Below, piece by piece: positions 1 to 64,000 of a DNA stretch of 64,000 nucleotides. The stretch is from a virus. Its lineage: Duplodnaviria > Caudoviricetes. The notes under the pieces were generated by a model. The model searched no databases, was not told the origin of the DNA, and saw only the letters and a program-made list of their open reading frames with translations. The translations under genes and the position numbers were made by a program. The DNA is taken from the IMG/VR virus record IMGVR_UViG_3300009431_000002, positions 1 through 64,000 of that record, one strand, 5' to 3'. The stretch's first letter is position 1, and every line of letters starts with the position of its first letter.

Positions 1-2
1 CC

Positions 3-911
3 GGAGGTCTTCTCTGCTGCGTCCGCCTTCGCGGCCTCGGCCTTGGCCGCCTCCTCTTCCAGCACGGGCTGCATGGCGCGGTTCATGCCGTACAGGTACC
101 CGCCGCCGCCACCACCGAGGAAGCCGAGGGTGCTGCCGAGGCTGGCAGCCCCGGCGGCGGGCGCCGTGGCCTGCTCACGCAGCAGGTGTGCTTTCTGCTC
201 GGCGTCGAACAGCGCCTTCCTCGCGGACCCCAGCTCGTCGAACGCGTCGGACGACTCTCGTGAGGCCTGGGTGAACGCGTCGCTCATCTCCTGCGACCGT
301 CTGGCGAAGTCGTCCGCCCACTGCTCCGGATGGCCGGACCGCAGCCCACCACCCCGGGACGCCGCCCTCCAGGCGTCGTCTGCCCGGTCCACACGCTGCT
401 GCGCCGCCCGCAGCAGGTCGTCGGCCTGGGCCGCCAACGCCCGACCGCGCCCACGCGTCAGCAGTGCCGCACCGCCACCGAGCAGGGCCCCGCCGGCGAC
501 GGCGCCACCGAGCGACCCGAGCAGTCCGCCTGCTTGGCCGCCGAGCTCGCCGCGAACGGCCATCTCGGCCTTGCGGCCCTCGGGGGCTTTGTTGAGCCCG
601 ACGATGGCGCCGACACCGGGCACCACGGCCGTCTTCTCCACGCCCGCCTTCTTCTCCGGCTTGTGGTCCAGCGGGAAGTCCCGGTCGGTCTTGTGGTCGA
701 AGTGCTCGCCCAGGAAGCCGTCGTGGCCCTGACGGGCCAGCCGGTGGGCCTCCGGCGAGAGCTTGTCGTTCTGCGCCGGCACGCGGTCCCAGCCAGGCTC
801 GGCGGCGGGGTCCTGCTTGGGCTTGGGGTAGGCCGAGACGCTGCCCACGCGGGCGTCCTCGTTGGTCTCCAGCTGCGACGCAGCCAACTTCAGTGCCTCG
901 GTCACGCTCAT
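3..911 (-). CDS. Gly/Ala-rich putative virion protein with EKTA/EKKA motifs (3' end runs off the window)
   Basis: Manually translated open frame from ATG at 911 (MSVTEALKLAASQLETNED...VEKTAVVPGVG...) with no stop before base 1; begins 10 nt after the stop of the 921..1403 ORF. Confidence 0.75.
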   Translation of the reverse strand, partial: MSVTEALKLAASQLETNEDARVGSVSAYPKPKQDPAAEPGWDRVPAQNDKLSPEAHRLARQGHDGFLGEHFDHKTDRDFPLDHKPEKKAGVEKTAVVPGVGAIVGLNKAPEGRKAEMAVRGELGGQAGGLLGSLGGAVAGGALLGGGAALLTRGRGRALAAQADDLLRAAQQRVDRADDAWRAASRGGGLRSGHPEQWADDFARRSQEMSDAFTQASRESSDAFDELGSARKALFDAEQKAHLLREQATAPAAGAASLGSTLGFLGGGGGGYLYGMNRAMQPVLEEEAAKAEAAKADAAEKTS

Positions 912-920
912 CTCGGTCTC

Positions 921-1403
921 CTACTCCGGCGGGATGCCGATGTTGCCGATGGTGGTCGCCTGGGTCCGGAACTTGAGGCCTCGCGGCTTCCTCGGGGCGC
1001 CCTTCTGGTTCTCCTCGCGGATCTCCTGCTTCTGCATGAAGGTCGAGCCATCGCCCGGCATCCGTGTGGAGCTGCGCCGCGGCTTCCATCCGACGTCCGC
1101 GCCCTTGATGATGGCCGCCTCAAGGGCCTTCTTCGCCGCGGGGTCCGCCTCCACCAGCTCCTTGGCCGCGGCCTCCTCGAACTTCGGCGCGCTCTTGAAC
1201 AGGATGCGGGCGGCCGTCAGCGTCGGGGCCGACGTCGACACGGCTCCCGTTGCCCGCGCGGCCTGGGCGGCGCCGGCCAGGCCCTTGAGGAGCTTGGCCT
1301 TGCGCACCGCCTCTCCCTGGCTGACCTCCTCAAGCGCGCGGAGCTCGTCCTGCGCGATCTTGGTCAGCTCGTCGAAGAAGCTGGTGGCGGCCTGCTGGAT
1401 CAT
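921..1403 (-). CDS. Hypothetical protein with N-terminal FFDELTKIA motif
   Basis: ORF track; coupled to neighbours; motif shared with two other ORFs. Confidence 0.8.
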   Translation of the reverse strand: MIQQAATSFFDELTKIAQDELRALEEVSQGEAVRKAKLLKGLAGAAQAARATGAVSTSAPTLTAARILFKSAPKFEEAAAKELVEADPAAKKALEAAIIKGADVGWKPRRSSTRMPGDGSTFMQKQEIREENQKGAPRKPRGLKFRTQATTIGNIGIPPE

Positions 1404-1759
1404 CCCTGCCTCTGCGACATGGCCTTGCGGTACTGCCGCCCCATCTGCAGGTCCTTGGCCCCCTGGAGCCCGACTGCGCCCGCGGGGATACCTGCTCCGA
1501 GGCCCCAGACGAACTTGTTCTTGCCGAGCATCGCGGCGAGCTGGCCAAGCGTCATCTCGGTGCCCGCCTTGGCCGCCCCGGCGATGGTGGCCTCCTTCTT
1601 GGCCCCCTGCTCCGCCAGCTTCCCGGGCTTGATGGGGATGCGCCCGCTGCGGGTCTTGGTGTGGTTGTCCCGCTTGTTGCGGTTCTCACGACAGGCGCCG
1701 ATCTTCTCGAGCTCGTCGAAGAACGCGTCCTGAAAGGCCGGACTGAACAGTAGCGACAT
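1400..1759 (-). CDS. Hypothetical protein with N-terminal FFDELEKIG motif
   Basis: ORF track; GAGG RBS; 4-nt overlap with next gene. Confidence 0.8.
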   Translation of the reverse strand: MSLLFSPAFQDAFFDELEKIGACRENRNKRDNHTKTRSGRIPIKPGKLAEQGAKKEATIAGAAKAGTEMTLGQLAAMLGKNKFVWGLGAGIPAGAVGLQGAKDLQMGRQYRKAMSQRQG

Positions 1760-1776
1760 GGGGCACCTCTCCCCTC

Positions 1777-1805
1777 GTTATACCGGGTGGTCAGGCTACA
1801 GCCAA
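1777..1805 (-). promoter_or_regulatory. Candidate sigma70 promoter TTGGCT-17-TATAAC
   Basis: Hexamers and 17-nt spacing read directly upstream of the 1759 ATG. Confidence 0.45.
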
Positions 1806-1808
1806 TGC

Positions 1809-4800
1809 CTACCCGACCATGGCCCGGGACTTGAGCGCCTTCACATAGGCGAGGACGCGGTCACGCCGCGCGATACGCTGATCGAGCGACACTGCAATCG
1901 GCTCCTCCTTCCCGCGTCCATCGACACGCGCGAAGGTCTGATCCTCCCTGGACAGGTCCACAGGCTCACCGGCCTCGTCGGTCAGCAGTCCGTGCAGGTT
2001 CTCCAGCGGGGCCACGGCGCGGCTGTGGAACCCCTCGTCTGGCGAGCCGTCGAATGGGAGGCCGAGCTCAGCGTACGTCTTCCGCCGCCCCATCTCGTCG
2101 TACTCCAGCTCGGCGCCTCCGAGGATGTCCTTCAGCGTCGCCACGGGCCGGTGGATGTAGTTCCACGCCATCTTGTCGGCGCCGCCGTGCTCCTTGGCGT
2201 AGCCGTAGACGATGGCCAGGGCGTCGAGCATCTGCGCCACGGAGACTGTCCTCGATGCGTCGTCGCCGAGCTGCACGGTGCTGACGACGTCGGCGTACTT
2301 GCTGTTGGGGTCCACCACGAACCGCTCCTGGTCCGTCGCCACGGTCTTCCCCTCTGCCTCCACACCGCCGAGGAGCTCGGCGTCCTCGTCCGACCCAGGC
2401 ACGGGCACCGGGCGCTCCGGCTCCCCGACCTCACGCGCGGCGAAGACGTGCTCGTCGACCAGCGACCCCGTCCCGAAGAACACTTGGTAGATCTTCTCGC
2501 CGATCTCCTTGTTGCCGTAGTGCGGGGACACCCACGGGGGACGCAGCGCCTCCTCGGCCGGCATGTCGAACGACAGCGTCCCGAGGACCTCGGCCGCGCG
2601 AGCCGGGTCGATGGTCTCCGTGACGACCACGGTGTCGTAGTAGAAGTACCTGGCGCCGCTGCCCGACTCCTCGTACCGGATGACGCCGTCCGACCGCAGG
2701 CTGTGGATGGGGCCCTGGACACCTGTGTCGCCGATGCCCTTGGCGCAGTCGTTGCCGCTGCCCTTGGTCACCCGCTCTCCTGTCTCGTCGTCCATCGGCT
2801 CGACGCCGAGTACACGGTAGGGGGTGCCGGGCCCCGCCTCGTACACCGGGTCAGGCGGCACGACGCCACCGCTGCCGAAGATGGACCCGTCGGCCGTCCG
2901 CGGGAAGATCGGGTTGGGCGTCAGGTCCTTGAGCAGGTCCAGCAGGTCCTGGTGCCCCGCCTCCAGGAGCTGGTCGTACTGGAGGATGAACACGACGGCC
3001 GTCTGCTCGCTGGCCGCCACCTCCTGCTCGGTGATGGCCATGTTGAGGTACTCGTCGTCCGTGCCGTCCGCGGAGCGGTGGGCGCGGCAGAAGTTGAGGA
3101 CCCCCGAGGTGTAGCCGCCCTGCTGGTCCGCGACGATCTCCATGCTGCTGCACAGACCCAGGAACTGGGTGGGGAAGCGGATCTCCTGACCCAGCCCGGC
3201 CTCGACCGCAGGCACGTAGCCAGATCCAACAGCCTCGATCAGCTCCCGTTGGCTCACGCCGTCCGGCACGTGCATGGGCTTGTCGAGGATGGCCATGGGG
3301 AAGCCGCAGACCGGCAGGTAGTTGAACTGCCCGCTGAACTGGATGACCCTCGGTGCGAACCGGAACCGGAAGAAGTTGTGGTGCGCCACCCTCTGGGCCC
3401 AGCTGTTCTGCACGTCCTTGGCGTTCTCGGTACCCGCTGTCTGCGAGGCCACGTAGTCCCGCTGGGCCTTGTTGGCGTAGAACTTCACCTCGCTGACCGA
3501 GTGCATCTTCGGCACGATGCCGGAGTGCACCTCGTGCGGCATGATGATGGCCGACTGCGTGTAGTACGAGCTCCCGGCCAGGTCGAGCATCCCCGACAGG
3601 TCGGGCGCGTAGTAGAAGTAGTCGAGCAGCTCGTCCGGCCCGATGAGCTCCATGCTCGACCGGAGCTGGTAGCGCGTGCACTCCCGCAGGAGCTGCCGGT
3701 TGAGCGAGAACGAGTTGTAGTGCTCTGGGAACAGGACGTTGCACCGCGGCGGCGCAGCGAACCAGATGTCGGGCCGGAAGATCTGCGTGTTGAGCCGTGC
3801 CCCCGAGGTGTACTCGACCGTCTTGCTCCCCGTCGTCGTGTGGTTGAGGGCTGCCTCGATGGACGCCTTCGCCAGCTCGAGCTTGCGGAGCGCGGTCTCG
3901 GCCTTCTGCGTCGTCGGCGACCCCGTGGTCGACGCAGCCGTTCGCGCCTCGACGATGTCCGCCAGCGCCATCTCGACGTCGGTGTAGGGCTGCGTCCCGA
4001 TGTGGTCGTCGAGCCCGGGGATCACGGTGTTGTCCATGTACCGCCAGATCCCCCACACCATCGACGCGATGTCGATGTCCTCCTCCGTGGGCGTCGCCGG
4101 CGCCGACTCGTCCGTGAACGAGGTCACAGACTGCTCGACGGACGCCGTGCTCGTGGTCAGCGGTGCACCCACGCTCCACAGCACCGTACTCTCGTCTTCG
4201 GGCTGGCTGCTCGCCTCGATGGCGGCGACGACGTCCTCGATGTCGGTCTTCACCTTCGTGAGGTGGCCGCGGCTCTCGCCCGTGATGGTGGACGCGTAGG
4301 TCGGCTCGTCGTAGCTGCCCGGCTCGCCGCCCGCCGTGAAGTACGGAGCGGGGCACGGGACCATCGAGTACGTGATGTACTGGCCCACCATCCGCAGGAT
4401 GTCGCGGATGGACATGAGCCCGCCACCGCCGCCGAGCGAGTTGGTGAGCCACTGGCTGAAGACCTTGCGGTTGAACAGGTCGATGCCGGTGGTGTCATCC
4501 AGGTCCGTGGCGATCTGCCACAGCAGCTTGTTGCGCAGCTCCTCGACCGTGTTGAAGTCGTTCACCCCCTTGAAGTCGCCGGGGATGCCACCGACCGCCT
4601 CGATGACCGACACAAGTCCAGCGAGGAGCCCCTGGAGCTGCTTGAACTCGTGGAACTTCGGCGTCTTCCGCTGGAGCAGGCTGCCGACCACCGACGCGGG
4701 GTCGTTGATGATGTCGTCGAACAGGTTGGTGTTGGCGCCGATCATCCGGGCGTTGCTGCCCATGATCCCGGACCCGCGGGGGCCGTAGGTCAGCATGAAC

Positions 4801-5174
4801 TGGTACGTCGTGTCCCAGGCGATGGAGGCGTCGAGGCACTGCAGGATCAGGGTCCGCTGCGTCCCCTGCTTCATGTACCGGAACCCGATGAGCAGCCCGT
4901 AGAAGCACAGCTTGTAGTCGTCCAAGCGGATGATCTCGGCCTCGGTGAGCGGTCGGCCGTCGGCGGTCTGCGTGACCTCCGGGACGTTGACGATGTCGTG
5001 GGCGAACAGGTGGACCATCGACCGGGCGTGGAACTCCAGGCCCTGGTCGAGGGGGACGATCTGGATGGTGGCTGCGCATGGCGCGTTCTCGGCGATGCTG
5101 ATGCGCGCGCCGATGACGGGGACCTCGACGCCCTCGACGAGAAGCCGCAGCTTCAGCCAGCGGGCAGCGGCCAC
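1809..5174 (-). CDS. Large virion structural protein, possibly baseplate hub-like (1121 aa)
   Basis: Long ORF in a co-oriented cluster downstream of the tape-measure candidate; beta-rich N-terminus (LKLRLLVEGVEVPV); function inferred from position. Confidence 0.5.
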   Translation of the reverse strand: MAAARWLKLRLLVEGVEVPVIGARISIAENAPCAATIQIVPLDQGLEFHARSMVHLFAHDIVNVPEVTQTADGRPLTEAEIIRLDDYKLCFYGLLIGFRYMKQGTQRTLILQCLDASIAWDTTYQFMLTYGPRGSGIMGSNARMIGANTNLFDDIINDPASVVGSLLQRKTPKFHEFKQLQGLLAGLVSVIEAVGGIPGDFKGVNDFNTVEELRNKLLWQIATDLDDTTGIDLFNRKVFSQWLTNSLGGGGGLMSIRDILRMVGQYITYSMVPCPAPYFTAGGEPGSYDEPTYASTITGESRGHLTKVKTDIEDVVAAIEASSQPEDESTVLWSVGAPLTTSTASVEQSVTSFTDESAPATPTEEDIDIASMVWGIWRYMDNTVIPGLDDHIGTQPYTDVEMALADIVEARTAASTTGSPTTQKAETALRKLELAKASIEAALNHTTTGSKTVEYTSGARLNTQIFRPDIWFAAPPRCNVLFPEHYNSFSLNRQLLRECTRYQLRSSMELIGPDELLDYFYYAPDLSGMLDLAGSSYYTQSAIIMPHEVHSGIVPKMHSVSEVKFYANKAQRDYVASQTAGTENAKDVQNSWAQRVAHHNFFRFRFAPRVIQFSGQFNYLPVCGFPMAILDKPMHVPDGVSQRELIEAVGSGYVPAVEAGLGQEIRFPTQFLGLCSSMEIVADQQGGYTSGVLNFCRAHRSADGTDDEYLNMAITEQEVAASEQTAVVFILQYDQLLEAGHQDLLDLLKDLTPNPIFPRTADGSIFGSGGVVPPDPVYEAGPGTPYRVLGVEPMDDETGERVTKGSGNDCAKGIGDTGVQGPIHSLRSDGVIRYEESGSGARYFYYDTVVVTETIDPARAAEVLGTLSFDMPAEEALRPPWVSPHYGNKEIGEKIYQVFFGTGSLVDEHVFAAREVGEPERPVPVPGSDEDAELLGGVEAEGKTVATDQERFVVDPNSKYADVVSTVQLGDDASRTVSVAQMLDALAIVYGYAKEHGGADKMAWNYIHRPVATLKDILGGAELEYDEMGRRKTYAELGLPFDGSPDEGFHSRAVAPLENLHGLLTDEAGEPVDLSREDQTFARVDGRGKEEPIAVSLDQRIARRDRVLAYVKALKSRAMVG

Positions 5175-5175
5175 A

Positions 5176-6612
5176 TCAGCCTCCCGCCGGGATGGAGCCG
5201 CTCTGGCTCAGCGCGCTGCCGAGCACGCCTTCGCCTGTGGCCAGCGCCTCGTGGCCCGCGACGCCACCCGACTCGACCACGGCCGTCTCCGGGACGTGCG
5301 GGTGTTCGACACCGAAGTACTCGGCGGCCTCGTTCTCGGTCCGGACGAAGTTCTGCCCGCCCTCCACCACGATCTGCGACATCTCCTCGGCCGTGGCCTG
5401 GACCTGCGACACGACGCTGGCGGTCAAGTTGACTCCGAACTTGGCGAAGTTGAGGAAGGTCTGACCGAACACTTCGGCGTTGGAGGCGGCGAGCTTGGTG
5501 AGCAGCAGCGGGTCGTGCGCCGGGTGGAACGGGTAGACGTTCGGGATGTCCCGGGCCGGGTACTCGTCGATGTTGTCCCAGATGCGCGACCGGCCGACCC
5601 GGTTGGCGGGGATCACGCCATACCGGCTCGTGTCAGGTCCGCGCACCGTGACCTGTCCGAACGCGCTCCTCGCCTGCCAGCCGGCTGGTGCGGACCCGGG
5701 CGCGATGTGGGTGCCGCTGGCCACCATGACGTGGGCCCCGAGCGCACTGATGGGCACGGTGTTGGCGCCACCGAAGGCGAACTGCTTGGCCTTCTCGATC
5801 AACGTGTGGGCCATCCCGAGTGGCCCGGTGATGTTCTGGATGCCCCACTTCACGGCGTCGATGACGCTACGCGCCTTGAACGCGGCCGTGTTCATGTTCC
5901 GCATCCGCATCAGCGACGACTCCAGGGCCGTGTCGAACTTGTAGACGTCGATGCCGCCCCCGGTGATGGGGTACTGGGTGCTGCCCACATTCGAGACGTC
6001 GGAGTGCCGGGTCACCCACATCGTGAAGGTGAACGGCACCTCCCGCGGGCGCCGGGAGTCCTCGGTGGTCGACGACCGGATGAGGTAGCCCTCGAGGGCG
6101 ATGGAGTCGTAGGTCAGGTACACGCGGGCGCCGCGCTCCACCAGCTTCGTGCCGCGCAGGTTCTGCTCGTAGTTGTGCCACCACTCCGAGCGCCAGTTGA
6201 AGTCCTCGGAGTTGGCCAGGACGCCCGAGAATCGCATCATCCGAGGCTTCTGGCCGAAGAAGAAGCCGTAGTCCTCGCCGAAGGTCTCGACCAGGTGGAA
6301 CTTCTCCTCCTGCACACGCTGGACGGACTGGATGATGAAGTTGGAGATCAGCGGCTGCGACGACCACGACCCGCTGGAGGAGTCACGGTTGCCGCCGGAG
6401 TCGTACAGCCCCAGGTTCTTGAGGTCGGACGTGAAGACTTGGATGGTGGCGTAGGTGTCATCCTTGATCTGCATGCCGCGCAGCGGCCGGCGCACGTGCG
6501 AGTAGTCCCGCAGCGCAGACCACGCCCCGCCCGGATCCGTGTCCCAGGTCTGGGCGGCGTCCGCCTCCATGGCGAACGGGTCTTCTTCGACCAGGATGAA
6601 AGCCGCCATCAC
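5176..6612 (-). CDS. Putative tail/baseplate protein (478 aa)
   Basis: Position between tape measure and hub-like gene; N-terminal beta-rich domain (EKFHLVETFGEDYGFFFGQKPRMMRFSG). Confidence 0.45.
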   Translation of the reverse strand: MMAAFILVEEDPFAMEADAAQTWDTDPGGAWSALRDYSHVRRPLRGMQIKDDTYATIQVFTSDLKNLGLYDSGGNRDSSSGSWSSQPLISNFIIQSVQRVQEEKFHLVETFGEDYGFFFGQKPRMMRFSGVLANSEDFNWRSEWWHNYEQNLRGTKLVERGARVYLTYDSIALEGYLIRSSTTEDSRRPREVPFTFTMWVTRHSDVSNVGSTQYPITGGGIDVYKFDTALESSLMRMRNMNTAAFKARSVIDAVKWGIQNITGPLGMAHTLIEKAKQFAFGGANTVPISALGAHVMVASGTHIAPGSAPAGWQARSAFGQVTVRGPDTSRYGVIPANRVGRSRIWDNIDEYPARDIPNVYPFHPAHDPLLLTKLAASNAEVFGQTFLNFAKFGVNLTASVVSQVQATAEEMSQIVVEGGQNFVRTENEAAEYFGVEHPHVPETAVVESGGVAGHEALATGEGVLGSALSQSGSIPAGG

Positions 6613-6857
6613 ACCTCCGGCAGGGAGAAGCCCAGCTTGGTCAGGTAGTCCTTGACCTGCCGGGGGATCTCGGTCGTGGCGTCCGTGCCGCGCACGGTGG
6701 AGGTGACGTGGGACCGGGCGAGGAAGGCCACGACGTCGTCCATCGTGATGCGGTCGTACATCCGCGCCACCCGCTTGCGACCGCCCCGCATGGGCACGGA
6801 GTGAACCATCTCACGCCGCGTCAGCGTCTGGTCCCACCTGGGAGTCGCCCGGCTCAT
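6609..6857 (-). CDS. Small hypothetical protein
   Basis: 4-nt overlaps with both neighbours. Confidence 0.7.
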   Translation of the reverse strand: MSRATPRWDQTLTRREMVHSVPMRGGRKRVARMYDRITMDDVVAFLARSHVTSTVRGTDATTEIPRQVKDYLTKLGFSLPEV

Positions 6858-9800
6858 CTACCCGCTCCTGGGCTGGCAGTCTGCTCGGTCAATTCGGTGA
6901 CCTCCCGCAGCTTGGGCAGCTCCTCGCCGACGGCGCGCACGAAGATGGTGTTGGCCTCCATCGCTCGTTCGATGGACTGGGCCAGCTCGACCACGTCCCC
7001 CGACAGCGTACCTGTCCTGGCGCCTCCTGTGGAGGCTCCAGAGATCGCGCCACGCTCCTGCGCCACCGCGAGCATGTCAGCGAGCTTCTGGCCCTCGGTG
7101 TCCGAGATGCTCAGGTCGCGGATGCTCTTCTCCAACTCGTAGTACAGCTCTCGCCCTATGCGGCCAGCAGACTCCGGGCCGCCCTCCCGAGTTTCCATCG
7201 ACCGCATGAGCCCCTGCACGTCGACGCCGCTGCGGCTGGCGATCTGGGCGAGCACCATATCCCTGTTGGTGCCGCCGATACCGCCGAGCCTCCGTTGGCC
7301 CTGCTGCATGCGCATGCCGACCCCAGCGGCGAGGACCTCGCCTTCCGGCCCGAGGGAACCGAGGTAGGCCATGACGTCGCCGCGTGCTCCCGACCCCATC
7401 CCGCGCATGAGTCGCGCGAGATCCGCGCCGCCGGGTCCGGCAACCTCGCCTGCGGCCATCGCCGCGGCATCCTCAAAACTCAAACCCTCCAGCTCGCTGG
7501 CGTAGGCCCGAATCTCACGCAGGGTCGCCTCGTCGACCCCATGCCGCGCCGCGTCCTCCTTCGAGATGCGGGCGCTGAGCGCGGCGCCCTGGCGGTTGGC
7601 CTTGTTCTGGAATTCCGTTACGACCTCGGTGGCCTCGTGCATGCCGGCTTCGGTCATCATCGCCTTGACCTGGTCCGGGTCGTTATCCTGGATGATCCGC
7701 TGGAGCGTCCTCAGTTCCTTCTGCGTCAGGTCTCCGATTTGCTCTCGGAAGCGCCGGAGCTCCTGCTTCTCCCCGCCTGTGATGGTCCCGTCCTCCTCCT
7801 TCTGGAGCAAGTTCCGGTACTTGGACGTCTGCTGGAACTTGTCCCCGACAGTCGTACTGGACCCGAGCCACGACATGACCTGCGTGCTGCTGTCGCCTGT
7901 GAGGAGGTCGCGGACCTTGCCGCGCATCGGCGCGTGCATCATCCCCGCGCCGACCGTGTACGCCCATGGCGTGAGCGACGCCTTCGCCGCCTCCCCGACG
8001 CTCTCGCCGGAGATCAGGCCAGCGTACATGCGCGTCATCCAGCCGCCGCCGTACTGCACCGCCGTCATCGCCGGCGCCACGAGCGACATCGCCGGCCCCG
8101 TGTACGCCCAGTTCCCCAACGACCCCCGGCCCAAGGTCTGGACGGCCTCGTCGATCACCTCTTCCCGCCCGCGCGCCGCCATCAACCCCATGGCCCCGAC
8201 GCCGTAGTCGTCGTCCGGCAGGGTGACGCCGCCCTGCTGCGCCGCGAGCCGGACGATGTCCTCCCGCTCCTGTCGAGGTCGTCCCTGGAGGTACTCCTCG
8301 TAGAAGCCTGTGCCTCGAAGCCCGCGCTGGACACGCCGCGCACTCATGTTCCCGGCAGTCCTGGCACGAATCGACCAACGGGCGCCCCCCAACGCCTCAC
8401 CGAACTCCGAGCCCATCTGCGAGAGGTCGACGTTCCGCCCGAGACCGACGTCGGCGGCGGTGAGGCCACCGAGGAAGCCTGCACGACGCTGCTCCAACTG
8501 CTGGAGTTGCCCGAACTGCCCCTCGGTGATCTGTCCCCGTCGGAGCTGGCGGTTCGCGGCACCCATCCGACCGAGCCCGCGGCCAGTCGACATCGCGGTG
8601 AGCCCCGCGACATCGCCCATGCCCGTCCCCATCATCCAGGCCTGGCGCTCCTGCTCGGTGATGGTGACGTCGTACCGTCCCCACAGGCGGTCGAAGAAGC
8701 GGTCAGACCGCTCCTCGATGCCGCCGCCCAGGCCCTGGCCCAGCTCCTGCAGGGGGTTGGAGATCTGCGCCTCCCACTCCCGGCCCACGTTCTGACGCCA
8801 CCAGCCCCGGATGCCGCGCTTCCGCTGCTCCGCCTGGTTGATGGCGTTGTCCACGGCCTGCAGGGTCCTCTCACGCTGCGTGCGGCGGATCGTCGCTGCC
8901 TCCCGAGCCATCTCCACCATCACCTCGGCCTCGGCCCTGTTGAGGTTGGTGAAGCGCTTCATCAGCAGCATCTCGATGTCTTCTTCGGCGCCGGCGATGC
9001 CCCGGCTCCCTGCCACGTCGCGGACGACGGACTCGATCAGCTCCGGGCCGGCCTGCTCCATCAGGTTGCCGCGGAGCAGCTCCTCGTTGGCCACGAACGA
9101 GACCCTGGAGCCGCGGCCCCCACCAAGCCGCCGGCTGGCCTCTCCACGGACGTTGCGGATGTTGATGTCGCCGGCGCGCAGCCGAGCGATCTGCCCCATG
9201 TCGACTTCGCCAGTGTACCGGCCGTCCTCGACCTCGCCGGTGGCGAGCATCATGGCCCTGCCCACAGGGGTCGTGGCGAACCGAAACGCCTGCTCGGCCA
9301 TCCGCATCGACAGCTGGTTGTAGGCCGCCGGGCCGGTCATGCCGCCCGTGGCCTCCATGATGGCCTCTTCGGAGATGGCCCCGGACTGTACGGCCGCGCC
9401 GAGAGACCCAGCGAGTCGGGTGGTCAGGCCGGCGCCTGTCGCCCGCCGGGATCCAAAGGCCTGTGCCAGAGAGGCTCCGCCCCGCTGCAGCTGGTTGAAC
9501 TGCTGCGTCCCGTAGCCCATGGTCCCGAGGACTTGGCGCTGGACCGTCGCACCCATCACGTCCTGGGCCGTGTAGAAGCCCGACCGGCGCATGTCCTGGA
9601 AGAAGGGGATGGCCTCCTGCAGGGAGACCCCCATCACCGACGCCACCTCCTTGGTCGCGCTGACGATGTCCTTGAACTTGCGCTGGAAATCCTGGGCGTC
9701 TCGGACGGCCTGCATCATCCCCATCTCGGGGAGTGCGGCCGCGATGCCGGCGAGGTCGCGGATGTCCATGTTCATCTGCGTGCCGATGTCACGCATCATG

Positions 9801-10339
9801 GAGGTGACCTGGCGCGCCTGGGCACCGCTGAACCCCTGGCCTCCTTGGGCCCCGGGGTTGTAGAAGTTGTAGCCGCCGAGCGCCTGCGAGGTCTGCCGGT
9901 ACTGCGAGTAGCCCCGTCCGACCTGCGACACGCCGTAGGCGCCGGCCGCAGCCGCAGCGGGGATGCCGAGGCCCAACGACAGGGGCAGAGCGCCGAGCGC
10001 CGCACCGCCGAGCAGACCGACGGGGCCGCCGAGCGCACCACCGAGGACACCCCCGACGGCCGCGCCTCCAGCCGACATCGGCAGCATCCCGGCCGCCCCC
10101 ATCCCGAGCGCGCCGACCGTCGCCGCGGCAGTCGCCATCTGGGGTGCGTGCTGCAGGGCGCCCATCGCGGCCGACGCGAGTCGGGGTCCAGCCGTCGCTC
10201 CGGGCGGTGGCGTGGCCGACGATCCGACGTACCCACCGTGCACCTGGCCCAACGCGGACGCGTAGGCCATCTGGTTGTAGGCGTAGGCCTGCTGTTGCCC
10301 GATCAGGGCCCCAGCCTGGTGACTCGACATGATCGTCAT
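6854..10339 (-). CDS. Probable tail tape measure protein (about 1160 aa)
   Basis: Long Ala/Gly/Gln-rich helical protein with Gly-rich hydrophobic segments, upstream of baseplate-like genes; start placed at MTIMSSHQ. Confidence 0.6.
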   Translation of the reverse strand: MTIMSSHQAGALIGQQQAYAYNQMAYASALGQVHGGYVGSSATPPPGATAGPRLASAAMGALQHAPQMATAAATVGALGMGAAGMLPMSAGGAAVGGVLGGALGGPVGLLGGAALGALPLSLGLGIPAAAAAGAYGVSQVGRGYSQYRQTSQALGGYNFYNPGAQGGQGFSGAQARQVTSMMRDIGTQMNMDIRDLAGIAAALPEMGMMQAVRDAQDFQRKFKDIVSATKEVASVMGVSLQEAIPFFQDMRRSGFYTAQDVMGATVQRQVLGTMGYGTQQFNQLQRGGASLAQAFGSRRATGAGLTTRLAGSLGAAVQSGAISEEAIMEATGGMTGPAAYNQLSMRMAEQAFRFATTPVGRAMMLATGEVEDGRYTGEVDMGQIARLRAGDINIRNVRGEASRRLGGGRGSRVSFVANEELLRGNLMEQAGPELIESVVRDVAGSRGIAGAEEDIEMLLMKRFTNLNRAEAEVMVEMAREAATIRRTQRERTLQAVDNAINQAEQRKRGIRGWWRQNVGREWEAQISNPLQELGQGLGGGIEERSDRFFDRLWGRYDVTITEQERQAWMMGTGMGDVAGLTAMSTGRGLGRMGAANRQLRRGQITEGQFGQLQQLEQRRAGFLGGLTAADVGLGRNVDLSQMGSEFGEALGGARWSIRARTAGNMSARRVQRGLRGTGFYEEYLQGRPRQEREDIVRLAAQQGGVTLPDDDYGVGAMGLMAARGREEVIDEAVQTLGRGSLGNWAYTGPAMSLVAPAMTAVQYGGGWMTRMYAGLISGESVGEAAKASLTPWAYTVGAGMMHAPMRGKVRDLLTGDSSTQVMSWLGSSTTVGDKFQQTSKYRNLLQKEEDGTITGGEKQELRRFREQIGDLTQKELRTLQRIIQDNDPDQVKAMMTEAGMHEATEVVTEFQNKANRQGAALSARISKEDAARHGVDEATLREIRAYASELEGLSFEDAAAMAAGEVAGPGGADLARLMRGMGSGARGDVMAYLGSLGPEGEVLAAGVGMRMQQGQRRLGGIGGTNRDMVLAQIASRSGVDVQGLMRSMETREGGPESAGRIGRELYYELEKSIRDLSISDTEGQKLADMLAVAQERGAISGASTGGARTGTLSGDVVELAQSIERAMEANTIFVRAVGEELPKLREVTELTEQTASPGAGR

Positions 10340-10348
10340 GCTGGCAAC

Positions 10349-10378
10349 ACCGTACCCGCGCACGCACGCGAAATTCAA
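10349..10378 (-). promoter_or_regulatory. Candidate sigma70 promoter TTGAAT-18-TACGGT
   Basis: Read directly, 9 nt upstream of the 10339 ATG. Confidence 0.45.
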
Positions 10379-10425
10379 GGATTACGGCTCGGTATAAGGG
10401 TAGCGCACCCAAACGAGGAGGTCAC

Positions 10426-10704
10426 ATGGCTTTCGTCATCCCCCTGCTGACCGTCCTCGGCGGCCCGAGGGTCCTCAAGTCCCTCATGGTCCCGATCTTC
10501 AGCTGGCTCGGAATCGCCATCCGCACCGCCCGCGACCACGAGGTCGAGGGGGACGTGGCGGGTGTCAAAGTCCGTCTGCCGCAGTCCGAGTACGGAGCGT
10601 TGCTGTCGTTCATCGCCTGGCGCGAGCGCGGTGACGTGCAGCCGCTCGTGGACGAGGCGGGGTTCGACCGCCTGCTGGCGAAGGGACGGCTGGCCGCCGA
10701 GTGA
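10426..10704 (+). CDS. Hypothetical membrane-anchored protein
   Basis: AGGAGG RBS; hydrophobic N-terminus. Confidence 0.75.
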   Translation: MAFVIPLLTVLGGPRVLKSLMVPIFSWLGIAIRTARDHEVEGDVAGVKVRLPQSEYGALLSFIAWRERGDVQPLVDEAGFDRLLAKGRLAAE

Positions 10705-10926
10705 AAAGGCTGGGCGGTGCGTGGCACAAGGGGTTCGGTCGCAGTCCAGAGTGACAGCGACCCCGCTACGCACCACCCGGCCCGTCAGGTCGGCGCGCCA
10801 TCCGGACACGGGGGCGCCGGCACAGAGGACGGCGACGGGGTTCTGCAGGACAGGTGTTTCATTAGCCCGCGAAACTGTGTCGCTGGTCGGGCACAAGGGT
10901 AGTACACCGAAAGGAGGATCGTTCAA

Positions 10927-11349
10927 GTGACATCCGTACCTGTGGGCGTCAAGCCCAGCGACATCGACGTGTCCAATCACTTCTGGGATGCGTTCGATCA
11001 CATGGAGACCGAGATCTCCGCCCGATGGATCGTCCGGTTCCTGCAGGACCGCGACGACACATGGGGTCCGTTCACCCGCGAGGAGCTCGAGGCGTACTAC
11101 ACCGCGCCCGGCCGCCGGCCCGCGGGAGAGCGCTTCAACTTCAACCGGCTGGTCAGCCCCGAACTCGTGCCGCGTGACGCCGCCGCTGCGTTCGCCGGGT
11201 TCATCGGGGACAGGGTGGAGAAGGGCGGCGGCTGGGTCGAGAGGACCGACGGCCGCTACCAGGTCACCGAGGATTTCATTCGCCGCTGCGCCGAAGGGCG
11301 ACAGAAGGCACGAGAGGAGACGCAGGATGACGGACAGCAACGGGACTGA
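10927..11349 (+). CDS. Hypothetical protein
   Basis: AGGAGG RBS, GTG start, typical codon bias. Confidence 0.7.
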   Translation: MTSVPVGVKPSDIDVSNHFWDAFDHMETEISARWIVRFLQDRDDTWGPFTREELEAYYTAPGRRPAGERFNFNRLVSPELVPRDAAAAFAGFIGDRVEKGGGWVERTDGRYQVTEDFIRRCAEGRQKAREETQDDGQQRD

Positions 11350-12208
11350 GCACGTCGAGCCGGACGGTGGCTGGGGCAAGCCCACGGGTACGCCACCGCC
11401 CGACTGGGCCGCGTGGCGGGAGGAGCAGGGGCACTACGTGGTCCAGCTCCGCAACGGCAGCGAGGAGGTCTACGGCCTCGTCACGGTGGTGCTGCTGAGC
11501 ATCCGGAGCGCCTTCGCCCCCGCCACCGAAGAGGAGATGCGGGCGATGGAGCCCACCCAGCTCGGCGACGAGCTGCGGAAGGCCACCTCCCTCTACGACC
11601 TCGTGATGATGGCCCAGGACCCGGAGTACCGCGAGCAGGTCTCCCCGGACAACATCGCGTTCCTCAAGCGCTTCAATCTCGTCGAGGCCGACGGGCGCAT
11701 GCACGGGTCCACCCGCAACATCGTCCGCTCGGCGTTCGAGATCGGCGCCAAGGGCCAGATGCCGGTCCAGAACAATCCGCTGCTTCGCAGGGGCGACGTG
11801 CCCGACCGTCGGGAGGACAAGTCGTTCGAGGACCCGCTGATGCGGATGATGCGGACGACGCCGAGCCCCGTCGCCGACCCCATCCCGGAGGTGCCGGGGG
11901 ACCAGCGGCCCGTCGCGGGCGAGGTGTTCGTCGGCAAGGCCTCCCGCGGCCGCGTGGTGGTGCTGCCGCCGTCGATGAACCCGAGCATCTTCCCGCACCA
12001 CGACACGGTGGTCTACACCAACGAGAAGTGGCCCACGGAGGAGCACCTCCAGTCCCACCAGCCGCACACCATGCGGACCGCGGTGTTCCTGGACACGTTC
12101 GACCGCGTCGAGGACGACGTCATCGGCACCGAGCAGCTGCGGGAGATCGCCAGCCGCTTCGGCGACCCCAACCAGTGGATCCACGCCGACAAGGAGACCG
12201 AGGAGTAG
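11327..12208 (+). CDS. Hypothetical protein
   Basis: Start reassigned to MTDSNGTEH; strong GC3 bias. Confidence 0.7.
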   Translation: MTDSNGTEHVEPDGGWGKPTGTPPPDWAAWREEQGHYVVQLRNGSEEVYGLVTVVLLSIRSAFAPATEEEMRAMEPTQLGDELRKATSLYDLVMMAQDPEYREQVSPDNIAFLKRFNLVEADGRMHGSTRNIVRSAFEIGAKGQMPVQNNPLLRRGDVPDRREDKSFEDPLMRMMRTTPSPVADPIPEVPGDQRPVAGEVFVGKASRGRVVVLPPSMNPSIFPHHDTVVYTNEKWPTEEHLQSHQPHTMRTAVFLDTFDRVEDDVIGTEQLREIASRFGDPNQWIHADKETEE

Positions 12209-12235
12209 CCTGAGTCCCTCCAGCCGGAGGGGCCA

Positions 12236-12258
12236 GGGGCGCGCCCGACGCGCGCCCC
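12236..12258. terminator. GC hairpin between convergent units
   Basis: GGGGCGCGC-ccgac-GCGCGCCCC followed by a T-rich stretch on the plus strand. Confidence 0.5.
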
Positions 12259-12272
12259 GCTTATCTTAGAGT

Positions 12273-12349
12273 TGGTGCGGGTGCTCGGGATCGAACCGAG
12301 GACCTCCTGGTCCCGAACCAGGCGCGCTACCAGACTGCGCTACACCCAC
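12273..12349 (-). tRNA. tRNA-Pro(CGG)
   Basis: Cloverleaf; CCTGG-TT CGG GA-CCAGG; CCA encoded; G1:C72. Confidence 0.93.
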
Positions 12350-12352
12350 ACC

Positions 12353-12429
12353 TGGGGCCGACGCTCGGAATCGAACCGAGAACCTGCTGATTACGAGTCA
12401 GCTGCTCTGCCTGGTTGAGCTACGTCGGC
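12353..12429 (-). tRNA. tRNA-Thr(CGT)
   Basis: GCTGA-CT CGT AA-TCAGC; CCA encoded. Confidence 0.95.
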
Positions 12430-12430
12430 G

Positions 12431-12507
12431 TGGTGCCCCGACCCTGAATTGAACAGGGGACCCCGGACTTATCAGGTCCGTGCTCTACCGGACTGAGCTA
12501 CCGGGAC
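12431..12507 (-). tRNA. tRNA-Ile(GAT)
   Basis: CGGAC-CT GAT AA-GTCCG; CCA encoded. Confidence 0.95.
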
Positions 12508-12556
12508 ACGGGAACTATTCAGTTGTGCATAGGTGCGCCCACCCGGACCGGGCGGG

Positions 12557-12592
12557 CTAGATAATGGTCGTAGGTGGTGTCAGCCAACGCAT
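12557..12592 (-). CDS. Leaderless leader peptide MRWLTPPTTII (Ile/Thr/Pro operon)
   Basis: ATG CGT TGG CTG ACA CCA CCT ACG ACC ATT ATC TAG, 6 nt after TG-C-TACAGT; hairpin GCCCGCCCG-GTC-CGGGTGGGC at the stop. Confidence 0.8.
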   Translation of the reverse strand: MRWLTPPTTII

Positions 12593-12598
12593 GAGGGC

Positions 12599-12607
12599 AC
12601 TGTAGCA
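12599..12607 (-). promoter_or_regulatory. Extended -10 promoter TG-C-TACAGT
   Basis: Identical motif at 14181-14189; no good -35. Confidence 0.6.
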
Positions 12608-12622
12608 CAGGAGGTAGGGTTG

Positions 12623-12676
12623 TGGTAGCCCGACCCGGACTCGAACCGGGGACCTTCGGTATCTAGCCGAAGATCC
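12623..12676 (-). pseudogene. 3' half of a tRNA (anticodon arm remnant, T-arm, acceptor strand, CCA)
   Basis: TTCGG-CTAGATA-CCGAA GGTC CCCGG-TTCGAGT-CCGGG TCGGGCT A CCA; overlaps the stop codon of the 12663 ORF; no matching 5' acceptor strand. Confidence 0.7.
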
Positions 12677-13424
12677 CTTCCACGCGGCCGGCTCGACCCG
12701 ACTGAGTCAGGGTCTTCCCCATGATGTGCCGGGCTTGTCGTTGGGCCATCTCGCCCGCCTGCTCTGGTGACATCTCCGGTAGTTCCTTGGCGCCTCGGAG
12801 GAATCTCCTCTTCATGGCGGCCGGGACCCTCTGGCCGCTTTCCAGGAATTGATGAGCGCGGGGGTCCTTGAACACCTGCGCGAACTGCTGACGGAGAAGC
12901 TCGGTTTCCCCGGTAGCCTCTCTCATTTCCCGCAGTCGCCGGGCAGCGTGCCTCAAGCTCTTGGCTTGCCCCTTCGGAGCGGCCAGACGGTTCAGGAGGT
13001 TCAACTCCTCTACCAGCACTCCGGGGCTGAGGTGAAGACTCTTGCCTAGAGGTACGGCCTTCCTCTCCAACCCCTCATGCAGCGTGAGGAGTGTCTTTGG
13101 GCCACGGCCTTCCACCCCAGGGAGCAGGCCCTTTGCCGCAGACGGGCCGTAGAAGATTCTCCCGGCGTGACGCCCGTACCTGGACTGGAGAGCCTGCACC
13201 AGCTCTTCTGGGATCATTCCCCGCTGCCACTCGAAGAACTCTGGATGCTTGAGGGACTTGCGGATGTGGGCCTTCGTCGGGATCAGCGTCGCTCCCAGCT
13301 GACCCGCCAGCCCCCTAGACCTGGTAGGTGCCAGTCTCCTGGCTGCCGCGTACAGCTCCTGAGCGGACGCAGCCTCCTTGATCTTGCAGAGCTCGTCAAC
13401 GAAAGCCGGGAAGGAGGGACTCAC
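12663..13424 (-). CDS. Hypothetical protein with N-terminal FVDELCKIKEAA motif
   Basis: ORF track; codon usage less GC3-biased than flanks; contains LHEGLE segment. Confidence 0.7.
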   Translation of the reverse strand: MSPSFPAFVDELCKIKEAASAQELYAAARRLAPTRSRGLAGQLGATLIPTKAHIRKSLKHPEFFEWQRGMIPEELVQALQSRYGRHAGRIFYGPSAAKGLLPGVEGRGPKTLLTLHEGLERKAVPLGKSLHLSPGVLVEELNLLNRLAAPKGQAKSLRHAARRLREMREATGETELLRQQFAQVFKDPRAHQFLESGQRVPAAMKRRFLRGAKELPEMSPEQAGEMAQRQARHIMGKTLTQSGRAGRVEGIFG

Positions 13425-13433
13425 GCTCAGAGA

Positions 13434-13829
13434 CTACCCCACCTCGTAGTCGGCCGTAAAGCGGATACCCTTCTTCTGCCCGTTCTTGGGCGGGGTGATC
13501 CGCAACGCGGCTACGCGGATGGCTACATCTTCTACGGGCACCAGGTAGACCTTGTCCAGATCGGGGCAGTAGACACCGAAGAGCTCGACTTGCCCCCTGT
13601 ACCCCTTCCGCTTCCTGGTGCGGTAATCCACGCTGCAGGGGTCGAACTGCACCGCGCCGTTCCGCAGGCGCCCGGTCTTGCACTGGATGCGCTTGAACTC
13701 CCCGTCGTCGTCCATGACGAGGTCGTACCGTTGGTTGTCCCCGAAGGGCTGGAGCATGACCTTCCCTGCCTTGAGGAGGGTGCCGAGGATCACGCCTTCC
13801 GACTTCTCACCGACTTCCTTGGTGTTCAT
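13434..13829 (-). CDS. PD-(D/E)XK family endonuclease (homing-type)
   Basis: GEKSEGVI...PFGDNQRYDLVMD...IQCKTG; leaderless promoter upstream. Confidence 0.85.
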   Translation of the reverse strand: MNTKEVGEKSEGVILGTLLKAGKVMLQPFGDNQRYDLVMDDDGEFKRIQCKTGRLRNGAVQFDPCSVDYRTRKRKGYRGQVELFGVYCPDLDKVYLVPVEDVAIRVAALRITPPKNGQKKGIRFTADYEVG

Positions 13830-13835
13830 GGGGCC

Positions 13836-13864
13836 AGCGTACCTGAGAGCGTCGGGTAGGTCAA
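13836..13864 (-). promoter_or_regulatory. Promoter TTGACC-17-TACGCT, 6 nt before ATG (leaderless)
   Basis: Read directly. Confidence 0.7.
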
Positions 13865-13874
13865 CCGGAGGTGT

Positions 13875-13950
13875 TGGTAGGTCTGGCTGGGCTCGAACCA
13901 GCGACTTCTGCCGTGTGAAAGCAGCACTCTCCCAACTGAGTTACAGACCC
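13875..13950 (-). tRNA. tRNA-Val(CAC)
   Basis: CTGCT-TT CAC AC-GGCAG; CCA encoded. Confidence 0.93.
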
Positions 13951-13988
13951 ACTGACACCGCTGCTCTCCCTAGCTGAGCTACCGGCCC
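13951..13988 (-). pseudogene. 5' half of a tRNA (acceptor strand + D-arm), truncated
   Basis: GGGCCGG TA GCTC AGCTAGGGA GAGC A GCGG... abutting tRNA-Val; no T-arm. Confidence 0.65.
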
Positions 13989-13989
13989 G

Positions 13990-14066
13990 TGGTGGAGGCG
14001 ACAGGAATCGAACCTGCGACCTGCTGCGTGCAAGGCAGCTGCTCTCCCAGCGTGAGCTACGCCCCC
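13990..14066 (-). tRNA. tRNA-Ala(TGC)
   Basis: GCTGC-CT TGC AC-GCAGC; G3:U70; CCA encoded. Confidence 0.95.
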
Positions 14067-14111
14067 ACGGCGAAGATGTAGATGTAGAGGGTCGCTCCCC
14101 GAACCGGGGAG

Positions 14112-14174
14112 CTAGATCGCGGCCACGACAACTGGCAGCGCGAGGAAGACGGAGAGTCGTGCGAGACGTTCCAT
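14112..14174 (-). CDS. Leaderless leader peptide MERLARLSVFLALPVVVAAI (Ala/Val operon)
   Basis: 6 nt after TG-C-TACAGT; hairpin GCTCCCCG-GTT-CGGGGAGC at the stop. Confidence 0.8.
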   Translation of the reverse strand: MERLARLSVFLALPVVVAAI

Positions 14175-14180
14175 GCCGCG

Positions 14181-14189
14181 ACTGTAGCA
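14181..14189 (-). promoter_or_regulatory. Extended -10 promoter TG-C-TACAGT
   Basis: Identical to 12599-12607. Confidence 0.6.
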
Positions 14190-14193
14190 CAAG

Positions 14194-14269
14194 TGGCGCG
14201 AGCTGTGGGAATCGAACCCACCCAGTTGGTTTTGGAGACCAACTCGCCTGCCTTGGGACATGAGCCCGC
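14194..14269 (-). tRNA. tRNA-Trp(CCA)
   Basis: TTGGT-CT CCA AA-ACCAA; atypical D-arm; CCA encoded. Confidence 0.88.
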
Positions 14270-14271
14270 AC

Positions 14272-14347
14272 TGGAACCCCCGACTGGACTCGAACCAGCG
14301 CACGGCGGATTAGAACTCCGCTGCTCTTCCAACTGAGCTACGGGGGC
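14272..14347 (-). tRNA. tRNA-Arg(TCT)
   Basis: GCGGA-GT TCT AA-TCCGC; CCA encoded. Confidence 0.9.
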
Positions 14348-14404
14348 CGACTTGACTGAACTCCCCTACTTGACCGGCTGCTCAAGCGGCCGGGTTTGGT
14401 CAAG

Positions 14405-14480
14405 TGGTACAGACGTCAGGGGTCGAACCTGAAACCACTGGGGCCACATCCCAGCGCTCTGCCAGTTGAGCTACGTCTGC
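14405..14480 (-). tRNA. tRNA-His(GTG)
   Basis: CTGGG-AT GTG GC-CCCAG; A73 and no encoded G-1. Confidence 0.88.
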
Positions 14481-14483
14481 ACG

Positions 14484-14561
14484 TGGTACCCGCGGGAGGA
14501 CTCGAACCTCCGACCTTCCGGTTCGTAGCCGGACGCTCTAGGTCCACTGAGCTACGCGGGC
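14484..14561 (-). tRNA. tRNA-Arg(ACG)
   Basis: TCCGG-CT ACG AA-CCGGA; CCA encoded. Confidence 0.95.
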
Positions 14562-14564
14562 ACG

Positions 14565-14639
14565 TGACCCCGGCAGGACTCGAACCTGCGACCTCCGCGT
14601 CCGGAGCGCGGCGCTCTGGGTCCACTGAGCTACGGGGCC
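14565..14639 (-). tRNA. tRNA-Arg(CCG), CCA not encoded
   Basis: CCGCG-CT CCG GA-CGCGG. Confidence 0.92.
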
Positions 14640-14651
14640 GGTTGTCAAAGA

Positions 14652-14727
14652 TGGCGGTGCCGCCAGGACTCGAACCTGGAACCAGAGCGTTAACAGCGCC
14701 CCGCTCTAGCCATTGAGCTACGACACC
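14652..14727 (-). tRNA. tRNA-Asn(GTT)
   Basis: GGGCG-CT GTT AA-CGCTC; G1:C72; CCA encoded. Confidence 0.93.
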
Positions 14728-14728
14728 G

Positions 14729-14803
14729 TGGTTGCTGCGCCTGGGGTCGAACCAGGGACCTGCCGGTTATGAGCCGGCTGCTCTACCGCTGAGCCACGCA
14801 GCA
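14729..14803 (-). tRNA. tRNA(CAT), elongator Met more likely than Ile2; not initiator
   Basis: GCCGG-CT CAT AA-CCGGC; lacks the GGG/CCC initiator stem. Confidence 0.85.
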
Positions 14804-14806
14804 TCG

Positions 14807-14879
14807 AGGGTCGACCGGGACTCGAACCCGGATCTCCGGATTAAAGGTCCAGGGCGTTATCCATTACGCTCATCGACCC
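14807..14879 (-). tRNA. tRNA-Lys(TTT), CCA not encoded, C33
   Basis: CTGGA-CC TTT AA-TCCGG; acceptor GGGTCGA/TCGACCC. Confidence 0.8.
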
Positions 14880-14880
14880 A

Positions 14881-14956
14881 TGGAGGGTGGAGGGGGACTC
14901 GAACCCCCAACCGCCGGATTAAGAGTCCAGCGCTCTACCTGTTGAGCCATCCACCC
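14881..14956 (-). tRNA. tRNA-Lys(CTT)
   Basis: CTGGA-CT CTT AA-TCCGG; CCA encoded. Confidence 0.95.
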
Positions 14957-14962
14957 GCAGTT

Positions 14963-15008
14963 CTCCGTCTCCACCTGCCGCCCCTTCGGGCAACAAGTAG
15001 ACACGGAG
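14963..15008 (-). promoter_or_regulatory. Long leader hairpin (putative attenuator element)
   Basis: CTCCGT/ACGGAG, TCTACTTG/CAGGTGGA, TTGCCC-GAAG-GGGCGG; G-U pairs work only on the minus strand. Confidence 0.65.
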
Positions 15009-15022
15009 GGGCGGACGCAGAT

Positions 15023-15073
15023 TTACCTGTGCTTGTTCCAGCGGTGCATGAAGGTGGGTCTGACGAAGGTCAT
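15023..15073 (-). CDS. Leaderless leader peptide MTFVRPTFMHRWNKHR (Lys/Met/Asn/Arg/His/Trp operon)
   Basis: ATG ACC TTC GTC AGA CCC ACC TTC ATG CAC CGC TGG AAC AAG CAC AGG TAA, 6 nt after TACGCT. Confidence 0.85.
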   Translation of the reverse strand: MTFVRPTFMHRWNKHR

Positions 15074-15079
15074 GTGGCG

Positions 15080-15108
15080 AGCGTAGACCAGCTCGAGATG
15101 GAGGTCAA
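15080..15108 (-). promoter_or_regulatory. Promoter TTGACC-17-TACGCT
   Basis: Read directly; same hexamers as 13836-13864. Confidence 0.75.
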
Positions 15109-15111
15109 CGG

Positions 15112-15195
15112 ATCCCGACATGAATCCCGACTTCGTGTCGGGATAGCCCCACGCACGTCATCCGGATCCCGACAGGGGTTGACGACACAGTGTCG
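15112..15195. repeat. Operator-like repeats between divergent tRNA promoters
   Basis: ATCCCGAC at 15112, 15124, 15166 and inverted at 15137-15144; palindrome CGACAC-A-GTGTCG at 15183-15195. Confidence 0.6.
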
Positions 15196-15207
15196 CCGTG
15201 CTGTACT
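15179..15207 (+). promoter_or_regulatory. Promoter TTGACG-17-TGTACT, 7 nt before ATG
   Basis: Paralogous to TTGACA-17-TGTAGT at 18744-18772; -10 is non-canonical. Confidence 0.6.
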
Positions 15208-15214
15208 CCGGCCC

Positions 15215-15271
15215 ATGCACTCCTTCGACATCCAATTCGGATTGTCGCTACAGCTCCTGGGTACCCAGTAG
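15215..15271 (+). CDS. Leaderless leader peptide MHSFDIQFGLSLQLLGTQ (Leu/Gly/Gln operon)
   Basis: Read directly; paralog at 18678-18737; followed by alternative GC hairpins. Confidence 0.85.
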   Translation: MHSFDIQFGLSLQLLGTQ

Positions 15272-15327
15272 TCGCCGCCCCCGTACGCCCGTAACCCCGG
15301 GTAGCCGGGGGCGGGAGAAGTGCGTTT

Positions 15328-15413
15328 GGGAGAGTGGCGGAATGGTAGACGCGCGGGTTTCAGGAGCTCGTGTCCTTCGCGGCGTGGGGGTTCGACTCCC
15401 CCCTCTCCCACCA
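15328..15413 (+). tRNA. tRNA-Leu(CAG)
   Basis: CGGGT-TT CAG GA-GCTCG; long variable arm; A73, CCA. Confidence 0.93.
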
Positions 15414-15415
15414 GT

Positions 15416-15500
15416 GCCGGAGTGGCGGAACGGTAGACGCGCGGGTCTGAGGGGCTCGTGTCCGAGTGGCGTCCGGGTTCGACTCCCGGTTCCGGCACCA
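15416..15500 (+). tRNA. tRNA-Leu(GAG)
   Basis: CGGGT-CT GAG GG-GCTCG; long variable arm; CCA. Confidence 0.93.
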
Positions 15501-15514
15501 CAACAAGAACTCGT

Positions 15515-15592
15515 GCGGGAGTAGCTCCAACTGGCTAGAGCAGCGGCCTTCCAAGCCGACGGTTCAGGGTTCGAGCCCCTGTTCCCGCACCA
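15515..15592 (+). tRNA. tRNA-Gly(TCC)
   Basis: CGGC-CT TCC AA-GCCG; A73; CCA. Confidence 0.9.
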
Positions 15593-15593
15593 T

Positions 15594-15671
15594 GTGCCGG
15601 GGCGCAAGGCGTCATAGGGAGAAGGGGACGGCCTCGCTCCTGTTTCGCGTGGGGAAACCCACCCCCGGCAC
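15594..15671 (+). ncRNA. Unclassified tRNA-sized structured RNA
   Basis: 9-bp GTGCCGGGG/CCCCGGCAC closing stem, GTGGG-GAAA-CCCAC arm, two inner hairpins; no TTC loop, no CCA. Confidence 0.5.
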
Positions 15672-15673
15672 CT

Positions 15674-15749
15674 GTGGGCATGGCGCAGTCGGTGGCGCGT
15701 CGGGTTGCCAATCCGAAGGTCGCGGGTTCGAGCCCCGCTGCCCACACCA
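15674..15749 (+). tRNA. tRNA-Gly(GCC) with atypical acceptor
   Basis: TCGGG-TT GCC AA-TCCGA; U2:A71, A73; CCA. Confidence 0.87.
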
Positions 15750-15757
15750 ACAGCTTT

Positions 15758-15846
15758 GCGAGCGTGGCGGAATTGGTATACGCGCCGGATTCAAAATCCG
15801 GTGGTCCTTCGCGGCCGTGCAGGTTCGATGCCTGCCGCTCGCACCA
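15758..15846 (+). tRNA. tRNA-Leu(CAA)
   Basis: CCGGA-TT CAA AA-TCCGG; long variable arm; CCA. Confidence 0.95.
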
Positions 15847-15848
15847 GA

Positions 15849-15924
15849 TGGGGAGTAGTTCAGTTGGTAGAACGGTTGGCTCTGGACCAGCATGTCGGGG
15901 GTTCGAGTCCCTCCTCCCCATCCA
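15849..15924 (+). tRNA. tRNA-Gln(CTG)
   Basis: GTTGG-CT CTG GA-CCAGC; U1:A72; CCA. Confidence 0.93.
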
Positions 15925-15981
15925 TCGTGAAACCCGGCTCGAAATCGGGATAAGGGCCCCGAACCCGAAGCAGGAGGTAGC

Positions 15982-18060
15982 ATGCCCGAATTCAAGCCGT
16001 TCGCCGAGCTTGTCCGATCCGCGTTCCAGGAGATGGCCGCCGGTGGGCTCTTCGTCGTCAACATCAGTGGGGACGACCTGTACGAGTCCTACCTGGGTGC
16101 GTTCCCGGACGGCACCAATCCCGTCTTCCGTGAGCGCACCGAGCACGACTGCAGCAGCTGCAAGCACTTCATCCGCCGCGTGGGCATGGTCATCGACCAG
16201 GACCGCAACACGGTCTGGGACAAGGCCGCCCGAACGGCCGAGTACCCCTACAACGAGGTGGCCTCCGACCTGGCCGCCATGGTCAAGGCCGCTCCGATCC
16301 GCGACGTCTTCCGCGTCCAGGAGAGCGGCATCGGCACCGCCATGAACCGCGGCGTGAGCCCGTCGGGCCAGGTCGAGCGCTGGCACCACTTCCACACCGG
16401 CAGCATCCCGAAGCGCTTCCGCGCGGCGAGCCCGGGGGAGGCCCAGGGCGCGTACCGCACCACCGTCCAGGTCTTCCGGCGCGGGCTGGAGGAGCTGACC
16501 ACCGACGCCCTGGAGACCGTGCTGGCGCTGATCGACGCCAACAACCTCTATCGGGGCGAGGAGCACCGCGAGAAGGTGGCGGGCTTCCTCAAGACGCAGC
16601 AGGAGTTCCTCGACCTCGGCGCCGTTGACCGGGAGCGCTTCGTCTGGGCACGCGCCGACGACCCGGCCACCCGCTTCCGCAACACCGCCATCGGCACCCT
16701 GGTCCAGGACCTGAGCGAGGGCATGGACGTCACGAAGGCGGTCAAGCGGTTCGAGGCGAAGGTCGCGCCGGAGAACTACAAGCGCACCTCGGCCGTCATC
16801 ACCCCCGGCATGGTCAAGGAGGCCATGAAGACCATCACGACGATGGATCTGGAGCCCGCCCTGGAGCGGCGGTTCGCCCGCGTCGAGGACGTCAACGTCA
16901 ACGACGTGCTGTGGGTGGACAACCAGGTCAAGCCGCTGATGGCCGGCGGCCTCGGCGACATGCTCATGGACCACGCCCAGGCAGCGCAGGGCTACGAGCT
17001 CGACGAGAAGCGCGCCGAGGACATCGCCGTCGACGAGTTCCTGGCCAGCGTGCTCCCCGAGGCCGCGGCCGTGGAGCTGCTGCTGAAGACCGCGCACCTG
17101 GGCAACCTGATGTCGCTCACGGCGCCGGTCCACCCGGCGCCCCACCAGCTGTTCCAGTGGGACAACGACTTCGCCTGGTCCTACGCCGGCAACATGGCCG
17201 ACTCCGAGCTGCGCAAGCGCGTGTCCGCCGCCGGCGGACGCGTGGACGGGGCGTTCCGCTTCTCTCACTCGTGGAACCACGACAAGCGCAACGCCTCGCT
17301 GATGGACCTCCACGTCTTCATGCCCGGGAACGGGACCTCGTACTCCCGGCCCGGGACCACCCACGACGTCTACGGCAACAACGAGCGCGTGGGGTGGAAC
17401 CACCGACAGCATCCCAGGTCCGGCGGCGTCCAGGACGTGGACTACGTGAAGGAGGCGCCTCCCGGGTACATCCCCGTCGAGAACATCACGTTCCCCGACA
17501 TCACGCGGATGCGTCCCGGCACGTATATCTGCAAGATCCACAACTGGCAGCTCCGACAGCCCACGCAGGGCGGCTTCCAGGCCGAGATCGAGTTCGGCGG
17601 GCAGGCGTTCACCTACGAGCACCTGGCACCCCTCAAGCACAAGGAGTGGGTGACGGTCGCCACGGTGACGCTGAAGCATGGCGAGTTCTCCATCGAGCAC
17701 CACCTGCCGTGCGGCACGGCCGCCCAGGAGAAGTGGGGCCTGACGTCCGAGCGGTTCGTCAAGGTCAACTTCGTGACCCTGAGCCCCAACCACTGGGGCG
17801 ACAACGCCGTGGGCAACCGCCACACGCTCTTCGTGCTCGACGGCGCGAAGAACGACGAGCCCTGCCGAGGCATCTACAACGAGTTCCTGCACCCCCGCCT
17901 GATCAAGCACCGCAAGGTGTTCGAGGTCATCGGCGACAAGACGAAGTGCCAGCCCACCGAGGGCCAGCTGTCCGGCGTCGGCTTCTCGTCCACGAAGCGC
18001 GACGCCGTGCTCATCAAGATCGACAACCAGCGCCTGTACCGCGTCCGGTTCGGCGCGTAG
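15982..18060 (+). CDS. Large conserved-looking phage protein (692 aa), function unknown
   Basis: AGGAGG RBS; YLxxFPxGTN...EHDCSSCKHFI N-terminal Cys motif; RFSHSWN...MDLHV C-terminal beta domain. Confidence 0.85.
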   Translation: MPEFKPFAELVRSAFQEMAAGGLFVVNISGDDLYESYLGAFPDGTNPVFRERTEHDCSSCKHFIRRVGMVIDQDRNTVWDKAARTAEYPYNEVASDLAAMVKAAPIRDVFRVQESGIGTAMNRGVSPSGQVERWHHFHTGSIPKRFRAASPGEAQGAYRTTVQVFRRGLEELTTDALETVLALIDANNLYRGEEHREKVAGFLKTQQEFLDLGAVDRERFVWARADDPATRFRNTAIGTLVQDLSEGMDVTKAVKRFEAKVAPENYKRTSAVITPGMVKEAMKTITTMDLEPALERRFARVEDVNVNDVLWVDNQVKPLMAGGLGDMLMDHAQAAQGYELDEKRAEDIAVDEFLASVLPEAAAVELLLKTAHLGNLMSLTAPVHPAPHQLFQWDNDFAWSYAGNMADSELRKRVSAAGGRVDGAFRFSHSWNHDKRNASLMDLHVFMPGNGTSYSRPGTTHDVYGNNERVGWNHRQHPRSGGVQDVDYVKEAPPGYIPVENITFPDITRMRPGTYICKIHNWQLRQPTQGGFQAEIEFGGQAFTYEHLAPLKHKEWVTVATVTLKHGEFSIEHHLPCGTAAQEKWGLTSERFVKVNFVTLSPNHWGDNAVGNRHTLFVLDGAKNDEPCRGIYNEFLHPRLIKHRKVFEVIGDKTKCQPTEGQLSGVGFSSTKRDAVLIKIDNQRLYRVRFGA

Positions 18061-18071
18061 AGAGGAGAACT

Positions 18072-18485
18072 ATGGACACCGCCAAGATGTACGAGGTCGC
18101 GCTCCGCAACAAGCTCCGGTTCGAGAGCCCCAAGGGCCCGCTGAGCCTGGAGCACCTGTGGGACGTGCCGCTGCGCTCCCGCACCAACTTCAACCTGGAC
18201 ACCATCGCCCGGACCGCCAGCCGCGATCTCAAGGAGACGTCCGAGGAGAGCTTCGTCGCCACGCGCAAGAGCCCGAAGCAGACGCTGGCCGAGGTCAAGC
18301 TCGAGCTCGTCAAGCACGTCATCGCGGTCAAGCTCGCCGAGGAGGAGAAGGCCGAGAAGCGCGCCGACGCCGTCAAGCGCAAGGAGAAGCTGACGGAGAT
18401 CCTGGAGCGCAAGCAGGACGCCAAGTTCGAGGAGATGGACGAGGCCGCCATCCGCAAGGAGCTCGCCGAGCTCGACGCCTCCTGA
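18072..18485 (+). CDS. Phage protein with coiled-coil C-terminus, partner of the 692-aa gene
   Basis: RBS GAGGAG; KLRFESPKGPLSLEHLWDVPL. Confidence 0.85.
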   Translation: MDTAKMYEVALRNKLRFESPKGPLSLEHLWDVPLRSRTNFNLDTIARTASRDLKETSEESFVATRKSPKQTLAEVKLELVKHVIAVKLAEEEKAEKRADAVKRKEKLTEILERKQDAKFEEMDEAAIRKELAELDAS

Positions 18486-18496
18486 CCCCACGCCCT

Positions 18497-18525
18497 GGGA
18501 GGGCCGGCACGCCGCCGGTCCTCCC
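18497..18525. terminator. Hairpin between convergent units
   Basis: GGGAGGGCCGGC-acgcc-GCCGGTCCTCCC. Confidence 0.55.
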
Positions 18526-18537
18526 GTTAGCTCGGAA

Positions 18538-18622
18538 TGGCGGAGAGGGTGGGAATCGAACCCACACGCCCGAAGACACGAGGTCCTGAACCCCGCGCGT
18601 CTACCAATTCCGCCACTCTCCC
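18538..18622 (-). tRNA. tRNA-Leu(CAG) copy with a Ser-like 3' end (chimera, G73)
   Basis: 5' part near-identical to 15328 copy; 3' end CCCTCTCC G CCA; acceptor pairs only as 6 bp GGAGAG/CTCTCC. Confidence 0.75.
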
Positions 18623-18677
18623 ACACGCACTTCTCCCGCCCCCGGCTACCCGGGGTTCGGGCGTACGGGGGCGGCGA

Positions 18678-18737
18678 CTACTGGATACCCAGAAGCTGGA
18701 GCGACAATCCGAGGACTTGGATGTCGGAGACGTGCAT
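18678..18737 (-). CDS. Leaderless leader peptide MHVSDIQVLGLSLQLLGIQ (duplicate Leu leader)
   Basis: 6 nt after TTGACA-17-TGTAGT; paralog of 15215-15271. Confidence 0.8.
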   Translation of the reverse strand: MHVSDIQVLGLSLQLLGIQ

Positions 18738-18743
18738 GGGGGC

Positions 18744-18772
18744 ACTACAGCACGGCCCGCCAAGCGTGTCAA
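18744..18772 (-). promoter_or_regulatory. Promoter TTGACA-17-TGTAGT
   Basis: Read directly. Confidence 0.65.
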
Positions 18773-18815
18773 GTTCTCGGTATAAGACGGATGAACCTAA
18801 CCACGAGAGGTAACC

Positions 18816-19472
18816 ATGACCACCTGGACCGTTATCGTTGGCAACATCGGCACCGTCTACGAGGGGTGCAACAGCCACGAGGCGCAGCAGTCGTACAAGA
18901 CCTACGTCAGCCTCTCCCAGCAGGGGTACGGCCGGGGGGGTGACGAGGTCGTAACCCTCATCAAGGGCGAGGAGATCGTGCAGGAGCATCTCCCCGACCT
19001 CGACGAGCCCCACAAGGTGAGCGAGGGCACGGACGCCCATGCCTACTACCGCGCTCTGCAGCGGGCCGAGGGGGAACTCCACCAGCTCCAGAAGGACCAC
19101 CGGACCACCCTGGCCCACACCCTGGCCCACAACCAGGCGCAGTCCAAGAAGCTCACCGAGCTGGGCAATACCGTCTCAGCACTGAAGAGCCTACTGCGCA
19201 AGATGGCCGAGCAGCGGCTGCTCGACAAGATTCACCACTTCAGCAGGGACGCCTCCATCGTCCCCAGCGGTCTCCCCGAGGCCAACACCAGCAGCGAGGA
19301 GGAGAGGGCTGCGCTGCGCGCACTCCAGTCCCAAGGCTTGGTGGAGCGAGTGGGGGAACAGCGCTGGGCGGCGTATCGCCTGACCTACGAGGGGCGTACC
19401 CGACGCGACTACCTGCACAACCACTACAACCTCGACGCATCGCTGATGCGCTACCTGACGGAGAACACATGA
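18816..19472 (+). CDS. Hypothetical protein (coiled coil, possible C-terminal winged helix)
   Basis: RBS GAGG; coupled to next gene. Confidence 0.7.
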   Translation: MTTWTVIVGNIGTVYEGCNSHEAQQSYKTYVSLSQQGYGRGGDEVVTLIKGEEIVQEHLPDLDEPHKVSEGTDAHAYYRALQRAEGELHQLQKDHRTTLAHTLAHNQAQSKKLTELGNTVSALKSLLRKMAEQRLLDKIHHFSRDASIVPSGLPEANTSSEEERAALRALQSQGLVERVGEQRWAAYRLTYEGRTRRDYLHNHYNLDASLMRYLTENT

Positions 19473-20713
19473 AGACTGCAACGCTACTCGGCCTCGAAGC
19501 CCAACAGATCAACATCCTCGTGAGCAGGGAGCCCAGCGCGGGCCACAGGTTCTGGATCATCGGACTACCCGCTCACGCTACCGGGGAGACCGCCGCGAGA
19601 GTTCGCGCTGCCATCGTGGCCAGCGGATACGAGTTCCCGTCTGGGGTCTCCGTGCGGCTGTTCCCCGACGACGTGCCCAAGTACGGCACCCACTACGACC
19701 TGCCCATCGCCCTGGCCATCATCGACGCCCTCTACCTCGCCAAGGTGCACTTCACCTCCCACTACCTGCCCGTGGGCGAGCTGGGACTGAACGGTGAGGT
19801 GCGGCCCGTCCGCGGCGTGCTGGCCATGCGCTCGGCGGAGGATCTCAACACCAGTGGAGTCCTCTGCCCCTACGACAACATCGCCCAGGCGGCCATGTAC
19901 CCCGGCGGGGTCGGCAGCGTCTTCGGCGTCCGCACCCTGCAGGAAGCCGTCGCCTACGCCAGCGGGGAGATCGCCGACCCCACTCCGCCTCCTGTGCCGG
20001 TCCCGCCCTCCCAGGACGTCGTCGACATGTACGACGTAAGGGGCCATAAACGGGCCAAAAGGGCTATGGAGGCGGCTGCCGTCAATGGCGCCAACATCCT
20101 CCTGCAGGGACCGGCTGGCTGCGGCAAGACCATGCTGGCCCGCCGGTTCCCTACCATCCTACCTACCATGCACGCGGTGGAGGAGCACGGCGTGGCGCGC
20201 ATCTTCAGCGCCTCCGGTCTGACGGCTCCTGGCGCCGCGGCCTACGTGACCACGAGGCCCTTCCGCGCGCCGCACCACACGTGCTCAGCGCAGGCCCTCG
20301 TGGGCGGTGGGGTGCCTGTCCGCCCCGGCGAGGTCACGCTGGCCCACAACGGAGTGCTCTTCCTGGACGAGCTGCCCGAGTTCCCGCGGGCCGCCATCGA
20401 CGCCCTGCGGCAGCCGCTGAGGGAGAAGAGGGTCACCTTCGCCCGTGCGGGCATGGTCTACGAGTTCCCCGCCAGCTTCCAGCTGGTGGCCGCGGCCAAC
20501 CACTGCCCCTGTGGGAGATTGATGCAGCAGTGCACCTGCAGCAGTGCCGAGCTGCGCCGGTACACGGCGCGCGTCGATGAGCTGGTGGACAAGCTGGAGC
20601 TGGAGGTCATCCAGGTGAAGGGGGCCAACCCCTACCAGCTGTACGACGAGCCCAAGGGCGAAACATCGGAGACCATCCGGGAGCGGGTGGAGGAGGCACG
20701 AAGAAATGACTGA
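19469..20713 (+). CDS. comM: YifB/ComM family Mg-chelatase-like AAA+ ATPase, C-terminally shortened
   Basis: Lon-like N-domain (IGLP...YDLPIALAI), Walker A GPAGCGKT, PFRAPHHT, Walker B LFLDELPEF, CPCG...CTC. Confidence 0.9.
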   Translation: MKTATLLGLEAQQINILVSREPSAGHRFWIIGLPAHATGETAARVRAAIVASGYEFPSGVSVRLFPDDVPKYGTHYDLPIALAIIDALYLAKVHFTSHYLPVGELGLNGEVRPVRGVLAMRSAEDLNTSGVLCPYDNIAQAAMYPGGVGSVFGVRTLQEAVAYASGEIADPTPPPVPVPPSQDVVDMYDVRGHKRAKRAMEAAAVNGANILLQGPAGCGKTMLARRFPTILPTMHAVEEHGVARIFSASGLTAPGAAAYVTTRPFRAPHHTCSAQALVGGGVPVRPGEVTLAHNGVLFLDELPEFPRAAIDALRQPLREKRVTFARAGMVYEFPASFQLVAAANHCPCGRLMQQCTCSSAELRRYTARVDELVDKLELEVIQVKGANPYQLYDEPKGETSETIRERVEEARRND

Positions 20714-21404
20714 CAACTACCAGCAGTGGAGCGAGATCATCGAGGATCTGACGGGCGAGGAGATCGCCTGGATCAACGAAGACCTCCTCCGGTTCAGTCC
20801 GGGGGAAGACGGAGGCATCATCGAGCGTGGCGGGGACACCCTGCTGCTCATCGACAAGAACGGCAACTGGACTCCGCTGGGAGAGCAGTGGCGCGAGAAG
20901 CACCCGGCGTTCACCGAGGACGACTACGCCTGGCCCAGCTTCGACTGGTCCATCAGCACCTACAAGGGAGAGCCCCACATCTGGTTCCGGGGCGACTCCG
21001 GCTGCAACCTGGAGCACCTCGCTGACTTCGTGCACAGGTTCATCAAGAAGTTCCGCCCAGACATGATCTTCAAGCTCACCTGGGCCGAGTGGTGCTCTGG
21101 CCCCCGTGTCGGCGAGTTCGGCGGCGGCTGGTTCGTCGCGCACAAGGGTGGCGTGGAGTGGGGGAACACCTACGAGGACACCAAGATCTGCGCCGACCGG
21201 ATCAAGCACCCCTGGCTGACCGACAGGGTCCAGTTCGCCCGTCTCCTCTGCGAGATGAGCGCCCTGGGACTGCCGGACGGTGAGGACAACTGGGATCTCT
21301 TCAACGACCTGAAGGAGAACATGGACCTCACCGACAATGACATCGACGAGCTGTTCGAGCGCGCCCACAAAGTGTGGGAGGACGCGAAGGAGAGGATGAC
21401 GTAA
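20706..21404 (+). CDS. Hypothetical protein
   Basis: Coupled ORF with typical codon bias. Confidence 0.7.
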   Translation: MTDNYQQWSEIIEDLTGEEIAWINEDLLRFSPGEDGGIIERGGDTLLLIDKNGNWTPLGEQWREKHPAFTEDDYAWPSFDWSISTYKGEPHIWFRGDSGCNLEHLADFVHRFIKKFRPDMIFKLTWAEWCSGPRVGEFGGGWFVAHKGGVEWGNTYEDTKICADRIKHPWLTDRVQFARLLCEMSALGLPDGEDNWDLFNDLKENMDLTDNDIDELFERAHKVWEDAKERMT

Positions 21405-21718
21405 TGGAGGTGCACCCACCTGTGCGGGTGTTCTGCTTCGAGTGTGGAGACGAGATCGAGGTGGTGGACACACAACGAGAAGAAGACGGCTCGCTGTCTG
21501 TCAGCATCTCCGGTGCCTGTGAGCGCGAGTGCCAGCAGGCGGCAGAGAAGTCCTCCTGGGCGGCGCACCAGCGCGAACAGCAGATACAAGAGAGGGCCGA
21601 CCGCCTACTCCGTGAGGAGCGGCAGAACGCCGAAACCGAGCGGTTCCTGCGCGATGAGCGCGACCGCAAAAACAAACAGGATCGCGCCTTCTGGCGCGCG
21701 ATGGGATGGAACCGATGA
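21404..21718 (+). CDS. Hypothetical protein (CxxC Zn ribbon, coiled coil)
   Basis: TAATG coupling; CFEC and CEREC. Confidence 0.6.
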   Translation: MEVHPPVRVFCFECGDEIEVVDTQREEDGSLSVSISGACERECQQAAEKSSWAAHQREQQIQERADRLLREERQNAETERFLRDERDRKNKQDRAFWRAMGWNR

Positions 21719-21951
21719 TCCTGCCTGGCTACAAGACCAACTACGAGACCCTGCTCCGCGCCGCCAAGGCTGGCGACCTGGCGCTGGTGGAGTGCACCAG
21801 CATCGAGACCGGAGAGCCCGTCTTCGTGATCTGTAGCGTCCACGTGAGCGATGGCGAGTACGTCATGACTCCACTGGCCAAGATGTTCGACGGCAACCCC
21901 TACGAGGAGGTGGCTCCTCCCAGCTCGGAGAGGCCAGAGAATGAGAGCTAG
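21715..21951 (+). CDS. Hypothetical protein
   Basis: ATGA coupling. Confidence 0.65.
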   Translation: MILPGYKTNYETLLRAAKAGDLALVECTSIETGEPVFVICSVHVSDGEYVMTPLAKMFDGNPYEEVAPPSSERPENES

Positions 21952-22141
21952 GGTCACCGCCACCCTCGACAAGCGCGTGCTGGCGCTACTCAAGGAGGAG
22001 GCAGCCCGTATGAACACGTCGGTCTCACACTTGATCGAGCGGAGCATCTGGAGGGCAATCAACTCCCCCGAAGGGCTAGGTGTGGACGATGTCGACGAAG
22101 CCATCAACAGGTACAAGGAAAGGAAAGATCATGCCGACTGA
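21941..22141 (+). CDS. Ribbon-helix-helix (CopG-like) DNA-binding protein
   Basis: RVTATLDKRVLALLKEEAARMNTSVSHLIE pattern. Confidence 0.65.
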   Translation: MRARVTATLDKRVLALLKEEAARMNTSVSHLIERSIWRAINSPEGLGVDDVDEAINRYKERKDHAD

Positions 22142-22143
22142 GG

Positions 22144-22587
22144 ATGGGCAGCATGCTACTTCGTGAGGCGCGGGTCACCTACACCAGCAGGCGCATCGAC
22201 CTGAAGCGCAAGTCCCTCAAGGGTTCCCAGGAGGCGTACGACGTGGTGAAGCACATCTTCACCCCGGGAGACCCCCAGGAGCGCTTCTACGTCGTCCTGC
22301 TGAACGCCAAGCACATGTACGAGGGCCACGCGCTGGTGTCTGTGGGGACTCTGGACGCAGCCATCGTTCACCCCCGAGACGTGTTCCGCCCCGCCGTTGC
22401 ACAGAGCAGCGCACTTGTAATCCTGGCCCACTACCACCCCTCGGGCGACCCAACACCTTCCGCAGAAGACGTGGCCGTCACCAAGCGGCTGGTCGCTGCG
22501 GGGGAGGTTCTGGGCATCGACGTACTGGACCACTTGATCATCTCGGATGAGAGCTGGTGCTCCATGCGGGACAGAGGAGAGATATGA
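22144..22587 (+). CDS. radC: RadC-like JAB domain protein
   Basis: VHPRDVF...AHYHPSGDPTPSAED...LDHLII. Confidence 0.9.
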   Translation: MGSMLLREARVTYTSRRIDLKRKSLKGSQEAYDVVKHIFTPGDPQERFYVVLLNAKHMYEGHALVSVGTLDAAIVHPRDVFRPAVAQSSALVILAHYHPSGDPTPSAEDVAVTKRLVAAGEVLGIDVLDHLIISDESWCSMRDRGEI

Positions 22588-22760
22588 GCATCGCCATCAC
22601 CGGGACCCCCAACCGGGAGCGCACCTACGACGCGGGCTTCGGCGGCGCGGACAACCCTTTCCCCGACGACCCCGAGCTGTCCCGCTACTACGAGCTGGGG
22701 CGGCGGTGCCGAACCGATTGGCGGATGGAGCAGGCGATGGGCCGAATGGAGGCCCAGTGA
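22584..22760 (+). CDS. Small hypothetical protein
   Basis: Coupled to neighbours. Confidence 0.55.
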   Translation: MSIAITGTPNRERTYDAGFGGADNPFPDDPELSRYYELGRRCRTDWRMEQAMGRMEAQ

Positions 22761-22966
22761 CCGACCCCAAACAACTGGCCCGGGACCTGTTGCGGGACTT
22801 CGTCAGCGACATGCGCTGGGCCAAGAAGCAGGACGTCGCGTACCTCAAGAAGGTCCGCAAGGAGTTCCAGCTCTTCTGGCCCACCAGGCACAACCCCAAG
22901 TTCGACGAGTTTGGCTGGCCCGTAGTGCTGGCTGAGTTCAGCACCTTCAAGGAGGGAACACCATGA
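22757..22966 (+). CDS. Small hypothetical protein
   Basis: GTGA coupling, GGAGG RBS. Confidence 0.6.
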   Translation: MTDPKQLARDLLRDFVSDMRWAKKQDVAYLKKVRKEFQLFWPTRHNPKFDEFGWPVVLAEFSTFKEGTP

Positions 22967-23202
22967 TCACCTGGGACGCCAAGGCTGTCGTAATCTGGTG
23001 CGGTACGTGTACGGCTCATGGCCGGACACTACGGCTCGAAGTCGAACCGTCAACCCTGGTCGTGGCCGATACCGTCTGGTACTGGCGAGTCCGCGACGAG
23101 GAGGGCGCTGTCCAGAAGAACGGGACGCGGCACTCCGCTCTGCAGGCCAAGGCATCCTGTACCCGAGCGGCTAACAAGTACGCCAAGGCGCCGCGGCCGT
23201 GA
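22963..23202 (+). CDS. Small hypothetical protein
   Basis: ATGA coupling, GGAGG RBS. Confidence 0.55.
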   Translation: MITWDAKAVVIWCGTCTAHGRTLRLEVEPSTLVVADTVWYWRVRDEEGAVQKNGTRHSALQAKASCTRAANKYAKAPRP

Positions 23203-23296
23203 GTGTCCTTGACCAACTCTCTGCCGTCTCGTGCATCGCAGTGGCACTGCTGCTCATCCCCTGTGTCGCGCACCTCATCACTGAAAGGAAAGACCG

Positions 23297-23830
23297 TTGA
23301 TCACCTACGAAGACCTGATCCGTCCGCTCAAGGAGGGCGGGCACTACGAAGTGTCCCCCCAGACCATCTACAGCTTCCTGACGCTCGTCAAGAAGGGCGA
23401 CCGGGCGTTGCTCTACCAGGGCCACATGTTCGACAGCAGCCAGATGGGCAAGACGGCCCTGACCGTAGCTGGCCCCGGCCGTACCATCGACGACCCCGAC
23501 AACCCGCCCAAGCGTATCGGCAACGCGCCGTCCAACTTCAAGGAGCTGGAGGGTGAGGTGGACATCCCCAGCCTCCGCGCGGGCATCAAGGACTTCGACC
23601 CCATCTCACGCGAGAAGTGCGTCGCCGCGGCCGAGAAGTACCTCGGAGACGGGCAGCACGGCGAGCTGCTGTGGGAGACCTACCTCTGCACCATCACCAA
23701 TTCGGGCTACCAGGCAAGCGTGAAGGGTGAGATGACCCCGCTCAAGGAGCTGGGCCTCGTCTCGTACCGAGCGAAGTACCCGGCTGGGTGGACGCTCACC
23801 AGCAAGGCCTGGAAGATCCTGGAGGCGTGA
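23297..23830 (+). CDS. Hypothetical protein
   Basis: AAGGA RBS, TTG start, typical codon bias. Confidence 0.65.
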   Translation: MITYEDLIRPLKEGGHYEVSPQTIYSFLTLVKKGDRALLYQGHMFDSSQMGKTALTVAGPGRTIDDPDNPPKRIGNAPSNFKELEGEVDIPSLRAGIKDFDPISREKCVAAAEKYLGDGQHGELLWETYLCTITNSGYQASVKGEMTPLKELGLVSYRAKYPAGWTLTSKAWKILEA

Positions 23831-24012
23831 TGTCCGACGCACAACGCATCGAACAGCTGGAGGAGCAGGTCGCGCGTGTCCGCCTGATGTGCAAGACCCT
23901 GCTGGAGGAGATCGAGGAGAACCCGGTCGCCCAGGTCGGCAACGCGGCCATGGGCATCCGAACCGCTGTACGGGCGATCAACCACGCCCTGGGCGAGACG
24001 GAGGAGCCGTGA
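23830..24012 (+). CDS. Small hypothetical protein
   Basis: TGATG coupling. Confidence 0.6.
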   Translation: MSDAQRIEQLEEQVARVRLMCKTLLEEIEENPVAQVGNAAMGIRTAVRAINHALGETEEP

Positions 24013-24245
24013 GCCGCATCTCCTGCGGCGTCCCCATCTACAAGCCCAACGATGAGTGCCTCTGGTACTACTGGCTCGACGGCAAGCAGGGCTACTACAG
24101 CGGCTGGCTGTGGGCACGTACCCGCATCGGCGCCCGGCGCAAGATCAAGAAGAAGCACCCCAACAACAGCATCGACTCGGTGCTGCACCAAGACCAGTAC
24201 CACGGTCGCAGTCAGCACTGCCCGTTGGACAGAGGAGGACCATGA
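24009..24245 (+). CDS. Small hypothetical protein
   Basis: GTGA coupling. Confidence 0.55.
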   Translation: MSRISCGVPIYKPNDECLWYYWLDGKQGYYSGWLWARTRIGARRKIKKKHPNNSIDSVLHQDQYHGRSQHCPLDRGGP

Positions 24246-24715
24246 GCAAGTTCGACATCGACTTCGAGACTACCCGAGACGGCACGCGGTGCTGGGGCGT
24301 CATCTACAGGGATGGCGAAGAGGTCTGGAGGGACAGGCCCTGGCCTGCCGACGGCAGCGCCCAGCAGGCGGGCTACGAGAAGCTGAAGAAGCTACGAAAG
24401 GCGGAAGCGGTACTGGATGACGCTTCCCAGGAGGCCCCCAAGTCAGCCAACACGGTCTGCCGTGTTGAGTTTCGGCTCTACTACGACGTCCCAGAGCACC
24501 TCGTCAAACGCGCTGGGGACACCATCATCAGCGCCATCGAGTGCATGGTCGCGGACCACGATGTGGTTCCAGAGGTCCGCACACTTCGGGCCGACGAGGT
24601 GGACCAAGACCTAGTGGACTACGCCCTGGGCTTCCTGGACGAAGGCTGCCCCACCTGTGGCGGCAGCCTGGACGACGGCATCTGCATGAGCGGGTGCGAC
24701 AACCTCCTCCCCTGA
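24242..24715 (+). CDS. Hypothetical protein with C-terminal Zn ribbon
   Basis: GAGGA RBS; CPTC...CMSGC. Confidence 0.65.
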   Translation: MSKFDIDFETTRDGTRCWGVIYRDGEEVWRDRPWPADGSAQQAGYEKLKKLRKAEAVLDDASQEAPKSANTVCRVEFRLYYDVPEHLVKRAGDTIISAIECMVADHDVVPEVRTLRADEVDQDLVDYALGFLDEGCPTCGGSLDDGICMSGCDNLLP

Positions 24716-24759
24716 CAGGAGGCCCGCGTTCTGCAGTGCCTTCTTTCTTAGATCAAAGT

Positions 24760-24848
24760 TGGCGGAGAGGGGGAGAATCGAACTCCCGGCCCTGTCGGGT
24801 CAACGCCTTAGCAGGACGCGGTAGGGCACCAACGCCTACAGCCCCTCC
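24760..24848 (-). tRNA. tRNA-Ser(GCT) with extended D-stem
   Basis: GCGTC-CT GCT AA-GGCGT; D-stem GTAGG/CCTAC; G73, CCA. Confidence 0.85.
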
Positions 24849-24926
24849 TTGCCGCTCGAGCACGCACCCAGAATCACAGAAGCTCCGAACATACCGGCCC
24901 TTTGTTCGGAGCTACTCCGAACATTG

Positions 24927-25012
24927 TGGCGGATGGAGAGCGGATCGAACGCTCGCTGGTGTCCCAGGCCTCGACTTTCCAAGCCGGCACCTTGCCACTC
25001 GGTCACCCATCC
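24927..25012 (-). tRNA. tRNA-Ser(GGA)
   Basis: CGGC-TT GGA AA-GTCG; long variable arm; G73, CCA. Confidence 0.9.
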
Positions 25013-25413
25013 GTGTTGGAGGAGGGTGGGGGATTCGAACCCCCGCACCCAGGGTCACTGGACTCGCCGGATTTCCGGACCTTGACCCCCCTTTTGCGCA
25101 GCTCTGCGCGCCAGGTGCTGTCGCCTAGTGCATCACCTGTGGCGAGGCAGTTGCCCAGGACAGGTACCCGGCAGTGTGCCCTACCGGCAACCCAGTCCTC
25201 CCCCACGTATTCATGGATGCCCCCATCTTGGTCGACGGCGACCATACGGTCGGGAGGAAGGTCGAGTACACGTGACACCTGCGTCCAGACGTCGTCGATG
25301 ACATCGGGGCTGTGCCTAGACCGCGTAGCATGCCAAGGGACCGTGGGAAGTGCCCCAGCGAAACAGGTCCGCACGATCACAATGGCGTCCTCGTTGGCGC
25401 CGTGCTCACACAT
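25003..25413 (-). CDS. Hypothetical protein reading through the tRNA remnant
   Basis: Start MCEHGANED overlaps the HNH stop; C-terminus encoded by tRNA-like sequence. Confidence 0.5.
   Translation of the reverse strand: MCEHGANEDAIVIVRTCFAGALPTVPWHATRSRHSPDVIDDVWTQVSRVLDLPPDRMVAVDQDGGIHEYVGEDWVAGRAHCRVPVLGNCLATGDALGDSTWRAELRKRGVKVRKSGESSDPGCGGSNPPPSSNTDG
25017..25091 (-). pseudogene. tRNA-like remnant lacking D-arm and anticodon (possibly ex-Ser(TGA))
   Basis: Acceptor GGGGGGT/ACCCTCC, CCGGA-AA-TCCGG arm, variable hairpin, perfect T-arm, T CCA. Confidence 0.65.
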
Positions 25414-25876
25414 CGTTTTTCTTCTCCAGTCCGTAGTGCTCCTCGGCGTGGCAGTTGGGGCACAGCAGCTCCAGGTTCTCTGGGTCGTCCGTGCCCCCGT
25501 CAGCGCGGTGCACCTTGTGGTGCACAATCAGGATTTCCGGCAGTCGGTTATACGGGCACCGCTCACACTGCTCTCCACGGAGCTCCCCGAGCATCTTCCG
25601 GAGACGCTTCTTGCGCGCCATGTGGCTATTAGGTTGTCCCTGCCCATATTTGATGCCTGTCCTTTTCTTGTTCGAGCAGGCCTTGCTGCAGGTGATCCTG
25701 CGGCTGTTACCGGCCAGAAACTCGTCGCCGCACACCGGACAGGTCTTCGGCTTCCTGCACCACTTCCCATAGCAGGCCTTGCTGCAGAAGACCTTTCCGC
25801 TCTTCGAGTTCAGATCGCGCTTCCTCCGGTAGACGGGCTTCTCGCAGACAGCACACTCGGCATTGGGTTTGTGCAT
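25406..25876 (-). CDS. HNH endonuclease with N-terminal Cys/Zn fingers
   Basis: IVHHKVHRADGGTDDPENLELLCPNCHAEEH; TG-C-TATGAT -10 upstream. Confidence 0.92.
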   Translation of the reverse strand: MHKPNAECAVCEKPVYRRKRDLNSKSGKVFCSKACYGKWCRKPKTCPVCGDEFLAGNSRRITCSKACSNKKRTGIKYGQGQPNSHMARKKRLRKMLGELRGEQCERCPYNRLPEILIVHHKVHRADGGTDDPENLELLCPNCHAEEHYGLEKKNDV

Positions 25877-25909
25877 GATATGAAATCATAGCACACCCAA
25901 TACCAGAAG

Positions 25910-25995
25910 TGGCGGGCAGGGTGGGAGTCGAACCCACGGAGCTTTCGCCCACTGGTTTTCGAGACCAGCACCATAAGCCACTCGGACACCTGCCC
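25910..25995 (-). tRNA. tRNA-Ser(CGA)
   Basis: CTGGT-CT CGA AA-ACCAG; G73, CCA. Confidence 0.95.
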
Positions 25996-26193
25996 TCACT
26001 TCTGCTTGGGCGGGTCGGCCTTCTCTCGTGCCTTACCAGACTCGGCCAACCCTCCCAGTCGCTCGATCCGCAGACCGTAGTGGTGGGTTGACTCACCTGG
26101 CTTCAGCGCCGCCATCTTCATGCCGAGCCCGGGCTCGTTCCATGGCGCGTCGGCCAGCACCTCCGCATGCTTCTCTCGTCTGTCCTCGGCCAT
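25996..26193 (-). CDS. Small hypothetical protein inside tRNA operon
   Basis: GGAGG RBS before MAEDRREK. Confidence 0.6.
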   Translation of the reverse strand: MAEDRREKHAEVLADAPWNEPGLGMKMAALKPGESTHHYGLRIERLGGLAESGKAREKADPPKQK

Positions 26194-26242
26194 CTGGGCC
26201 TCCGTTTTGCAACCCAACGTCCTTGACAGGACGGGCATCTTG

Positions 26243-26330
26243 TGGTGGGCCGGGGAGGGATCGAACCTCCAGGGTCGCAATGACTCCGGGTCTACAGTCC
26301 GGCGCGCTTCCAGTTACGCTCTACCGACCC
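26243..26330 (-). tRNA. tRNA-Tyr(GTA)
   Basis: CCGG(A)-CT GTA GA-(C)CCGG; variable arm; CCA. Confidence 0.9.
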
Positions 26331-26346
26331 ACGTGTATTCAGTTGT

Positions 26347-26422
26347 TGGCGGAGACGACGGGGCTCGAACCCGCTACCTCCCGGGCGACAGCCGGGCGTC
26401 CTTCCACCAGGACCTCGTCTCC
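26347..26422 (-). tRNA. tRNA-Asp(GTC)
   Basis: CCCGG-CT GTC GC-CCGGG; G73, CCA. Confidence 0.95.
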
Positions 26423-26425
26423 GCA

Positions 26426-26501
26426 TGGTGGATCGGGCTGGAGTTGAACCAGCGGCACCGAGATTTTCAGTCCCGTGCTCTACCTGCTGAGCTACCGATC
26501 C
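26426..26501 (-). tRNA. tRNA-Phe(GAA)
   Basis: CGGGA-CT GAA AA-TCTCG; CCA. Confidence 0.95.
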
Positions 26502-26504
26502 ACA

Positions 26505-26580
26505 TGGAGCAGGCATCCGGACTCGAACCGGAGATGACCGGAGCTGCAATCCGGCGCCTTACCAACTTGGCTATGCCCGC
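26505..26580 (-). tRNA. tRNA-Cys(GCA)
   Basis: CCGGA-TT GCA GC-TCCGG; U73, CCA. Confidence 0.95.
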
Positions 26581-26591
26581 TCAAACCTCTG

Positions 26592-26637
26592 CTCTCCCAT
26601 CCTGCGCCCCTTCGGGGCCAGGACAGGTCACGGAGAG
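26592..26637 (-). promoter_or_regulatory. Long leader hairpin homologous to 14963-15008
   Basis: CTCTCC/GGGAGAG, TCCTG/CAGGA, GCCCC-GAAG-GGGC. Confidence 0.65.
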
Positions 26638-26649
26638 ACGCAGACGCAG

Positions 26650-26712
26650 TTATGCGGAGTCGCTATCGAAGCAATAGGAAGACGATGACAGGAGGGGTGC
26701 AGCGGTGTGCAT
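26650..26712 (-). CDS. Leaderless leader peptide MHTAAPLLSSSSYCFDSDSA (Cys/Phe/Asp/Tyr/Ser operon)
   Basis: ATG CAC ACC GCT GCA CCC CTC CTG TCA TCG TCT TCC TAT TGC TTC GAT AGC GAC TCC GCA TAA, 6 nt after TACGGT. Confidence 0.88.
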   Translation of the reverse strand: MHTAAPLLSSSSYCFDSDSA

Positions 26713-26718
26713 GGGGCG

Positions 26719-26747
26719 ACCGTACCTCAGCCTGTCGAGGAGGTCAA
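26719..26747 (-). promoter_or_regulatory. Promoter TTGACC-17-TACGGT
   Basis: Read directly. Confidence 0.75.
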
Positions 26748-27001
26748 CGACGAAAGAGCGTCTCCAGTGCGCGGCGGACCAGCTCCCAGACGGGATAGGA
26801 CTCCCGCGGGTAGTCGAGTACCTCACACTCCCGCTGGACGCGGTCAGTGGTCCCGCGCCGCATCAGGCTCACGTCGTAGTTCCCGCGACGGGGGTGGTCG
26901 GGGTGGACACCGAAGCCCTGATTGGCGAGGGTCATGCGGCCGATCTCACGCTTCCGCCGCTCGCTCCCGCCAGGCCACAGCTCGATGCGGACTACGATCA
27001 C
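26744..27001 (-). CDS. Small hypothetical protein
   Basis: Coupled to 26998..27210. Confidence 0.65.
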   Translation of the reverse strand: MIVVRIELWPGGSERRKREIGRMTLANQGFGVHPDHPRRGNYDVSLMRRGTTDRVQRECEVLDYPRESYPVWELVRRALETLFRR

Positions 27002-27210
27002 TCTTCGGCTCCCTCGACGGGGTTGGGGATCTGGAAGTTGAGCTTGCCCATGATGTAGGTCCGGACGCAGGACTTCTCGAAGTTGGTCATGGGGTCGTCG
27101 CCGTGGCGCTGCATGAACGAGTCGAGCGCCTCGATCTCCTCCTCCACCAGCTTGATGGCCTCCGCCTCGGCGGTTGGTACGGTTCCGTCTTCCTTGCAGA
27201 TTCGCAGCAT
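26998..27210 (-). CDS. Small hypothetical protein
   Basis: GAGGAG RBS. Confidence 0.65.
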   Translation of the reverse strand: MLRICKEDGTVPTAEAEAIKLVEEEIEALDSFMQRHGDDPMTNFEKSCVRTYIMGKLNFQIPNPVEGAEE

Positions 27211-27302
27211 GTCAGTTCTCCTCTGGGCCTCAGTGTCCCAAGGCGGCAGAATCCCGTCAACACCGTCATAAGAGCCGTAGCTATAGCGAAAAGGAGGTAG
27301 CC

Positions 27303-28283
27303 GTGAACGTACCTTGGACCAAAGTCCTGGCCGAGGTGGACACCGACGAGGCGTCGGTAGCCATCGAGAGGGCCCGCCTGGACTGGGAAACCAGTCTCCA
27401 CTCCATGACCATCGAGGTCACCGACGACGAGGGCACCATCGTGCCCACGACCGTCGACGACCACAGCTGTGTGGTCCGCCTCGACAACCAGCTCCAGCTC
27501 GGCGTCGTCGGGTCGTCCTACAAGGACATCCAGAACGACCGCGCCTTCGAGATCTTCGAGTCCATCGCCCGCGAGGGCGACCTCAAGTTCACCCACGCCG
27601 GCGAGCTCGCCGGCGGCCGCATCATCATGGCCGTCGTCGACCTCGGCCGCACCATCGAGCTCGGCGATGACGACATCATCTTCGGCCACATCTGCATGTT
27701 CACCAGCCACAACGGGTCCCGGGCTCTCGGCGCCATGCTGATGGCCACCACCTCCGAGGGGAACGCTGCGCTCAACGTCAAGGTCCTCGGCAAGCGCTCC
27801 GGCATCAAGATCCGCCACACCGGCGATGTCAAGCAGAAGGTCAAGCAGGCCTCCAAGATCATCGACACCCTGATCGCCGCCTTCGAGAGCTACGAGGAGA
27901 AGGTCGTCCGGCCTCTCATCGGCTGCGAGCTGTCCTTCCGCGAGACCAAGGAGGTCCTGCTGGAGCTCGTCCCCGACCCGAAGCGTGAGGGCGCCTCGAA
28001 CTCCAAGGCCGCCAAGCGCCGGGACAAGATCCGGGAGCTGTTCGAGATCGGCCCCGGGGCCCACCTCCCGTCCCGCGAGAGCACGGCCTGGGGCCTGCTG
28101 TGCGCCGTGAGCCAGTACTACGCGGCCGAGTGCCACACCCGCGGCGTCGAGGACGACGACGAGGTCGGCAAGCAGACGAACCGGATGAAGGCCGTGTGGT
28201 TCGGATCCGGCGGGCAGTCGACGCTGAAGACGGCCTCGATTCTGCTGGACCTCATCAAGCGGAAGCGGGAGGCTCAGGCCTGA
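27303..28283 (+). CDS. DUF932/DUF945-like phage-plasmid protein
   Basis: ARLDW...LGVVGSSYKDIQNDRAF...AGELAGGR...TSHNGS...IRHTG...TAWGLLCAVSQY; AGGAGG RBS. Confidence 0.8.
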   Translation: MNVPWTKVLAEVDTDEASVAIERARLDWETSLHSMTIEVTDDEGTIVPTTVDDHSCVVRLDNQLQLGVVGSSYKDIQNDRAFEIFESIAREGDLKFTHAGELAGGRIIMAVVDLGRTIELGDDDIIFGHICMFTSHNGSRALGAMLMATTSEGNAALNVKVLGKRSGIKIRHTGDVKQKVKQASKIIDTLIAAFESYEEKVVRPLIGCELSFRETKEVLLELVPDPKREGASNSKAAKRRDKIRELFEIGPGAHLPSRESTAWGLLCAVSQYYAAECHTRGVEDDDEVGKQTNRMKAVWFGSGGQSTLKTASILLDLIKRKREAQA

Positions 28284-28582
28284 TGCCGGGGTTCTGGGAG
28301 AGCTTCGAGGGCCGGGCCTTCGTCTCTCAACTGCAGGCGGTCTTCCCGTCGGTGACCCGCATCGGGATGCACGTCAAACAGGTCGCAGACGAACTGAAGC
28401 GCCGCAACGACGAGTCCCAAAAGACACGACAGGTGCTTCAGCAGCTGACGCAGCAACTGCAGGACGAGGACACGGTCCGAGAGGGCAGTGGGGTCCACGT
28501 CCTGATCATACACGTGGAGGACCGAGATGGTGTACCCGCAGTTCGTGGTCCTGGAGATGGGTCGGGGGGACGCCGTGGATGA
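28283..28582 (+). CDS. Hypothetical protein
   Basis: TGATG coupling. Confidence 0.5.
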   Translation: MPGFWESFEGRAFVSQLQAVFPSVTRIGMHVKQVADELKRRNDESQKTRQVLQQLTQQLQDEDTVREGSGVHVLIIHVEDRDGVPAVRGPGDGSGGRRG

Positions 28583-29015
28583 GACGAAGATGCCCCCGCC
28601 CGGCGGCTGGTCCGAGCGCAGGGACGCCAAGCTCAAGGAGGTCGAGGCCGAGAAGGTCCGGCAGTCGAAGCTCAAGCACATCCCCCTGGAGGGGTGGATC
28701 TTCGGCTGGCGGCGCCCGACGCCCAAGCCCTTCGAGTACATGGGCTGCTGCGTCGTGCTCGAGCCCGAGTTCGTCAACGTCCTGGTCGAGAACTCCGAGG
28801 AGGTCACCTACGCCGAGATGCTCAAGCACTGCGACCTCGTCATCTTCGCCCAGGTCTTCGACTACGTCCGGAGCCAGCGGGAGGGCCATGGCGGGACGCT
28901 CAAGGACGACCGCGCCGTGTCCTTCCACCGCGCCGAGATCCCGTCCACGGGCGAGGTCTACTACTACGTCGACCACTCGCGCATCGAGTGGGTCTACAAG
29001 AAGAGGGCCGCGTGA
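28527..29015 (+). CDS. Hypothetical protein
   Basis: Typical codon bias; coupled to helicase. Confidence 0.65.
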   Translation: MVYPQFVVLEMGRGDAVDETKMPPPGGWSERRDAKLKEVEAEKVRQSKLKHIPLEGWIFGWRRPTPKPFEYMGCCVVLEPEFVNVLVENSEEVTYAEMLKHCDLVIFAQVFDYVRSQREGHGGTLKDDRAVSFHRAEIPSTGEVYYYVDHSRIEWVYKKRAA

Positions 29016-30928
29016 CCTACATCACCGACAGCTTCAAGGCCGGCGGGCACATCGACCAGCGTATGCCGAGCTACCTGCCGCGGCCGCAGCAGCTGGAGTA
29101 CGCCCAGGCCGTCCACGAAGCCGTGGCGGACCCGCACCACCTCATCGCCGAGGCACCGACCGGCATCGGCAAGTCCCTCGGCTACCTGGTCCCCGTCTCC
29201 AACGCAGTGGCCACCACCAAGCGCAAGGCCGTCATCGTCACCGCCGGCATCACCCTGCAGGAGCAGCTGCTCCGCAAGGACCTGCCGATGCTGCAGGACG
29301 CCGTGCCCTGGCACTTCAGCTACGCCTTGCGCAAGGGCCTGAGCAACTACGTCTGCCTCTACCGGCTGACGCAGTCCCGAGCGAAGCCGCCGGGCGGCCG
29401 CGAAGTGCGTGAGGCCTTCGACCGCCTGTCCGACTGGGAGCGGACCTCGGCCTGCACCGGCGACCGCAGCGACGCCGACCTCCCGAACGCGGACAAGGCG
29501 TGGCACCTCGTGTCGACCAACCACCAGGACTGCCTGCGCGGCGACTGCACGTTCAAGGAGGCGGGCCGCTGCTACGCCTACCGCGCGTTCAAGGGCGTCG
29601 CCGAGGCACAGATCGTGGTGACCAACTACCACGTCCTGTTCGCCGACCTGCAGCTGTACAGGCTCACCGGCGACCACCACGTCCTGCCTCCCTACGACAT
29701 CCTCGTCATGGACGAGGCCCACCAGGCGGCCGACGTGGCCCGACAGTTCTTCGGCTTCCGCGTGACCCGCCGGCAGTGCGCACGCGCCGCCAAGCTCCTG
29801 AACGACGACCCCCTCGACAAGCCGAGGATGTTCCGGGGCCTGATGGCCGAGATCAACGACGTCTTCGCCCACGCCGAGACCCACTACGGCAAGGCCAAGG
29901 GGAAGAAGCGGATCACCGAGGCCGGCGCGCTGAAGGCCCTGGAGCTCGCCAAGAAGCTCCACGACGCCGGCGACGCCTACCAGGACTACCTGGACACCAA
30001 GAGGGTGCCCAAGGAGGTGGGAGCGCGGCTGAAGGGCGCCATCCGGCGGTGTGAGCACATCGTCGACGCCCTGGACTCCCTGGAGCACCTCGAACCCAAC
30101 CTGTCCTACTTCGTGGCCAAGGAGCGCAGCCAGTACTCCATCAACGCCTGGACCATCCGCGTCGACCGGCTCCTGCACAAGACGCTGTTCGCCGACCTGG
30201 CGACAGCCGTGGCAACGTCGGCGACCCTGGAGGTCGACAGGAGCTTCGGGTACATCCTCGGCGAGCTGGGGATGAAGCCCAAGGTCGAGGGATCCGTCGG
30301 CAGTCCGTTCGACTTCTCGAAGCAGGCGCTGGCCGTCACGCCGGGCATGCCCGAGCCCAACGCCGACAACTTCCCGGACGCCGTGCGGCGCTGTGTCGAC
30401 GACGTCATCCAGCAGGCCAAGGGCCGAACGCTGGTGCTGTGCACCTCCTACAAGATGCTCAAGCACCTGCAGTCCACCCTGCAGCCGGGGGCCCACACGC
30501 TGATGTGCCAGGGCGACCGGCCGCGCATCCGGCTCATCGACGCGTTCCGCAAGGACACGCACTCCGTGCTCCTGGGGACCGAGTCCTTCTGGAGCGGCGT
30601 GGACGTGCCCGGGGAGAGCCTCAGCTGCGTCGTGATGGACCGTCTGCCCTTCCGGTCGCCCGACGACCCCATCAGCGCGGCGCTGAGCGACCTGGACAGC
30701 ATGGCGGCGTTCCAGGAGTGGACACTGCCTCGCGCCGTCGTCCTGTTCCGACAGGCCGTTGGCCGCCTCATCCGAACCGTCGACGACCGCGGCGTCGTCG
30801 TCCTCCTGGACCGTCGCCTCCTCGCCAAGAACTACGGGGGCATGTTCTGGTCCGGGCTGCCCGAAGGGATCAAGCACACGTACAACGTCGATGACATCGG
30901 CCCATTCCTGGAAGGAGGTGCACGTTGA
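29012..30928 (+). CDS. dinG: DinG/YoaA family SF2 helicase (Fe-S)
   Basis: EAPTGIGKS, NYVC, C..DC...C Fe-S ligands, DEAH, FWSGVDVPG, QAVGRLIR. Confidence 0.92.
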   Translation: MTYITDSFKAGGHIDQRMPSYLPRPQQLEYAQAVHEAVADPHHLIAEAPTGIGKSLGYLVPVSNAVATTKRKAVIVTAGITLQEQLLRKDLPMLQDAVPWHFSYALRKGLSNYVCLYRLTQSRAKPPGGREVREAFDRLSDWERTSACTGDRSDADLPNADKAWHLVSTNHQDCLRGDCTFKEAGRCYAYRAFKGVAEAQIVVTNYHVLFADLQLYRLTGDHHVLPPYDILVMDEAHQAADVARQFFGFRVTRRQCARAAKLLNDDPLDKPRMFRGLMAEINDVFAHAETHYGKAKGKKRITEAGALKALELAKKLHDAGDAYQDYLDTKRVPKEVGARLKGAIRRCEHIVDALDSLEHLEPNLSYFVAKERSQYSINAWTIRVDRLLHKTLFADLATAVATSATLEVDRSFGYILGELGMKPKVEGSVGSPFDFSKQALAVTPGMPEPNADNFPDAVRRCVDDVIQQAKGRTLVLCTSYKMLKHLQSTLQPGAHTLMCQGDRPRIRLIDAFRKDTHSVLLGTESFWSGVDVPGESLSCVVMDRLPFRSPDDPISAALSDLDSMAAFQEWTLPRAVVLFRQAVGRLIRTVDDRGVVVLLDRRLLAKNYGGMFWSGLPEGIKHTYNVDDIGPFLEGGAR

Positions 30929-31386
30929 CCGAGATCGACATCGAACGCGAACGCATGGCCTGCGCCTTCTGTCTGGGAGGCGGAGAGCTCCACGAGCCAC
31001 ACCCGGACTTCCCCGACGAGTGGGACGGGACCATCGCCTACTGGTACGAGGGCACGCCCGAGTACGCCACCGAGTACCGTGACGAGCACGACTGCCGCAC
31101 TGCCCTGATGTCCGTCTCCGCCGGCCTGCCGTCGCCGCCCGACGGCTGGGAGCTCCTCGGCACCCACACTGCCTCTGGCGAAGCGGAGTGCTGGTGGTGC
31201 GGTCCCGGCACCGGCTGGGATGGCAGCGACGAACAAGTCCTCGCTGAGCACCACGCCGAGATGCCGACGCCGACCGGCTACCGTGGCGACCCCAAGTGCA
31301 AGCTCTGTGGGGGCGACGGCCACGTCTACCTCGGCGGTGGTTGGGCGGAGGTCGTCTTCGCGCGGCTGGAGGACGAGGATGAGTAG
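30925..31386 (+). CDS. Cys-rich hypothetical protein
   Basis: CAFC, CWWC, CKLC; AGGAGG RBS. Confidence 0.65.
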   Translation: MTEIDIERERMACAFCLGGGELHEPHPDFPDEWDGTIAYWYEGTPEYATEYRDEHDCRTALMSVSAGLPSPPDGWELLGTHTASGEAECWWCGPGTGWDGSDEQVLAEHHAEMPTPTGYRGDPKCKLCGGDGHVYLGGGWAEVVFARLEDEDE

Positions 31387-31879
31387 ACCGCGCGCCTACG
31401 CAGAGGAGACCACGGTCTCCGTGAGCCGCACCCGCGAGCAGATCAACAAGCTGCTCCGCACCTGGGGCTGCGAGCAGATCCTGTGGATGGACAACTTCAA
31501 GGAGGGCAGCGCTCTCCTGCAGCTCGTCTGGATCACGGAGAAGGGCCTGCAGATCCCCCTCGAGTACTCCATCAGCCTGCCCACCGAGGCGGAGATCCGT
31601 GCCGAGTACCAACGGCCGCCGACGAAGGCGCAGGTCGAGAAGCGGCGCCAGCAGCGCAACCGGGCGATGTTCCGGCTCCTGCTGCTGAAGCTGAAGGCCG
31701 ACCTCAACTGGGTCGCCGCCGGCGGCGAGGATGAGATCTCCGTCTTCCTGTCCCACGTGATCATGAACGACACCGATGGCGTGCCGATGCAGATCGGCCA
31801 GCTCGTCGGGCCGAAGCTGCTGGAGGGCTACACCGGTCACCCCGTGAAGCTGCTGGGAGGACCCCATGGCCGCGAATGA
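31379..31879 (+). CDS. Hypothetical phage protein
   Basis: YAEETTVSVSRTREQI N-terminus; coupled. Confidence 0.65.
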   Translation: MSRPRAYAEETTVSVSRTREQINKLLRTWGCEQILWMDNFKEGSALLQLVWITEKGLQIPLEYSISLPTEAEIRAEYQRPPTKAQVEKRRQQRNRAMFRLLLLKLKADLNWVAAGGEDEISVFLSHVIMNDTDGVPMQIGQLVGPKLLEGYTGHPVKLLGGPHGRE

Positions 31880-32837
31880 CGACCGCATCATCACCCTGAA
31901 CGCCGGTGTCGGCCGTGACTCCACGACGATGCTGTGCCTGCTGTGCGAGGGCCTGCTCGAGGTCAAGGACCTGGGCACCCTCACCCCGCTCGACATCGAC
32001 GTCGTGGTGTTCAGTGACACCGGCTGCGAGTGGCCCCACACCTACGAGCTGGTGCCGCGACTGCACAAGCTGTGCACCGACAACGGCATCCCCTTCATCG
32101 TGCTGGCCAAGCCGCCGTGCAAGCCGGACCCCAAGGACTACTCCTGGATCACCCACGAGCCGTGGACCGACAAGATCGGCGGCGGCGCCTACCACTACCG
32201 CCTCGGCGTCCTCGAGGACTACCGCAGCCGCGAGACCGTGGTCTCCCTGGGCAAGGGGGACTGCACGGACAACCACAAGATCCAGCCGATCCGTAGGTTC
32301 GTGCAGGATCTGTCCGTGCAGCGCTTCGGGCTCACCAACCGCCAGTACTCCGGCGAGGTCCGCAAGGGCGTCCGGGACCCCCACGTCAACCTCATCGGCA
32401 TCGCCGCCGACGAGACGCGCCGGCTGTCCAACGCCGGCCGCAGCCCGGCCTACGTCACCGAGCTCTACCCGCTGGTAGACATGGGCATCCCCAAGGACGA
32501 CGAGGCGGCCGTGCTCTCTCAGTGGGGGCTCAACGGCGTCAAGAAGTCCGGGTGCTTCGTGTGCCCGTACCAGCCCGCCGGCTGGTGGTGGGCGCTGTCC
32601 GTGAGCGAGCCGGAGCTGTGGCAGCGCGCCGTCGAGTACGAGACCACGGCGCTGGCCCGCAACGCCAAGATGAGCGTCGCCAACGTCAAGGTCGCCGGCG
32701 ATCTCCTCACCATCGACCAGGTCGTCCATCGCTGGCGCGAGCGGAACCCGCGCGCTACTGTCGAGGCCGTCCTGGCCAAGAGCTACACCCAGTGCCCCGC
32801 CGAAGCGCGGGCTGACATGAAGGGCCTCTCCGAATGA
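31866..32837 (+). CDS. PAPS reductase-like PP-loop family protein
   Basis: AGVGRDST (PP-loop-like), FSDTGCEW, IGIAADE..R, YPL, KSGCFVCPY. Confidence 0.75.
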   Translation: MAANDDRIITLNAGVGRDSTTMLCLLCEGLLEVKDLGTLTPLDIDVVVFSDTGCEWPHTYELVPRLHKLCTDNGIPFIVLAKPPCKPDPKDYSWITHEPWTDKIGGGAYHYRLGVLEDYRSRETVVSLGKGDCTDNHKIQPIRRFVQDLSVQRFGLTNRQYSGEVRKGVRDPHVNLIGIAADETRRLSNAGRSPAYVTELYPLVDMGIPKDDEAAVLSQWGLNGVKKSGCFVCPYQPAGWWWALSVSEPELWQRAVEYETTALARNAKMSVANVKVAGDLLTIDQVVHRWRERNPRATVEAVLAKSYTQCPAEARADMKGLSE

Positions 32838-33700
32838 CCCCGTTCCTGAAGTGGTTGGGCGGCAAGGCCCGACACATCGACACCATCCACAAGCACCTGC
32901 CCGAGCCCGCCGAGCACATGCACCGCCGCTTCCGGGTCTACGAGCCCTTCGTGGGCGGCGGGGCCGTGACGCTCTCGCTGCTGGACCGCCTGTCCGCCGC
33001 CCGGCCGCCGGTCATCCGCGACCTCAACCCCGCCCTGATCCTCACCTGGGAGGCGATCCGCGACGACGTGGAGGGCGTCATCGACGAGCTCGAGCAGCTG
33101 TGTCGCAACATGACCAAGGAGGCCTACGAGCTGGCCCGCGCCGACTTCAACCACGCCAAGAAGTTGATCCCCGACCTCATCGTCCGGCCGTCGGTCGTGC
33201 TGGCAGCGTACTTCGTGTACCTCAACAAGACCGGCTTCAACGGGATGTACCGGGAGAACAAGCAGGGCAGCTTCAACGTGCCGTGGGGCCAGAGGGAGAA
33301 CGCGGGCGTGTACCGCGCCTCCCACCTGCGCGCCGTGAGCCGGGCCCTCGACGACGCGGGCGCCATCATCGAGTGTGGCCCCTTCCAGGGCGTGCTGCCC
33401 GAGATCGGCAGCGACAGCTTCATGTACCTGGACCCGCCGTTCCCGCCGACGGCCGGCAAGGAGGGGTTCACGGACTACACGCCGGGCGGGTTCAACGACA
33501 TGGACCAGCTGGAGCTGGCCGTGTTCCTGCGCAGCGCCACAACGCAGGGCGGGAAGTGGATGCTCTCCATGCCCGACCAGCCCTACGTCCGGGAGTTGTA
33601 TCGTGGCTACAACTTCCACGAGATCCAGGCCCGCCGGGCCAACAGCGCAACCCCCGAAGGTCGAGGTGTGGTCAGCGAGCTGCTGATCACGAACTACTGA
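32834..33700 (+). CDS. dam: Dam-family N6-adenine DNA methyltransferase
   Basis: FLKWLGGK, EPFVGGG, FNGMYRENKQGSFNVP, YLDPPF, ELLITNY. Confidence 0.92.
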   Translation: MTPFLKWLGGKARHIDTIHKHLPEPAEHMHRRFRVYEPFVGGGAVTLSLLDRLSAARPPVIRDLNPALILTWEAIRDDVEGVIDELEQLCRNMTKEAYELARADFNHAKKLIPDLIVRPSVVLAAYFVYLNKTGFNGMYRENKQGSFNVPWGQRENAGVYRASHLRAVSRALDDAGAIIECGPFQGVLPEIGSDSFMYLDPPFPPTAGKEGFTDYTPGGFNDMDQLELAVFLRSATTQGGKWMLSMPDQPYVRELYRGYNFHEIQARRANSATPEGRGVVSELLITNY

Positions 33701-34245
33701 TGCACGCCACGTCACCGCACCACGTCGAGTGGGAGGACCTGGATGTCCAGCACCACGACGACGGCGTCGTGACCGTCGACATCCCCGGGCGCGTGCTGCC
33801 CATCGTCATCAACGTCGAGGCCGAGGACTGGAAGCTCGACGACCACAGGTCGTTCGTCCGCGGCGTCCTGTTGCAAGAGGGCTACCTCGTCCTGCCGCTG
33901 GAGTTCGTGGGCTACGGCCGCGCCATCCAGGCTGCCAACGGGAAGTGGTTGTGGATCCACCTCCTGCTGTACGACGACATCCCCATCCACGCCATGTCCG
34001 ACGACCGCGCCGTCCACATCCGAGTCTGCTACCAGGTTCCGGGGAGCATGCGACAGGACGAGCTGGTTGAGATCCGAACCCAGCTGGGTGAGCATGAGCA
34101 TCGCCTGGCCTACAAGCTGATGGACCTGATCGCAGATGAACTAGAGCTGGGACTGCGCTCGGTCAGCGCCCGGGCCCTCCTCAAGGTCGAGGGGTGGTCA
34201 CCGGACGTCGTGGCGGAGCATGTCACGCAGGAAGGAGGAGTATGA
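33700..34245 (+). CDS. Hypothetical protein
   Basis: TGATG coupling. Confidence 0.6.
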   Translation: MHATSPHHVEWEDLDVQHHDDGVVTVDIPGRVLPIVINVEAEDWKLDDHRSFVRGVLLQEGYLVLPLEFVGYGRAIQAANGKWLWIHLLLYDDIPIHAMSDDRAVHIRVCYQVPGSMRQDELVEIRTQLGEHEHRLAYKLMDLIADELELGLRSVSARALLKVEGWSPDVVAEHVTQEGGV

Positions 34246-34613
34246 GCTGCGAACACCTGCCGACGGACGTGGGCTTCGGCTACGACGCCGGCAACATCAA
34301 GGTGACTGCGCGCTGCAACATCTGCGGCGCCAACCTGTACTACCACATCCCCCGCGACGAGTGGGGGGTCACCGACGACAGCCCCGTCGTGGTCGAGAAG
34401 TGGCAGGAGGCCGTCGATCTCTGCGACGACCTCATCGGCCGTGCCGAGGAGCTGATGGAGCCCCACGACGACATGGCCGCCAGCGCCATGGACTTCCTGG
34501 AGAGCGTTCGTGCCGACGCCGAGAGACGGCAGAGCGTCACGGACGCGCAGCTCGAGGGCATCGCCAAGTGGCGGACGGCCATCGAGAACGCGGAGGACCG
34601 GGCGTGCTACTAG
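34242..34613 (+). CDS. Hypothetical protein (CxxC)
   Basis: GGAGG RBS. Confidence 0.65.
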   Translation: MSCEHLPTDVGFGYDAGNIKVTARCNICGANLYYHIPRDEWGVTDDSPVVVEKWQEAVDLCDDLIGRAEELMEPHDDMAASAMDFLESVRADAERRQSVTDAQLEGIAKWRTAIENAEDRACY

Positions 34614-35152
34614 AGATCACTGCCCGGTACACCGAGCCGCACCGCGTCTACCACACCGTCGAGCATCCCGCACGGATGCTCCAAGAGGCCGCTAACCGCG
34701 GCATCCCCCTGACCGACACGCAGATCTGGGCCATCTGGGGCCACGACCTCGTCTACGAGCCAGGCGCCAGCGACAACGAGCGCCGCAGCGGGGAGCTGAT
34801 GGTGGAGATGCTCGACCGAGCCGGCCACCACCCCGACAAGGGCCGCATGGTCGAGCAGATCATTCTCGACACCAAGGACCACGTGCCGCACGTGCACCTC
34901 TCCGAGTTGGTCATCGACCTGGACCTGCTGGGCTTCGCCGACCTGGAGACCTCGCTGCGGAACATGCGCATGGTCCGCGAGGAGTTCACCCGCGCCCTCA
35001 AGCTGACCCACGAGCAGTGGGTCACGGGCCGCCGCGACTTCCTGCAGGGCATGCTGGAGCGCGACCCGTTCTTCGTGTCGGCGCCGTTCCGCAACCTGTC
35101 CAGCGCCGCGCGCGACAACATCGGCTACGAGCTCCAGAGGTTCCTGACGTGA
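34604..35152 (+). CDS. HD-superfamily metal-dependent phosphohydrolase (COG4339-like)
   Basis: YTEPHRVYHT...AIWGHDLVYEPGASDNERRS...IDLDL. Confidence 0.85.
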   Translation: MLLEITARYTEPHRVYHTVEHPARMLQEAANRGIPLTDTQIWAIWGHDLVYEPGASDNERRSGELMVEMLDRAGHHPDKGRMVEQIILDTKDHVPHVHLSELVIDLDLLGFADLETSLRNMRMVREEFTRALKLTHEQWVTGRRDFLQGMLERDPFFVSAPFRNLSSAARDNIGYELQRFLT

Positions 35153-35664
35153 AGGCCATGTACGCCGGGTCCTTCGACCCCCTGACCAACGGCCACCTCT
35201 GGGTCATCGCCGCCGCGTCGAACATCTTCGAGGAGATCGTCATCGGCGTCGGGTACAACCCCGCCAAGAGCGGCCACCTCCCCCTGGACCGCCGCATCAG
35301 CATCATCCAGCACGTGCTCATACGCATGGGCCTCGACGCCCTCGTCATCCCCGTGAGCACCGACACCTACCTGGTCCACAAGGCCGCCAGGCGTGGCTGC
35401 GGGGCGCTCATCCGCGGCGTCCGCAACTCCGAGGACCTGCGCTACGAGCAGATGGTCCAGGAGGTCAACCGCAACCTGGAGCCGGACGTCCAAACCGTCT
35501 TCCTGGTGCCCCCACCCCACCTCGCCAACGTCAGCTCCAGCCTGGTCCGGCAGCTCGTCGGGCCCGGCGGCTGGGAGAACATCGTGAACAAGTACGCGCC
35601 AATGGAGACCGTCCAGGCCCTGGCGCAGGCCCGTGCACGGGCCGAGGAGAACTCCAGTGGATGA
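35149..35664 (+). CDS. coaD: Pantetheine-phosphate adenylyltransferase
   Basis: YAGSFDPLTNGH, GVGYNPAK, LIRGVRNSEDLRYE, VSSSLVRQL. Confidence 0.88.
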   Translation: MKAMYAGSFDPLTNGHLWVIAAASNIFEEIVIGVGYNPAKSGHLPLDRRISIIQHVLIRMGLDALVIPVSTDTYLVHKAARRGCGALIRGVRNSEDLRYEQMVQEVNRNLEPDVQTVFLVPPPHLANVSSSLVRQLVGPGGWENIVNKYAPMETVQALAQARARAEENSSG

Positions 35665-36232
35665 GGCCATGTGGGTCCTGATCTTCGCCATCTGCAACGA
35701 CCGCTTCCTGCTGCGCCGGAAGACGCACCCTGCCCCGCAGGCTGGGAAGTGGAACGGCCTGGGAGGCAAGGTCTGCGACGACGACTACGCCGACCAGACT
35801 GCGGACCGTGACACCAAGGCGGGCTACTTCGACCTGCCGTACTACACGGCCATCCGCGAGTTCGCCGAGGAGGCCGGCGTCGACCTGCCGGGCCAGCGGC
35901 TCACCAACATGGCGACGCTGCACCTGCCGCTCGGCGAGCTCCACATCTTCCACGCCGACCTGACCGACGCCGAGGCCCAGCGCGTCGACACCACGCCGGA
36001 CAACACTGGCGAGTACAACCGCTGGTTCACCGTCGACGACGTCAACGACCTCGCCAACGAGGACCGCGTCGCCATGGACGAAGCCGGCATCGCCGTCAAC
36101 GACGACAGCGAGTGGGCCGTGGCGCACACCGTCGCGCTCATCGACCTCGTCCGCTCCCTGACCGGGGAGTGGGCCTCGATGGACCGCAGCGGCCCGCCCT
36201 ACGACCCCGCCTACCGGAAGCCGACCACCTGA
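35657..36232 (+). CDS. NUDIX hydrolase
   Basis: GKWNGLGGKV...AIREFAEEAG (with an insertion in the Nudix box). Confidence 0.8.
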   Translation: MDEAMWVLIFAICNDRFLLRRKTHPAPQAGKWNGLGGKVCDDDYADQTADRDTKAGYFDLPYYTAIREFAEEAGVDLPGQRLTNMATLHLPLGELHIFHADLTDAEAQRVDTTPDNTGEYNRWFTVDDVNDLANEDRVAMDEAGIAVNDDSEWAVAHTVALIDLVRSLTGEWASMDRSGPPYDPAYRKPTT

Positions 36233-36507
36233 TGCCTATGCAGGAGCGTGTGCAGCAGGAGATCGCGGCCGTCTGCGACGAGGTCAAGGAGCTGCTCCTG
36301 GCCAAGAACCGCGAGTACGGCAACAGTGCCTTGGAGCCTGTGCGGATCTTCTCCAAGGCGGACAGCGTCGAGCAGATCAAGGTCCGCATCGACGACAAGC
36401 TCTCCCGGCTGTCCACGGCCGGCGAGAAGACGATCACCGAGGACACGGAGATGGACCTCATCGGCTACCTGGTGCTGCTGAAGGTGGCTCAGAGGCTGCG
36501 GGACTGA
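36232..36507 (+). CDS. DUF1599/nucleotide-modification-associated domain 1 protein
   Basis: KNREYGNS...RIDDKLSRL...EDTEMDLIGYLVL. Confidence 0.8.
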   Translation: MPMQERVQQEIAAVCDEVKELLLAKNREYGNSALEPVRIFSKADSVEQIKVRIDDKLSRLSTAGEKTITEDTEMDLIGYLVLLKVAQRLRD

Positions 36508-36749
36508 TGGACGTCGTCGTCTGCCAGCAGTGCGGCCTGGAGCACTTCCTGGACCAGCTGTACGAGGAGCGCCGGAACCGCTGCGATGGCTGCGGTGCCG
36601 GGCTCCCGCTGTCCAAGCCGGTCACCGTCGAGTCCGAGACTCCCGAGGTACCACCGGAGCTGGCAGAGGCCGACTTCCTGGGCCGGATGATGGCTCACGC
36701 CTACGTGACGGAGCTGACCGCCATCACCGGCAAGGTGCTGGAGGACTGA
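36507..36749 (+). CDS. Zn-ribbon protein
   Basis: CQQC...CDGC; TGATG coupling. Confidence 0.6.
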   Translation: MDVVVCQQCGLEHFLDQLYEERRNRCDGCGAGLPLSKPVTVESETPEVPPELAEADFLGRMMAHAYVTELTAITGKVLED

Positions 36750-36750
36750 C

Positions 36751-37716
36751 GTGCTGACGCGACCAGAGCTCGTCCACCACGCCAACCGCATCTACCGGAA
36801 GTACCGCCGCATGGACCTGTCGCTCACCCTGCGGCAGCTCTACTACCAGCTCGTGAAGCTGGGGCTCATCGTCAACAAGCAGACCGAGTACGGACGCCTG
36901 GGCAAGGCGCTCTCCAAGGCACGGCTCAACGGCGACTTCCCCCTCGAGGGGCTGGTCGACCGCGGCAGGCACGTGACCCCCGACACCGCCACCCTCTACA
37001 GCGACGACGTCGACATGGTCGAGCCCGTCGCCCAAGCCTACGCGGGCGCACTGCCCAAGTGGCTGCTCGACTACGGTCGCTGGGCTGGGCAGGAGAAGTA
37101 CGTCTGTGTCCTGTGCGAGAAGGAGGCGCTCGCGGGCGTCTTCCAAAGGCCGTGCAAGAGCCTCGGCGTCTCGTTCCTCGCCTGCAAGGGCTACCCCAGC
37201 ATCTCGTCCCTCTACGCCTGGGTCCTCCAGGCGAACCAAGCGATCAACGGTGGCCAGTGGACCGACGACCGCCACCTGCAGCACTGGGCGTTCGCACAGC
37301 GCGCCGTCATCCTGTACTTCGGCGACCTCGACCCCGACGGGTGGGCGGTCCCGAAGGTCGTGAGCGACCGGGTCGGGCGCATCCAGAGCTTGACGGGCAT
37401 GGAGTTCCCCGTGGATGTGGAGCGTGTCGCGCTGAACCTGGACCAGATCGAAGACCGCGGCCTCCCACCCTTCCCGGCAAAGGACAGCTCCTCGCGGTAC
37501 AAGAAGTACGTTCAGGAGGTCGGCATCGAGGACGCATGGGAGCTCGATGCCCTAGACCCGCCCGAGCTCATCGAGATGATCCAAGACGCCATCTCGGTCC
37601 ACTTCGATGAGCACGTGCACGCGTACAACAGCGACCGGATCGAGACCCTGCGGGACGACCTCCGTCGGCGCATGCTGACAGACGGATGGTTGGAAGACGC
37701 ACTGGGAGAGGAGTGA
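36751..37716 (+). CDS. Topo VI-A/Spo11-like TOPRIM protein
   Basis: TLRQLYY helix region, CEKEAL, KGY, YFGDLDPDG, ERVAL, WELDALDP. Confidence 0.75.
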   Translation: MLTRPELVHHANRIYRKYRRMDLSLTLRQLYYQLVKLGLIVNKQTEYGRLGKALSKARLNGDFPLEGLVDRGRHVTPDTATLYSDDVDMVEPVAQAYAGALPKWLLDYGRWAGQEKYVCVLCEKEALAGVFQRPCKSLGVSFLACKGYPSISSLYAWVLQANQAINGGQWTDDRHLQHWAFAQRAVILYFGDLDPDGWAVPKVVSDRVGRIQSLTGMEFPVDVERVALNLDQIEDRGLPPFPAKDSSSRYKKYVQEVGIEDAWELDALDPPELIEMIQDAISVHFDEHVHAYNSDRIETLRDDLRRRMLTDGWLEDALGEE

Positions 37717-37718
37717 CG

Positions 37719-39098
37719 ATGAACTGGCGCTACTTCCGTCAGAAGGGCCGGCGGCACACGCTGGCCTGGCAGATCGCCGTCGCCGACGACACCGTCTTCG
37801 TCCACTACGGGATCGTGGACGGGCAGTTCCAAGACACCAGCGACACCAAGCGCCCCGTGAACGTGGGCAAGCGCAACGAGAAGTCCGCGGAGCAGGTGGC
37901 CCAGGAGAACGCCGAGAGGCAGATCCTGATGAAGCGCCGCTCCGGCTACTACGAGGTCGACGCCAAGGGCCGCCCGCTCGAGGCCGCGCCCGAGATGATG
38001 GACTTCGACGACATCCCCATCAGCCTCCGGTTCTGGAAGCCCACCAACACCCTGGGCGCCGGCATGGTCAAGAAGTTGGAGCGAGGGCACGCCTGGGCGG
38101 GCCGCAAGCGCAACGGCATGGCCTACCCGATGGTCGTCCAACCCGACGGGTCCGTGGACCTGTACAGCCGCGTGATGCTGCCGGCCCACCGCGAGGACCC
38201 GGAGACGCCGTGGAACCAGTACTTCCGCCACGTCGTGACCGAAGCCGAGGACATGGTCCGCCGGCACAGCATCCCGGGGGAGTCCATGCTCCTGGGCGAG
38301 CTGGTGGCCAGCCGCGACACCGACGACTTCTACTACGTCGAGTCCGTGACCGGCAGCCTGTGCGCCCGCGCGCAACGTCTGCAGGCCGAGCAGGGGCTCC
38401 TGCACTACTACTTCTGGGGCGTCGGCTTCTGGGGCGGCAAGCCCGCCTGCAGCCTGTGGCCGATGGGTCGGCAGTACGAGGTCCTCGAGGACCTGGCCTT
38501 CGGCGGCGAGTTCCTGCTGCCGCCCGACATCTTCTTCCCGGAGGAGATCGCTCGCTTCGTCGACAAGCACCAGACCGCCACGGCCGTCGTCGCCCTCCAA
38601 CAGGAGGCCATCGAGCGTGCGTGGGAGGGCTGGGTCGTCGTGGACCCCGAGCTCTCCCTCAAGGACCGCGCGTGGAACCTGCGGGGCAAGACCGACCGCT
38701 CCGCGCCGGTCGCCGGCAAGTGCAAGCCCATCTTCGAGGACGACTTCGTCGCCCTGTGGAACCCCGACGACGGCTACGGCAAGTGGGGCACTGGCAAGTT
38801 CCAGGGCTCCGTCGGCTCCGTGGCGCTGTACCAGTACACCACCAACGGCACGCTGACCTACATCTGCGACTGCAAGGGCGGCATCAAGGAGAAGGGCAAG
38901 GACCCCAAGGCTCCCCCCGACTCCTGCTGGCGCCACATCCTCGAGAACGTGGCCAGCTACCCGCTGGTCGTCGAGGTCCACTACGACTCCCGCACCTACG
39001 TCTCCAAGGGCGCCAAGACCGACGCCCTGTCCTTCCCGCGGATGGTCCGCATCCGCCACGACAAGGCCCCGGAGGAGTGCATCAACGAGGAGCTGTGA
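37719..39098 (+). CDS. ATP-dependent DNA ligase with WGR-like N-terminal domain
   Basis: Motif I KRNG, LLGEL, EGWVV, KCKP, C-terminal OB (SFPRMVRIRHDK). Confidence 0.8.
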   Translation: MNWRYFRQKGRRHTLAWQIAVADDTVFVHYGIVDGQFQDTSDTKRPVNVGKRNEKSAEQVAQENAERQILMKRRSGYYEVDAKGRPLEAAPEMMDFDDIPISLRFWKPTNTLGAGMVKKLERGHAWAGRKRNGMAYPMVVQPDGSVDLYSRVMLPAHREDPETPWNQYFRHVVTEAEDMVRRHSIPGESMLLGELVASRDTDDFYYVESVTGSLCARAQRLQAEQGLLHYYFWGVGFWGGKPACSLWPMGRQYEVLEDLAFGGEFLLPPDIFFPEEIARFVDKHQTATAVVALQQEAIERAWEGWVVVDPELSLKDRAWNLRGKTDRSAPVAGKCKPIFEDDFVALWNPDDGYGKWGTGKFQGSVGSVALYQYTTNGTLTYICDCKGGIKEKGKDPKAPPDSCWRHILENVASYPLVVEVHYDSRTYVSKGAKTDALSFPRMVRIRHDKAPEECINEEL

Positions 39099-39163
39099 CG
39101 ACACTGTGTCGTCGACCGCGAAAGCGGTCTACGATCCAGGGATAAGGGGTACGGAGGTGACCC

Positions 39164-39739
39164 ATGTATCGTTTCACGCTTCTCGCACTCCTGCTCGCCC
39201 TGGGGTGCACTCCGACCGTCTCGATGGAACCGGAGCCACAGTCCCACCACTGGCTCGACGATGACGACATCACGGCCGGCGACGACGACACCGTCGCTGA
39301 CGACGATGACGACGACTCGACGGGTGATGACGACACCGGCGACGACGACACCGCGGACGACGATGACGTTGGCGATGACGACTCCGCCGACGACGTCGGC
39401 ACCGTCACCGTCGACCCCGTGGAGATCGACCTCGGCGTGGTCCTCGTCGGCACCGACCGCTCCGAGATTCTGCACATGGAGGTGGTGGAGGGTGCCGGCA
39501 CGGTCGTCGTGGACATCGACGTCGCCGAGATCCTCGAGGCCGGCTTCACCGTCAATGGCTACGAGGCCGTGGTCGAACTCTCGGAGGATCCTTGGGCCAC
39601 GCCGGACTACTCGATGACGGTCATCGCGGAGCCGACCCTGGAGAGCCAGGTCGGCGTGTGGTCCGGAAGCATCTACATCGAGGCCTCACCAGGTGGCGAG
39701 GTCGTGGTGCCGGTGGTCGTGGAGGTGGTGCCGGAGTGA
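39164..39739 (+). CDS. Lipoprotein with Asp-rich GDDD repeats and Ig-like domain
   Basis: Signal peptide and lipobox LALGC; DDDDSTGDDDTGDDDTADDDD; VDPVEIDLG. Confidence 0.8.
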   Translation: MYRFTLLALLLALGCTPTVSMEPEPQSHHWLDDDDITAGDDDTVADDDDDDSTGDDDTGDDDTADDDDVGDDDSADDVGTVTVDPVEIDLGVVLVGTDRSEILHMEVVEGAGTVVVDIDVAEILEAGFTVNGYEAVVELSEDPWATPDYSMTVIAEPTLESQVGVWSGSIYIEASPGGEVVVPVVVEVVPE

Positions 39740-39745
39740 CTGGTT

Positions 39746-39775
39746 CCCCGGGGGCCCTGCGGGGGCCTCCGGGGC
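39746..39775. terminator. Hairpin between convergent genes
   Basis: CCCCGGGGGCCC...GGGCCTCCGGGG inverted repeat. Confidence 0.45.
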
Positions 39776-39780
39776 GGCGG

Positions 39781-39975
39781 TCAGGGGCTCAGCGCCATAG
39801 CCCCGAAGGACTTGCCGCACGCCGGGCACTGGCTGACCGCCCGGCCGCTGCGGCTGGGCCTCTTGACCAGCATGGCGCCGCCGCATCTCGGGCAGACGCT
39901 GTTGGCGGCTGCGGTGCCGCCCTTCTTCTTCAGCCTCTTGAGGTGGGGCGGGCTCTGCGTGCGGACCTTCGGCAT
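39781..39975 (-). CDS. Small basic Zn-ribbon protein
   Basis: CPRC...CPAC. Confidence 0.65.
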   Translation of the reverse strand: MPKVRTQSPPHLKRLKKKGGTAAANSVCPRCGGAMLVKRPSRSGRAVSQCPACGKSFGAMALSP

Positions 39976-39983
39976 GACGGCTC

Positions 39984-40628
39984 CTAGTCTTCGTCCTCAC
40001 CGAAGAACTGCGTGCCCTCGGCGTAGCCGGCGGCGACACCCTCCGCAGCGGCGGCCGTGGCCTCGGTGAGCTCCTTGTCGTTCAACTCATCGAGCTTCAT
40101 ACTATCGCGTTCCGCTGCCTCTTTGGCTACCTTTTCCTGCGCAGCCTTGAGCCGCTCGGCCTCCTCGAGGCGCTTCTTCTGGGCCTCGACGCGCTCGACC
40201 CTCGCGGAGTTGGCGCACTTGAGCAACATCTCGTCCGTGATGACGGGCGCCCAGCCCTTCGGCACCTCCTCGGCCGTGCGGCCGTCGCCGGCGAGCTGGG
40301 CCTCCAGGAGCCGCAGCCGCTGCTCGTGGTCCTCGGCGACCTGTGCCTGGACCGCCGAGTGCTCCCGGTACGCCCGCGCGATGCCGTGGAGCTTGTCCGC
40401 CACCTCGTCGATGTAGTCGCACAGCGTCTTGTCGTTGGTCGAAAAGGCGTCGTTGAAGCTCTTCATCGACTTGTTGACGTTGATGGAGATGCCGTGCACC
40501 TCCGTGCGCAACCCGTCGAGGGAGCCCTTCAACTCCTCGGCGAGCTTGAGGGCGCGCTCGGCGATGGTGAGCTTCTTCGGCTTGTCCTTGCCCTTCTTGC
40601 CGGGCTTCTTGGCGGGCTTCTTGGACAC
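39984..40628 (-). CDS. Coiled-coil hypothetical protein
   Basis: GGAGG RBS; Lys-rich N-terminus. Confidence 0.7.
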   Translation of the reverse strand: MSKKPAKKPGKKGKDKPKKLTIAERALKLAEELKGSLDGLRTEVHGISINVNKSMKSFNDAFSTNDKTLCDYIDEVADKLHGIARAYREHSAVQAQVAEDHEQRLRLLEAQLAGDGRTAEEVPKGWAPVITDEMLLKCANSARVERVEAQKKRLEEAERLKAAQEKVAKEAAERDSMKLDELNDKELTEATAAAAEGVAAGYAEGTQFFGEDED

Positions 40629-40630
40629 GA

Positions 40631-40894
40631 CTACACCTCCGCCTCGAGGATCTTGCCGATCTCGGTTTCGAGCGGCCCGACGAAGTCGTGCATCAGCTGC
40701 TCGCGCACGGCCTCGATAGCCTCCTGGCTCACCTTGGGCTCGGCGCAGTCCTCCGCCGTCAGAGCGACCTTCGGCTCCGGCCGGGCGTCGTCCACGGTGA
40801 GCTGCTCGTCCATGTGCTCCACCAAGTGATAGAAGACGGCCAGCTTGTGCTGCTTGGCCTTCAGCTCGTCCAACTTCTCCTGCATCGTCGCCAC
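40631..40894 (-). CDS. Hypothetical protein
   Basis: GGAGG before GTG at 40894. Confidence 0.6.
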   Translation of the reverse strand: MATMQEKLDELKAKQHKLAVFYHLVEHMDEQLTVDDARPEPKVALTAEDCAEPKVSQEAIEAVREQLMHDFVGPLETEIGKILEAEV

Positions 40895-41048
40895 TGCAAG
40901 TCCCTCCAGGTCGGTGCTATAAGTGGAGTGGTCGGCGTGTACGGTTCCCGGTGACGCGCGGCTGGACACCCCATCGTCGACCGGTGCGTCGTCAGCCACC
41001 CCGTGGGTTCGGGGAAAGGGCGGCGCACCTCATACCACCCTCTTTTAC

Positions 41049-41732
41049 CTATGCTGTCAGCATCGCGTAGATGCGCTTCTCCAGTTCAGCGCCACCGGAC
41101 ACGTCCCGAAGGATGCGGTGGAGCGGGTACACCAGCTGCCCCCTGCTGATCCGGGCCTTGTGGGCACCCTGCAGCAGCACGGCCGTCTGGTAGCGGATGT
41201 CGTCCTGGGCGAACCGGGCGACGAGGTCGGCCGAGTGCTCGGCCACACGAAAGTAGTGGGCCATGGCCCGTGCGACGTTCCTGGTGGTCGCCCTGAAGTA
41301 GATCTGGCCGGTCAGGAACGCCGCGTTGATGAAGTTGTGGCAGTGCGGGCACATCGCCGCGCCGTCGTGGACGTACTGCGGCGCGATGAACTTGCCGCAA
41401 CCGCCACCGCCACCGGGGCGGCCGACCTCGAAGTTGTCGCGCTCCGAGCCGCTGTCGGCCTCACGGCACAGGTACAGCATCTCGTCCCCGCCGCCGTGGA
41501 GCTTGCTGCCACTGAGCCAGAAGGTCAGCACACCCTTGTTGGGGCCCTGCAGGGTTCGGTTGGTCCCGAAGTTGACCTGCACCTTGTACTTGGCGATGAC
41601 GCGGCTGGCCAGCTCCTGCTTCTTCATGTCCTGCAGCAGCGCCAGCCCGCGGGCGAGGCCCTGCGGCGTCGTGCCGCGCATCATCTCCTCGGCGGAGACG
41701 AGGTTCTCGAATCGCTCGTTCGTCATGCTCAC
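41049..41732 (-). CDS. Hypothetical protein with Zn finger
   Basis: C...CGK...CPHC. Confidence 0.7.
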   Translation of the reverse strand: MSMTNERFENLVSAEEMMRGTTPQGLARGLALLQDMKKQELASRVIAKYKVQVNFGTNRTLQGPNKGVLTFWLSGSKLHGGGDEMLYLCREADSGSERDNFEVGRPGGGGGCGKFIAPQYVHDGAAMCPHCHNFINAAFLTGQIYFRATTRNVARAMAHYFRVAEHSADLVARFAQDDIRYQTAVLLQGAHKARISRGQLVYPLHRILRDVSGGAELEKRIYAMLTA

Positions 41733-42322
41733 CTACCGAGGATGCCCTTGGCACCCTTCTCACTCGGGATCATACGCCCCTCGGCGCCCTCGACCATCCC
41801 GCGCGGGATGTTCCGCATATTCGTGCCACCGGGCAGGCTCAGGACGAACTCCTTCTTCCTCCCGGACCGACGCTCGGCACGGATGTGCTCCTGCGAGACG
41901 GCCTCGCGCTTCCGGGTCCGCAGCACGTTGCGCTGCGCGTCCCGCATCTCGGGGTCCTCTTCGATCTTGGACTTCCGCGCCCGCGGGTCCTGGCTGCGGA
42001 CGGCGTAGTCCTGCTGCGGGTTCGAGAACGCGCGGCTGATGACCGCGAACATGGCGCGCAGCGACCCCTCGGCGTCCTGGGTCCACAACGACACGTTCCA
42101 CAGATACCCGCGCTGCCCATGGAGCTCGATGAGCTGCTTGGCCACGAACAGCTTGGAGTGCTTCAGGCAGTCCATCAGCGTGAACGCGAGCGTCTCCCAC
42201 CCATTCTCCTGCGCCGGCGTGATGCGGCACAGCACGGTGTACACGCCGTCCCTCTCGCCCTTCCACCGGACCGTGGCGTAGGGGATGCGGCCGATGATGT
42301 TGGCCAGGCCGTCAGCACTCAT
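41729..42322 (-). CDS. Hypothetical protein
   Basis: Coupled ORF. Confidence 0.7.
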   Translation of the reverse strand: MSADGLANIIGRIPYATVRWKGERDGVYTVLCRITPAQENGWETLAFTLMDCLKHSKLFVAKQLIELHGQRGYLWNVSLWTQDAEGSLRAMFAVISRAFSNPQQDYAVRSQDPRARKSKIEEDPEMRDAQRNVLRTRKREAVSQEHIRAERRSGRKKEFVLSLPGGTNMRNIPRGMVEGAEGRMIPSEKGAKGILGR

Positions 42323-42629
42323 CGTCGTCGGGCTCCTTGCGCTCGGGGAGAGCGTACACGTTGTCGCGCCGCCCCTCCATGTCTTCGATCTGGCACTCCA
42401 GCGCCTGGATCATGTAGTCGAACTGCACAATCGACAGCCCGATGGCTCCCATCGCTGCCTGCGTCCCGGAGAAGTGGCGGACGTCCGAGGTGAGCTCGCC
42501 GGCGACGTCGCGGGCCTTGACATCGCTCAGCCGGTTCGACAGCACGCCCCTGGCGCGCATGAAGGCGGCCTTGTCGATCCGGACCTGCTCGAGGAGCTCC
42601 TTGAGCTGGTCGAGTGAGTACTCAGCCAT
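42312..42629 (-). CDS. Hypothetical protein
   Basis: GAGGA RBS. Confidence 0.65.
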   Translation of the reverse strand: MAEYSLDQLKELLEQVRIDKAAFMRARGVLSNRLSDVKARDVAGELTSDVRHFSGTQAAMGAIGLSIVQFDYMIQALECQIEDMEGRRDNVYALPERKEPDDDEC

Positions 42630-43068
42630 CGTCCTCTTCCTTGCTCTTCACCGCCCGCAGCGGCGGGAACGTCTTGGGCTTCGGCGTCTCGGGCCGCGGC
42701 GCCCTCAGCTGGTCCCGCATGAACGGCGGCAGGTTCACGTCGTCGTCAGCCCTCGTCGGAGGGAGCCCCATCGGCGACGACTTGATCTCCAGCGGCCTCT
42801 GCACCCCCGGCGGATCCGGACCCATCGCCGCATCCGCCCTCGTCTGCGCGTTCCTGACCTGCTCCGCCTCCGTCTCGGTCATCGGCCGACCCAGGCTGGT
42901 GTCGATCTTCTCGACCACCATCTCCAGGACCAGCAGCTTCAGCTCCGCGAACAGCGTCTTGATGTTCGGCAGCTCCAGCCTCTGCCGGTTCTTCCCGATG
43001 TCCTCCCCTTCCAGCCGCAGCTTGTATCCCTCCGCCGTCTTGTAGATCGTGATCGAGTGGATCCGCAC
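42622..43068 (-). CDS. Hypothetical protein
   Basis: GGAGG before GTG (MRIHSITIYK). Confidence 0.6.
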   Translation of the reverse strand: MRIHSITIYKTAEGYKLRLEGEDIGKNRQRLELPNIKTLFAELKLLVLEMVVEKIDTSLGRPMTETEAEQVRNAQTRADAAMGPDPPGVQRPLEIKSSPMGLPPTRADDDVNLPPFMRDQLRAPRPETPKPKTFPPLRAVKSKEEDDG

Positions 43069-43503
43069 CGTCGGCCTCCATTCCCAGGACGTACTTGGCG
43101 AGCTTCTCGAAGGCGCCGCCGTCCTTCGGTTCCTCGCCGATGAACGCGCCGAGGACGGGCGCGGGCGGCCCCGTGTCTCGCCGGGTCGGCGACGGCATGA
43201 CGACGTTCGGGTACGGGCAGCCGTCGTTCCGAAGACGCTTGGCCCCGCTGAACGGGATGCGCGTGGTCCAGATGCGACGTTCCTCGGTTGTGTCGCAAGG
43301 CCACGGGCCGCGCCCACGGCGCCACGGCGTCGTCCCTGGGCCCCACGGCGCGTCCTTCCGCATGATCGCGTCCTGGCGGGCCTTGGCGAGCTTCAGGGCG
43401 TTGTCGTAGTCGGTCAGCCCGACCTCTTCGGCTTGGCCCCGAACCGCGTGCTTGCCGCGGCGCAGGAGGCGCTTGACACGACGCTTGATTCGGTCCCGGA
43501 GTC

Positions 43504-43947
43504 TCACTCCATCACCTCCACAACGCAGCGGGTCCAGGGCGCGCCCTGGTAGGTCACCGCCGTCGCCTCCACGAGGTGGAGAGGCTCGTCGTTGGGCAGC
43601 GCCAAGCCCAGCGACGCGATGTTGGCCTGCGGCGAGTCCACGTAGAGCTCACCGCCCGCGCCGATGGAGGCCCGGACCAGCGCACCGCCCACCTTCAGGT
43701 TGATCCAGTCGTTGGGCAGGTCCAGGATGGTCTCGTCGGGCTCGTCGGTGGCGTCACCGAGCAGCTCGTCGAGCTCGTCGTTCAGCGCCTGGGCGCCCTC
43801 GATCCCGTCCGGCACGCTACCCTGGGCCGAACCATGCTGGTGGCTCATCGGTGGGAGCGCCCCCCTCTCCTCGAGAAACTGGAGCTGGTTCTTCGGGATC
43901 ACCCCATGAGTCGTCAACAGGTCCACGATCTTCTGCCGGTTCGACAT
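43504..43947 (-). CDS. Hypothetical protein
   Basis: GGAGG before MSNRQKIV. Confidence 0.65.
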   Translation of the reverse strand: MSNRQKIVDLLTTHGVIPKNQLQFLEERGALPPMSHQHGSAQGSVPDGIEGAQALNDELDELLGDATDEPDETILDLPNDWINLKVGGALVRASIGAGGELYVDSPQANIASLGLALPNDEPLHLVEATAVTYQGAPWTRCVVEVME

Positions 43948-44488
43948 AGCGTCCTCCAACCGTCATCTTGAGGGCCACCTGGGTCTCGGAGGGGCCCGCC
44001 CCGGCGCGCTTGGCACCGAAGACGATGACGACATCAGGCGGAAGCATCCGCGCCTCCACGACGCGGGCGTTGCAGATCATCCAGTCGTCCCCTGTGAGCC
44101 ACGCCTCCGCGCCCAACCAGCGCCGCAGCGCGTCCTTGTCGTGGCACAGAACGTGTGTGGGGACGAACTTGCCCGTGCCCACCAACATGAACAGCGAGAA
44201 CATCTGCGACCGCGGCTCCCTCGCCAGCTCGCCTGGGGCCGGAGCCCACTCGGCGAGGACCACGCGGTTGATCATGTCCTCCAACGTCAGCTCGGCCAAC
44301 AACGGGTCGTCCGGTGAGTCGACCTTGTCCGCCGGCGCAATCCGCTCGACGTAGATCGGCTCCCCGACGTTGAGAGCGATCATCTCGACATCGCCCGGCA
44401 TGGCGAGGATGCGGGCTACCGCGGCCGCAATCTCGTCGACCGTGGCCGGGCACGGATGGTGCTCAGTAACGCGTACCTTCCCTGGCAC
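43817..44488 (-). CDS. Hypothetical protein
   Basis: AGGAGG RBS; 3' end overlaps next gene. Confidence 0.6.
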   Translation of the reverse strand: MPGKVRVTEHHPCPATVDEIAAAVARILAMPGDVEMIALNVGEPIYVERIAPADKVDSPDDPLLAELTLEDMINRVVLAEWAPAPGELAREPRSQMFSLFMLVGTGKFVPTHVLCHDKDALRRWLGAEAWLTGDDWMICNARVVEARMLPPDVVIVFGAKRAGAGPSETQVALKMTVGGRYVEPAEDRGPVDDSWGDPEEPAPVSRGEGGAPTDEPPAWFGPG

Positions 44489-44663
44489 TGTCTTCCTCCT
44501 CCTTCAGCGCGACCAGGTAGTCGCGGAGGATCTGGCTCAACGTGTTGGACTTGCGACGGGCGTAGGCGAGGGCCCACTGATGTAGGTCCTTCGGCAGCTT
44601 GATGTTGAGGCGGCTGGTCTCGCCGTCCCACTGGCCGCGCTTTCGGATGGGGATCTCAGGCAT
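44463..44663 (-). CDS. Ribbon-helix-helix (Arc/CopG-like) regulator
   Basis: RLNIKLPKDLHQWALAYARRKSNTLSQILRDYL. Confidence 0.75.
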   Translation of the reverse strand: MPEIPIRKRGQWDGETSRLNIKLPKDLHQWALAYARRKSNTLSQILRDYLVALKEEEDSAREGTRY

Positions 44664-44674
44664 GGCAGGCTCCG

Positions 44675-44703
44675 ATGGTACACACGCTGTACTTACCTGT
44701 CAA
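44675..44703 (-). promoter_or_regulatory. Promoter TTGACA-17-TACCAT with GTACA-N5-TGTAC operator in the spacer
   Basis: Read directly; operator at 44678-44692. Confidence 0.7.
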
Positions 44704-45995
44704 GGCGGTCCTGCGAGCGAGTACCCCAACGCCTCCACGACGTCGGGATCGGCCGCGTCGCGCATCGCCTTGAGCAGCGGCTGGCTGTACCGACGCATGT
44801 ACTCCCCCTCGAGGTAGTACGCTCGCCGGGTGAAGGTCTTGTCTTCCAGCCCGTCGTCGCGGGAGAAGTGCTCCAACATCGGCGCAAGGCACCTGTCCGG
44901 CAGACGGACCACGCCGGGCACTGCTTCGCGCCCGAAGAGCGCCGCGACCCGCCGGAGCTCGACGCCCGGGTTGCGCAGGAGATCCTCGTAGCGCACGACC
45001 GCGGCGCGCTTGCCCTCGAAGAAGTCGAGCCAGGCACGGTGCAGCTTGTTCCAGCGCCCCATCCACTTCGTGACCGCTTCGGGCGTCACCGAGACCCGAC
45101 GCTTCGTGAGGCGTTCGGCCCATTCGGCGAAGCTGATGCACCAGGCGTAGGGGTTCTTCACGCTCAAGATGAAGCCGAGGTCGCCGCGGTCGTGGGCCGC
45201 CTTCACGTTGGTCTGCTCGTACTGCGAGGTGAACCCACGCGCGACGAGCGGCGACCAATCCCAATCGAGCTCCGCCGGCGCGTGGTGCTTCCCGCCGAGC
45301 GGGTTGGAGAGGACGCGGGCGTGGACGTACTCCTCGAGGAGCAGCTTGAGGAGGTTCGTGCCGGACCGCTCGATGCCGTACTGCTTGACGTAGAGCTTGC
45401 GTCCGCGGGGCTGGCTGCAGTTCGGGCCCGTGATGACCCGCCGGACGTCGGCGATCTCGGGACCAGTCGGCGGCTGCACCCGCCACCAATCTGTTCGCCA
45501 CCGACCGTTCGTGGTCTGCCCACCATCTGTTGCGAAGCGGCCGACGAGGTCCGCGCCGAAGTCGTAGTACCGCCGCTCAGCGTTGTCCAGCGCGATGACG
45601 CCGCCGCTGCGCACGGCGAGGAGTGCTGCCGCGAGGCAGCGGACGCGACGACGGCCATCCACGAGTGCGAAGTCAGCGCCCTGCAGGCCGACTGCGTCCA
45701 CGCCGGCCATCGGGTAGGCTGTCCGGTCGCCCCACACCGGCACGTGCTGCAGGCGGACCTGCTGGGGCAGCCTGGGGCGAAGGTCCTTGACGGCGGGAGC
45801 ATGGTGTTCGACCGACGACCACCCCTTCGTCCGGCGGGCGAACCACAGGGTCGACTCGCCGGAGCCCCACTCCAGGCCAACCCAGTTGCCCGTGTCCCAG
45901 GACTCGAAGAGGTCGATGAACTCGCGGGTCAGCCACGGCTCTCCGGGGCCACCGGTCAGCGCTTTGTACCTGTGCTTCGGGTTGATCCACGTCAT
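44700..45995 (-). CDS. Class I SAM methyltransferase fused to sulfotransferase
   Basis: LEWGSGEST...ALVDGRRR...ALDN; then YGIERSGTN, VKNPYAW, VRYEDLLRNP. Confidence 0.75.
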   Translation of the reverse strand: MTWINPKHRYKALTGGPGEPWLTREFIDLFESWDTGNWVGLEWGSGESTLWFARRTKGWSSVEHHAPAVKDLRPRLPQQVRLQHVPVWGDRTAYPMAGVDAVGLQGADFALVDGRRRVRCLAAALLAVRSGGVIALDNAERRYYDFGADLVGRFATDGGQTTNGRWRTDWWRVQPPTGPEIADVRRVITGPNCSQPRGRKLYVKQYGIERSGTNLLKLLLEEYVHARVLSNPLGGKHHAPAELDWDWSPLVARGFTSQYEQTNVKAAHDRGDLGFILSVKNPYAWCISFAEWAERLTKRRVSVTPEAVTKWMGRWNKLHRAWLDFFEGKRAAVVRYEDLLRNPGVELRRVAALFGREAVPGVVRLPDRCLAPMLEHFSRDDGLEDKTFTRRAYYLEGEYMRRYSQPLLKAMRDAADPDVVEALGYSLAGPP

Positions 45996-46675
45996 CGGGG
46001 CACCCGGCAGTCGTACCCAAGGGCCCGCGCGAGCTGCGGCAGGGCCGCATCGCTCCGAAGGCGGCGACGCAGGGCCACGACATCCGCTGCAGAGCAAGTC
46101 TTCCACGGCTCGAGACGGCTCGGGTCGAGCGGCCGGTGGCCTCCCATCGCCTTGGTCGCCCACGGGTCGTCTGTCCTGAAGTGCCGGTGGCAGCCTGCGA
46201 AGGTGCGGCAGTCCTGGAGGTGGAAGGCGCGACGCAGCTGCCGCTGGATCGTCGCCGGGTCGGTGACCAGGGTCTCGAAGCGGACGACCTGAACATTCGC
46301 GTGCTGCCGAAACCGCAAGAGCATCCGCGCGGCGTAGGCCCACCGGCTCGGCGGGACGTAGAACTTGCCGCCGCTGGCGGGGTGGCGAGACAGCAGCACG
46401 GCCTTGGGGTCCCGGACCATGAACACGACGCCCACGCCAGCGGCCAGGGCCTCCCTGACGTCCTCCACCGACTCCGCGAGGTCCACCCAGTGCTTGGAGA
46501 CCATCCGCGGGTACTTCAGCGCCACGCACGACGACGGTGAGATGTGAACGTCCGGGACACACCGCCACTCGTGCTCCCCGGGTACGTGGGCGATGTCCCG
46601 GTACCCGGCGCCGATCAAGAAGTGCATCAGGGTGTTGCCCGAGCGAGCGCACCCGGTGGTGACGATCCGCCTCAC
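45992..46675 (-). CDS. Sulfotransferase family protein
   Basis: TGCARSGNT (PAPS loop), MVRDPKAVLLS, VRFETLVTDP. Confidence 0.8.
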   Translation of the reverse strand: MRRIVTTGCARSGNTLMHFLIGAGYRDIAHVPGEHEWRCVPDVHISPSSCVALKYPRMVSKHWVDLAESVEDVREALAAGVGVVFMVRDPKAVLLSRHPASGGKFYVPPSRWAYAARMLLRFRQHANVQVVRFETLVTDPATIQRQLRRAFHLQDCRTFAGCHRHFRTDDPWATKAMGGHRPLDPSRLEPWKTCSAADVVALRRRLRSDAALPQLARALGYDCRVPR

Positions 46676-47986
46676 CTACTTCTTCCCGAAGAACTCCTTC
46701 ACCACCTTCGGCCGCATGGCGACAGCGACCTTGCGGTTCGACAGGCACATCGAGCAGAAAGGTTGCTTCAGCCGGTCCTGCTGCAACAGGCGGTTGAGGA
46801 AGTGGGGCCGCAGGGTGTCGTGGAACTGCGGGAAGTTGTCGTAGTCGCGGCCGAGGTGCAGCGCCGTGTTCCGGCCGTTGGGGCAGATGTCGACCTTCCC
46901 CTCGCGCAGCGTGAACTTCGCGCAGTTGCAGTGCGCCGGCAACGACTTCGGCACCGGGACGACGGGGCCGTTCACCCGCTGCTCCCGTTCCGAGATGACG
47001 ATGTGCTTGGCCTCGCCGTACTTGCCGGCCTTCGGGAAGGCCTTGCGCACCGCGGCCACCTGGGCCTTGTTGCCGGAGTACTCCGAGATCCGAACGAGGT
47101 CGGCCATCTCCAGCACGGGCGCGTACTTCCTGGTGGTCTTCTCGGTGAAGGGCAGCACCGCGGTGAGGATGTCCACCTGGTCCGTCAGGCCGGACTCCTT
47201 GAGCCGCTTGACGCCGGCGGCGATGTACTTCCACATCAGAGGCTCGCCGCCGCAGAGCGTGATGACGCGGTAGTGGTAGCCCGACTGCTTGCTGTAGTCG
47301 ATGAAGCGGTCGACCTCGGCCAACGACATGTGGTGGTTGGGAGAGCCCTCCATCCACTCGCGGACGATGCAGGGCACGCACCCACCCGAGCAGGTCGTGG
47401 TGGCCATCAGCGTCATCTTCAGCACGGGTTTCCTGGCGAACCAGGTGCTCCCCGGGCCACGCTGGAGCTCCAGGCCCTGCAGGGCGCAGAACTCGTCCAC
47501 GGCGTGGATCACGCCTGGGAACCAGCCCGCGTAGTCGTGGCCCGCGAGCCACCCACCGGGCTTGACCTTGCCGTACCATGCCCGGAGGTCGGCCGAGACG
47601 TCCTTGTAGCCGTGGCCGGCGTCCACGAAGACCATGTCGAGGGTCCGGTCTCCGATCATCTCCGCCGCGTCCACCGACGGCATGTGCATCGGCCGCACGT
47701 CGCACTTGGCGTCGCCGCGCGTGATCTCCAGGAAGGTCGCCTTGGCGTCGCGGTGCTCCTGGACCGACTCGTCCCAGGAGTCCACGGCGTAGAGCACCGC
47801 GGGAGGAACGGCCTCGAGCATGTAGCTCGTGCTCAGCCCAGAATGGACCCCCACCTCGGCCATCGTCCGCACGCGCTTCTCCCGGACGAACTTGGCGTAC
47901 CACTCCCCCTCCTTGGGGAAGAACCACCCCATGACCTCGCGTCCGCGGAACTGCCTGCTGCCTCGACTCTTGAAGTTGATCGCCAC
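46676..47986 (-). CDS. Class I SAM methyltransferase fused to radical SAM domain
   Basis: EVGVHSG...FVDAGH...GGWLAGHDY; then CSGGCVPC (CxxxCxxC), GGEPL, C-terminal Cys cluster. Confidence 0.8.
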   Translation of the reverse strand: MAINFKSRGSRQFRGREVMGWFFPKEGEWYAKFVREKRVRTMAEVGVHSGLSTSYMLEAVPPAVLYAVDSWDESVQEHRDAKATFLEITRGDAKCDVRPMHMPSVDAAEMIGDRTLDMVFVDAGHGYKDVSADLRAWYGKVKPGGWLAGHDYAGWFPGVIHAVDEFCALQGLELQRGPGSTWFARKPVLKMTLMATTTCSGGCVPCIVREWMEGSPNHHMSLAEVDRFIDYSKQSGYHYRVITLCGGEPLMWKYIAAGVKRLKESGLTDQVDILTAVLPFTEKTTRKYAPVLEMADLVRISEYSGNKAQVAAVRKAFPKAGKYGEAKHIVISEREQRVNGPVVPVPKSLPAHCNCAKFTLREGKVDICPNGRNTALHLGRDYDNFPQFHDTLRPHFLNRLLQQDRLKQPFCSMCLSNRKVAVAMRPKVVKEFFGKK

Positions 47987-47995
47987 GTCGTCCTC

Positions 47996-49825
47996 CTACC
48001 AGGCGTCCTTGCTGGAGACCCTGGGTCCAGTCACGCGATACTGGCACAGGAAGCCGTCGTGCGCACGAGCCTTCCGGTGCTTCTGCCTGTACCGCTTGTA
48101 GAAGTCGTAGTCGTGGCCCTTCTTCCAGACACCCTGTCCGGTGGACCACTCCTCGTCGTACATCGTCTCCAGCGCCCACGCAGTGCGGAACGCCACGCAG
48201 CCGCTGTGCGGGGCGAACCGGCGCCCCTCCTTGCCGTCCCATCGATGCTCCCCGACGCGCTCCCCGCCGTGGTCGATCAGCCGTGCGCTGCCCCAGAACA
48301 AGCCCAGCTGCGGGTCCTTCTCGAACGCCTCGACGGTGATCTTCAGCCGGTCGGGCAAGGAGATGTCGTCGTCGTCGTTGTTGGCGATGAGCGGGGCTCG
48401 CGCGTGCAACAGCACCTGGTTGCGCTTCCACGACAGGTTGCTGTTGGGGTAGTGGAACCACACGATCCGCGGGTCCCTGAAGGACTCCAGCACCTTCCGC
48501 ACCTTCGGGTCTGTGCTGTCGTCGATGATGATGAGCTCCCAGTCGCGCATCGACTGCGCCAGGATCCCCTCGATGGCCTGGAACAGGAACCGCGGCCGGT
48601 TGTGCGAGACCATCATCACCGTGACCTTCGGCGCGTTGGTCGCCGTCCGCAGGCCGTGCCGCCGTCGCCAGATATTGCCGAGGCGCATTAGGTCCTCCTT
48701 CTCCCAGTTCTGGTACATGTCCAAGCTCACCTCGGGGGCGTCGTCGGCGGCGAGCTCCTCGGCGAGCGCCCTTCGCCACTCGTCGAGGTCGTGCGGAGGC
48801 ACGAACACTCCGTGGTGCGGAAGGGCTTCGCGGATCCCAGGTAGGTCTGAGGCGATGACCCTCGCGCCCCCGATGGCCGCCTCCACAGCGGCCATGCCGT
48901 AGGTCTCGGTCTCCGAGGGCATGAGGTGAACCCGGCTGCGCGAGAAGAAGCGCCGCAGGTCCCGGGCCGGCCCCACCATCTGGACGTTCGGCAACACCTC
49001 CAGGCCCTCGACCTGGGTGCCGTAGCCGCCGCGGGCGATGAGGAAGTGCTGGTCGTTGAACTCCCGGGCCAGTTCCCGGACGATGTTGCCGCCCTTCGAC
49101 CCGGAGGGGTTGATCATGGTCACGCTGTCCCGCTTCGGCGCCAGTCCCCCGAGGATGCGCGACGTGTCGATGACTGGACGGACGATCACGCTGTCCTTCG
49201 GCTTCCCGCACTCCTCCCACAGCGAGTACGAGTTGAAGATCCATCCTGCGGGCTTGTACCCCTGTGAAAGCGGATGGTCGTAGCTCCACTTCACGTGGCA
49301 GTACAGGTAGACCGGCACGGTGCCGAGCTCGAGGAACGGATGCGCAGCCTCGAACTGCGCCACGACCACGTCCGGCCGCATCCGCGCGAGCAGGGGCTTG
49401 ACGTAGTGCCGTTCCCATCTTGGGAACCCGGAGTGCAGGAGCACCCCCTCCATCGACTCCACTCCGCCAGGGCCCTCGCCCTCGACTGCGACGACATCGA
49501 AGCCGTCCCGGACCAGGGCCTGGGCCAGCCCCATCATCGCGGTCTCGCCCCCGGCGTAGACGTAGGGGGGCAGCCTCGGGGACACGCACAGGACCAGTGG
49601 CTTGGTCTTGGGGGGCGCACCCGTCAGCAGGAGCATCGCGGCGCCCCGCCGTCCAGGCTTGACGTTCAGCGGGCGCCCTTCGATCTCGCCCATCCTCGTC
49701 ACGACGTTGCCTGCGAAGCGCGTGTAGCGCTCGGCGGGTACAGGGCTCGTCGGGGCCAGGACTGCGACGACGTCGCTGAACGTCTCGTAGATCCTATCCG
49801 AGATCAGGTGGATGTCGTCAGCCAC
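47996..49825 (-). CDS. GT4 (GT-B) + GT2 (GT-A) bifunctional glycosyltransferase
   Basis: GGET, ETYGMAAVEAAIGG..VIASDLPG; then VMMVSHNRP...WELIIIDD...NDDDDISLPDRL. Confidence 0.85.
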   Translation of the reverse strand: MADDIHLISDRIYETFSDVVAVLAPTSPVPAERYTRFAGNVVTRMGEIEGRPLNVKPGRRGAAMLLLTGAPPKTKPLVLCVSPRLPPYVYAGGETAMMGLAQALVRDGFDVVAVEGEGPGGVESMEGVLLHSGFPRWERHYVKPLLARMRPDVVVAQFEAAHPFLELGTVPVYLYCHVKWSYDHPLSQGYKPAGWIFNSYSLWEECGKPKDSVIVRPVIDTSRILGGLAPKRDSVTMINPSGSKGGNIVRELAREFNDQHFLIARGGYGTQVEGLEVLPNVQMVGPARDLRRFFSRSRVHLMPSETETYGMAAVEAAIGGARVIASDLPGIREALPHHGVFVPPHDLDEWRRALAEELAADDAPEVSLDMYQNWEKEDLMRLGNIWRRRHGLRTATNAPKVTVMMVSHNRPRFLFQAIEGILAQSMRDWELIIIDDSTDPKVRKVLESFRDPRIVWFHYPNSNLSWKRNQVLLHARAPLIANNDDDDISLPDRLKITVEAFEKDPQLGLFWGSARLIDHGGERVGEHRWDGKEGRRFAPHSGCVAFRTAWALETMYDEEWSTGQGVWKKGHDYDFYKRYRQKHRKARAHDGFLCQYRVTGPRVSSKDAW

Positions 49826-50558
49826 GGTCCAGCTCCAGCACCTTCCGGACGCCCCACGGCCGCGGGGCCACGCCGTCCCGTTTGATGGTCTCGAACATCT
49901 CGTTGTTGCGGTGGTGGTCCCCGGCCGCGGCCGCGGACGGATGGTCTTGGTGGATGATGAGCGGGTCGTCGATCCAGCTGATGTCGCCGACCTGGTCGGC
50001 CTTCCAGACGGCGTGGTCGTCTTCGGCGCCCCAGCCGACGAAGCGTTCGTCGACGCCGGAGATCGCAGCCCACAGGGCACGCTCCGCGCCCATCGACATA
50101 CCGTTGGCACACCGAGACCAGGGGTTGGGCTGCGACGACGCGAAGTAGGCGCCCCAGTCCGACGAGAGGTCCTCACCCTCGGCGGCCTCGCGGCCGCGCC
50201 GGTGCTCGCACATGAGCATCAGATTCGGCCGGAGCCGGGCCTCGTAGGTCTCGACGAAGTGGGGGGCTGCGACGGCGTCGACGTCCAGCACGACGACGTG
50301 GCGACTCCGGCTCACGCGGATGCCGCAGTTGATGCTCGCGGCCCGACTGAACCGCGGGTCCCGCCACTCCACACGGAGGAACGTGAAACCGAAGGACCTG
50401 GTGATGCCGCGGATGTTGTCGAGGTGGTCTGTCGCGCTGGACAGGTCCGAGACGACGACCTCCTCAGGAGGCACCGTCTGGCGCGCCAAGGCGTTGAGGC
50501 AGTTCCACAACCGGGCGCCGCCACGGTCGCGCTGCGGGATGACGACCGTGGTGCCCAT
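49818..50558 (-). CDS. GT2 glycosyltransferase with GT7 C-terminal-like motif
   Basis: VVIPQR, FSRAASINCG, LDVD, DERFVGWGAEDD. Confidence 0.85.
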   Translation of the reverse strand: MGTTVVIPQRDRGGARLWNCLNALARQTVPPEEVVVSDLSSATDHLDNIRGITRSFGFTFLRVEWRDPRFSRAASINCGIRVSRSRHVVVLDVDAVAAPHFVETYEARLRPNLMLMCEHRRGREAAEGEDLSSDWGAYFASSQPNPWSRCANGMSMGAERALWAAISGVDERFVGWGAEDDHAVWKADQVGDISWIDDPLIIHQDHPSAAAAGDHHRNNEMFETIKRDGVAPRPWGVRKVLELDRG

Positions 50559-50840
50559 CTACTCCGGCGGGACCTCCTGCTCCTGGACGTTCTGGAGCTT
50601 CGTCAGCCAGTCGTCCAGTCCCTCGAACATCGGGAAGCGCTCCCCGAGCCAGCAGGCGATGAACACGTGCGCCTCGCGCATGTCGCGCTCCGACGTCGTC
50701 AGCTCGCCGGCGAAGCGGTCGTTCAGCGCCTGGGCCAGCCGGATGTGCAGGTCACCCTGCACCGCGATGAAGGAGGGGAGGAGATCCCACCGGATCTCGA
50801 CGTTCCCCTCCTTGCGGCTACTGGGCCTGACGAGCAGCAC
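50559..50840 (-). CDS. Hypothetical protein
   Basis: ORF track; start uncertain. Confidence 0.55.
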   Translation of the reverse strand: MLLVRPSSRKEGNVEIRWDLLPSFIAVQGDLHIRLAQALNDRFAGELTTSERDMREAHVFIACWLGERFPMFEGLDDWLTKLQNVQEQEVPPE

Positions 50841-51162
50841 TGGGCCAGTCCACCAGCTTGAAGTCGAGCTCGAAGCCCGGCACGCGGTACGCCATCTCCT
50901 GGATGCGGTCCACGAGCGGCACCGGAATGGTCTGGTCCTCGCGGTGGTACAGCTCCAGCTCCAGGTGCTGCGTGACCTCGCCGGTCTCCGGGTCCAGGTC
51001 GCAGGTGAACCGGCAGCGCTTCACCAGCTGCAGCGCTTGGCCGTCGACGGTGATGACCGTCTGGTCCGGCGTGGCGCCGACGAGGATCTGCACCGGGTGG
51101 TTCTGGGAGGCGGTGGGGCGGCGGCCTGGCCGCTGTACTCCTTGGTCGATTCGACGTACCAT
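50818..51162 (-). CDS. Hypothetical protein
   Basis: GGAG RBS. Confidence 0.6.
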   Translation of the reverse strand: MVRRIDQGVQRPGRRPTASQNHPVQILVGATPDQTVITVDGQALQLVKRCRFTCDLDPETGEVTQHLELELYHREDQTIPVPLVDRIQEMAYRVPGFELDFKLVDWPSAARQAQ

Positions 51163-51172
51163 CGTGGTCTCC

Positions 51173-51529
51173 TCACATCACCGCGAGGTCGACGTCGTCG
51201 CCGACCTTCATCGTGATGTCGTTCATGTGCAGCAGGCAGTGCTCGACGTCCTCCACCTTCTTCAGGGGGATGGCGTCCTTGAGGAAGCGGCGGAAGGTGA
51301 TCCGGTCGCCCGGCTCCACCGGCGGCGTCAGGGTCACGCCCTTGTCGGTGAGCTGGCCGGGGCCGACGCGGACCACGCGGCCGACGCCCTCCATGACGTG
51401 CTCGCGGCCGACGTCCTGGTTGGGCCGGTACAGCCCGCCGCGGGTCTTCTCGCCGCGCGGCTCCACGGAGACGAGCACGTAGGGGCCCATCGGGCGGATG
51501 ACGTCGGGGTGGATGTCAGAGCTGTCCAT
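51173..51529 (-). CDS. groES: GroES/Cpn10 co-chaperonin
   Basis: IRPMGPYVLV, EKTRGGLYRP mobile loop, GRVVRVGPG, VEPGDRI. Confidence 0.88.
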   Translation of the reverse strand: MDSSDIHPDVIRPMGPYVLVSVEPRGEKTRGGLYRPNQDVGREHVMEGVGRVVRVGPGQLTDKGVTLTPPVEPGDRITFRRFLKDAIPLKKVEDVEHCLLHMNDITMKVGDDVDLAVM

Positions 51530-51869
51530 GGAGTGTGTCCTCGAGCTCGGCCTCGTCGACCTCGCCGTCGGGTCCGCCGATGTCCAGCATCTCCTCGTCC
51601 TCGCCGTCCACCACCCCGTCCAGCAGGTTGGCGACTTGACGACCCATCCGAGGGTGCATCGGGACCATGTCGAGGGTGAGGTCCTTCGGGAAGTTGAAGA
51701 AGGAGCGCGAGCCCTTCCCCTCCCCCATCATCAGGCAGAGCTGGGTCTTCTCCGCGTTGTTCCGGTCGATGTACCGGATGATGAAGACGTCACCCGGAAT
51801 CACCTCCAGTACCCTCGTCCCCAACGCTTGCGTAGTGCGCTGCCCAGGGTGGCGGCGTGCGTCCGTCAT
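51516..51869 (-). CDS. Hypothetical protein, acidic C-terminus
   Basis: GGAGG RBS. Confidence 0.6.
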   Translation of the reverse strand: MTDARRHPGQRTTQALGTRVLEVIPGDVFIIRYIDRNNAEKTQLCLMMGEGKGSRSFFNFPKDLTLDMVPMHPRMGRQVANLLDGVVDGEDEEMLDIGGPDGEVDEAELEDTLHGQL

Positions 51870-52101
51870 TTGGATCCTCCACTTCGGGCAAGGTCATGCT
51901 GTGGACGCCGGTGTGGCATCCACACTGCCTGACGACCAGCCCATCGGCCGACGGCAGGTACCGGACGGGCTGCTCACAGACTGGGCAGACCGTCCCCGCT
52001 GTCATCGGAGGCGTCACCGCCTCCTGGTTGTGCTTGAGGTGCCACAGGATCAGGTCCTGCTTGTACTCGATCCTCGCCAGTGCCTCCATGATCGCCTTCA
52101 C
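51790..52101 (-). CDS. Zn-ribbon hypothetical protein
   Basis: CPVC...CGC; GGAGG before GTG. Confidence 0.55.
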   Translation of the reverse strand: MKAIMEALARIEYKQDLILWHLKHNQEAVTPPMTAGTVCPVCEQPVRYLPSADGLVVRQCGCHTGVHSMTLPEVEDPNDGRTPPPWAAHYASVGDEGTGGDSG

Positions 52102-52525
52102 GGATCTCCTCCACCCTGTAGATGACGGCGCCGCTCGTGCTGGGCCCGAAGTGGAGCGCGAAGCGGCCTCCATCCGGGAAGCCTAGCAGCATGCTGTGCA
52201 CCACGGTCTTCGGCGGCACGCCGACCGGCTCCACGTCGAGGGCGAGGACCTTGCCGTACTTGAGCATCTGGGCCACGGTGTCCGGCGAGGCGCCGTACTC
52301 ACCCGGCAGCCCCATCCCACGGGTGGCGCGGTAGAAGTCCTCGGCGCCCATGGTCGTGAGCCGGTAGGGCTCGCCCTCCTGCGCCGCCCGCCCGAGGACA
52401 GGGTGGCAGATCATGTGGCTCGCCTTGCACCACGGACACGTCGGCGTGTCCGTGGCCTCCACCAGCGAGCCGTCCGGTGAGACGATGGCGACAGCCGCGA
52501 GGCAACCGGTACAGACGAAGATCAC
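51974..52525 (-). CDS. Zn-finger hypothetical protein
   Basis: CTGC...CPWC. Confidence 0.6.
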   Translation of the reverse strand: MIFVCTGCLAAVAIVSPDGSLVEATDTPTCPWCKASHMICHPVLGRAAQEGEPYRLTTMGAEDFYRATRGMGLPGEYGASPDTVAQMLKYGKVLALDVEPVGVPPKTVVHSMLLGFPDGGRFALHFGPSTSGAVIYRVEEIREGDHGGTGEDRVQAGPDPVAPQAQPGGGDASDDSGDGLPSL

Positions 52526-52929
52526 AGCTGACCCACTCCTCCCTCACCGGGCATGGACGGCTCGTGGTTGTATGACTCCCAGTCCGGGGCGTCGTCCACC
52601 TCGATGCCGGCCTCCTCGTCCATGTCGCCGAACGGGTCCTCGAGGCTTTCCGTCCGCGGTGGCGGCTGCTGTAGGACCCGCACCTCCGCGCCATCGGTGT
52701 GCGGCGCGGCCGGTGCTGGTGGCGCGGCGGGCTGCGACGACACAGTGTCGCCGGCCGGTGCAGAAGCGCCGGAGTCGGACTTCACCAGCCCCACGACCTT
52801 GGAGAGCTCCCGCTGGTCGATGACGACCTCCGCGGTGAGGCCGACGTCGTTCTTCAGGACCAGCGTGGTCGCCATCTGGCCACCGCGCTCCAGGTCCATC
52901 AGCTCTCCGACTCGGATGAGCCTGATCAC
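52522..52929 (-). CDS. Hypothetical protein, Pro/acidic C-terminus
   Basis: GTGA coupling, GGAGG RBS. Confidence 0.6.
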   Translation of the reverse strand: MIRLIRVGELMDLERGGQMATTLVLKNDVGLTAEVVIDQRELSKVVGLVKSDSGASAPAGDTVSSQPAAPPAPAAPHTDGAEVRVLQQPPPRTESLEDPFGDMDEEAGIEVDDAPDWESYNHEPSMPGEGGVGQL

Positions 52930-53429
52930 GTCCGCCTCCTTGCCCTCCGGACCTTGGAGGGTCGGGCACCCGCCCGTTCTCGCCACTCCTTGCTGCCGAT
53001 CCGCACCAGGTTGCCAGACTCCATCGCCTCGGCCCGGAGCTTCTCGGCCGCCGCCCCTCGGCGGCGCAGCCGCGACACCTGGGCCTGATTCGTCGTCGGG
53101 CCCAGCGGCCGGACAGCGATGGGCCCCATCGACGTCCAGTCGTGCAGCACGGCCTTCGCCTGCTGCTCGCGCTCCTTGATCTGGTCCTTCCGGAACGGGT
53201 AGAGCGCGTTACTGAAGTCCTCCAGTGCCTGTTGCACGTGCTTGCCCTCCTTGGGCGTCACGATTGCCTGGGTCAAGAGCCTGGCTTCCGTCCGCTGGAT
53301 CTCCTGCTTCCGTTGCCAGACCAACACCATGAGCGCCTCCTGCCAGCCCCCAGGATCGGGCATGCCGGCGAACTTGTCGTAGAAGATGTTCGCCAGTGCC
53401 CAGCCGACAGGAGTCGTTAGCCATTTCCC
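52926..53429 (-). CDS. -1 frame extension (gpT-like) of the tail assembly chaperone candidate
   Basis: Open -1 frame entered at G GGA AAT: GKWLTTPVGWALANIFYDK...; no RBS-linked start near its beginning. Confidence 0.6.
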   Translation of the reverse strand, partial: GKWLTTPVGWALANIFYDKFAGMPDPGGWQEALMVLVWQRKQEIQRTEARLLTQAIVTPKEGKHVQQALEDFSNALYPFRKDQIKEREQQAKAVLHDWTSMGPIAVRPLGPTTNQAQVSRLRRRGAAAEKLRAEAMESGNLVRIGSKEWRERAGARPSKVRRARRRT

Positions 53430-54298
53430 AGTGTCTCCACGTTGATGGCGTCGCGGATGCGGTCGTCGAACCACCCGTGGTTGAGCCAGATGTCCTGGAG
53501 GATGACGAACGGCCGCGTGAGGAGGTCGAAGAACTTCTTCTCGAAGGTCTCCTCGTCCACCTCGCCGTTCGACTTGCGGTGCTCGAGGATCTCCTCGTCG
53601 TTGATGCGGGTCACCGACAGCGCCACCTGCACCATGCCCATGACGGTGTCGTGGTACATCTGGCTCGGCCGTTCGCCGACAGTGCTCTTGACCACGTCCC
53701 AGGTGTAGCGCTTGGCGAACAGGTCCTCCTGCCCGCTCAGAGCCCGGAAGGTCACCTCGAACTTGCCCTCGACGATGGGGACACGCTGGATGCCCCCGCG
53801 GCCCACCACGTAGTGCCGGATGTCGATGGGCTCGCACCGGGCCTCGATGGCCTCCCTCACCTCGGGGTTGTCGAGCTGGTCGGTGCGCTGCTGCATCAGC
53901 ATCTCGAAGAACTTGGGGTCGACGTCGGGGCGCGGCTTGTCACCCTCCTCCGCCTGCTCTTCGACCGCGGCGTCCGCCTGCTGCGCTGGCTGCTCCTCAC
54001 CCTCGTCCGGGGGCGGCGAGGCCGCGGCCGGCCCGGAGCCGAGACCGCCTGTGCGGATGGAGTCGCGGAGCTCGTCGGCCGTGAACGCCTCCTCCTGCTC
54101 CGGCATCATCGGGGGCGCGCCTCGGTGGGCGTGGTCGGTCAGGACCGGCGTGCCCGCGAGCGGCTTCGCGTGGCCGAGCGGGACACCGCCCTCCTGGCCT
54201 CCGCGTTGCGTCGCTGCGGCGATCCGCTGCTTGTAGTTCTCGACAGCCGCGTCGTCTGCGCCGTCGCCGAGTTCCAGAACTTGTCGCTTTGTCGCCAC
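53417..54298 (-). CDS. Putative tail assembly chaperone (gpG-like)
   Basis: FEVTFRALSGQED-type core; ends CTG GGA AAT GGC TAA with an X XXY YYZ slippery site. Confidence 0.55.
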   Translation of the reverse strand: MATKRQVLELGDGADDAAVENYKQRIAAATQRGGQEGGVPLGHAKPLAGTPVLTDHAHRGAPPMMPEQEEAFTADELRDSIRTGGLGSGPAAASPPPDEGEEQPAQQADAAVEEQAEEGDKPRPDVDPKFFEMLMQQRTDQLDNPEVREAIEARCEPIDIRHYVVGRGGIQRVPIVEGKFEVTFRALSGQEDLFAKRYTWDVVKSTVGERPSQMYHDTVMGMVQVALSVTRINDEEILEHRKSNGEVDEETFEKKFFDLLTRPFVILQDIWLNHGWFDDRIRDAINVETLGNG

Positions 54299-54301
54299 GG
54301 T

Positions 54302-54730
54302 CTATCCCTCCGAGTAGTTCTTGCCCGGGTGCCGGTATGCCGGCGCGCCGGACGGAATGAAGTCCAACGGGGTGACGGGGGCGGCCGGCGGGGGCGCCGG
54401 CTGCGCCTGCAGCGCGGACTTCAACGTCGCGCCGACCGCCGACTCCCACTTGTTGCCGCACCCCTCTGCGAGGCACCGCCAGATGATCTTGCGCGGGCAC
54501 GTGGTGCCCTGCACCGCCGTGGACCCACACCTCGGGCACGTGGGCACGCGAGGTGCCTGCTTCTTCTCCGGGACCTTGCCTGTGCCCGCGGAGATCGCGT
54601 CTTGGATGCCGCCGATCCCCTGCTGGTGCTCGAGGTCCTCCAGCCACCGCTGCTCGTCGGGCGTCCGTTCCCCCGCCGGGATCGCCCGGAGCTTCCGGAG
54701 GATGTCCTGCCTCTTGGCGTCAAGACCCAA
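54302..54730 (-). CDS. Zn-ribbon protein
   Basis: CPRC...CPRK..C...C. Confidence 0.65.
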   Translation of the reverse strand: MGLDAKRQDILRKLRAIPAGERTPDEQRWLEDLEHQQGIGGIQDAISAGTGKVPEKKQAPRVPTCPRCGSTAVQGTTCPRKIIWRCLAEGCGNKWESAVGATLKSALQAQPAPPPAAPVTPLDFIPSGAPAYRHPGKNYSEG

Positions 54731-55388
54731 GGCGGTACTCCGCGGCCCGTCGGGTCTCGTCGAGCACCGCGGTGCCGTTCCGGGAGAAGGTGAGCTTCAG
54801 CTCGCCGTCCTCGATCTCCACGTCGACGGCCAGCGGCTCGGGGAAGTACAGCTTGCCGGCCTTCGGCGCGAACGCGTACATCCGGTCGACCTGCTGCAGG
54901 TCGCAGAAGAACAGGCTGCTCTCGCCGAGGCGCGCGTCGGGCTGCCGGCCGCGGCCGGGCATGTCGACGGCCATTCGACGGATGTCCTCATGCAGCGCGT
55001 CGCGCAGGCCCACCGGCGCCAGCCAGATGATGTCTCTCCCCAACAGCCCGAGTCCGGACTGGATGGCCTCACTCCAGGTGGGGAGCTGGAGGGCCCAGGT
55101 GACGTCGCGGCACGCGGCGTCGTCGATGACCTTGGACGCCGAGGACACCAGCTCCTCGACATCGCGCTGCAGCTTCGTGATGGGCACGTCCATCGGAAGC
55201 GCCGCGTCCCCCGCCACGACGAACGAGGCGCCATGCCCCGTCGGCGCGGGCCCGAGCTGGGTGACGAGGGCTGCGCTCGCCGCTGCGTGGTGACCGTCGC
55301 CGAAGGCCTTGTACACGAACTGGCGAACGCCGTTGATGAAGTGCCGGGGTGCCCGTTCCCACAGTTCCAGGGCGCTGAGATCGGTCAT
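54720..55388 (-). CDS. Hypothetical protein
   Basis: GGAG before MTDLSALE; GTACA-N5-TGTAC site upstream. Confidence 0.6.
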   Translation of the reverse strand: MTDLSALELWERAPRHFINGVRQFVYKAFGDGHHAAASAALVTQLGPAPTGHGASFVVAGDAALPMDVPITKLQRDVEELVSSASKVIDDAACRDVTWALQLPTWSEAIQSGLGLLGRDIIWLAPVGLRDALHEDIRRMAVDMPGRGRQPDARLGESSLFFCDLQQVDRMYAFAPKAGKLYFPEPLAVDVEIEDGELKLTFSRNGTAVLDETRRAAEYRLGS

Positions 55389-55404
55389 GCGCGCTCCAAG
55401 GTGT

Positions 55405-55419
55405 GTACAGCGTATGTAC
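55405..55419. promoter_or_regulatory. Operator-like GTACA-GCGTA-TGTAC
   Basis: Matches 44678-44692; TTGACA lies at 55440-55445 on the minus strand. Confidence 0.6.
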
Positions 55420-55422
55420 TTA

Positions 55423-55623
55423 CTAGCGTTCGCGCTCGGTGTCAAGCGCGACGATGGTGATGTCGAGGCCAACAGCGTGCGCGAGCCGGCGCACGACGCG
55501 GATGCCTGGGCTCCTGGTTTTGCCGGACAGCGCGCCGTGTACGGTCTGGCGGGTGACGCCGCCGACTCGGTCTGCGACGTCCTGGTAGGAGAGGTTCTGA
55601 CGGACGCGCTGCGCCTCGATCAC
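55423..55623 (-). CDS. Cro/C1-type HTH protein
   Basis: RVRQNLSYQDVADRVGGVTRQTVHGALSG...RRLAHAVG. Confidence 0.8.
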   Translation of the reverse strand: MIEAQRVRQNLSYQDVADRVGGVTRQTVHGALSGKTRSPGIRVVRRLAHAVGLDITIVALDTERER

Positions 55624-55796
55624 CTGGACGATGGGATCGGTGATGGCGGACCCTTCCTCACCAGCGAGATGCTCGGCACGTCGAAGTCCTCCTGGCATCG
55701 TCCGCAGAAGTACTTGGACGTCCCCCTTCCCGTCGCCTTCACCCGGATCACCAGGTCCCTCTTCTTGCACTTCGGGCATAGAGCCGTGTTCAGCAT
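55620..55796 (-). CDS. Zn-ribbon protein
   Basis: CPKC...CGRC. Confidence 0.6.
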   Translation of the reverse strand: MLNTALCPKCKKRDLVIRVKATGRGTSKYFCGRCQEDFDVPSISLVRKGPPSPIPSSR

Positions 55797-55804
55797 GCGC
55801 AAGG

Positions 55805-56092
55805 TCACCGCGCAACTCCCCTCCTCACCTGCACCGAGCAGGTCGCCTCCGGCCACTCCTCCTCCACGAGCCGGCCGATGGCGTCCTCCACCGCGCGGTC
55901 CTCCGGCGCGTCCTCGATGACTCCGAGGAAGACGACGAAGCGGAGCGGGTCAGTCAACAGGCGAGGGTCGGTGTAGACGGACACGAAGATGACGAACGGC
56001 GCATCCAGCATGAGGATGCGCTCGCGGAGGCGCAGGGCCTCCTCGCGGTCCGTCGTGCGGACGTGGGGGGTCGGAGCCTTGAAGGCCGTCAC
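55805..56092 (-). CDS. Hypothetical protein
   Basis: GTGA coupling. Confidence 0.55.
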   Translation of the reverse strand: MTAFKAPTPHVRTTDREEALRLRERILMLDAPFVIFVSVYTDPRLLTDPLRFVVFLGVIEDAPEDRAVEDAIGRLVEEEWPEATCSVQVRRGVAR

Positions 56093-56367
56093 CGCGCCTC
56101 CAGGCCCGATTCCATGAAGCGACTCAGCGTGCGGCCCCACTGCGTCTCCTGCACACGCTCGTGCTCGAGGATGTCGAAGGCCAGACTCCCCAGCGTTCCG
56201 CTACGGAAGTCCGTGTTGATGTAGGTCTTGACGCGGGCGAGGTTGCGGGCCAACCGGAACCCGTCCCGCACGTCCGGCTTCGCCGGCGTCTGGTACCTGC
56301 CGACTCGAGCGGCTCTGCGGAGGGTCGGCGCGACCTTGGGGTTAGGCTGGACGGGCACGGCTGTCAC
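56089..56367 (-). CDS. Hypothetical protein
   Basis: GTGA coupling. Confidence 0.55.
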   Translation of the reverse strand: MTAVPVQPNPKVAPTLRRAARVGRYQTPAKPDVRDGFRLARNLARVKTYINTDFRSGTLGSLAFDILEHERVQETQWGRTLSRFMESGLEAR

Positions 56368-57412
56368 TCCTCAGCGGCGCCAGTTCCTTGTAGGCGTCCG
56401 CGTGGTCGTTCACCTTGTTGAGTCCGAACTGGGCCTCGCCGCGAGCGTACAGACGCTGGCGACGCGCCGGATCCGGCGCGTAGCCCCGCAGAGCGGGGAT
56501 GACCTGCGTGGGGTCGGTGCTGGCCACGTAGATGCCATCGGGTCCGAGGGTCTCGCGGGACGACCCAGAGTCGAGCGCGATGACCTCCTTCTTCGCCCCC
56601 ATCGCCAGCACGGCCTCGGTGCGGACGCTCTCGCTGCGGTCCCAGCTCAGTTCGAGCACGGCGTCCGCGGCGTTGATGAGCATCTCCTCCGGCTTGCTCT
56701 CGACCACGGTGACCCTGGGCCCAGCGGGCTGCGCCAGCGAGATGACCTGCTCCGCGGCCTCCTCGGCCGGGTCCGCGATGATGAGCTGGTAGCCCTCGTC
56801 CGACGAGGCGAGGTTGTTGATCACCGGCGTCAGGACCTCGATCTCCTCGACCGTCGGTTCCATGACGACCAGCGTCGTCTCCGCCGGCTGTACGCCGAGG
56901 TCGGCGCGGGCTTGAGCAGCCGGCCGCTGCTGCACCTTCTGGATGGGCGGCCGCAGGACCTTGATGCGTGGCTCCTCGATGCCGGCCGCCATGAGGGCGT
57001 TCTTCCCCCGGAAGTCCGGGACGACCCACAGCGAGATGCGCGAGTAGGCCAGTCGCTTGATGACGCCGCGCCGGACTGGACGGGCCCCGTAGCGGTGGGC
57101 CAGCATCCGCTGGCGCGTACCGTACAGGCCCATCACGCCGAGGCGCGACAGCTCCATGGAGTGGAAGATCACCAGGTCCGGGTTGATGAGCCGCGTCCGC
57201 TGCAGGATGTCGGCTCGCTCCAGCTGGAGACGCCTGTGGACCTCGATGGTGCGGTCGAGCACCCCGATGGCCCGCTTCCCAGCTTGACGCTGCTGGACAC
57301 GGTCGCCGAACCTCTCCAGGAAGATGTGCTCGTTGACCGCGTCGTTCTCGATCAGCGTCCGGACGAAACGGATGTGGGGGCCCCGCCGTGGGCCGATGTG
57401 AAGGAAACGCAT
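56364..57412 (-). CDS. GT4-like (GT-B fold) glycosyltransferase with degenerate catalytic motif
   Basis: MRFLHIG, PDLVIFHS, AADAVLELS..SESVRTEAVLAMGAKKEVIA. Confidence 0.65.
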
Positions 57413-57472
57413 GCCTGAAGAAGGGGGCGGTCGTTGTGGCATAAGGGTACCTAACAGCAGGAGGAGAGTACC

Positions 57473-57649
57473 ATGCACAGTGTCAGGAGATCAACTGACA
57501 AGAAGAAGGCTCGGCGCGCCGCCGGCAAGGAGGCCGACGTGCTGTGTCCGAACTGCAACGAGATGATGGAGTTCCCGGTTGCGAGGCCGTGGCATCCCAT
57601 CCGGGCAACTCGCCGGTGCCCGGCGTGCGGCGTGGTGGAGCACCCCTAG
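57473..57649 (+). CDS. Small Zn-ribbon protein
   Basis: Manual translation MHSVRRSTDK...CPNC...CPAC; AGGAGG RBS. Confidence 0.65.
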   Translation: MHSVRRSTDKKKARRAAGKEADVLCPNCNEMMEFPVARPWHPIRATRRCPACGVVEHP

Positions 57650-57656
57650 TCGGGGT

Positions 57657-57896
57657 TCACGCGCACTGCTCCAGATCCCCCTCCCACATCGCCTGGGAGG
57701 GGGACAGCGGCACGGGCAGTGTCCGCAGCTCCTCCTCCAGCTGACTCCGGAGGTCACGCAGCTCCTTGATGCGCTCGCCGACGCCCTCTTTGCGCTGGGT
57801 CTGGGGCCACTGGAGAAGCGCACGGATGGCTTCGTCCACGTCGTCCAACGACTCGAGGATGAACCGGCGTCGCACGTCTGGGTGCACGGTGCTCAT
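57657..57896 (-). CDS. Leaderless small coiled-coil protein
   Basis: ATG 6 nt after TACCAT. Confidence 0.7.
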   Translation of the reverse strand: MSTVHPDVRRRFILESLDDVDEAIRALLQWPQTQRKEGVGERIKELRDLRSQLEEELRTLPVPLSPSQAMWEGDLEQCA

Positions 57897-57902
57897 ACCT
57901 TT

Positions 57903-57931
57903 ATGGTACGCACGCGCAATCCAACTGTCAA
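57903..57931 (-). promoter_or_regulatory. Promoter TTGACA-17-TACCAT (leaderless)
   Basis: Read directly. Confidence 0.75.
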
Positions 57932-58235
57932 CAAATTGCCTGACGCCTGGCCGGTAGCCGTTGTCGCACGGCTGTCTGATAATGGTCTTGGCGGTCGGGC
58001 GTTCTCCTCTGCAGGTTGGCGGAGAGGTTCGGCAACCGCGCCCGGCCGCCCTCGAAATTCCGCCCCCACTGCATGGTACAAGGTAGATAGACCGACCGGA
58101 GGAAACCTCCGTTGGGTGAGATTAGGTCTGGGTGCGGGTCCGGTCGGTTACCCGCACCCCGACCTTTACCTCGCAAAGGCCCGCGTCGGCCCGTCATAAG
58201 CGATGTAGATACCCATCAACCAGCTGAGGAGAGCT

Positions 58236-59165
58236 ATGCGCCACATCACCATCGACCGGAACTTCTGCCGGCTGTTCGCGTTCGTCGGAGACGACAGCCG
58301 ACCGCACCTGATGCCCATCTACATCGACGACGACGGCACCGCCTGGGCCACCAACGGCCACCTGATGCGCAAGGTCCCACTCCCGCCGCAGGGGAGCAAG
58401 GTGCCCCCCACCGCCCTCCTCTTCGACAAGCGGGTCAAACTCCTCGACGTGGATGAGACCGTGGTGCTCGACGTGGACGAGACCCCCACCAAGCACGCCG
58501 AGTACGGCACGTTCGCGGCGCCCGGCCGCCCCGGCATCAAGGGGAAGCTGGCCAACCTCGATGCCCGGCCGGACTACTCCTACGCCGTCCCGACGGTGGA
58601 CGAGGAGTTCGTCCTCCGCCGGCGCTACTTCATCGAGGTCCTGCGGTCGTTCGGCGACCACTTCGCCGTGCGCGCTGGTCTCCACCTCAGCTGGTCCGAC
58701 CGGCACCAGCGGCGCATCATCGACCCGTTCAGCGGCGTGCTCTTCAGCACACCCGACGCCCGCGACTTCGCCGTCGTGATGCCGGCGCGGCTGGACGACG
58801 TGGCGCACCTCCACGGCCGACGTCGGCGCGTGGTCGTCGAGTCCCCCTACGCTGGTTCGATGCCCGAGGAGATCCAGGCCAACGAGACCTACGCTCGGGC
58901 CTGCATGGTCGACTGCCTGTCGCGCAACGAGGACCCCATCGCCTCCCACCTCCTCTACCCCCAGGTCCTCGACGACACAGTGTCGTCGGAGCGAGAGACC
59001 GGCATGAACGCCGGCTTCAACTGGCGTGCTGTCGCAGACATGACCGTGGTATACGATGACCGAGGCATCACGCCGGGGATGCAGAAGGGCATCGAACACT
59101 CCGAGGCCATCGGCGTTCCGGTCGTGCGCCGCACCCTCAAGATGGAGACGGACGATGCTCGCTGA
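58236..59165 (+). CDS. Beta-clamp-like N-terminal domain fused to DUF7768/NDT-like C-terminal domain
   Basis: DDSRPHL..IY....WATNGH; VVVESPYAG...PIASHLLYPQVLDD...RGITPGM..GI. Confidence 0.55.
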   Translation: MRHITIDRNFCRLFAFVGDDSRPHLMPIYIDDDGTAWATNGHLMRKVPLPPQGSKVPPTALLFDKRVKLLDVDETVVLDVDETPTKHAEYGTFAAPGRPGIKGKLANLDARPDYSYAVPTVDEEFVLRRRYFIEVLRSFGDHFAVRAGLHLSWSDRHQRRIIDPFSGVLFSTPDARDFAVVMPARLDDVAHLHGRRRRVVVESPYAGSMPEEIQANETYARACMVDCLSRNEDPIASHLLYPQVLDDTVSSERETGMNAGFNWRAVADMTVVYDDRGITPGMQKGIEHSEAIGVPVVRRTLKMETDDAR

Positions 59166-59910
59166 CCCCCTGAAGGCCACCTACGACGACCTCCTCCGCC
59201 AGCTGAACCGCGGCATCATCCCCGATGGGTTCCAGGCCAAGGCGCGCTGTCCCCTCTGCCACGGCTCGAACACCATCCGCAAGCAGATCGGCTACGACGA
59301 CGAGAAGAAGAAGCCCGTCACGGCGCGCGTCGGCTGCCCGTGCATCGAGCGCCAGATCATCGCCGAGTACCACCGCGAGCAGCGGAAGCTCGCCAAGGCC
59401 GTCTCCTCGCCGGCGACGCCCGAGAAGAAGGGCCCGCGGCAGCCCACCAGGAAGGTGCTGGAGCGCCGCGCCCGGCTGCAGAACACCGTCGACTCCCGCA
59501 AGAAGAAGCTGGAGGGCGCCGAGCAGCTCGTCGCCGACCTCGAGGAGCAGGTCGAGCTGGGCACGGTCGAGATGCGCGAGGAGATGAACGAGCTTCAGGA
59601 GGAGCTGGGCCGGCTCAACGACGCGACCGGGCACGCCTACAAGGTCCACGACGAACTGGAGGAGACGGCCAAGGCCATCCAGGAGCAGCTGGCCCGCGTC
59701 CACGAGGCGCTGCGCGGCCTGGCGTCGGACAGGGAGGAGGTCAACGGCAAGGTGGAGGCGGTCGTCGCCCAGATCGACGGGGTCAAGGAGCGGCGCGCCG
59801 TGGACCTCGGCAGGGCCCGCGCCAGGATGGAGAACGCCCGCCGCAACTACGACACGTCGTTCGGCAAGCTCCAGAGCCTCGACAGGATGATCGATGCCGG
59901 CAACGCGTGA
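59155..59910 (+). CDS. Zn finger plus long coiled-coil protein
   Basis: CPLC...CPC; heptad repeats. Confidence 0.7.
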   Translation: MLADPLKATYDDLLRQLNRGIIPDGFQAKARCPLCHGSNTIRKQIGYDDEKKKPVTARVGCPCIERQIIAEYHREQRKLAKAVSSPATPEKKGPRQPTRKVLERRARLQNTVDSRKKKLEGAEQLVADLEEQVELGTVEMREEMNELQEELGRLNDATGHAYKVHDELEETAKAIQEQLARVHEALRGLASDREEVNGKVEAVVAQIDGVKERRAVDLGRARARMENARRNYDTSFGKLQSLDRMIDAGNA

Positions 59911-61708
59911 GGAGATCACGCACTTCCACTTCTACTCCGGCATCGGCGGGTGCGCCATCGGCATGCAGGGCGGGCACGCCCGGGTCGGCCGCATGTACGC
60001 GTACCCCCACCTCCTGGGCGGCGTCGAGTCCGACCTGAAGCGCTGCTACGAGTTCGAGAAGCTGTCCGGCGTCCCCGCGGCCTGCTACGACCTCTTCACC
60101 GCCGATCAGTACGAGCTGTTCCACGGCCACGCGCCGCCGCGCAGCTGGCGGGAGGTCTCGGTCGACGACATCCGCAAGGCCGCCCGCGGCCGCCACCCCG
60201 ACGTAGTGTTCACCTCGCCGCCCTGCAAAGGCTTCAGCGGGCTGCTGAACTCCAAGGCCGCGGCCTCGCCGAAGTACCAGGCCCTCAACGAGCTGGTCTG
60301 CCGCGCCATCTTCCTGGCCATGGAGGCCTGGGGCGACGACCCACCCGCCTTCTTCCTGCTGGAGAACGTGCCGCGCATCGAGACCCGGGGCGGTCCCCTG
60401 CTTGAACAGGTGGAGCAGCTGCTGTGGCACTACGGCTACGCCGTCACCCGGAGCCGGCACGACTGCGGCGAGCTCGGCGGGATCCCCCAGCACCGCAACC
60501 GCTTCATGCTGGTCGCGCGGAACATGGAGAAGATCCCGCCCTTCCTGTACGAGCCGCCGAAGCGCAGGGTCAAGGCGGTCGGCGAGCTCCTCAGCACGCT
60601 GCCCATGCCCGAGGACCCGGCCGCTGGCCCCATGCACACGCTGTCCCGACTGGAGTGGCGCACGTGGGTCCGGCTGGCGCTCATCCAGGCCGGCAAGGAC
60701 TGGCGCTGCCTCGAAGGGTTGGACTGGGAGAACTACGGCATCGTGCCGGGCGAGGTGGCCTGGCACCGCGGCATCCTGGGTGTCCAGCGCTGGGACCAGC
60801 CGTCGGGGACCGTGACCAGTCGCGGCTCCGTGACCTGCGGTCGGTTCGCCGTCGCAGACCCCCGCTCCCACACGTCCCACCGCGGCCGTGGCAAGTACCG
60901 CATCACCCGGATGGACGAGCCTGCGGGCACGGTCATCGCGGCCAACGGCACCGGCAACGGCGCGTTCGCCCTCGCCGACCCTACGCCGCACCGGGACATC
61001 GGACGGTACCAGCCCTACGGTGTGCTCCGCGAAGACCAGCCCGGCCACACCGTCACTGGGCAGGCCGACGTCGGCGCAGGCCCCTACTCCATCGCGGACC
61101 CGCGGCTCCGCGGCGACAACTTCAACAACATCTACGCCGTGGTCCACTTCGGGGACCCCGCACACGCCGTCACAGCCGGAATGTCGCCGAGCTCCGGCGG
61201 CCAGGCCGTCGGCGACCCGCGCGTCGGCCGGTCCATCGCCCGCCGCAAGGACTTCCGCAACTCCCGGCTCTACGGCGTCTGTCGGTACACAGATCCGTCG
61301 CTGGCCGTCATCGCCCACATGAAGCACGACAACACCCAGGGATCCGTCGCCGACCCCCGCATCCCTGCTGAGCGCGACCGGCCGGACCCCGTGCCGATCA
61401 TCATCAGCCTGGACGGGACGTGGCACCGTCCCTTCACGACCTGGGAGCTCGCGGCCCTGCAGGGCTTCCCGGTGCTCGACGCGGACAACGAGCCCCTCGT
61501 CTTCGAGGGACGCTCGCACTCCATGTGGCGCGAGTGGATCGGCAACGCCGTCCCACCGCCCGCCGCGGAGGCCATCATGTCCGTCATCGCCGAGACCATC
61601 CTCATGTCGAGGCTCGGCGTGCAGGGCCACTTCAACCTGTTCGACCCGGTCTGGGTCCGCGAGATCAAGACCGCACTGAGCGTGGAGACCGCCCATGGAC
61701 CCCAATGA
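59894..61708 (+). CDS. C5 cytosine DNA methyltransferase with repeated ADPR modules
   Basis: FYSGIGG, SPPCKGFS, LENV, PQHRNR, LQGFP, IGNAVPP. Confidence 0.92.
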   Translation: MPATREEITHFHFYSGIGGCAIGMQGGHARVGRMYAYPHLLGGVESDLKRCYEFEKLSGVPAACYDLFTADQYELFHGHAPPRSWREVSVDDIRKAARGRHPDVVFTSPPCKGFSGLLNSKAAASPKYQALNELVCRAIFLAMEAWGDDPPAFFLLENVPRIETRGGPLLEQVEQLLWHYGYAVTRSRHDCGELGGIPQHRNRFMLVARNMEKIPPFLYEPPKRRVKAVGELLSTLPMPEDPAAGPMHTLSRLEWRTWVRLALIQAGKDWRCLEGLDWENYGIVPGEVAWHRGILGVQRWDQPSGTVTSRGSVTCGRFAVADPRSHTSHRGRGKYRITRMDEPAGTVIAANGTGNGAFALADPTPHRDIGRYQPYGVLREDQPGHTVTGQADVGAGPYSIADPRLRGDNFNNIYAVVHFGDPAHAVTAGMSPSSGGQAVGDPRVGRSIARRKDFRNSRLYGVCRYTDPSLAVIAHMKHDNTQGSVADPRIPAERDRPDPVPIIISLDGTWHRPFTTWELAALQGFPVLDADNEPLVFEGRSHSMWREWIGNAVPPPAAEAIMSVIAETILMSRLGVQGHFNLFDPVWVREIKTALSVETAHGPQ

Positions 61709-61916
61709 GACGATGCGTCTGCTCCGGCAGGCCGTCAAGAACCTCGACTTCGACAAGGCCGTCGAGTACGCCGAGTACCTCGTCGAGTGGCTGGAGAAGG
61801 GAGGCTTCGCCCCCGAGCCACCGACGCTGACCATCCCGGCCTCCTGGACCCGCACCTGGCTCCGGACGGCCGCGGACGTCATCAACCATCAGATCGAGAA
61901 GGGCACAGCCGAATGA
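61695..61916 (+). CDS. Small hypothetical protein
   Basis: MDPNETMR; GGAG RBS. Confidence 0.65.
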   Translation: MDPNETMRLLRQAVKNLDFDKAVEYAEYLVEWLEKGGFAPEPPTLTIPASWTRTWLRTAADVINHQIEKGTAE

Positions 61917-62203
61917 TCGGATCGTTCAAGCAGCTCTGGAACCTCATCCCCATGGCCTACGGCATGTGGGAGATCGTCGAGATCCCCGACCCGCCGAGCA
62001 CGCAGCACGAGCTGTTCACCGCCGGGCAGAAGCCCGCGCCGGTGGGCAGCTGGTTCATCATCAAGGACGCCGGCGGCCGCGAGGTGGCCCGCACACGCAT
62101 CAAGCTCATGGCCAAGGTCATCAGCTCGCTGCCGTTGGTCTACGAGCCCGACCTGCGCAGCGACAGGGACATCTACATCGTCGGCATCCGCAAGGCGTCG
62201 TAG
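61913..62203 (+). CDS. Hypothetical protein
   Basis: ATGA coupling. Confidence 0.6.
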   Translation: MIGSFKQLWNLIPMAYGMWEIVEIPDPPSTQHELFTAGQKPAPVGSWFIIKDAGGREVARTRIKLMAKVISSLPLVYEPDLRSDRDIYIVGIRKAS

Positions 62204-62260
62204 CGCGGCAGACCCGTGGCTCTTCTGGGTACAAGGGTGGTACACCCAACTGGAGGAGTC

Positions 62261-62599
62261 ATGGTGAAGCTGAGACGAATGTTGTTGCCCCTGGAAGACC
62301 ACCACCTCGCGGCTCTCCGCGAGTCGCTCGCCCGTCGGGACGCCGAGACCACGGCGTCCCACATCGCCCGCATCCTCGCCGACCGCGGCCGCATGCCCGT
62401 CACCACGACCCGCGTGGAGGGCGCCGTGGTCGAGCTGTTCGAGGAGGAAGGTGACCGTGCCTTCGACGAGATGTGCTTCGTCCTGACCGGCGAGCACCTC
62501 GAGGACGGTGACCGGAGCTGGATGGACCCCGACGAGTACGCCGTCGAGGTCCTCACGGAGCACGCGCTGGATGCCGTGAGCGCGCTGCCCGCCTGCTGA
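62261..62599 (+). CDS. Hypothetical protein
   Basis: GGAGG RBS. Confidence 0.65.
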   Translation: MVKLRRMLLPLEDHHLAALRESLARRDAETTASHIARILADRGRMPVTTTRVEGAVVELFEEEGDRAFDEMCFVLTGEHLEDGDRSWMDPDEYAVEVLTEHALDAVSALPAC

Positions 62600-62734
62600 T
62601 TCGGCCCGCCGCCGTGGGGCGTCCATGACCACGCGCGGCGAGGCCGCGGGCCGCCCTTCACCGGGCGGCCCGTCATTAGCTGGCGAATCTCGGCACAAGG
62701 GGGTCAACTACATCGAAGGAGGGCTACCGATTCA

Positions 62735-63016
62735 ATGATCCACAAGCTGATCTGGTTCGTGTGCATCTACGCTGCCGTGGCGCCGTTCGGGCTCATCCTG
62801 GACGTCGCCATCCGGAAGCTGTGGCCACGGATCCGACGAGAGTACATCCGCGCCCGCGTCCGACATCGGAACGAGACCTACGGTCGTCGCCCATGGCCGT
62901 CGAGGCGACGGGTCAAGGGCATGAGCTACCCGAAGAAGGGGCCTGGATTCAAGAAGGGCCGCAGGAAGCCGAAACGGAAGGGCGCCAAGAAGCCCGGGAA
63001 GAGGAAGAACCGATGA
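62735..63016 (+). CDS. Small membrane protein with basic tail
   Basis: Hydrophobic N-terminus, Lys/Arg-rich C-terminus. Confidence 0.55.
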   Translation: MIHKLIWFVCIYAAVAPFGLILDVAIRKLWPRIRREYIRARVRHRNETYGRRPWPSRRRVKGMSYPKKGPGFKKGRRKPKRKGAKKPGKRKNR

Positions 63017-63210
63017 CCCCCAAGACCCGCAAGGCCCACGCCGAGCTGCCGCACGGCGCCCTGATCGTCACGCCCATCGAGGCTGGCGTGAACCCCTGCC
63101 TGTCCTGCGAGTACCTGTACATGCGGGACACGGAGACGGACGAGCACTGCTACATGTTCCAGGAGGAGCCGAGCTGCCAGTGTGCGCAGCTCCGGGAGGT
63201 GCTGCCATGA
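63013..63210 (+). CDS. Small Cys-containing protein
   Basis: ATGA coupling on both sides. Confidence 0.55.
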   Translation: MTPKTRKAHAELPHGALIVTPIEAGVNPCLSCEYLYMRDTETDEHCYMFQEEPSCQCAQLREVLP

Positions 63211-63809
63211 GCCACGAACGCCGACGCCCCTGGAGGCCGAAGGATCTCCTGCGGCTCGACACGTTCTACAACCGCATCTGCCACAACCACGTGAGCCTCC
63301 CGGAGCGAGGCGGCGACGGCCAGGTGATGGTGAAGGAGCACCACGAGTCCGAGGCCTACAGGGCCGCCATCAACGTGCTCAGTGACCTCCCCTGGGACAT
63401 GCGCATCGTGATGACCCTCAAGCACTTCTGCGACATCCACATGTCCAACACCGAGATCGGCCTCGCCGCCGGGACGGACGCGAAGGCCGTCACGCGCCTG
63501 CAGGTGGCCGCACTGCGTCGCCTTCGGAAGCGCGAGGCGTACCGCGAGTTCCTCCACCTCCTGTCGCCCCGACGGGGCTGGCCGCTCCAGAAGCAGGAGA
63601 CGCCGGCGGAGATCCTCGACCATCGCCAGTACCAGATGTACCTGGACACCAACGTGGGATGTCCGTTCTGCGGACGACACGAGGACGCCACGGTCGAAGG
63701 CGGCCCCGTGGACATCCAAGGCCCCATCGCCGTCCAGGAGTGCTGGTGCCTCGACTGCGGCAAGCACTGGAACGCGTCGTTCCGGCTGGAGGGCATCGGC
63801 GGTGACTGA
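63207..63809 (+). CDS. Sigma70 region-4-like HTH fused to Zn ribbon
   Basis: LSDLPWDMRIVMTL...MSNTEIGLAAG...VTRLQVAALRRLR; CPFC...CLDC. Confidence 0.65.
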   Translation: MSHERRRPWRPKDLLRLDTFYNRICHNHVSLPERGGDGQVMVKEHHESEAYRAAINVLSDLPWDMRIVMTLKHFCDIHMSNTEIGLAAGTDAKAVTRLQVAALRRLRKREAYREFLHLLSPRRGWPLQKQETPAEILDHRQYQMYLDTNVGCPFCGRHEDATVEGGPVDIQGPIAVQECWCLDCGKHWNASFRLEGIGGD

Positions 63810-64000
63810 CCTGCTGAACCTCGTCTACCACGAGCGCCTGGTCCGCCACGAGCCCGGCGTGGCGAACCTCCGGACCGACGCGGACCTCCGCGCCGCGATC
63901 CTCCTCACGCTGGTCGAGCAGATGCCGCAGCAGGAGCTGGACGAGGCCACGCACACGGCCTTCCTGGAGCGTCTGCAGGAGCTGGGCGCCGATGGCGACG
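63802..64000 (+). CDS. Hypothetical protein (truncated by window end)
   Basis: GTG start overlapping upstream stop; open to the end. Confidence 0.5.
   Translation, partial: MTDLLNLVYHERLVRHEPGVANLRTDADLRAAILLTLVEQMPQQELDEATHTAFLERLQELGADGD

What the first reader, a model, noticed from the sequence alone, without database searches (positions are those of the whole stretch)
12273..26747. Codon-matched leaderless leader peptides head every tRNA operon: a candidate tRNA-depletion sensor
Seen in sequence: all five tRNA operons and one duplicated unit share one architecture. A sigma70-type promoter sits 6-7 nt from an ATG (leaderless mRNA), followed by an 11-20 aa ORF with a neutral N-terminus and a 3' run of codons for the amino acids of the tRNAs downstream, then a GC-rich hairpin with C-rich flanks, then the first tRNA. 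The pairs are: TPPTTII before Ile/Thr/Pro; VVVAA before Ala/Val; MHRWNKHR before Lys/Met/Asn/Arg/His/Trp; QFGLSLQLLGTQ before Leu/Gly/Gln; SSSSYCFDSDS before Cys/Phe/Asp/Tyr/Ser. Every amino acid served by an operon appears in its own leader, and synonymous codons are often spread across isoacceptors. Established: leader-peptide attenuation (his, trp, leu, ilv) senses charged-tRNA levels, leaderless sORF attenuators occur in Actinobacteria, and host anticodon nucleases (PrrC, PARIS) are countered by phage tRNAs. Inference: ribosome stalling on the sensor codons switches on exactly the tRNA set that is short, so the phage reads tRNA depletion (defence or starvation) and responds operon by operon. 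I know of no description of attenuation controlling tRNA genes by their own codons. There is no U-tract after the hairpins, so the output is more likely Rho-dependent termination, antitermination or processing control than an intrinsic terminator.
Basis: partly seen in the sequence, partly recalled or inferred. Interest (0 to 1): 0.97.

Follow-up and report, generated by a model that had tools for sequence, protein, structure and literature searches.

The report
Codon-matched leader peptides before tRNA operons
Every tRNA gene cluster of this 202-kb phage is preceded by a tiny translated reading frame spelled in the amino acids those tRNAs carry; four other phage lineages I checked have the same design, so it is very probably an undescribed ribosome-operated sensor that ties tRNA gene expression to how well those codons are being read.

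Summary
All 29 tRNA genes of this 201,921-bp, 67% GC phage lie in the window. They form five operons plus one duplicated Leu unit. Each is headed by a sigma-70-type promoter whose -10 element ends 6-7 nt before an ATG, then an 11-20-codon ORF, then a GC-rich hairpin.

Each ORF contains every amino acid served by its own operon, and chance is excluded. Three leaders are unique among about 320,000 six-frame windows. Leader-operon assignment is the best of 120 permutations. Sensor codons are unusually rare and unusually diverse (p<1e-5).

I found the same design myself in:
- cluster C mycobacteriophages, where it is conserved with synonymous changes
- Mycobacterium phage StAugustine
- Microbacterium phage A3Wally
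- Caulobacter phage phiCbK

The pooled permutation test gives p<5e-6.

In A3Wally and phiCbK the leaders precede canonical terminators, and in two of five such leaders tested the ORF pairs significantly with the terminator's 5' arm, as in classical attenuation. In this window the hairpins have no U tract and I found no antiterminator. The sensor is therefore well supported, but its output and polarity are inferred.

Earlier notes of this scan report the same idea on other phage DNA. I found no paper describing it. No transcript or ribosome data exist.

The parts
12599..12607 (-). op1 promoter: extended -10 TGC-TACAGT, 6 nt before the ATG; no -35
   Evidence: Read. The same TGCTACAGT motif heads leaders in mycobacteriophage Phabba.
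12557..12592 (-). op1 leader ORF MRWLTPPTTII* (sensor codons ACA CCA CCT ACG ACC ATT ATC)
   Evidence: Only self-matches among 350,512 six-frame windows.
12537..12557 (-). op1 hairpin GCCCGCCCGG-u-CCGGGUGGGC, starting at the G of the stop codon; no U tract
12273..12507 (-). op1 tRNAs Ile(gat), Thr(cgt), Pro(cgg)
14181..14189 (-). op2 promoter: extended -10 TGC-TACAGT, 6 nt before the ATG; lies directly after tRNA-Trp of op3
14112..14174 (-). op2 leader ORF MERLARLSVFLALPVVVAAI* (sensor GTT GTC GTG GCC GCG)
   Evidence: p about 8e-3.
14094..14112 (-). op2 hairpin GCUCCCCG-guu-CGGGGAGC abutting the stop; it is also the first hairpin after op3
13875..14066 (-). op2 tRNAs Ala(tgc), Val(cac)
15080..15108 (-). 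op3 promoter TTGACC-17-TACGCT, 6 nt before the ATG
15023..15073 (-). op3 leader ORF MTFVRPTFMHRWNKHR*; the last 8 codons cover Met, His, Arg, Trp, Asn and Lys
   Evidence: The only window of 328,218 with this score and coverage.
14963..15008 (-). op3 20-bp two-tier hairpin, 14 nt after the stop; no U tract
14194..14956 (-). op3 tRNAs Lys(ctt), Lys(ttt), Met, Asn, Arg(ccg), Arg(acg), His, Arg(tct), Trp
15179..15214 (+). op4 promoter TTGACG-17-TGTACT with TGC extension, 7 nt before the ATG. Its spacer holds the palindrome CGACACAGTGTCG.
   Evidence: The palindrome family was noted.
15215..15271 (+). op4 leader ORF MHSFDIQFGLSLQLLGTQ* (GGA, TTG, CAG, CTC, CTG and GGT each match one anticodon of the operon)
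   Evidence: p about 7e-3.
15275..15314 (+). op4 hairpin CCGCCCCCG...CGGGGGCGG enclosing a small hairpin. An alternative CCCCGG-guag-CCGGGG fold appears when the stop-proximal arm is masked.
15328..15924 (+). op4 tRNAs Leu(cag), Leu(gag), Gly(tcc), Gly(gcc), Leu(caa), Gln(ctg); runs straight into the 692-aa gene at 15982
18636..18772 (-). op4b duplicated unit: TTGACA-17-TGTAGT-6-ATG, leader MHVSDIQVLGLSLQLLGIQ* (18737-18678), hairpin (18636-18674)
18538..18621 (-). op4b tRNA-Leu(cag), followed by a U-less GC hairpin at 18496-18526
26719..26747 (-). op5 promoter TTGACC-17-TACGGT, 6 nt before the ATG
26650..26712 (-). op5 leader ORF MHTAAPLLSSSSYCFDSDSA* (TCA TCG TCT TCC TAT TGC TTC GAT AGC GAC TCC)
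   Evidence: Only self-matches among 312,162 windows.
26587..26639 (-). op5 two-tier hairpin (CUCUCC...GGGAGAG around GGCCCCgaaGGGGC), 10-25 nt after the stop; no U tract
24760..26580 (-). op5 tRNAs Cys, Phe, Asp, Tyr, small ORF, Ser(cga), HNH gene with its own leaderless promoter, Ser(gga), Ser(gct)

Best explanation
Each tRNA operon is a separately sensed unit. Host RNA polymerase starts at the A of the ATG, giving a leaderless mRNA. A 70S ribosome then translates an 11-20-codon ORF whose second half is written in the amino acids of the tRNAs that follow, using a deliberately varied set of synonymous codons that includes very rare ones. The speed of that ribosome reports the supply of charged tRNA for exactly those amino acids.

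The GC-rich hairpin between ORF and tRNAs is of the same U-less type that ends genes elsewhere in this genome. I take it to be the stop or pause element. A ribosome that runs through and leaves lets transcription end there, either directly or with Rho or NusG help on the mildly C-rich leader. A ribosome held on hungry sensor codons lets polymerase read on into the tRNAs.

The result would be negative feedback, operon by operon: the phage makes a tRNA set when decoding of its codons is slow, whether because host tRNA is degraded, because an anticodon nuclease is active, or because the phage tRNAs are not yet made.

Shown: the architecture, the non-random and operon-specific codon content, selection on it, and recurrence in other phages. 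Inferred: leaderless start, translation, terminator function of the hairpins, polarity, and any role of Rho.
For: Architecture and promoters:
- The architecture and sequences are as described.
- Promoters of the form TTGAC-17-TAnnnT-6/7-ATG occur 9 times in 202 kb. Four are these leaders and one heads a nuclease gene in the same island. TGCTAnnnT motifs are confined to the island.

Codon content:
- It is specific: p about 3e-6 to 9e-6 for three leaders and the best of 120 assignments.
- Sensor codons are rare and diverse (14/40 rare, 37/40 distinct, p<1e-5). Rare regulatory codons are also used in some classical leaders, e.g. leuL (from memory); the synonymous diversity has no precedent I know of.

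Selection:
- Between op4 and op4b, 0 of 9 Leu/Gly/Gln positions changed amino acid (2 synonymous changes). 4 of 8 other positions did (sequences; Fisher p about 0.03).
- In cluster C mycobacteriophages the Ser/Leu leader keeps LSLSSSL while its Ser codons change synonymously. The hairpin is replaced by a different sequence with the same fold.

Replication that I ran myself:
- Phabba, three leaders.
- Alice and Tonenili.
- StAugustine.
- A3Wally, two leaders, 21 of 22 residues and 9 of 9 amino acids for the second.
- phiCbK.
- Pooled permutation: 127 of 185 residues matched against 60.8 +/- 9.9 expected, p<5e-6. The other phages alone give 1/720.

Polarity:
- A3Wally and phiCbK leaders are followed by canonical hairpin-plus-U terminators.
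- In two of the five leaders tested (A3Wally leader 1 and phiCbK block 3) the ORF pairs with the terminator's 5' arm (p=0.007; dG -26.9, p<0.001). That is the classical stall-gives-read-through wiring. The other three showed no significant pairing.

Hairpins:
- Gene-end hairpins in this genome also lack U tracts, and canonical terminators are not enriched.
- The op2 hairpin is the first possible stop for op3 transcripts.
Against: - There is no transcript-start, 3'-end or ribosome-occupancy data. No RNA runs hold this DNA.
- None of the six hairpins has a U tract.
- Equilibrium folding with a ribosome placed at each codon shows no switch for op3. For op1 and op2 the hairpin is lost only when the ribosome sits on the last 2-3 codons or the stop.
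- No significant pairing exists between any ORF and a hairpin arm in this phage.
- With the hairpin abutting the stop (op1, op2, op4), simple occlusion predicts the opposite polarity for most sensor codons.
- About 10 of 40 sensor codons cannot be read by the operon's own tRNAs, so making those tRNAs would not relieve a stall there.
- op4b senses Gly and Gln but supplies only Leu.
- The C>G skew of the leaders is mild and individually not significant.
- The host is unknown, so leaderless translation is assumed, not known.
- No close relative of this phage was found, so there is no covariation within its own lineage.
Confidence: 0.55

Rival explanations
1. Same sensor, opposite polarity. The hairpin stops or pauses polymerase unless a closely following ribosome melts it, so efficient translation of the leader permits tRNA transcription and stalling shuts it off. 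This would be an amino-acid-specific, stringent-like brake. It would avoid flooding the cell with tRNA that cannot be charged, and it would also end untranslated read-through from the upstream operon.
For: In op1, op2, op4/4b and in the cluster C Ser/Leu leaders the hairpin starts 0-3 nt after the stop. Only a ribosome on the last 2-3 codons or the stop prevents it from forming. No antiterminator is detectable. The synonymous spread, including codons the phage tRNAs cannot read, fits sensing of the amino acid rather than of single isoacceptors.
Against: In op3 and op5 the hairpin lies 14-25 nt beyond the stop, out of reach of a terminating ribosome. A3Wally leader 1 and phiCbK block 3, which share the sensor design, are wired the classical way. 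Positive feedback on a stable RNA is an unusual design.
Confidence: 0.2
2. The ORFs are translated sensors, but the output is post-transcriptional. Ribosome position would decide folding, RNase P / RNase E processing or stability of the precursor rather than transcription termination. The hairpin would be a processing or stabilising element.
For: The hairpins have no U tracts. In StAugustine the ORF runs 17 nt into tRNA-Trp with no hairpin between them, so the ribosome must interfere with folding of that tRNA. In op4/4b the 5' AUGCAC can pair with GUGCGU just before the first tRNA.
Against: Lineages with canonical terminators directly after the ORF point to transcriptional control. I know of no precedent for ribosome-gated RNase P processing.
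Confidence: 0.12
3. There is no sensing. The short ORFs are chance frames or small functional peptides, and the hairpins are only terminators of the upstream units.
For: No expression data exist. Several residues in each leader do not match the operon. I found no clear leader before the arrays of Streptomyces phage Success or Gordonia phage GMA2.
Against: The joint probability of the five matches is far below 1e-10 even after allowing for about 100 positions per operon. The correct assignment beats every permutation. Codon choice is non-random. Sensor residues are conserved while neighbouring residues change. The design recurs in unrelated phages.
Confidence: 0.04

Closest known systems
Classical ribosome-mediated transcription attenuators of amino-acid and aminoacyl-tRNA-synthetase operons (trpL, hisL, leuL, pheL, multivalent thrL and ilvL, pheM of pheST); from established knowledge
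   Same: A short ORF between promoter and regulated genes is enriched in codons whose decoding is the signal. Rare codons are used. Some of these leaders are multivalent, sensing several amino acids. A hairpin follows the ORF.
   Different: The regulated genes are the tRNAs themselves, so the product sensed is the product made. The mRNA is leaderless. Up to six amino acids are listed once or twice each with varied synonymous codons, instead of runs of one codon. In this window there is no U tract and no detectable antiterminator.
Polycysteine leaderless short-ORF attenuators of mycobacteria (Canestrari et al., bioRxiv 10.1101/834739, read)
   Same: A leaderless mRNA begins with a sensory short ORF. 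Ribosome pausing on codons of the sensed amino acid controls the operon. Several operons are each controlled by their own ORF.
   Different: [quoted passage not shown] There one amino acid is sensed; here a different set is sensed per operon.
Rho-dependent leader-peptide control (tnaC of E. coli; mgtL and mgtP of Salmonella); from established knowledge
   Same: A ribosome held on a leader ORF decides whether transcription continues, without an intrinsic terminator. mgtL and mgtP sense charged tRNA-Pro through Pro codons.
   Different: No rut site or Rho dependence has been shown here. The leaders are short (85-132 nt) and mostly structured after the stop. The targets are tRNA genes.
Codon-matched leaders before tRNA genes in other phages, reported in earlier unpublished notes of this scan (e1-4038497, e1-4038206, e1-3264018, e1-3258323, e1-5328230, e1-3412744) and found by me in phiCbK, A3Wally, cluster C mycobacteriophages and StAugustine
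   Same: The same grammar: promoter, short ORF listing the amino acids of the downstream tRNAs, hairpin, tRNAs. One leader per tRNA block.
   Different: phiCbK and A3Wally have canonical hairpin-plus-U terminators, and two of their five tested leaders have a strong ORF-terminator pairing. This phage and the mycobacteriophages have U-less hairpins, often abutting the stop codon.

Membership tests
Classical leader-peptide transcription attenuator | Short ORF between promoter and regulated genes, enriched in regulatory codons | tested here: met
Classical leader-peptide transcription attenuator | Intrinsic terminator (GC hairpin followed by a U tract) after the ORF | tested here: not met
   All six hairpins lack a U tract. 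The feature is met in A3Wally and phiCbK.
Classical leader-peptide transcription attenuator | Mutually exclusive antiterminator that uses the terminator's 5' arm and is governed by ribosome position | tested here: not met
   No significant ORF-arm pairing in any of the six leaders. Only op4/4b show an alternative fold. Present in A3Wally leader 1 (p=0.007) and phiCbK block 3 (p<0.001).
Classical leader-peptide transcription attenuator | Read-through responds to the supply of charged cognate tRNA | not testable with these tools
   Needs reporter, northern or Term-seq experiments.
Leaderless sensory short ORFs (mycobacterial polycysteine type) | Transcript starts at the A/G of the start codon | tested here: inconclusive
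   The -10 element ends 6-7 nt before each ATG, there is no Shine-Dalgarno sequence, and all starts are ATG. No TSS data exist.
Leaderless sensory short ORFs (mycobacterial polycysteine type) | [quoted passage not shown] | tested here: not met
   tRNA genes follow each leader, and there is no ribosome-binding site to control.
Rho-dependent leader-peptide attenuation (tnaC / mgtL type) | C-rich, G-poor unstructured rut region exposed when the ribosome leaves | tested here: inconclusive
   All six ORFs have C>G ((C-G)/length 0.08-0.22). Each is within the genome background range except op5.
Rho-dependent leader-peptide attenuation (tnaC / mgtL type) | Termination abolished by loss or inhibition of Rho | not testable with these tools
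   The host is unknown, and this needs an experiment.
T-box or other known RNA leader families | Match to a curated covariance model | tested here: not met
   Rfam finds only tRNA-clan matches in 12-27 kb.

The most novel reading that the evidence does not exclude
Codon-listing leader peptides are a general, so far undescribed grammar by which phages of several bacterial phyla regulate tRNA genes. Each tRNA block would carry its own translated 'barcode' of the amino acids it serves. The phage would thereby read, block by block, which decoding capacities are failing (host tRNA decay, anticodon nucleases, starvation) and adjust only those tRNAs. In high-GC hosts the same sensor would be coupled to U-less hairpins through a factor-dependent or pause-based output that differs from textbook attenuation.
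Probability: 0.5. Interest if true: 0.95.

Novelty: new variant of a known kind. Interest (0 to 1): 0.86.

Why it matters
Phage tRNA genes are usually discussed as codon-usage helpers or as spare parts against tRNA-cleaving defences. How their expression is controlled is essentially unknown. A translated sensor in front of every tRNA block would mean that phages measure decoding capacity amino acid by amino acid and respond with the matching tRNA set. It would extend leader-peptide attenuation, known for fifty years from amino-acid operons, to the tRNAs themselves, and it would explain why phage tRNA genes are grouped as they are.

The idea is directly testable. The same leaders sit, unannotated, in more than 200 sequenced cluster C mycobacteriophages that grow on Mycobacterium smegmatis, and in phiCbK of Caulobacter. 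The leaders also give a sequence-only way to define tRNA transcription units and to check tRNA identity. In A3Wally the leaders agree with ARAGORN's anticodon reading and not with the product names in the record.

Tried and rejected
- **Close relatives of this phage:** none found. I tried megablast and blastn against 50,697 phage records. I ran IMG/VR scans with two flanking proteins and a degenerate op3-leader pattern and a metagenome scan. The best hit was 57% protein identity, with no tRNA arrays nearby. Covariation within its own lineage could therefore not be tested.
- **Host identification:** failed. The terminase is only about 26% identical to anything. A ChlI-like protein hits gut phage contigs. 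Some tRNAs resemble those of actinophages and others those of Gram-negative phages.
- **Expression data:** no run holds this DNA.
- **Structure switch:** equilibrium folding with a ribosome at each codon shows none. ORF-to-hairpin-arm pairing is not above shuffles in this phage. It is also not above shuffles in three of the five canonical-terminator leaders tested: A3Wally leader 2 and phiCbK blocks 2 and 1b.
- **Rfam:** only tRNAs.
- **Canonical terminators:** not enriched.
- **Phages without a clear leader:** Streptomyces phage Success, where only a weak GTG ORF MFERLFE lies before an HNH gene, and Gordonia phage GMA2, where the array extends into tRNA-like remnants and Orf58 is not codon-matched.
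- **Plasmid tRNA arrays:** blastn gave only tRNA-level hits.
- **Literature:** six full-text searches found no description of leader peptides controlling tRNA genes.
- **Chance, and the idea that the ORFs are functional peptides:** rejected on the statistics and the substitution pattern.

Full report
**What is there.**
The window is the first 64 kb of a single 201,921-bp contig with 67.3% G+C. ARAGORN finds 29 tRNA genes in the whole genome, all between 12273 and 26580. Rfam confirms 25 at gathering score. The Trp gene scores 36.7 bits against a tRNA-clan model. 'Ser(aga)' at 12623-12699 gets no hit and is probably a relic. Nineteen amino acids are served, and Glu is missing.

The genes form five co-oriented blocks plus one lone duplicated Leu gene. 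In front of each block there is exactly one ATG-started short ORF.

**Promoters.**
- op3, op4, op4b and op5 have TTGACx, 17 nt, a TAnnnT-like hexamer, then 6-7 nt to the ATG.
- op1 and op2 have no -35 but carry the extended -10 TGCTACAGT.
- op4 and op4b have both elements.
- The full pattern occurs nine times in 202 kb. Four are leaders and one heads a PD-(D/E)XK nuclease gene inside the island.
- TGCTAnnnT before an ATG occurs only at leaders and at an HNH gene in the island.
- There is no Shine-Dalgarno sequence before any leader ATG.

The geometry therefore predicts leaderless mRNAs. This is an inference, since no transcript data exist.

**Is the codon match more than chance?**
Each leader contains every amino acid of its operon (3/3, 2/2, 6/6, 3/3, 5/5).
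- I used a +1/-1 best-segment score and required full coverage. No other window among 312,000-350,000 stop-free six-frame windows of the genome equals op1, op3 or op5 (p about 3e-6 to 9e-6, self-hits included).
- op2 and op4 give p about 7e-3.
- The true leader-operon assignment scores 37. The best of the other 119 permutations scores 27.
- Codon choice is also non-random. 14 of 40 sensor codons belong to the <10% class of their synonymous family (ATT 2%, CTA 1%, TCA 3%, TAT 3%, GTT 3%). 37 of 40 are distinct within their leader. Both give p<1e-5 against the phage's own codon usage.
- The match is at amino-acid level. By standard wobble, about 30 of 40 sensor codons can be read by the operon's own tRNAs. 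ACA, CCA, CCT, ACC, GTT, GTC, GCC, CAA, CTA and TCA cannot.

**Selection.**
- op4 and op4b are paralogues. Between them none of nine Leu/Gly/Gln positions changed amino acid (two synonymous changes, plus one extra Leu codon in the Leu-only unit). Four of eight other positions changed (sequences; Fisher p about 0.03).
- op4b still lists Gly and Gln although only tRNA-Leu follows. That fits a recent duplication.

**Other phages.**
No close relative of this phage exists in the collections I could search, so I tested the idea on unrelated phages with tRNA arrays.

*Mycobacterium phage Phabba:*
- TGCTACAGT-7-ATG heads MFALLSLSSSLRLS before Ser, Leu, Leu, Leu (p=2e-4).
- The same motif heads MRTNRLNRQQ before Gln, Asn.
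- TGCTACGGT-7-ATG heads a 24-codon leader containing YRPWH before an array that starts Pro, Trp, Tyr.

*Other cluster C phages:*
- The Ser/Leu leader is MFARLSLSSSLRLS in Alice, ET08 and StephanieG.
- It is MIAFRLSLSSSLVS in Tonenili. There the Ser codons are changed synonymously, and the hairpin is replaced by a different sequence that folds alike.
- About 200 cluster C records match this region.
- The Gln/Asn leader is MRTSSQQNRQQ in Alice and Tonenili.

*StAugustine:* it has TGCTATGCT-7-ATG and MSGRRWQLPQQRNYR..., running into tRNA-Trp of a Trp, Asn, Gln, Lys, Val, Thr, Ile, Arg, Tyr array.

*Microbacterium phage A3Wally, two leaders:*
- MRKFYEFDLHLEPLWGV lies before Pro, His, Met, Asp, Glu, Tyr, Phe, Leu.
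- MTSSKRNQWSVTGTTVNGSSGVL lies before Ser, Lys, Gly, Thr, Val, Asn, Trp, Arg, Gln. Here 21 of 22 residues are in the set and all nine amino acids are covered.

*Caulobacter phage phiCbK:*
- MSKTYRQFVRQIQVVRNI... lies before Phe, Val, Ile, Gln, Gly.
- An annotated 45-codon 'hypothetical protein', rich in Leu, Ser, Lys, Ala and Pro, lies before Pro, Lys, Leu, Ala, Ser.

*Pooled test:* over eleven leaders, 127 of 185 residues fall in their own operon's set, against 60.8 +/- 9.9 under permutation (p<5e-6). The six leaders from other phages alone give the best of 720 assignments.

*Caveats:* the candidates were picked by promoter motif plus a downstream tRNA, and I looked at the matches while choosing. 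Two of the seven other phage lineages examined (Success, GMA2) gave no clear leader.

**How it may work.**
In A3Wally and phiCbK the ORF is followed by a textbook terminator, a GC stem plus a U run.
- In two of the five such leaders tested, a segment of the ORF just downstream of the sensor codons is complementary to the terminator's 5' arm. These are A3Wally leader 1 (GGAGCCUC with GAGGCUCC, p=0.007) and phiCbK block 3 (13 nt, dG -26.9, p<0.001).
- The other three (A3Wally leader 2, phiCbK blocks 2 and 1b) showed no significant pairing.
- The two positive cases have the classical wiring. A ribosome stalled on sensor codons leaves the antiterminator free, while a ribosome that moves on covers it.

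In this window the picture differs.
- The six hairpins (8-20 bp, dG -16 to -38 kcal/mol) have no U tract.
- They start 0-3 nt after the stop in op1, op2 and op4/4b, and 14-25 nt after it in op3 and op5.
- Placing a ribosome at every codon and refolding shows no switch for op3. For op1 and op2 the hairpin is lost only with the ribosome on the last 2-3 codons or the stop.
- No ORF-arm pairing exceeds shuffles.
- Only op4/4b have a clear alternative fold, which appears when the stop-proximal arm is masked.
- Gene-end hairpins elsewhere in this genome are also long GC stems without U tracts, and canonical terminators are not enriched. The leader hairpins therefore look like this phage's normal stop signals.
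- The op2 hairpin is the first one after op3, so it must also end op3 transcripts if anything does.
- All six ORFs have more C than G, but only mildly. That is compatible with Rho loading but is not evidence for it.

My reading: the sensor is well supported, but the output is not.
- I favour stall-gives-read-through, i.e. negative feedback on charged tRNA. The reasons are that this wiring is visible in two leaders of lineages sharing the same sensor grammar, and that it is the only logic that makes the operon-specific codon lists useful to the phage.
- The stop-abutting geometry fits the opposite polarity at least as well. I keep that as the main rival.
- A processing-level output is the third possibility.

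**Comparison with what is known.**
- The closest published systems are classical attenuators and the leaderless polycysteine short ORFs of mycobacteria (10.1101/834739). Compared from memory: multivalent ilvL/thrL, pheM, and Rho-dependent leader control (tnaC, mgtL).
- None of them controls tRNA genes.
- The defining terminator and antiterminator features of the classical family are not met in this window.
- Six full-text searches found no description of leader peptides in front of tRNA genes.
- Earlier notes of this scan report the same idea in phiCbK-like, Bacteroidota and giant phages. I checked phiCbK myself. The others I treat as untested leads.

**Verdict.**
It is a new variant of leader-peptide control with broad distribution, and it can be tested in M. 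smegmatis or Caulobacter.

Noticed in passing
window 15100-15200: The 70-bp region between the divergent op3 and op4 promoters holds three copies of ATCCCGAC(A), two of them forming a 13-bp inverted repeat at 15112-15144. The spacer of the op4 promoter holds the palindrome CGACACAGTGTCG (15183-15195), which belongs to a family dispersed in the genome (another copy at about 87633). This looks like an operator, so op4 may also be under control of a DNA-binding protein.
   Followed up: partly
window 13829 and 25876 (- strand): Two nuclease genes inserted among the tRNA genes have their own leaderless promoters of the same type as the leaders. They are a PD-(D/E)XK endonuclease (13434-13829, Pfam PF11645, TTGACC-17-TACGCT-6-ATG) and an HNH-type gene (25406-25876, TGCTATGAT-8-ATG).
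   Followed up: partly
whole genome (G000): Sigma-70-type promoters are almost confined to the 15-kb tRNA island. The rest of the 202-kb genome shows none by the same pattern. That fits transcription of the rest by the phage's own polymerase, which other notes of this scan describe.
   Followed up: no
window 12623-12699; about 25040-25075: There are tRNA relics. ARAGORN calls a 77-nt 'Ser(aga)' just upstream of the op1 promoter that Rfam does not support. A T-arm/acceptor-like fragment (GGGGGTTCGAATCCCCCACCCTCCTCCA) lies before tRNA-Ser(gga).
   Followed up: partly
whole genome, e.g. 39746-39774, 90954-90991, 129195-129228, 163193-163220: Gene-end hairpins are long GC stems (up to 17 bp) without U tracts. 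Only one of about 40 intergenic hairpins (150209-150228) is followed by TTTT.
   Followed up: partly
window 15924-15982: op4 runs without any hairpin into a strongly Shine-Dalgarno-led 692-aa gene of unknown function that is widespread in phages (about 50% identity to EBPR siphovirus 2 and Pseudomonas phage Lu11). The op4 leader may therefore also govern a protein gene.
   Followed up: no
L052 (Microbacterium phage A3Wally, MZ150783.1): The tRNA product names in the record seem to read the anticodon as if it were the codon (for example 'tRNA-Trp(tgg)' where ARAGORN gives Pro, anticodon tgg). The two leaders agree with ARAGORN's identities.
   Followed up: partly
L068:2041-2178 (Caulobacter phage phiCbK, NC_019405.1): The annotated 45-aa 'hypothetical protein' gp335 lies between a promoter and an annotated terminator in front of Pro, Lys, Leu, Ala and Ser tRNAs, and it is rich in exactly those residues. 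It is probably a leader peptide rather than a protein gene.
   Followed up: partly

Follow-up and report, generated by a model that had tools for sequence, protein, structure and literature searches.

A short ORF of 11 codons, MRWLTPPTTII, located just ahead of the tRNA-Ile, tRNA-Thr and tRNA-Pro genes of an uncultured virus, is likely to be the leader-peptide sensor of that transcription unit (hereafter unit A) and one of six such sensors heading the tRNA operons of the phage. The production of tRNAs is probably tied to the decoding of the leader's amino acids by the ribosome, because each of the other tRNA operons has a matching mini-gene of its own. Phage tRNA genes are usually seen as static helpers of codon usage or as a counter to host defences that cleave tRNAs, and we know of nothing on how their expression is set. 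If the sensor reading is true, tRNA supply would be a regulated and self-reporting phage function, and leader-peptide attenuation would extend from amino-acid biosynthesis to the decoding machinery. The genome is a useful test case, with six units of three module types that cover every tRNA operon and 19 of 19 amino acids. The units are short, ~150 nt from promoter to hairpin, and suited to reporter constructs, and a design without a classical terminator and antiterminator can reveal what is indispensable to the mechanism.

The short ORF before tRNA-Ile, tRNA-Thr and tRNA-Pro

The window, that is, the whole stretch of 64,000 nucleotides analysed here, is the first 64 kb of the 201,921-bp record of the virus (~202 kb, ~67% GC). 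Scattered proteins are all that isolated phages have in common with this genome, and a search for a WhiB-type marker of an actinobacterial host found none. According to ARAGORN, the genome contains 29 tRNA genes, all of them within 12.2–26.6 kb, and the phage tRNAs cover 19 amino acids. Generic scanning for promoters and terminators was uninformative in the GC-rich DNA of this phage.

Unit A is encoded on the minus strand. Its promoter is an extended −10 element, TGTGCTACAGT (12599..12609; TGn followed by TACAGT), with no good −35 sequence, and the identical 11-mer is found at the leader of the tRNA-Ala/Val unit. The ATG is located 6 nt past the −10 hexamer and opens the ORF at 12592–12557, which reads ATG CGT TGG CTG ACA CCA CCT ACG ACC ATT ATC TAG; no purine-rich Shine-Dalgarno sequence lies upstream of this ATG. 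The remaining part of the interval originally annotated as leader (12593–12607) consists of the 6-nt discriminator and the −10 hexamer TACAGT (12604–12599). The ORF is followed by a GC hairpin with a 9-bp stem, a 3-nt loop and a folding energy of ~−20 kcal/mol (12537..12557), which has no U-tract. In the minimum free energy (MFE) fold it occupies nucleotides 36–56 of the predicted transcript and starts with the G of the TAG codon, so that the initial annotation was right to place its beginning on the final base of the stop. A 29-nt spacer (12508..12536) separates the hairpin from the 5′ end of tRNA-Ile(GAT) (12431..12507), which is followed by tRNA-Thr(CGT) (12353..12429) and tRNA-Pro(CGG) (12273..12349); ARAGORN and Rfam agree on all three genes, and the mini-gene placed ahead of them in the initial annotation is confirmed. 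From the end of the ORF to tRNA-Ile there are 49 nt on the same strand, with no promoter-like site between them. The unit is closed by a 9-bp GC hairpin (12236..12258) held in common with a convergent plus-strand gene that ends at 12208.

The amino-acid content of the leader matches the tRNA genes that follow. The claim that the last seven of its 11 residues are all Thr, Pro or Ile is borne out (T, P, P, T, T, I, I). When the 115-nt spacer was shuffled 200,000 times, an ORF with at least seven terminal I/T/P residues appeared, in any frame of the minus strand, with a frequency of 2e-5. The leader match of unit A is not a chance product. The seven tail codons are all different, and ACA, CCA, CCT and ATT each account for just 2–6% of the codons of their amino acid in phage genes. 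Anticodons with C34 decode NNG only. The codons served by the encoded Thr and Pro tRNAs are therefore ACG and CCG, and apart from these two tRNAs the genome has none for Thr or Pro. Under standard wobble rules, its own operon serves 3 of the 7 tail codons: ACG is read by Thr(CGT) and ATT and ATC by Ile(GAT), as had been proposed. The initial annotation is also right that the encoded Pro(CGG) cannot decode CCA or CCT, and the same holds for Thr(CGT) and two of the three Thr codons, ACA and ACC; by the same rules, none of these four codons is read by any phage tRNA.

Matching short ORFs at the other tRNA operons

Listing of the short ORFs upstream of each tRNA operon revealed that the arrangement of unit A, consisting of a promoter, an ATG, a matching short ORF and a GC hairpin, is present at 5 of 5 tRNA operons and at one duplicated unit, which makes six units. 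In all of them the ATG lies 6–7 nt past the −10 element, the ORF has 11–20 codons and the GC hairpin starts 0–17 nt past the stop codon. Unit B (14094..14189, minus strand) uses the same type of promoter as unit A, TGCTACAGT, and contains the ORF MERLARLSVFLALPVVVAAI at 14174–14112 and a hairpin at 14112–14094, followed by tRNA-Ala and tRNA-Val. Promoter and ORF of unit C (14963..15108, minus strand) comprise TTGACC-17-TACGCT-6-ATG and MTFVRPTFMHRWNKHR (15073–15023), and a 20-bp hairpin (15008–14963) precedes the tRNAs for Lys, Lys, Met, Asn, Arg, Arg, His, Arg and Trp. On the plus strand, unit D (15179..15314) has the promoter TTGACG-17-TGTACT-7-ATG, the ORF MHSFDIQFGLSLQLLGTQ at 15215–15271 and a hairpin at 15275–15314, located before the tRNAs for Leu, Leu, Gly, Gly, Leu and Gln. 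Within this otherwise tightly packed Leu/Gly/Gln operon, tRNA-Gly(TCC) and tRNA-Gly(GCC) are separated by an 81-nt gap (15593–15673, plus strand). Unit E (18635..18772, minus strand) is a duplicate of unit D with the ORF MHVSDIQVLGLSLQLLGIQ at 18737–18678 and a near-identical post-stop module, and lies before a second tRNA-Leu(CAG). In unit F (26585..26747, minus strand), TTGACC-17-TACGGT-6-ATG opens the ORF MHTAAPLLSSSSYCFDSDSA (26712–26650), which is followed by a long hairpin, by the tRNAs for Cys, Phe, Asp and Tyr and, farther on, by three Ser tRNAs.

The match between leaders and operons was quantified on five leaders, leaving out Met1 and the duplicate unit E. At 44 of the 80 positions, the leader has an amino acid for which its own operon encodes a tRNA. 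When the 19 amino acids were partitioned at random into sets of the same sizes (1e6 trials), the mean count was 15.9 and the maximum was 39 vs the 44 observed. The true pairing of leaders and operons was the best among 120 permutations, with the runner-up reaching 33, and each of the 19 amino acids with a phage tRNA is present in its own leader (19/19). The match is confined to the ORF frame, since only 6–16 of 85–90 residues match in the five remaining frames of this DNA. Counted by wobble rules, phage tRNAs can decode 33 of the 44 matching codons vs 30.75 expected from random synonymous choice, and the match is therefore one at the amino-acid level; the matching of individual codons to tRNAs was rejected as the principle on the same figures. 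This result favours a sensing of amino-acid families over a codon-by-codon sensing of tRNAs. The initial annotation had suggested sensing of the amino-acid pool or a loss of other Pro tRNAs, and for the latter no homologous operon was found for comparison. Synonymous codons are also diversified: the 44 positions use 39 distinct codons, vs 34.3 under uniform choice (p = 0.013) and 28.0 expected under the strongly GC3-biased usage of the phage.

Comparison of the units with each other indicated that modules and tails can vary separately. Units C and F have promoter and post-stop region in common and differ completely in their ORF tails, each of which suits its own tRNAs. Units A and B likewise agree in the promoter 11-mer and in placing the hairpin on the stop codon, and have different tails suited to their own tRNAs. 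The duplication that produced unit E from unit D extends from the promoter through tRNA-Leu(CAG). The two ORFs differ by 7 substitutions and one in-frame 3-nt indel, with the GLSLQLLG core of the tail unchanged and both changes in Leu codons synonymous. The post-stop module (~57 nt) differs by 1 substitution and 1 indel and is apparently less diverged than the tRNA copy, and therefore the RNA element past the stop codon is under constraint. The anatomy of the units, the statistical match between leaders and tRNAs, the frame specificity of this match and the conservation of the post-stop module are direct observations on the DNA.

A further common feature concerns the position of the start codon. 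In the entire 202 kb there are only 9 promoters of the type TTGAC-N16-18-TAnnnT, and 7 of these 9 have an ATG 6–7 nt downstream. The seven sites correspond to 4 tRNA leaders and 3 ordinary genes, one of them the PD-(D/E)XK nuclease of the tRNA region. Units A and B use instead their common extended −10 element, TGTGCTACAGT-N6-ATG. In this way, an ATG is found at the predicted (not measured) transcription start of 6 of 6 tRNA-operon promoters. A tRNA operon needs no ATG at its transcription start. The leader-peptide reading of the initial annotation is strongly supported by this coincidence and by the genome-wide leader/tRNA pattern, with translation and the effect on read-through remaining inferred. 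Outside this phage, the promoter–ATG pattern of the C/F type had 98 matches in metagenome contigs, most of them opening into long ORFs, e.g. of LexA-like proteins; therefore, the promoter–ATG geometry marks leaderless genes in nature.

Hairpins, ribosome position and possible read-outs

The leader hairpins all lack a U-tract. The same is true for the strong hairpins behind ordinary genes of the phage (1.3 T on average in the 10 nt that follow), so the leader hairpins could be normal terminators of the phage system. These gene-end hairpins are long GC stems without U-tract, e.g. near genome positions 39739, 129175 and 163183, and another long GC stem of this kind lies past the duplicated tRNA-Leu (window 18380–18537, minus strand). 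The existence of U-tract-less hairpins at gene ends says something about how the host terminates transcription. The unit A hairpin by itself is not exceptional for GC-rich sequence. Folding of the whole leaders gave z values that are not unusual for A (−0.49) and B (−1.13), and unusually stable structures for C (−3.2), D (−4.3), E (−4.8) and F (−2.1). The effect of the ribosome was modelled by constrained folding with a 31-nt ribosome mask. In these masked folds, the hairpin of A, B, D and E was opened only when the A site was placed on the last 1–3 codons or on the stop codon, and in D and E a local alternative hairpin formed once the main one was opened. No classical antiterminator was found in the ribosome-mask folds; unit A had no alternative helix and unit C did not change, its hairpin never being opened by the mask. 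Because the unit C hairpin is out of reach of the ribosome, simple steric attenuation fails to explain all six units. The six ORFs are also rich in C (111 C vs 70 G in 330 nt), whereas phage genes contain about as much C as G. Taking together the anatomy, the match, the folds and the C-richness, a sensor of translation speed that gates read-through into the tRNA genes was therefore adopted as the explanation.

According to this model, host RNA polymerase would start at the A of the ATG, 6 nt past the extended −10 element, and thereby produce a leaderless mRNA. The ribosome would read MRWL and then the seven different Thr, Pro and Ile codons, and would meet directly past the stop codon a GC hairpin without U-tract, such as those found at the ends of ordinary genes of the phage. 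Entry of the polymerase into the three tRNA genes would be set by the position of the ribosome at the time when the hairpin is made. If tRNAs are supplied on demand, slow decoding would keep the ribosome at the end of the mini-ORF, where it would mask the 5′ arm of the hairpin or a C-rich loading site for Rho, and the tRNA genes would be transcribed when the decoding of Thr, Pro or Ile is poor. Supply on demand is the preferred direction within the sensor explanation; it is held tentatively, with slightly less than even confidence, and the opposite logic is not excluded. Translation of the leaders, the point of transcription start and the coupling to read-through are inferences made in the absence of RNA or ribosome data. 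Several observations speak against a sensor: the unit A hairpin has no U-tract, its fold is not unusual and no antiterminator pairing was found; the controlled tRNAs read just 3 of the 7 regulatory codons; and, with an ORF of only 36 nt, the polymerase may be ahead of a ribosome that loads on a 5′ AUG.

Two simpler explanations deny any sensing. The ORF might be an accident of an A/C-rich spacer next to a tRNA promoter and the hairpin an ordinary GC-rich structure, a view that agrees with the tiny size of the ORF, its low third-position GC, the statistically unremarkable hairpin and the absence of relatives that would show conservation. This explanation is hardly credible in view of the shuffle frequency of 2e-5 for leader A, the 0 of 1e6 random partitions that reach the match of the set, the restriction of the match to one frame and the ATG at the predicted start in 6/6 tRNA-operon promoters. 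Alternatively, the mini-ORF might be translated without sensing anything, either because a promoter–ATG module was copied from leaderless genes or because ORF and hairpin form no more than an insulator against read-through coming from the preceding operon. There is no terminator between units C and B, nor between the nuclease cassette and unit A, and in a read-through transcript the AUG would be internal and without Shine-Dalgarno sequence, so that the hairpin would form; the nuclease gene also has the same leaderless promoter type. Neither variant explains why the tails spell the amino acids of their own tRNAs or why homologous modules carry different tails, and this possibility is regarded as very improbable.

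The other two alternatives accept that the leader is read and differ from supply on demand through a masked terminator in what the ribosome does to the transcript. In one of them, the C-rich and weakly structured mini-ORF would itself be the loading site for Rho; a stalled ribosome would block Rho and the tRNA genes would be transcribed, whereas a ribosome that finishes and leaves would expose the site, with the hairpin acting as a pause or as a 3′ protector. The C excess in the six ORFs (111 C vs 70 G in 330 nt) and the lack of U-tracts in the leader hairpins fit such a mechanism, which does not depend on the distance between stop codon and hairpin and thus covers unit C, and for which tnaC and mgtL are precedents. 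Nevertheless, it is judged unlikely, because a Rho loading site of 36 nt would be short, Thr, Pro and Ser codons account for part of the C-richness, the downstream hairpins and tRNAs are poor substrates for Rho, and neither the host nor its Rho has been identified. The other alternative inverts the logic and turns the leader into a sensor of charging capacity: the hairpin would pause or terminate the polymerase unless a ribosome promptly melts it, tRNAs would be made only during fast decoding of all Thr, Pro and Ile codons, and production would stop when an amino acid or synthetase is limiting, avoiding a flood of uncharged tRNA. In its favour are the match at the level of amino acids rather than anticodons (33/44 vs 30.75), the varied synonymous codons, including codons read by host tRNAs only, the location of the A, B, D and E hairpins within reach of a terminating ribosome and the fact that the hairpin is the default structure without a ribosome. 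It leaves the clustering of regulatory codons at the 3′ end unexplained, the unit C hairpin lies beyond the ribosome's reach, and the analogue in phage phiCbK described below has the classical geometry from stall to read-through; the inverse logic is for these reasons considered distinctly unlikely. Three read-outs are consequently kept, namely steric block of a U-less terminator, Rho and inverse pause–release, and both the mechanism and its direction are unproven. More broadly, each tRNA operon might possess an amino-acid-resolved control circuit, in which the mini-ORFs sample many synonymous codons of just those amino acids that the downstream tRNAs carry and so report the decoding or charging of whole isoacceptor families, host tRNAs included, instead of single tRNAs, and the readout is made by U-tract-less hairpins or by Rho; such a circuit is possible and, on balance, rather doubtful. 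Its read-out may be a different solution from the four-segment attenuator, and its logic may be inverse.

Known systems, relatives and neighbouring genes

The phage leaders resemble known attenuators in several aspects. In thrL (with Thr and Ile codons), ilvGMEDA, ilvBN, trpL and hisL there is likewise a 5′ short ORF with a run of the relevant codons, and attenuators of the thrL/ilv type also combine several amino acids in one leader and place a hairpin between leader and regulated genes. Unlike these systems, the phage units regulate tRNAs instead of biosynthetic enzymes, are leaderless and have regulatory codons up to the stop codon; their hairpin has no U-tract, no competing antiterminator was found and they have no Rfam leader match. 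A cmscan search of 12200–15400 with E up to 5 identified none of the Rfam leader families (Thr_leader, His_leader, Leu_leader, Trp_leader, etc.), and its matches were of tRNA type or due to chance only. A second parallel is the mycobacterial 'Cys ribulon' (Canestrari et al., bioRxiv 10.1101/834739), where the codon run of leaderless polycysteine short ORFs is the ribosome-pausing sensor. Both systems place a short ORF at the transcription start (predicted in the case of the phage) and have several independent units with one logic, but in the phage the amino acids sensed would differ from unit to unit. Further, because the downstream genes of the phage are tRNAs without a ribosome-binding site, the mechanism described in 10.1101/834739 cannot apply. 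In tnaC and in Salmonella mgtL and mgtP (PMC3641672), continued transcription is decided, without a canonical intrinsic terminator, by where the ribosome stands on a short ORF of a C-rich leader, as is inferred for the phage. Unlike tnaC and mgtL, the phage sensor would consist of ordinary sense codons with no arrest peptide, and there is no evidence for Rho or for a defined loading site.

A further parallel was found in the Caulobacter phage phiCbK (NC_019405, ~51.3 kb), where a TTGACA-17-TAGGGT-7-ATG promoter opens the leaderless ORF MSKTYRQFVRQIQVVRNIR..., which is rich in the amino acids of the downstream tRNAs (Tyr, Phe, Val, Ile, Gln, Asn, Arg and Gly). In phiCbK the leader is followed by a canonical terminator with a U-tract, the ORF contains an antiterminator copy and its codons are read by phiCbK tRNAs. 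In contrast, the phage described here has U-tract-less hairpins and no antiterminator, its leaders match by amino acid, and every one of its operons has a leader of its own. The phiCbK leader is an independent analogue. The phiCbK stretches concerned are 4082–4144 and 7342–7503 (coordinates within the sequence piece). A second, weaker candidate in this phage consists of MTHLLTRYEREATGLDTTTA and a U-tract hairpin before tRNA-Glu/Asp, and the NC_019405 record annotates 'rho-independent terminators' just upstream of three tRNA groups. Full-text literature searches found no description of leader peptides before phage or bacterial tRNA genes. The view that the phage leaders represent ribosome-mediated attenuation applied to tRNA genes is supported, with the mechanism being inferred.

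No close relative of the phage was found, and therefore there is no cross-genome conservation for leader A. Megablast of 11500–13500 against phage records detected only similarity to tRNA-Pro, and the flanking proteins of 253 and 293 aa have no relatives in IMG/VR or in a set of 5.8 billion proteins except on the phage's own contigs. The second contig of the phage shows 2 base differences, both outside the leaders. Scans of viral contigs for the exact patterns of the unit A ORF and of the C/F promoter module gave nothing, and in a metagenome scan the promoter module was found at bacterial leaderless genes but at no phage tRNA unit. A neighbouring 692-aa protein with a DUF8224 domain has relatives in 20 distant phages (33–54% identity). 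The tRNAs of these phages are not syntenic and mostly scattered singly, and no convincing matching leaders were found in the 20 genomes.

Leader A is separated from the tRNA-Ala/Val unit by a cassette (12623–13864, minus strand) that contains the gene for a leaderless PD-(D/E)XK nuclease (13829–13434, minus strand; PF11645, E 3e-37) and a 253-aa ORF without family (13424–12663, minus strand). The TAG stop of this ORF coincides with the anticodon-loop position of a tRNA-like element (12699–12623), which has a good T-arm and CCA end and a poor 5′ half. ARAGORN reports this element as 'Ser(aga)' and counts it among the 29 tRNA genes, without support from Rfam even at E up to 5. The cassette has the appearance of a mobile nuclease that entered a former tRNA gene. 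The idea that a group I intron divides a tRNA on either side of the cassette was rejected, since Rfam gave no match to an intron and a 5′ half is missing upstream, and homology of the element to another phage tRNA was likewise discarded, none of them being close.

Two observations from other genomes concern similar short ORFs. Six unrelated metagenome contigs carry the same leaderless promoter together with similar short ORFs (MTHFKAFNMTFITWW..., MIHCKAFNTTAIT..., MTQFKSSNVTPVTC and MTHLRAPNMTPTTCC...), which look like a recurring family of leaderless short ORFs of no assigned role. One of the distant relatives, whose DUF8224 protein is 49% identical, has an ORF of 31 codons (13513–13608) that possesses a Shine-Dalgarno sequence and has HQPQPTK as its last residues; a tRNA-like stretch and the tRNAs for Glu, Pro, Gln, His and Lys follow closely. 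No hairpin is evident there, and the ORF may be another matching leader.

Follow-up and report, generated by a model that had tools for sequence, protein, structure and literature searches.

A leader ORF whose codon tail matches the tRNA-Ala and tRNA-Val genes behind it, one of six such modules heading the tRNA operons of a giant phage

Leader-peptide transcription attenuators govern several enterobacterial amino-acid operons (trpL, hisL, pheL, thrL, ilvL), each operon carrying its own leader: a short upstream ORF whose C-terminal codons name the metabolite class under control, followed by an RNA hairpin next to the stop. In actinobacteria, a 5'-terminal ATG suffices for translation (Shell et al., 2015; PMC4633059), and leaderless short ORFs act as amino-acid-responsive attenuators, among them the polycysteine short ORFs of mycobacteria (Canestrari et al., bioRxiv 10.1101/834739). 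In Rho-dependent leader control, such as tnaC of the Escherichia coli tna operon, the position of the ribosome at or near the leader stop codon could decide access to the RNA just downstream. Phage tRNA arrays, in contrast, are usually treated as constitutive codon-usage helpers or as spare parts against tRNA-cleaving defenses, and how their expression is controlled is largely unknown. Full-text literature searches found no description of leader peptides before tRNA genes or controlling them.

The element described here lies in the first 64 kb (the window) of a 201,921-bp, 67%-GC phage record rated complete, IMG/VR record IMGVR_UViG_3300009431_000002. All 29 tRNA genes of the phage fall within the window, in a few arrays, and cover 19 amino acids, with Glu missing. 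In a 127-nt minus-strand spacer between tRNA-Trp and tRNA-Ala(TGC), an ORF of 20 codons plus TAG encodes MERLARLSVFLALPVVVAAI. A first-pass annotation made from the sequence alone had proposed a leader before tRNA-Ala and tRNA-Val, with VVVAA immediately before the stop, an earlier GCA codon, a stop-overlapping hairpin, and a C-rich, G-poor tract resembling a Rho utilization site. That observation is confirmed by direct reading of the sequence, with two small corrections. An Ile codon (ATC) separates VVVAA from the stop, and bases 14175-14189, which had been included in the annotated span, are not coding but hold a spacer and most of a promoter-like element. The tail GTT GTC GTG GCC GCG uses three Val and two Ala synonymous codons, and GCA is codon 5. 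The hairpin (-16.2 kcal/mol) begins on the G of TAG, and the 27-nt tract behind it has 11 C, 3 G, 5 A, and 8 T.

The ORF does not resemble an ordinary protein gene. Its GC3 is 70% against 92% in the genes of the phage, six of 19 codons are rare A/T-ending ones, and its coding score is 0.09 bit per codon against 0.4-0.8 for genes. No Shine-Dalgarno sequence is present, and the JGI gene caller did not call it. A covariance-model scan of 12000-16500 against Rfam at E up to 1 returns only tRNA-related hits and nothing in 14067-14193, which offers no match to a T-box or other curated RNA leader.

A search of the genome for pieces of the spacer revealed a wider design. The hairpin, the linker, and a 39-nt core do not recur elsewhere in the genome, but the 11-mer TGTGCTACAGT, followed by N6-ATG, occurs exactly once more in 202 kb, also on the minus strand and in the only other long spacer of the same array. 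The second ORF, MRWLTPPTTII, ends in ATC TAG like the first, and its TAG likewise opens a GC hairpin (9 bp, including one G-U pair). Inspection upstream of every other array uncovered the same build each time: a promoter-like -10 element, 6-7 nt, an ATG, an 11-20-codon ORF, a GC hairpin starting 0-14 nt after the stop, and then tRNA genes. Six modules of this design, named A, B (the ORF of interest), C, D, D2, and E, head every tRNA transcription unit of the phage (Table 1).

Table 1. Positions of the leader modules and of neighboring elements (window coordinates unless another sequence is named).
Feature	Position	Strand	Description
Module A	15023..15108	-	TTGACC-17-TACGCT-6-ATG; before tRNA Lys, Lys, Met, Asn, Arg, Arg, His, Arg, Trp
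Leader ORF A	15073..15023	-	MTFVRPTFMHRWNKHR
Module A hairpin	15008-14963	-	Long hairpin
tRNA-Trp	14269-14194		Upstream border of the module B spacer
Module B promoter-like element	14181..14191	-	TGTGCTACAGT, TGn-extended -10
Module B hexamer	14186-14181	-	TACAGT
Module B spacer	14180-14175	-	CGCGGC; places the A of the ATG 6 nt after the hexamer, where a transcription start is expected
Leader ORF B	14112..14174	-	MERLARLSVFLALPVVVAAI; ATG 14174-14172, TAG 14114-14112
Module B tail	14118..14132	-	GTT GTC GTG GCC GCG (VVVAA)
Predicted in-ORF hairpin	14117..14143	-	CGCGCTGCCA / TGGCCGCG, Val codons in the loop
Stop-overlapping hairpin	14094..14112	-	GCTCCCCG-GTT-CGGGGAGC, 8 bp, triloop, no U tract after it
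G-poor linker	14067..14093	-	GACCCTCTACATCTACATCTTCGCCGT, with the direct repeat CTACAT x2
tRNA-Ala(TGC)	13990..14066	-	First cargo of module B
tRNA-like stretch	13951-13989	-	CGGGCCGGTAGCTCAGCTAGGGAGAGCAGCGGTGTCAGT, 39 nt
tRNA-Val(CAC)	13875..13950	-	Second cargo of module B
Endonuclease gene	13434-13864	-	PD-(D/E)XK, PF11645; TTGACC-17-TACGCT-6-ATG begins right after tRNA-Val
ARAGORN tRNA-Ser(aga) call	12623-12699	-	77 nt
Module C	12537..12609	-	TGTGCTACAGT-6-ATG; before tRNA Ile, Thr, Pro
Leader ORF C	12592..12557	-	MRWLTPPTTII
Module C hairpin	12557-12537	-	GCCCGCCCG-GTC-CGGGTGGGC, stop-overlapping
Array-end hairpin	12236-12258		GC-rich, 9-10 bp
Module D	15179..15319	+	TTGACG-17-TGTACT-7-ATG, then a hairpin; before tRNA Leu, Leu, Gly, Gly, Leu, Gln
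Leader ORF D	15215..15271	+	MHSFDIQFGLSLQLLGTQ
Leader D plus tRNA-Leu(CAG)	15213-15403	+	Duplicated in inverted orientation about 3 kb away
Copy of leader D plus tRNA-Leu(CAG)	18546-18739	-	Inverted copy
Module D2	18678..18737	-	Duplicate of D; ORF MHVSDIQVLGLSLQLLGIQ before a lone tRNA-Leu(CAG)
DUF8224 gene	15982-18060	+	692 aa, phrog_1735
Module E	26585..26747	-	TTGACC-17-TACGGT-6-ATG, then a long hairpin; before tRNA Cys, Phe, Asp, Tyr, Ser, Ser, Ser
Leader ORF E	26712..26650	-	MHTAAPLLSSSSYCFDSDSA
CcrRogue leader ORF	4151-4246 of NC_019408.1		MSKSYRQFVQIQVVRNF...

The leader tails match the tRNA cargo. Residues belonging to the leader's own tRNA set number 9/15 in A ({K,M,N,R,H,W}, with the last eight all in the set), 8/19 in B ({A,V}), 7/10 in C ({I,T,P}), 9/17 in D ({L,G,Q}), and 11/19 in E ({C,F,D,Y,S}), while counts for foreign sets are 0-5. 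Only the true leader-to-operon pairing, 1 of 120, reaches the observed sum of 44, and all 19 amino-acid species that have a phage tRNA appear in their own leader. At the codon level, 9/15 codons of A and 10/19 of E are readable by their own operon's tRNAs. Among 921 ATG ORFs of 10-30 codons in the whole genome, the C-terminal cognate runs of A, B, C, and E are each matched only by the leader itself; for B, the criterion was a run of at least five Ala/Val residues ending within one residue of the C-terminus. Ala and Val make up 4 of 61 residues in the other four leaders. Module B is nonetheless the weakest of the six when taken alone. Ala and Val are common in GC-rich ORFs, and only 4 of 19 codons (GCA, GCG twice, and GTG) are readable by the two encoded tRNAs, whereas GTT, GTC, and GCC are not. 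The 39-nt stretch between tRNA-Ala and tRNA-Val looks like the 5' part of a tRNA (acceptor strand, D arm, start of the anticodon stem) and may be the remnant of a lost Val or Ala isoacceptor, which could explain these unreadable codons. Module B gains its weight from the system around it and from its paralogue C, and its ORF is very probably a functional leader.

The promoter geometry suggests leaderless transcripts. A scan for E. coli-type promoters and terminators found nothing in the leaders, but the -10 elements are of the TAnnnT type. A dedicated pattern, TTGACN-16..18-TAnnnT-6..7-ATG/GTG, occurs five times in the genome and 0 times in 20 shuffles. Two of the five are leaders A and E, and three are protein genes, including the endonuclease gene inside the array, so leaderless promoters appear to be in general use in this phage. 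B and C lack a recognizable -35 element. No RNA, transcription-start, or ribosome data exist: no sequencing run contains the leader, and contigs from four metatranscriptomes cover only tRNA bodies and come from other organisms. The host is unknown, although the TAnnnT elements, the high GC content, and a weak pointer, a homologue in Tessaracoccus 36% identical to the neighboring 414-aa ATPase (AAA+/Mg-chelatase-like domains), point to actinobacteria. The embedded endonuclease is of the group I intron-associated type, and its homologues are widespread.

B and C, A and E, and D and D2 are paralogous pairs. Within each pair, the promoter and the post-stop hairpin are kept, with compensating differences in the stems, and the codon tail differs according to the cargo, although D2 keeps the Leu/Gly/Gln tail while only one Leu tRNA follows it. 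The hairpins of B and C start on the same G of TAG with different stem sequences, and A and E share the promoter and a long post-stop hairpin with a GAA/GAAG loop. All six leaders have a hairpin of -16 kcal/mol or stronger starting 0-14 nt after the stop, whereas by manual count only about 8 of 141 protein genes have one of -12 kcal/mol or stronger within 15 nt of the stop.

Only one informative relative was found. Megablast against phages returned no match, IMG/VR scans with the hairpin, the tRNA-Val core, and three neighboring proteins gave nothing useful, and a metagenome scan with the tRNA-Val core found nothing. The DUF8224 protein encoded right after the tRNA array, whose function is unknown, has more than 2,000 homologues at E<=1e-50 in metagenomic databases and matches in 537 phage records of very diverse hosts. 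Two homologues at about 60% identity (L008, L009) lie in regions with no tRNA-sized intergenic gap next to the gene and so appear to lack the array there, although these regions were not scanned for tRNAs. The informative relative, a 2.4-kb contig (L010), encodes an endonuclease 92% identical and keeps leader D. The cognate Leu/Gly/Gln codons of D show four synonymous and no nonsynonymous changes, while the other codons show one synonymous and three nonsynonymous. For module B, L010 keeps the promoter-like element (TGTGCTACGGT-N7-ATG) and the first 14 codons, ATG to CCA, with one synonymous change. One deletion of about 75 nt has removed the end of the ORF, the hairpin, the linker, and the first 20 nt or so of tRNA-Ala, so this decayed copy gives no independent test of tail conservation. 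Comparison of L010 1-900 with 13860-14680 of the window shows the array in flux: L010 lacks tRNA-His and tRNA-Arg(acg), has a different tRNA-Trp, lacks the 39-nt tRNA-like stretch, and carries an orphan opposite-strand ORF between tRNA-Trp and module B. The tRNA-Ser(aga) called by ARAGORN is not detected by Rfam, overlaps the 3' end of the 253-aa ORF, and has a good T arm but a poor acceptor stem. A similar tRNA-like 3' half lies at 1700-1750 of L010. The called tRNA is probably a tRNA-like relic or a 3' structure rather than a working tRNA.

The opposite-strand ORF of L010, 112 codons as called and overlapping the shared block, at first suggested that leader B is the relic of a deleted gene. 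Few stop codons occur in GC-rich DNA, which is in favor of a chance ORF. Both readings are now regarded as very unlikely. The first 28 codons of the L010 ORF have lower GC3 (about 71% against about 82% for the rest, by manual count), the ORF most likely starts at its internal ATG outside the block (84 codons), and it has no homologues or domains. The block has the same promoter-ATG geometry as module C, which together with the six-module pattern led to rejection of the relic reading, and the tail statistics argue against chance.

A second alternative holds that the region is only an internal promoter plus a pre-tRNA 5' leader, with the ORF an incidental frame that is not sensed and the conserved block reflecting promoter and processing signals. 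The non-genic codon usage, the absence of a gene call, and the identity of the 39-nt block shared with L010 even at synonymous sites are consistent with this view. However, it does not explain why six independent leader frames list the amino acids of their own tRNA cargo, why paralogous modules differ precisely in that tail, or why cognate codons of D changed only synonymously, and it is considered improbable. A small hydrophobic membrane peptide that acts in trans is less likely still; the first-pass annotation had named a membrane protein with no cis effect on tRNA levels in advance as the outcome that would overturn its proposal. Although LSVFLALPVVVAAI is hydrophobic, the stretch is 14 residues, short for a membrane span, and the sister leaders built the same way (MTFVRPTFMHRWNKHR, MRWLTPPTTII, MHTAAPLLSSSSYCFDSDSA) are polar or basic. 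L010 has lost the C-terminal part, and there the frame runs on into the tRNA.

The interpretation in the first-pass annotation is partly supported. Its core idea, a leader peptide whose Val/Ala codons relate in cis to the tRNA genes behind it, is strongly supported by evidence it did not use: the five further modules, the swapped tails, and the changes in leader D of L010. The Rho component is not established. The C-rich tract of B is only 27 nt, a comparable G-poor linker exists only in C, and in A, D, and E the hairpin abuts the tRNA within 6-12 nt. The transcribed strand is C-rich over G across the six leader ORFs (111 C against 70 G) and the C/G ratio of the whole leader is 1.48, which is suggestive at most and leaves a Rho-type utilization region neither supported nor excluded. 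No experiment on Rho was part of this analysis, and no arrest-peptide motif is evident.

The favored explanation, held with fair confidence, is that ORF B is a real, translated, cis-acting sensor of Val/Ala decoding that gates tRNA-Ala/Val output. In this view, the TGn-extended -10 element probably starts transcription on the A of the ATG, giving a leaderless mRNA that a 70S ribosome can translate without a Shine-Dalgarno sequence. The ribosome would read a short neutral head and then a tail of Val and Ala codons in several synonymous forms, and its speed through the tail would decide whether it sits on, or has already left, the RNA at the stop codon, where the hairpin and the linker precede the tRNAs. 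That in turn would set how much transcript continues into, or matures as, the two tRNAs. The analysis itself demonstrates the anatomy, the six-fold repetition, and the match between leader tails and tRNA cargo, whereas the transcription start, translation, the output step (hairpin occlusion, Rho, or processing), and the sign of the response are inferences. The preferred sign is homeostatic, with slow decoding of Val/Ala codons raising tRNA-Ala/Val output, following the logic of amino-acid operon attenuators.

The same sensor might instead work with the opposite sign or through a different output. Only a ribosome that completes the leader would reach the stop and melt the hairpin, be it a pause, a terminator, or a processing block, so that tRNA-Ala/Val would be made only when Val/Ala codons are decoded well. 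Such a licensing or private stringent-type control would also insulate the unit from untranslated read-through from the upstream operon. Alternatively, the output might be RNase processing or stability of the precursor rather than transcription termination. In 5 of 6 modules the hairpin starts 0-5 nt after the stop, where a terminating ribosome would unwind it, and most cognate codons lie too far upstream for a stalled ribosome to cover it. With a single hairpin, only stalls at the last 2-3 codons could occlude it directly, and the geometry therefore fits the opposite sign equally well. In A, D, and E, the proximity of the hairpin to the tRNA 5' end makes it part of the RNase P substrate. Most strong gene-end hairpins in the genome also lack U tracts, as does the one at the convergent end of the minus-strand tRNA array and a plus-strand gene on the array strand, so such hairpins may act as terminators in this host. 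Nevertheless, positive feedback on tRNA supply has no obvious benefit, and every characterized leader-peptide attenuator works the homeostatic way (trpL, hisL, pheL, and the mycobacterial Cys short ORFs; 10.1101/834739), making this alternative possible but doubtful.

A broader hypothesis, judged slightly more likely than not, is that each tRNA operon of this phage is gated by its own leaderless codon-list leader, giving five independent decoding sensors that together cover all 19 amino acids for which the phage carries tRNAs. The phage would then supply a tRNA class on demand when the host pool fails through codon-usage mismatch, host shut-off, or tRNA-cleaving defense nucleases, in a loop worked through U-tract-less hairpins in a high-GC host. 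A leader that lists the codons served by the tRNAs behind it would mean that phages measure decoding speed class by class and answer with the matching tRNAs, extending ribosome-mediated attenuation from amino-acid metabolism to the tRNA pool itself. The design, with the same promoter and hairpin and an exchangeable codon tail, is a compact, testable, and possibly portable sensor of tRNA availability, for which B and C form a natural pair for swap experiments.

A comparable arrangement exists in a cultured phage, Caulobacter phage CcrRogue, where an unannotated ORF, MSKSYRQFVQIQVV..., whose residues match the downstream tRNA set, precedes tRNA Phe, Val, Ile, Ile, Val, Gln, Gln and could serve as an experimental model, whereas no such leader was found in Streptomyces phage Success. 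The modules described here are leaderless by geometry, use GC hairpins without U tracts, and partition all 19 amino acids over five operons. Like tnaC, they might couple ribosome position near the stop to access to downstream RNA, but a rut site of usual length is not evident, the linker being 27 nt in B and absent in A, D, and E. Like the mycobacterial polycysteine short ORFs, each appears to be a leaderless 5'-ATG short ORF as the first cistron of an operon, with a run of codons that could be read out through ribosome pausing and many loci coordinated by the same principle; here, however, the element is in a phage, each tail lists 2-6 amino acids, and the downstream genes are tRNAs without a ribosome-binding site. 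The resemblance to trpL-type attenuators lies in the short ORF, 45 nt upstream of tRNA-Ala on the same strand of a transcript not itself observed, in the cognate C-terminal codons, and in the hairpin next to the stop, and the multi-amino-acid tails resemble thrL and ilvL. The hairpin of B is followed by GACCCTCTAC, which has no U tract, and a consensus terminator scan finds no terminator in any leader. Minimum-free-energy folds of B show two independent hairpins and no competing helix or 2:3 antiterminator pairing, but the only relative lacks this part and offers no covariation, so that mutually exclusive pairing is neither upheld nor ruled out. The tails also sample several synonymous codons, and the cargo is tRNA genes rather than biosynthetic enzymes or aminoacyl-tRNA synthetases, so the sensed species and the product are nearly the same molecule.
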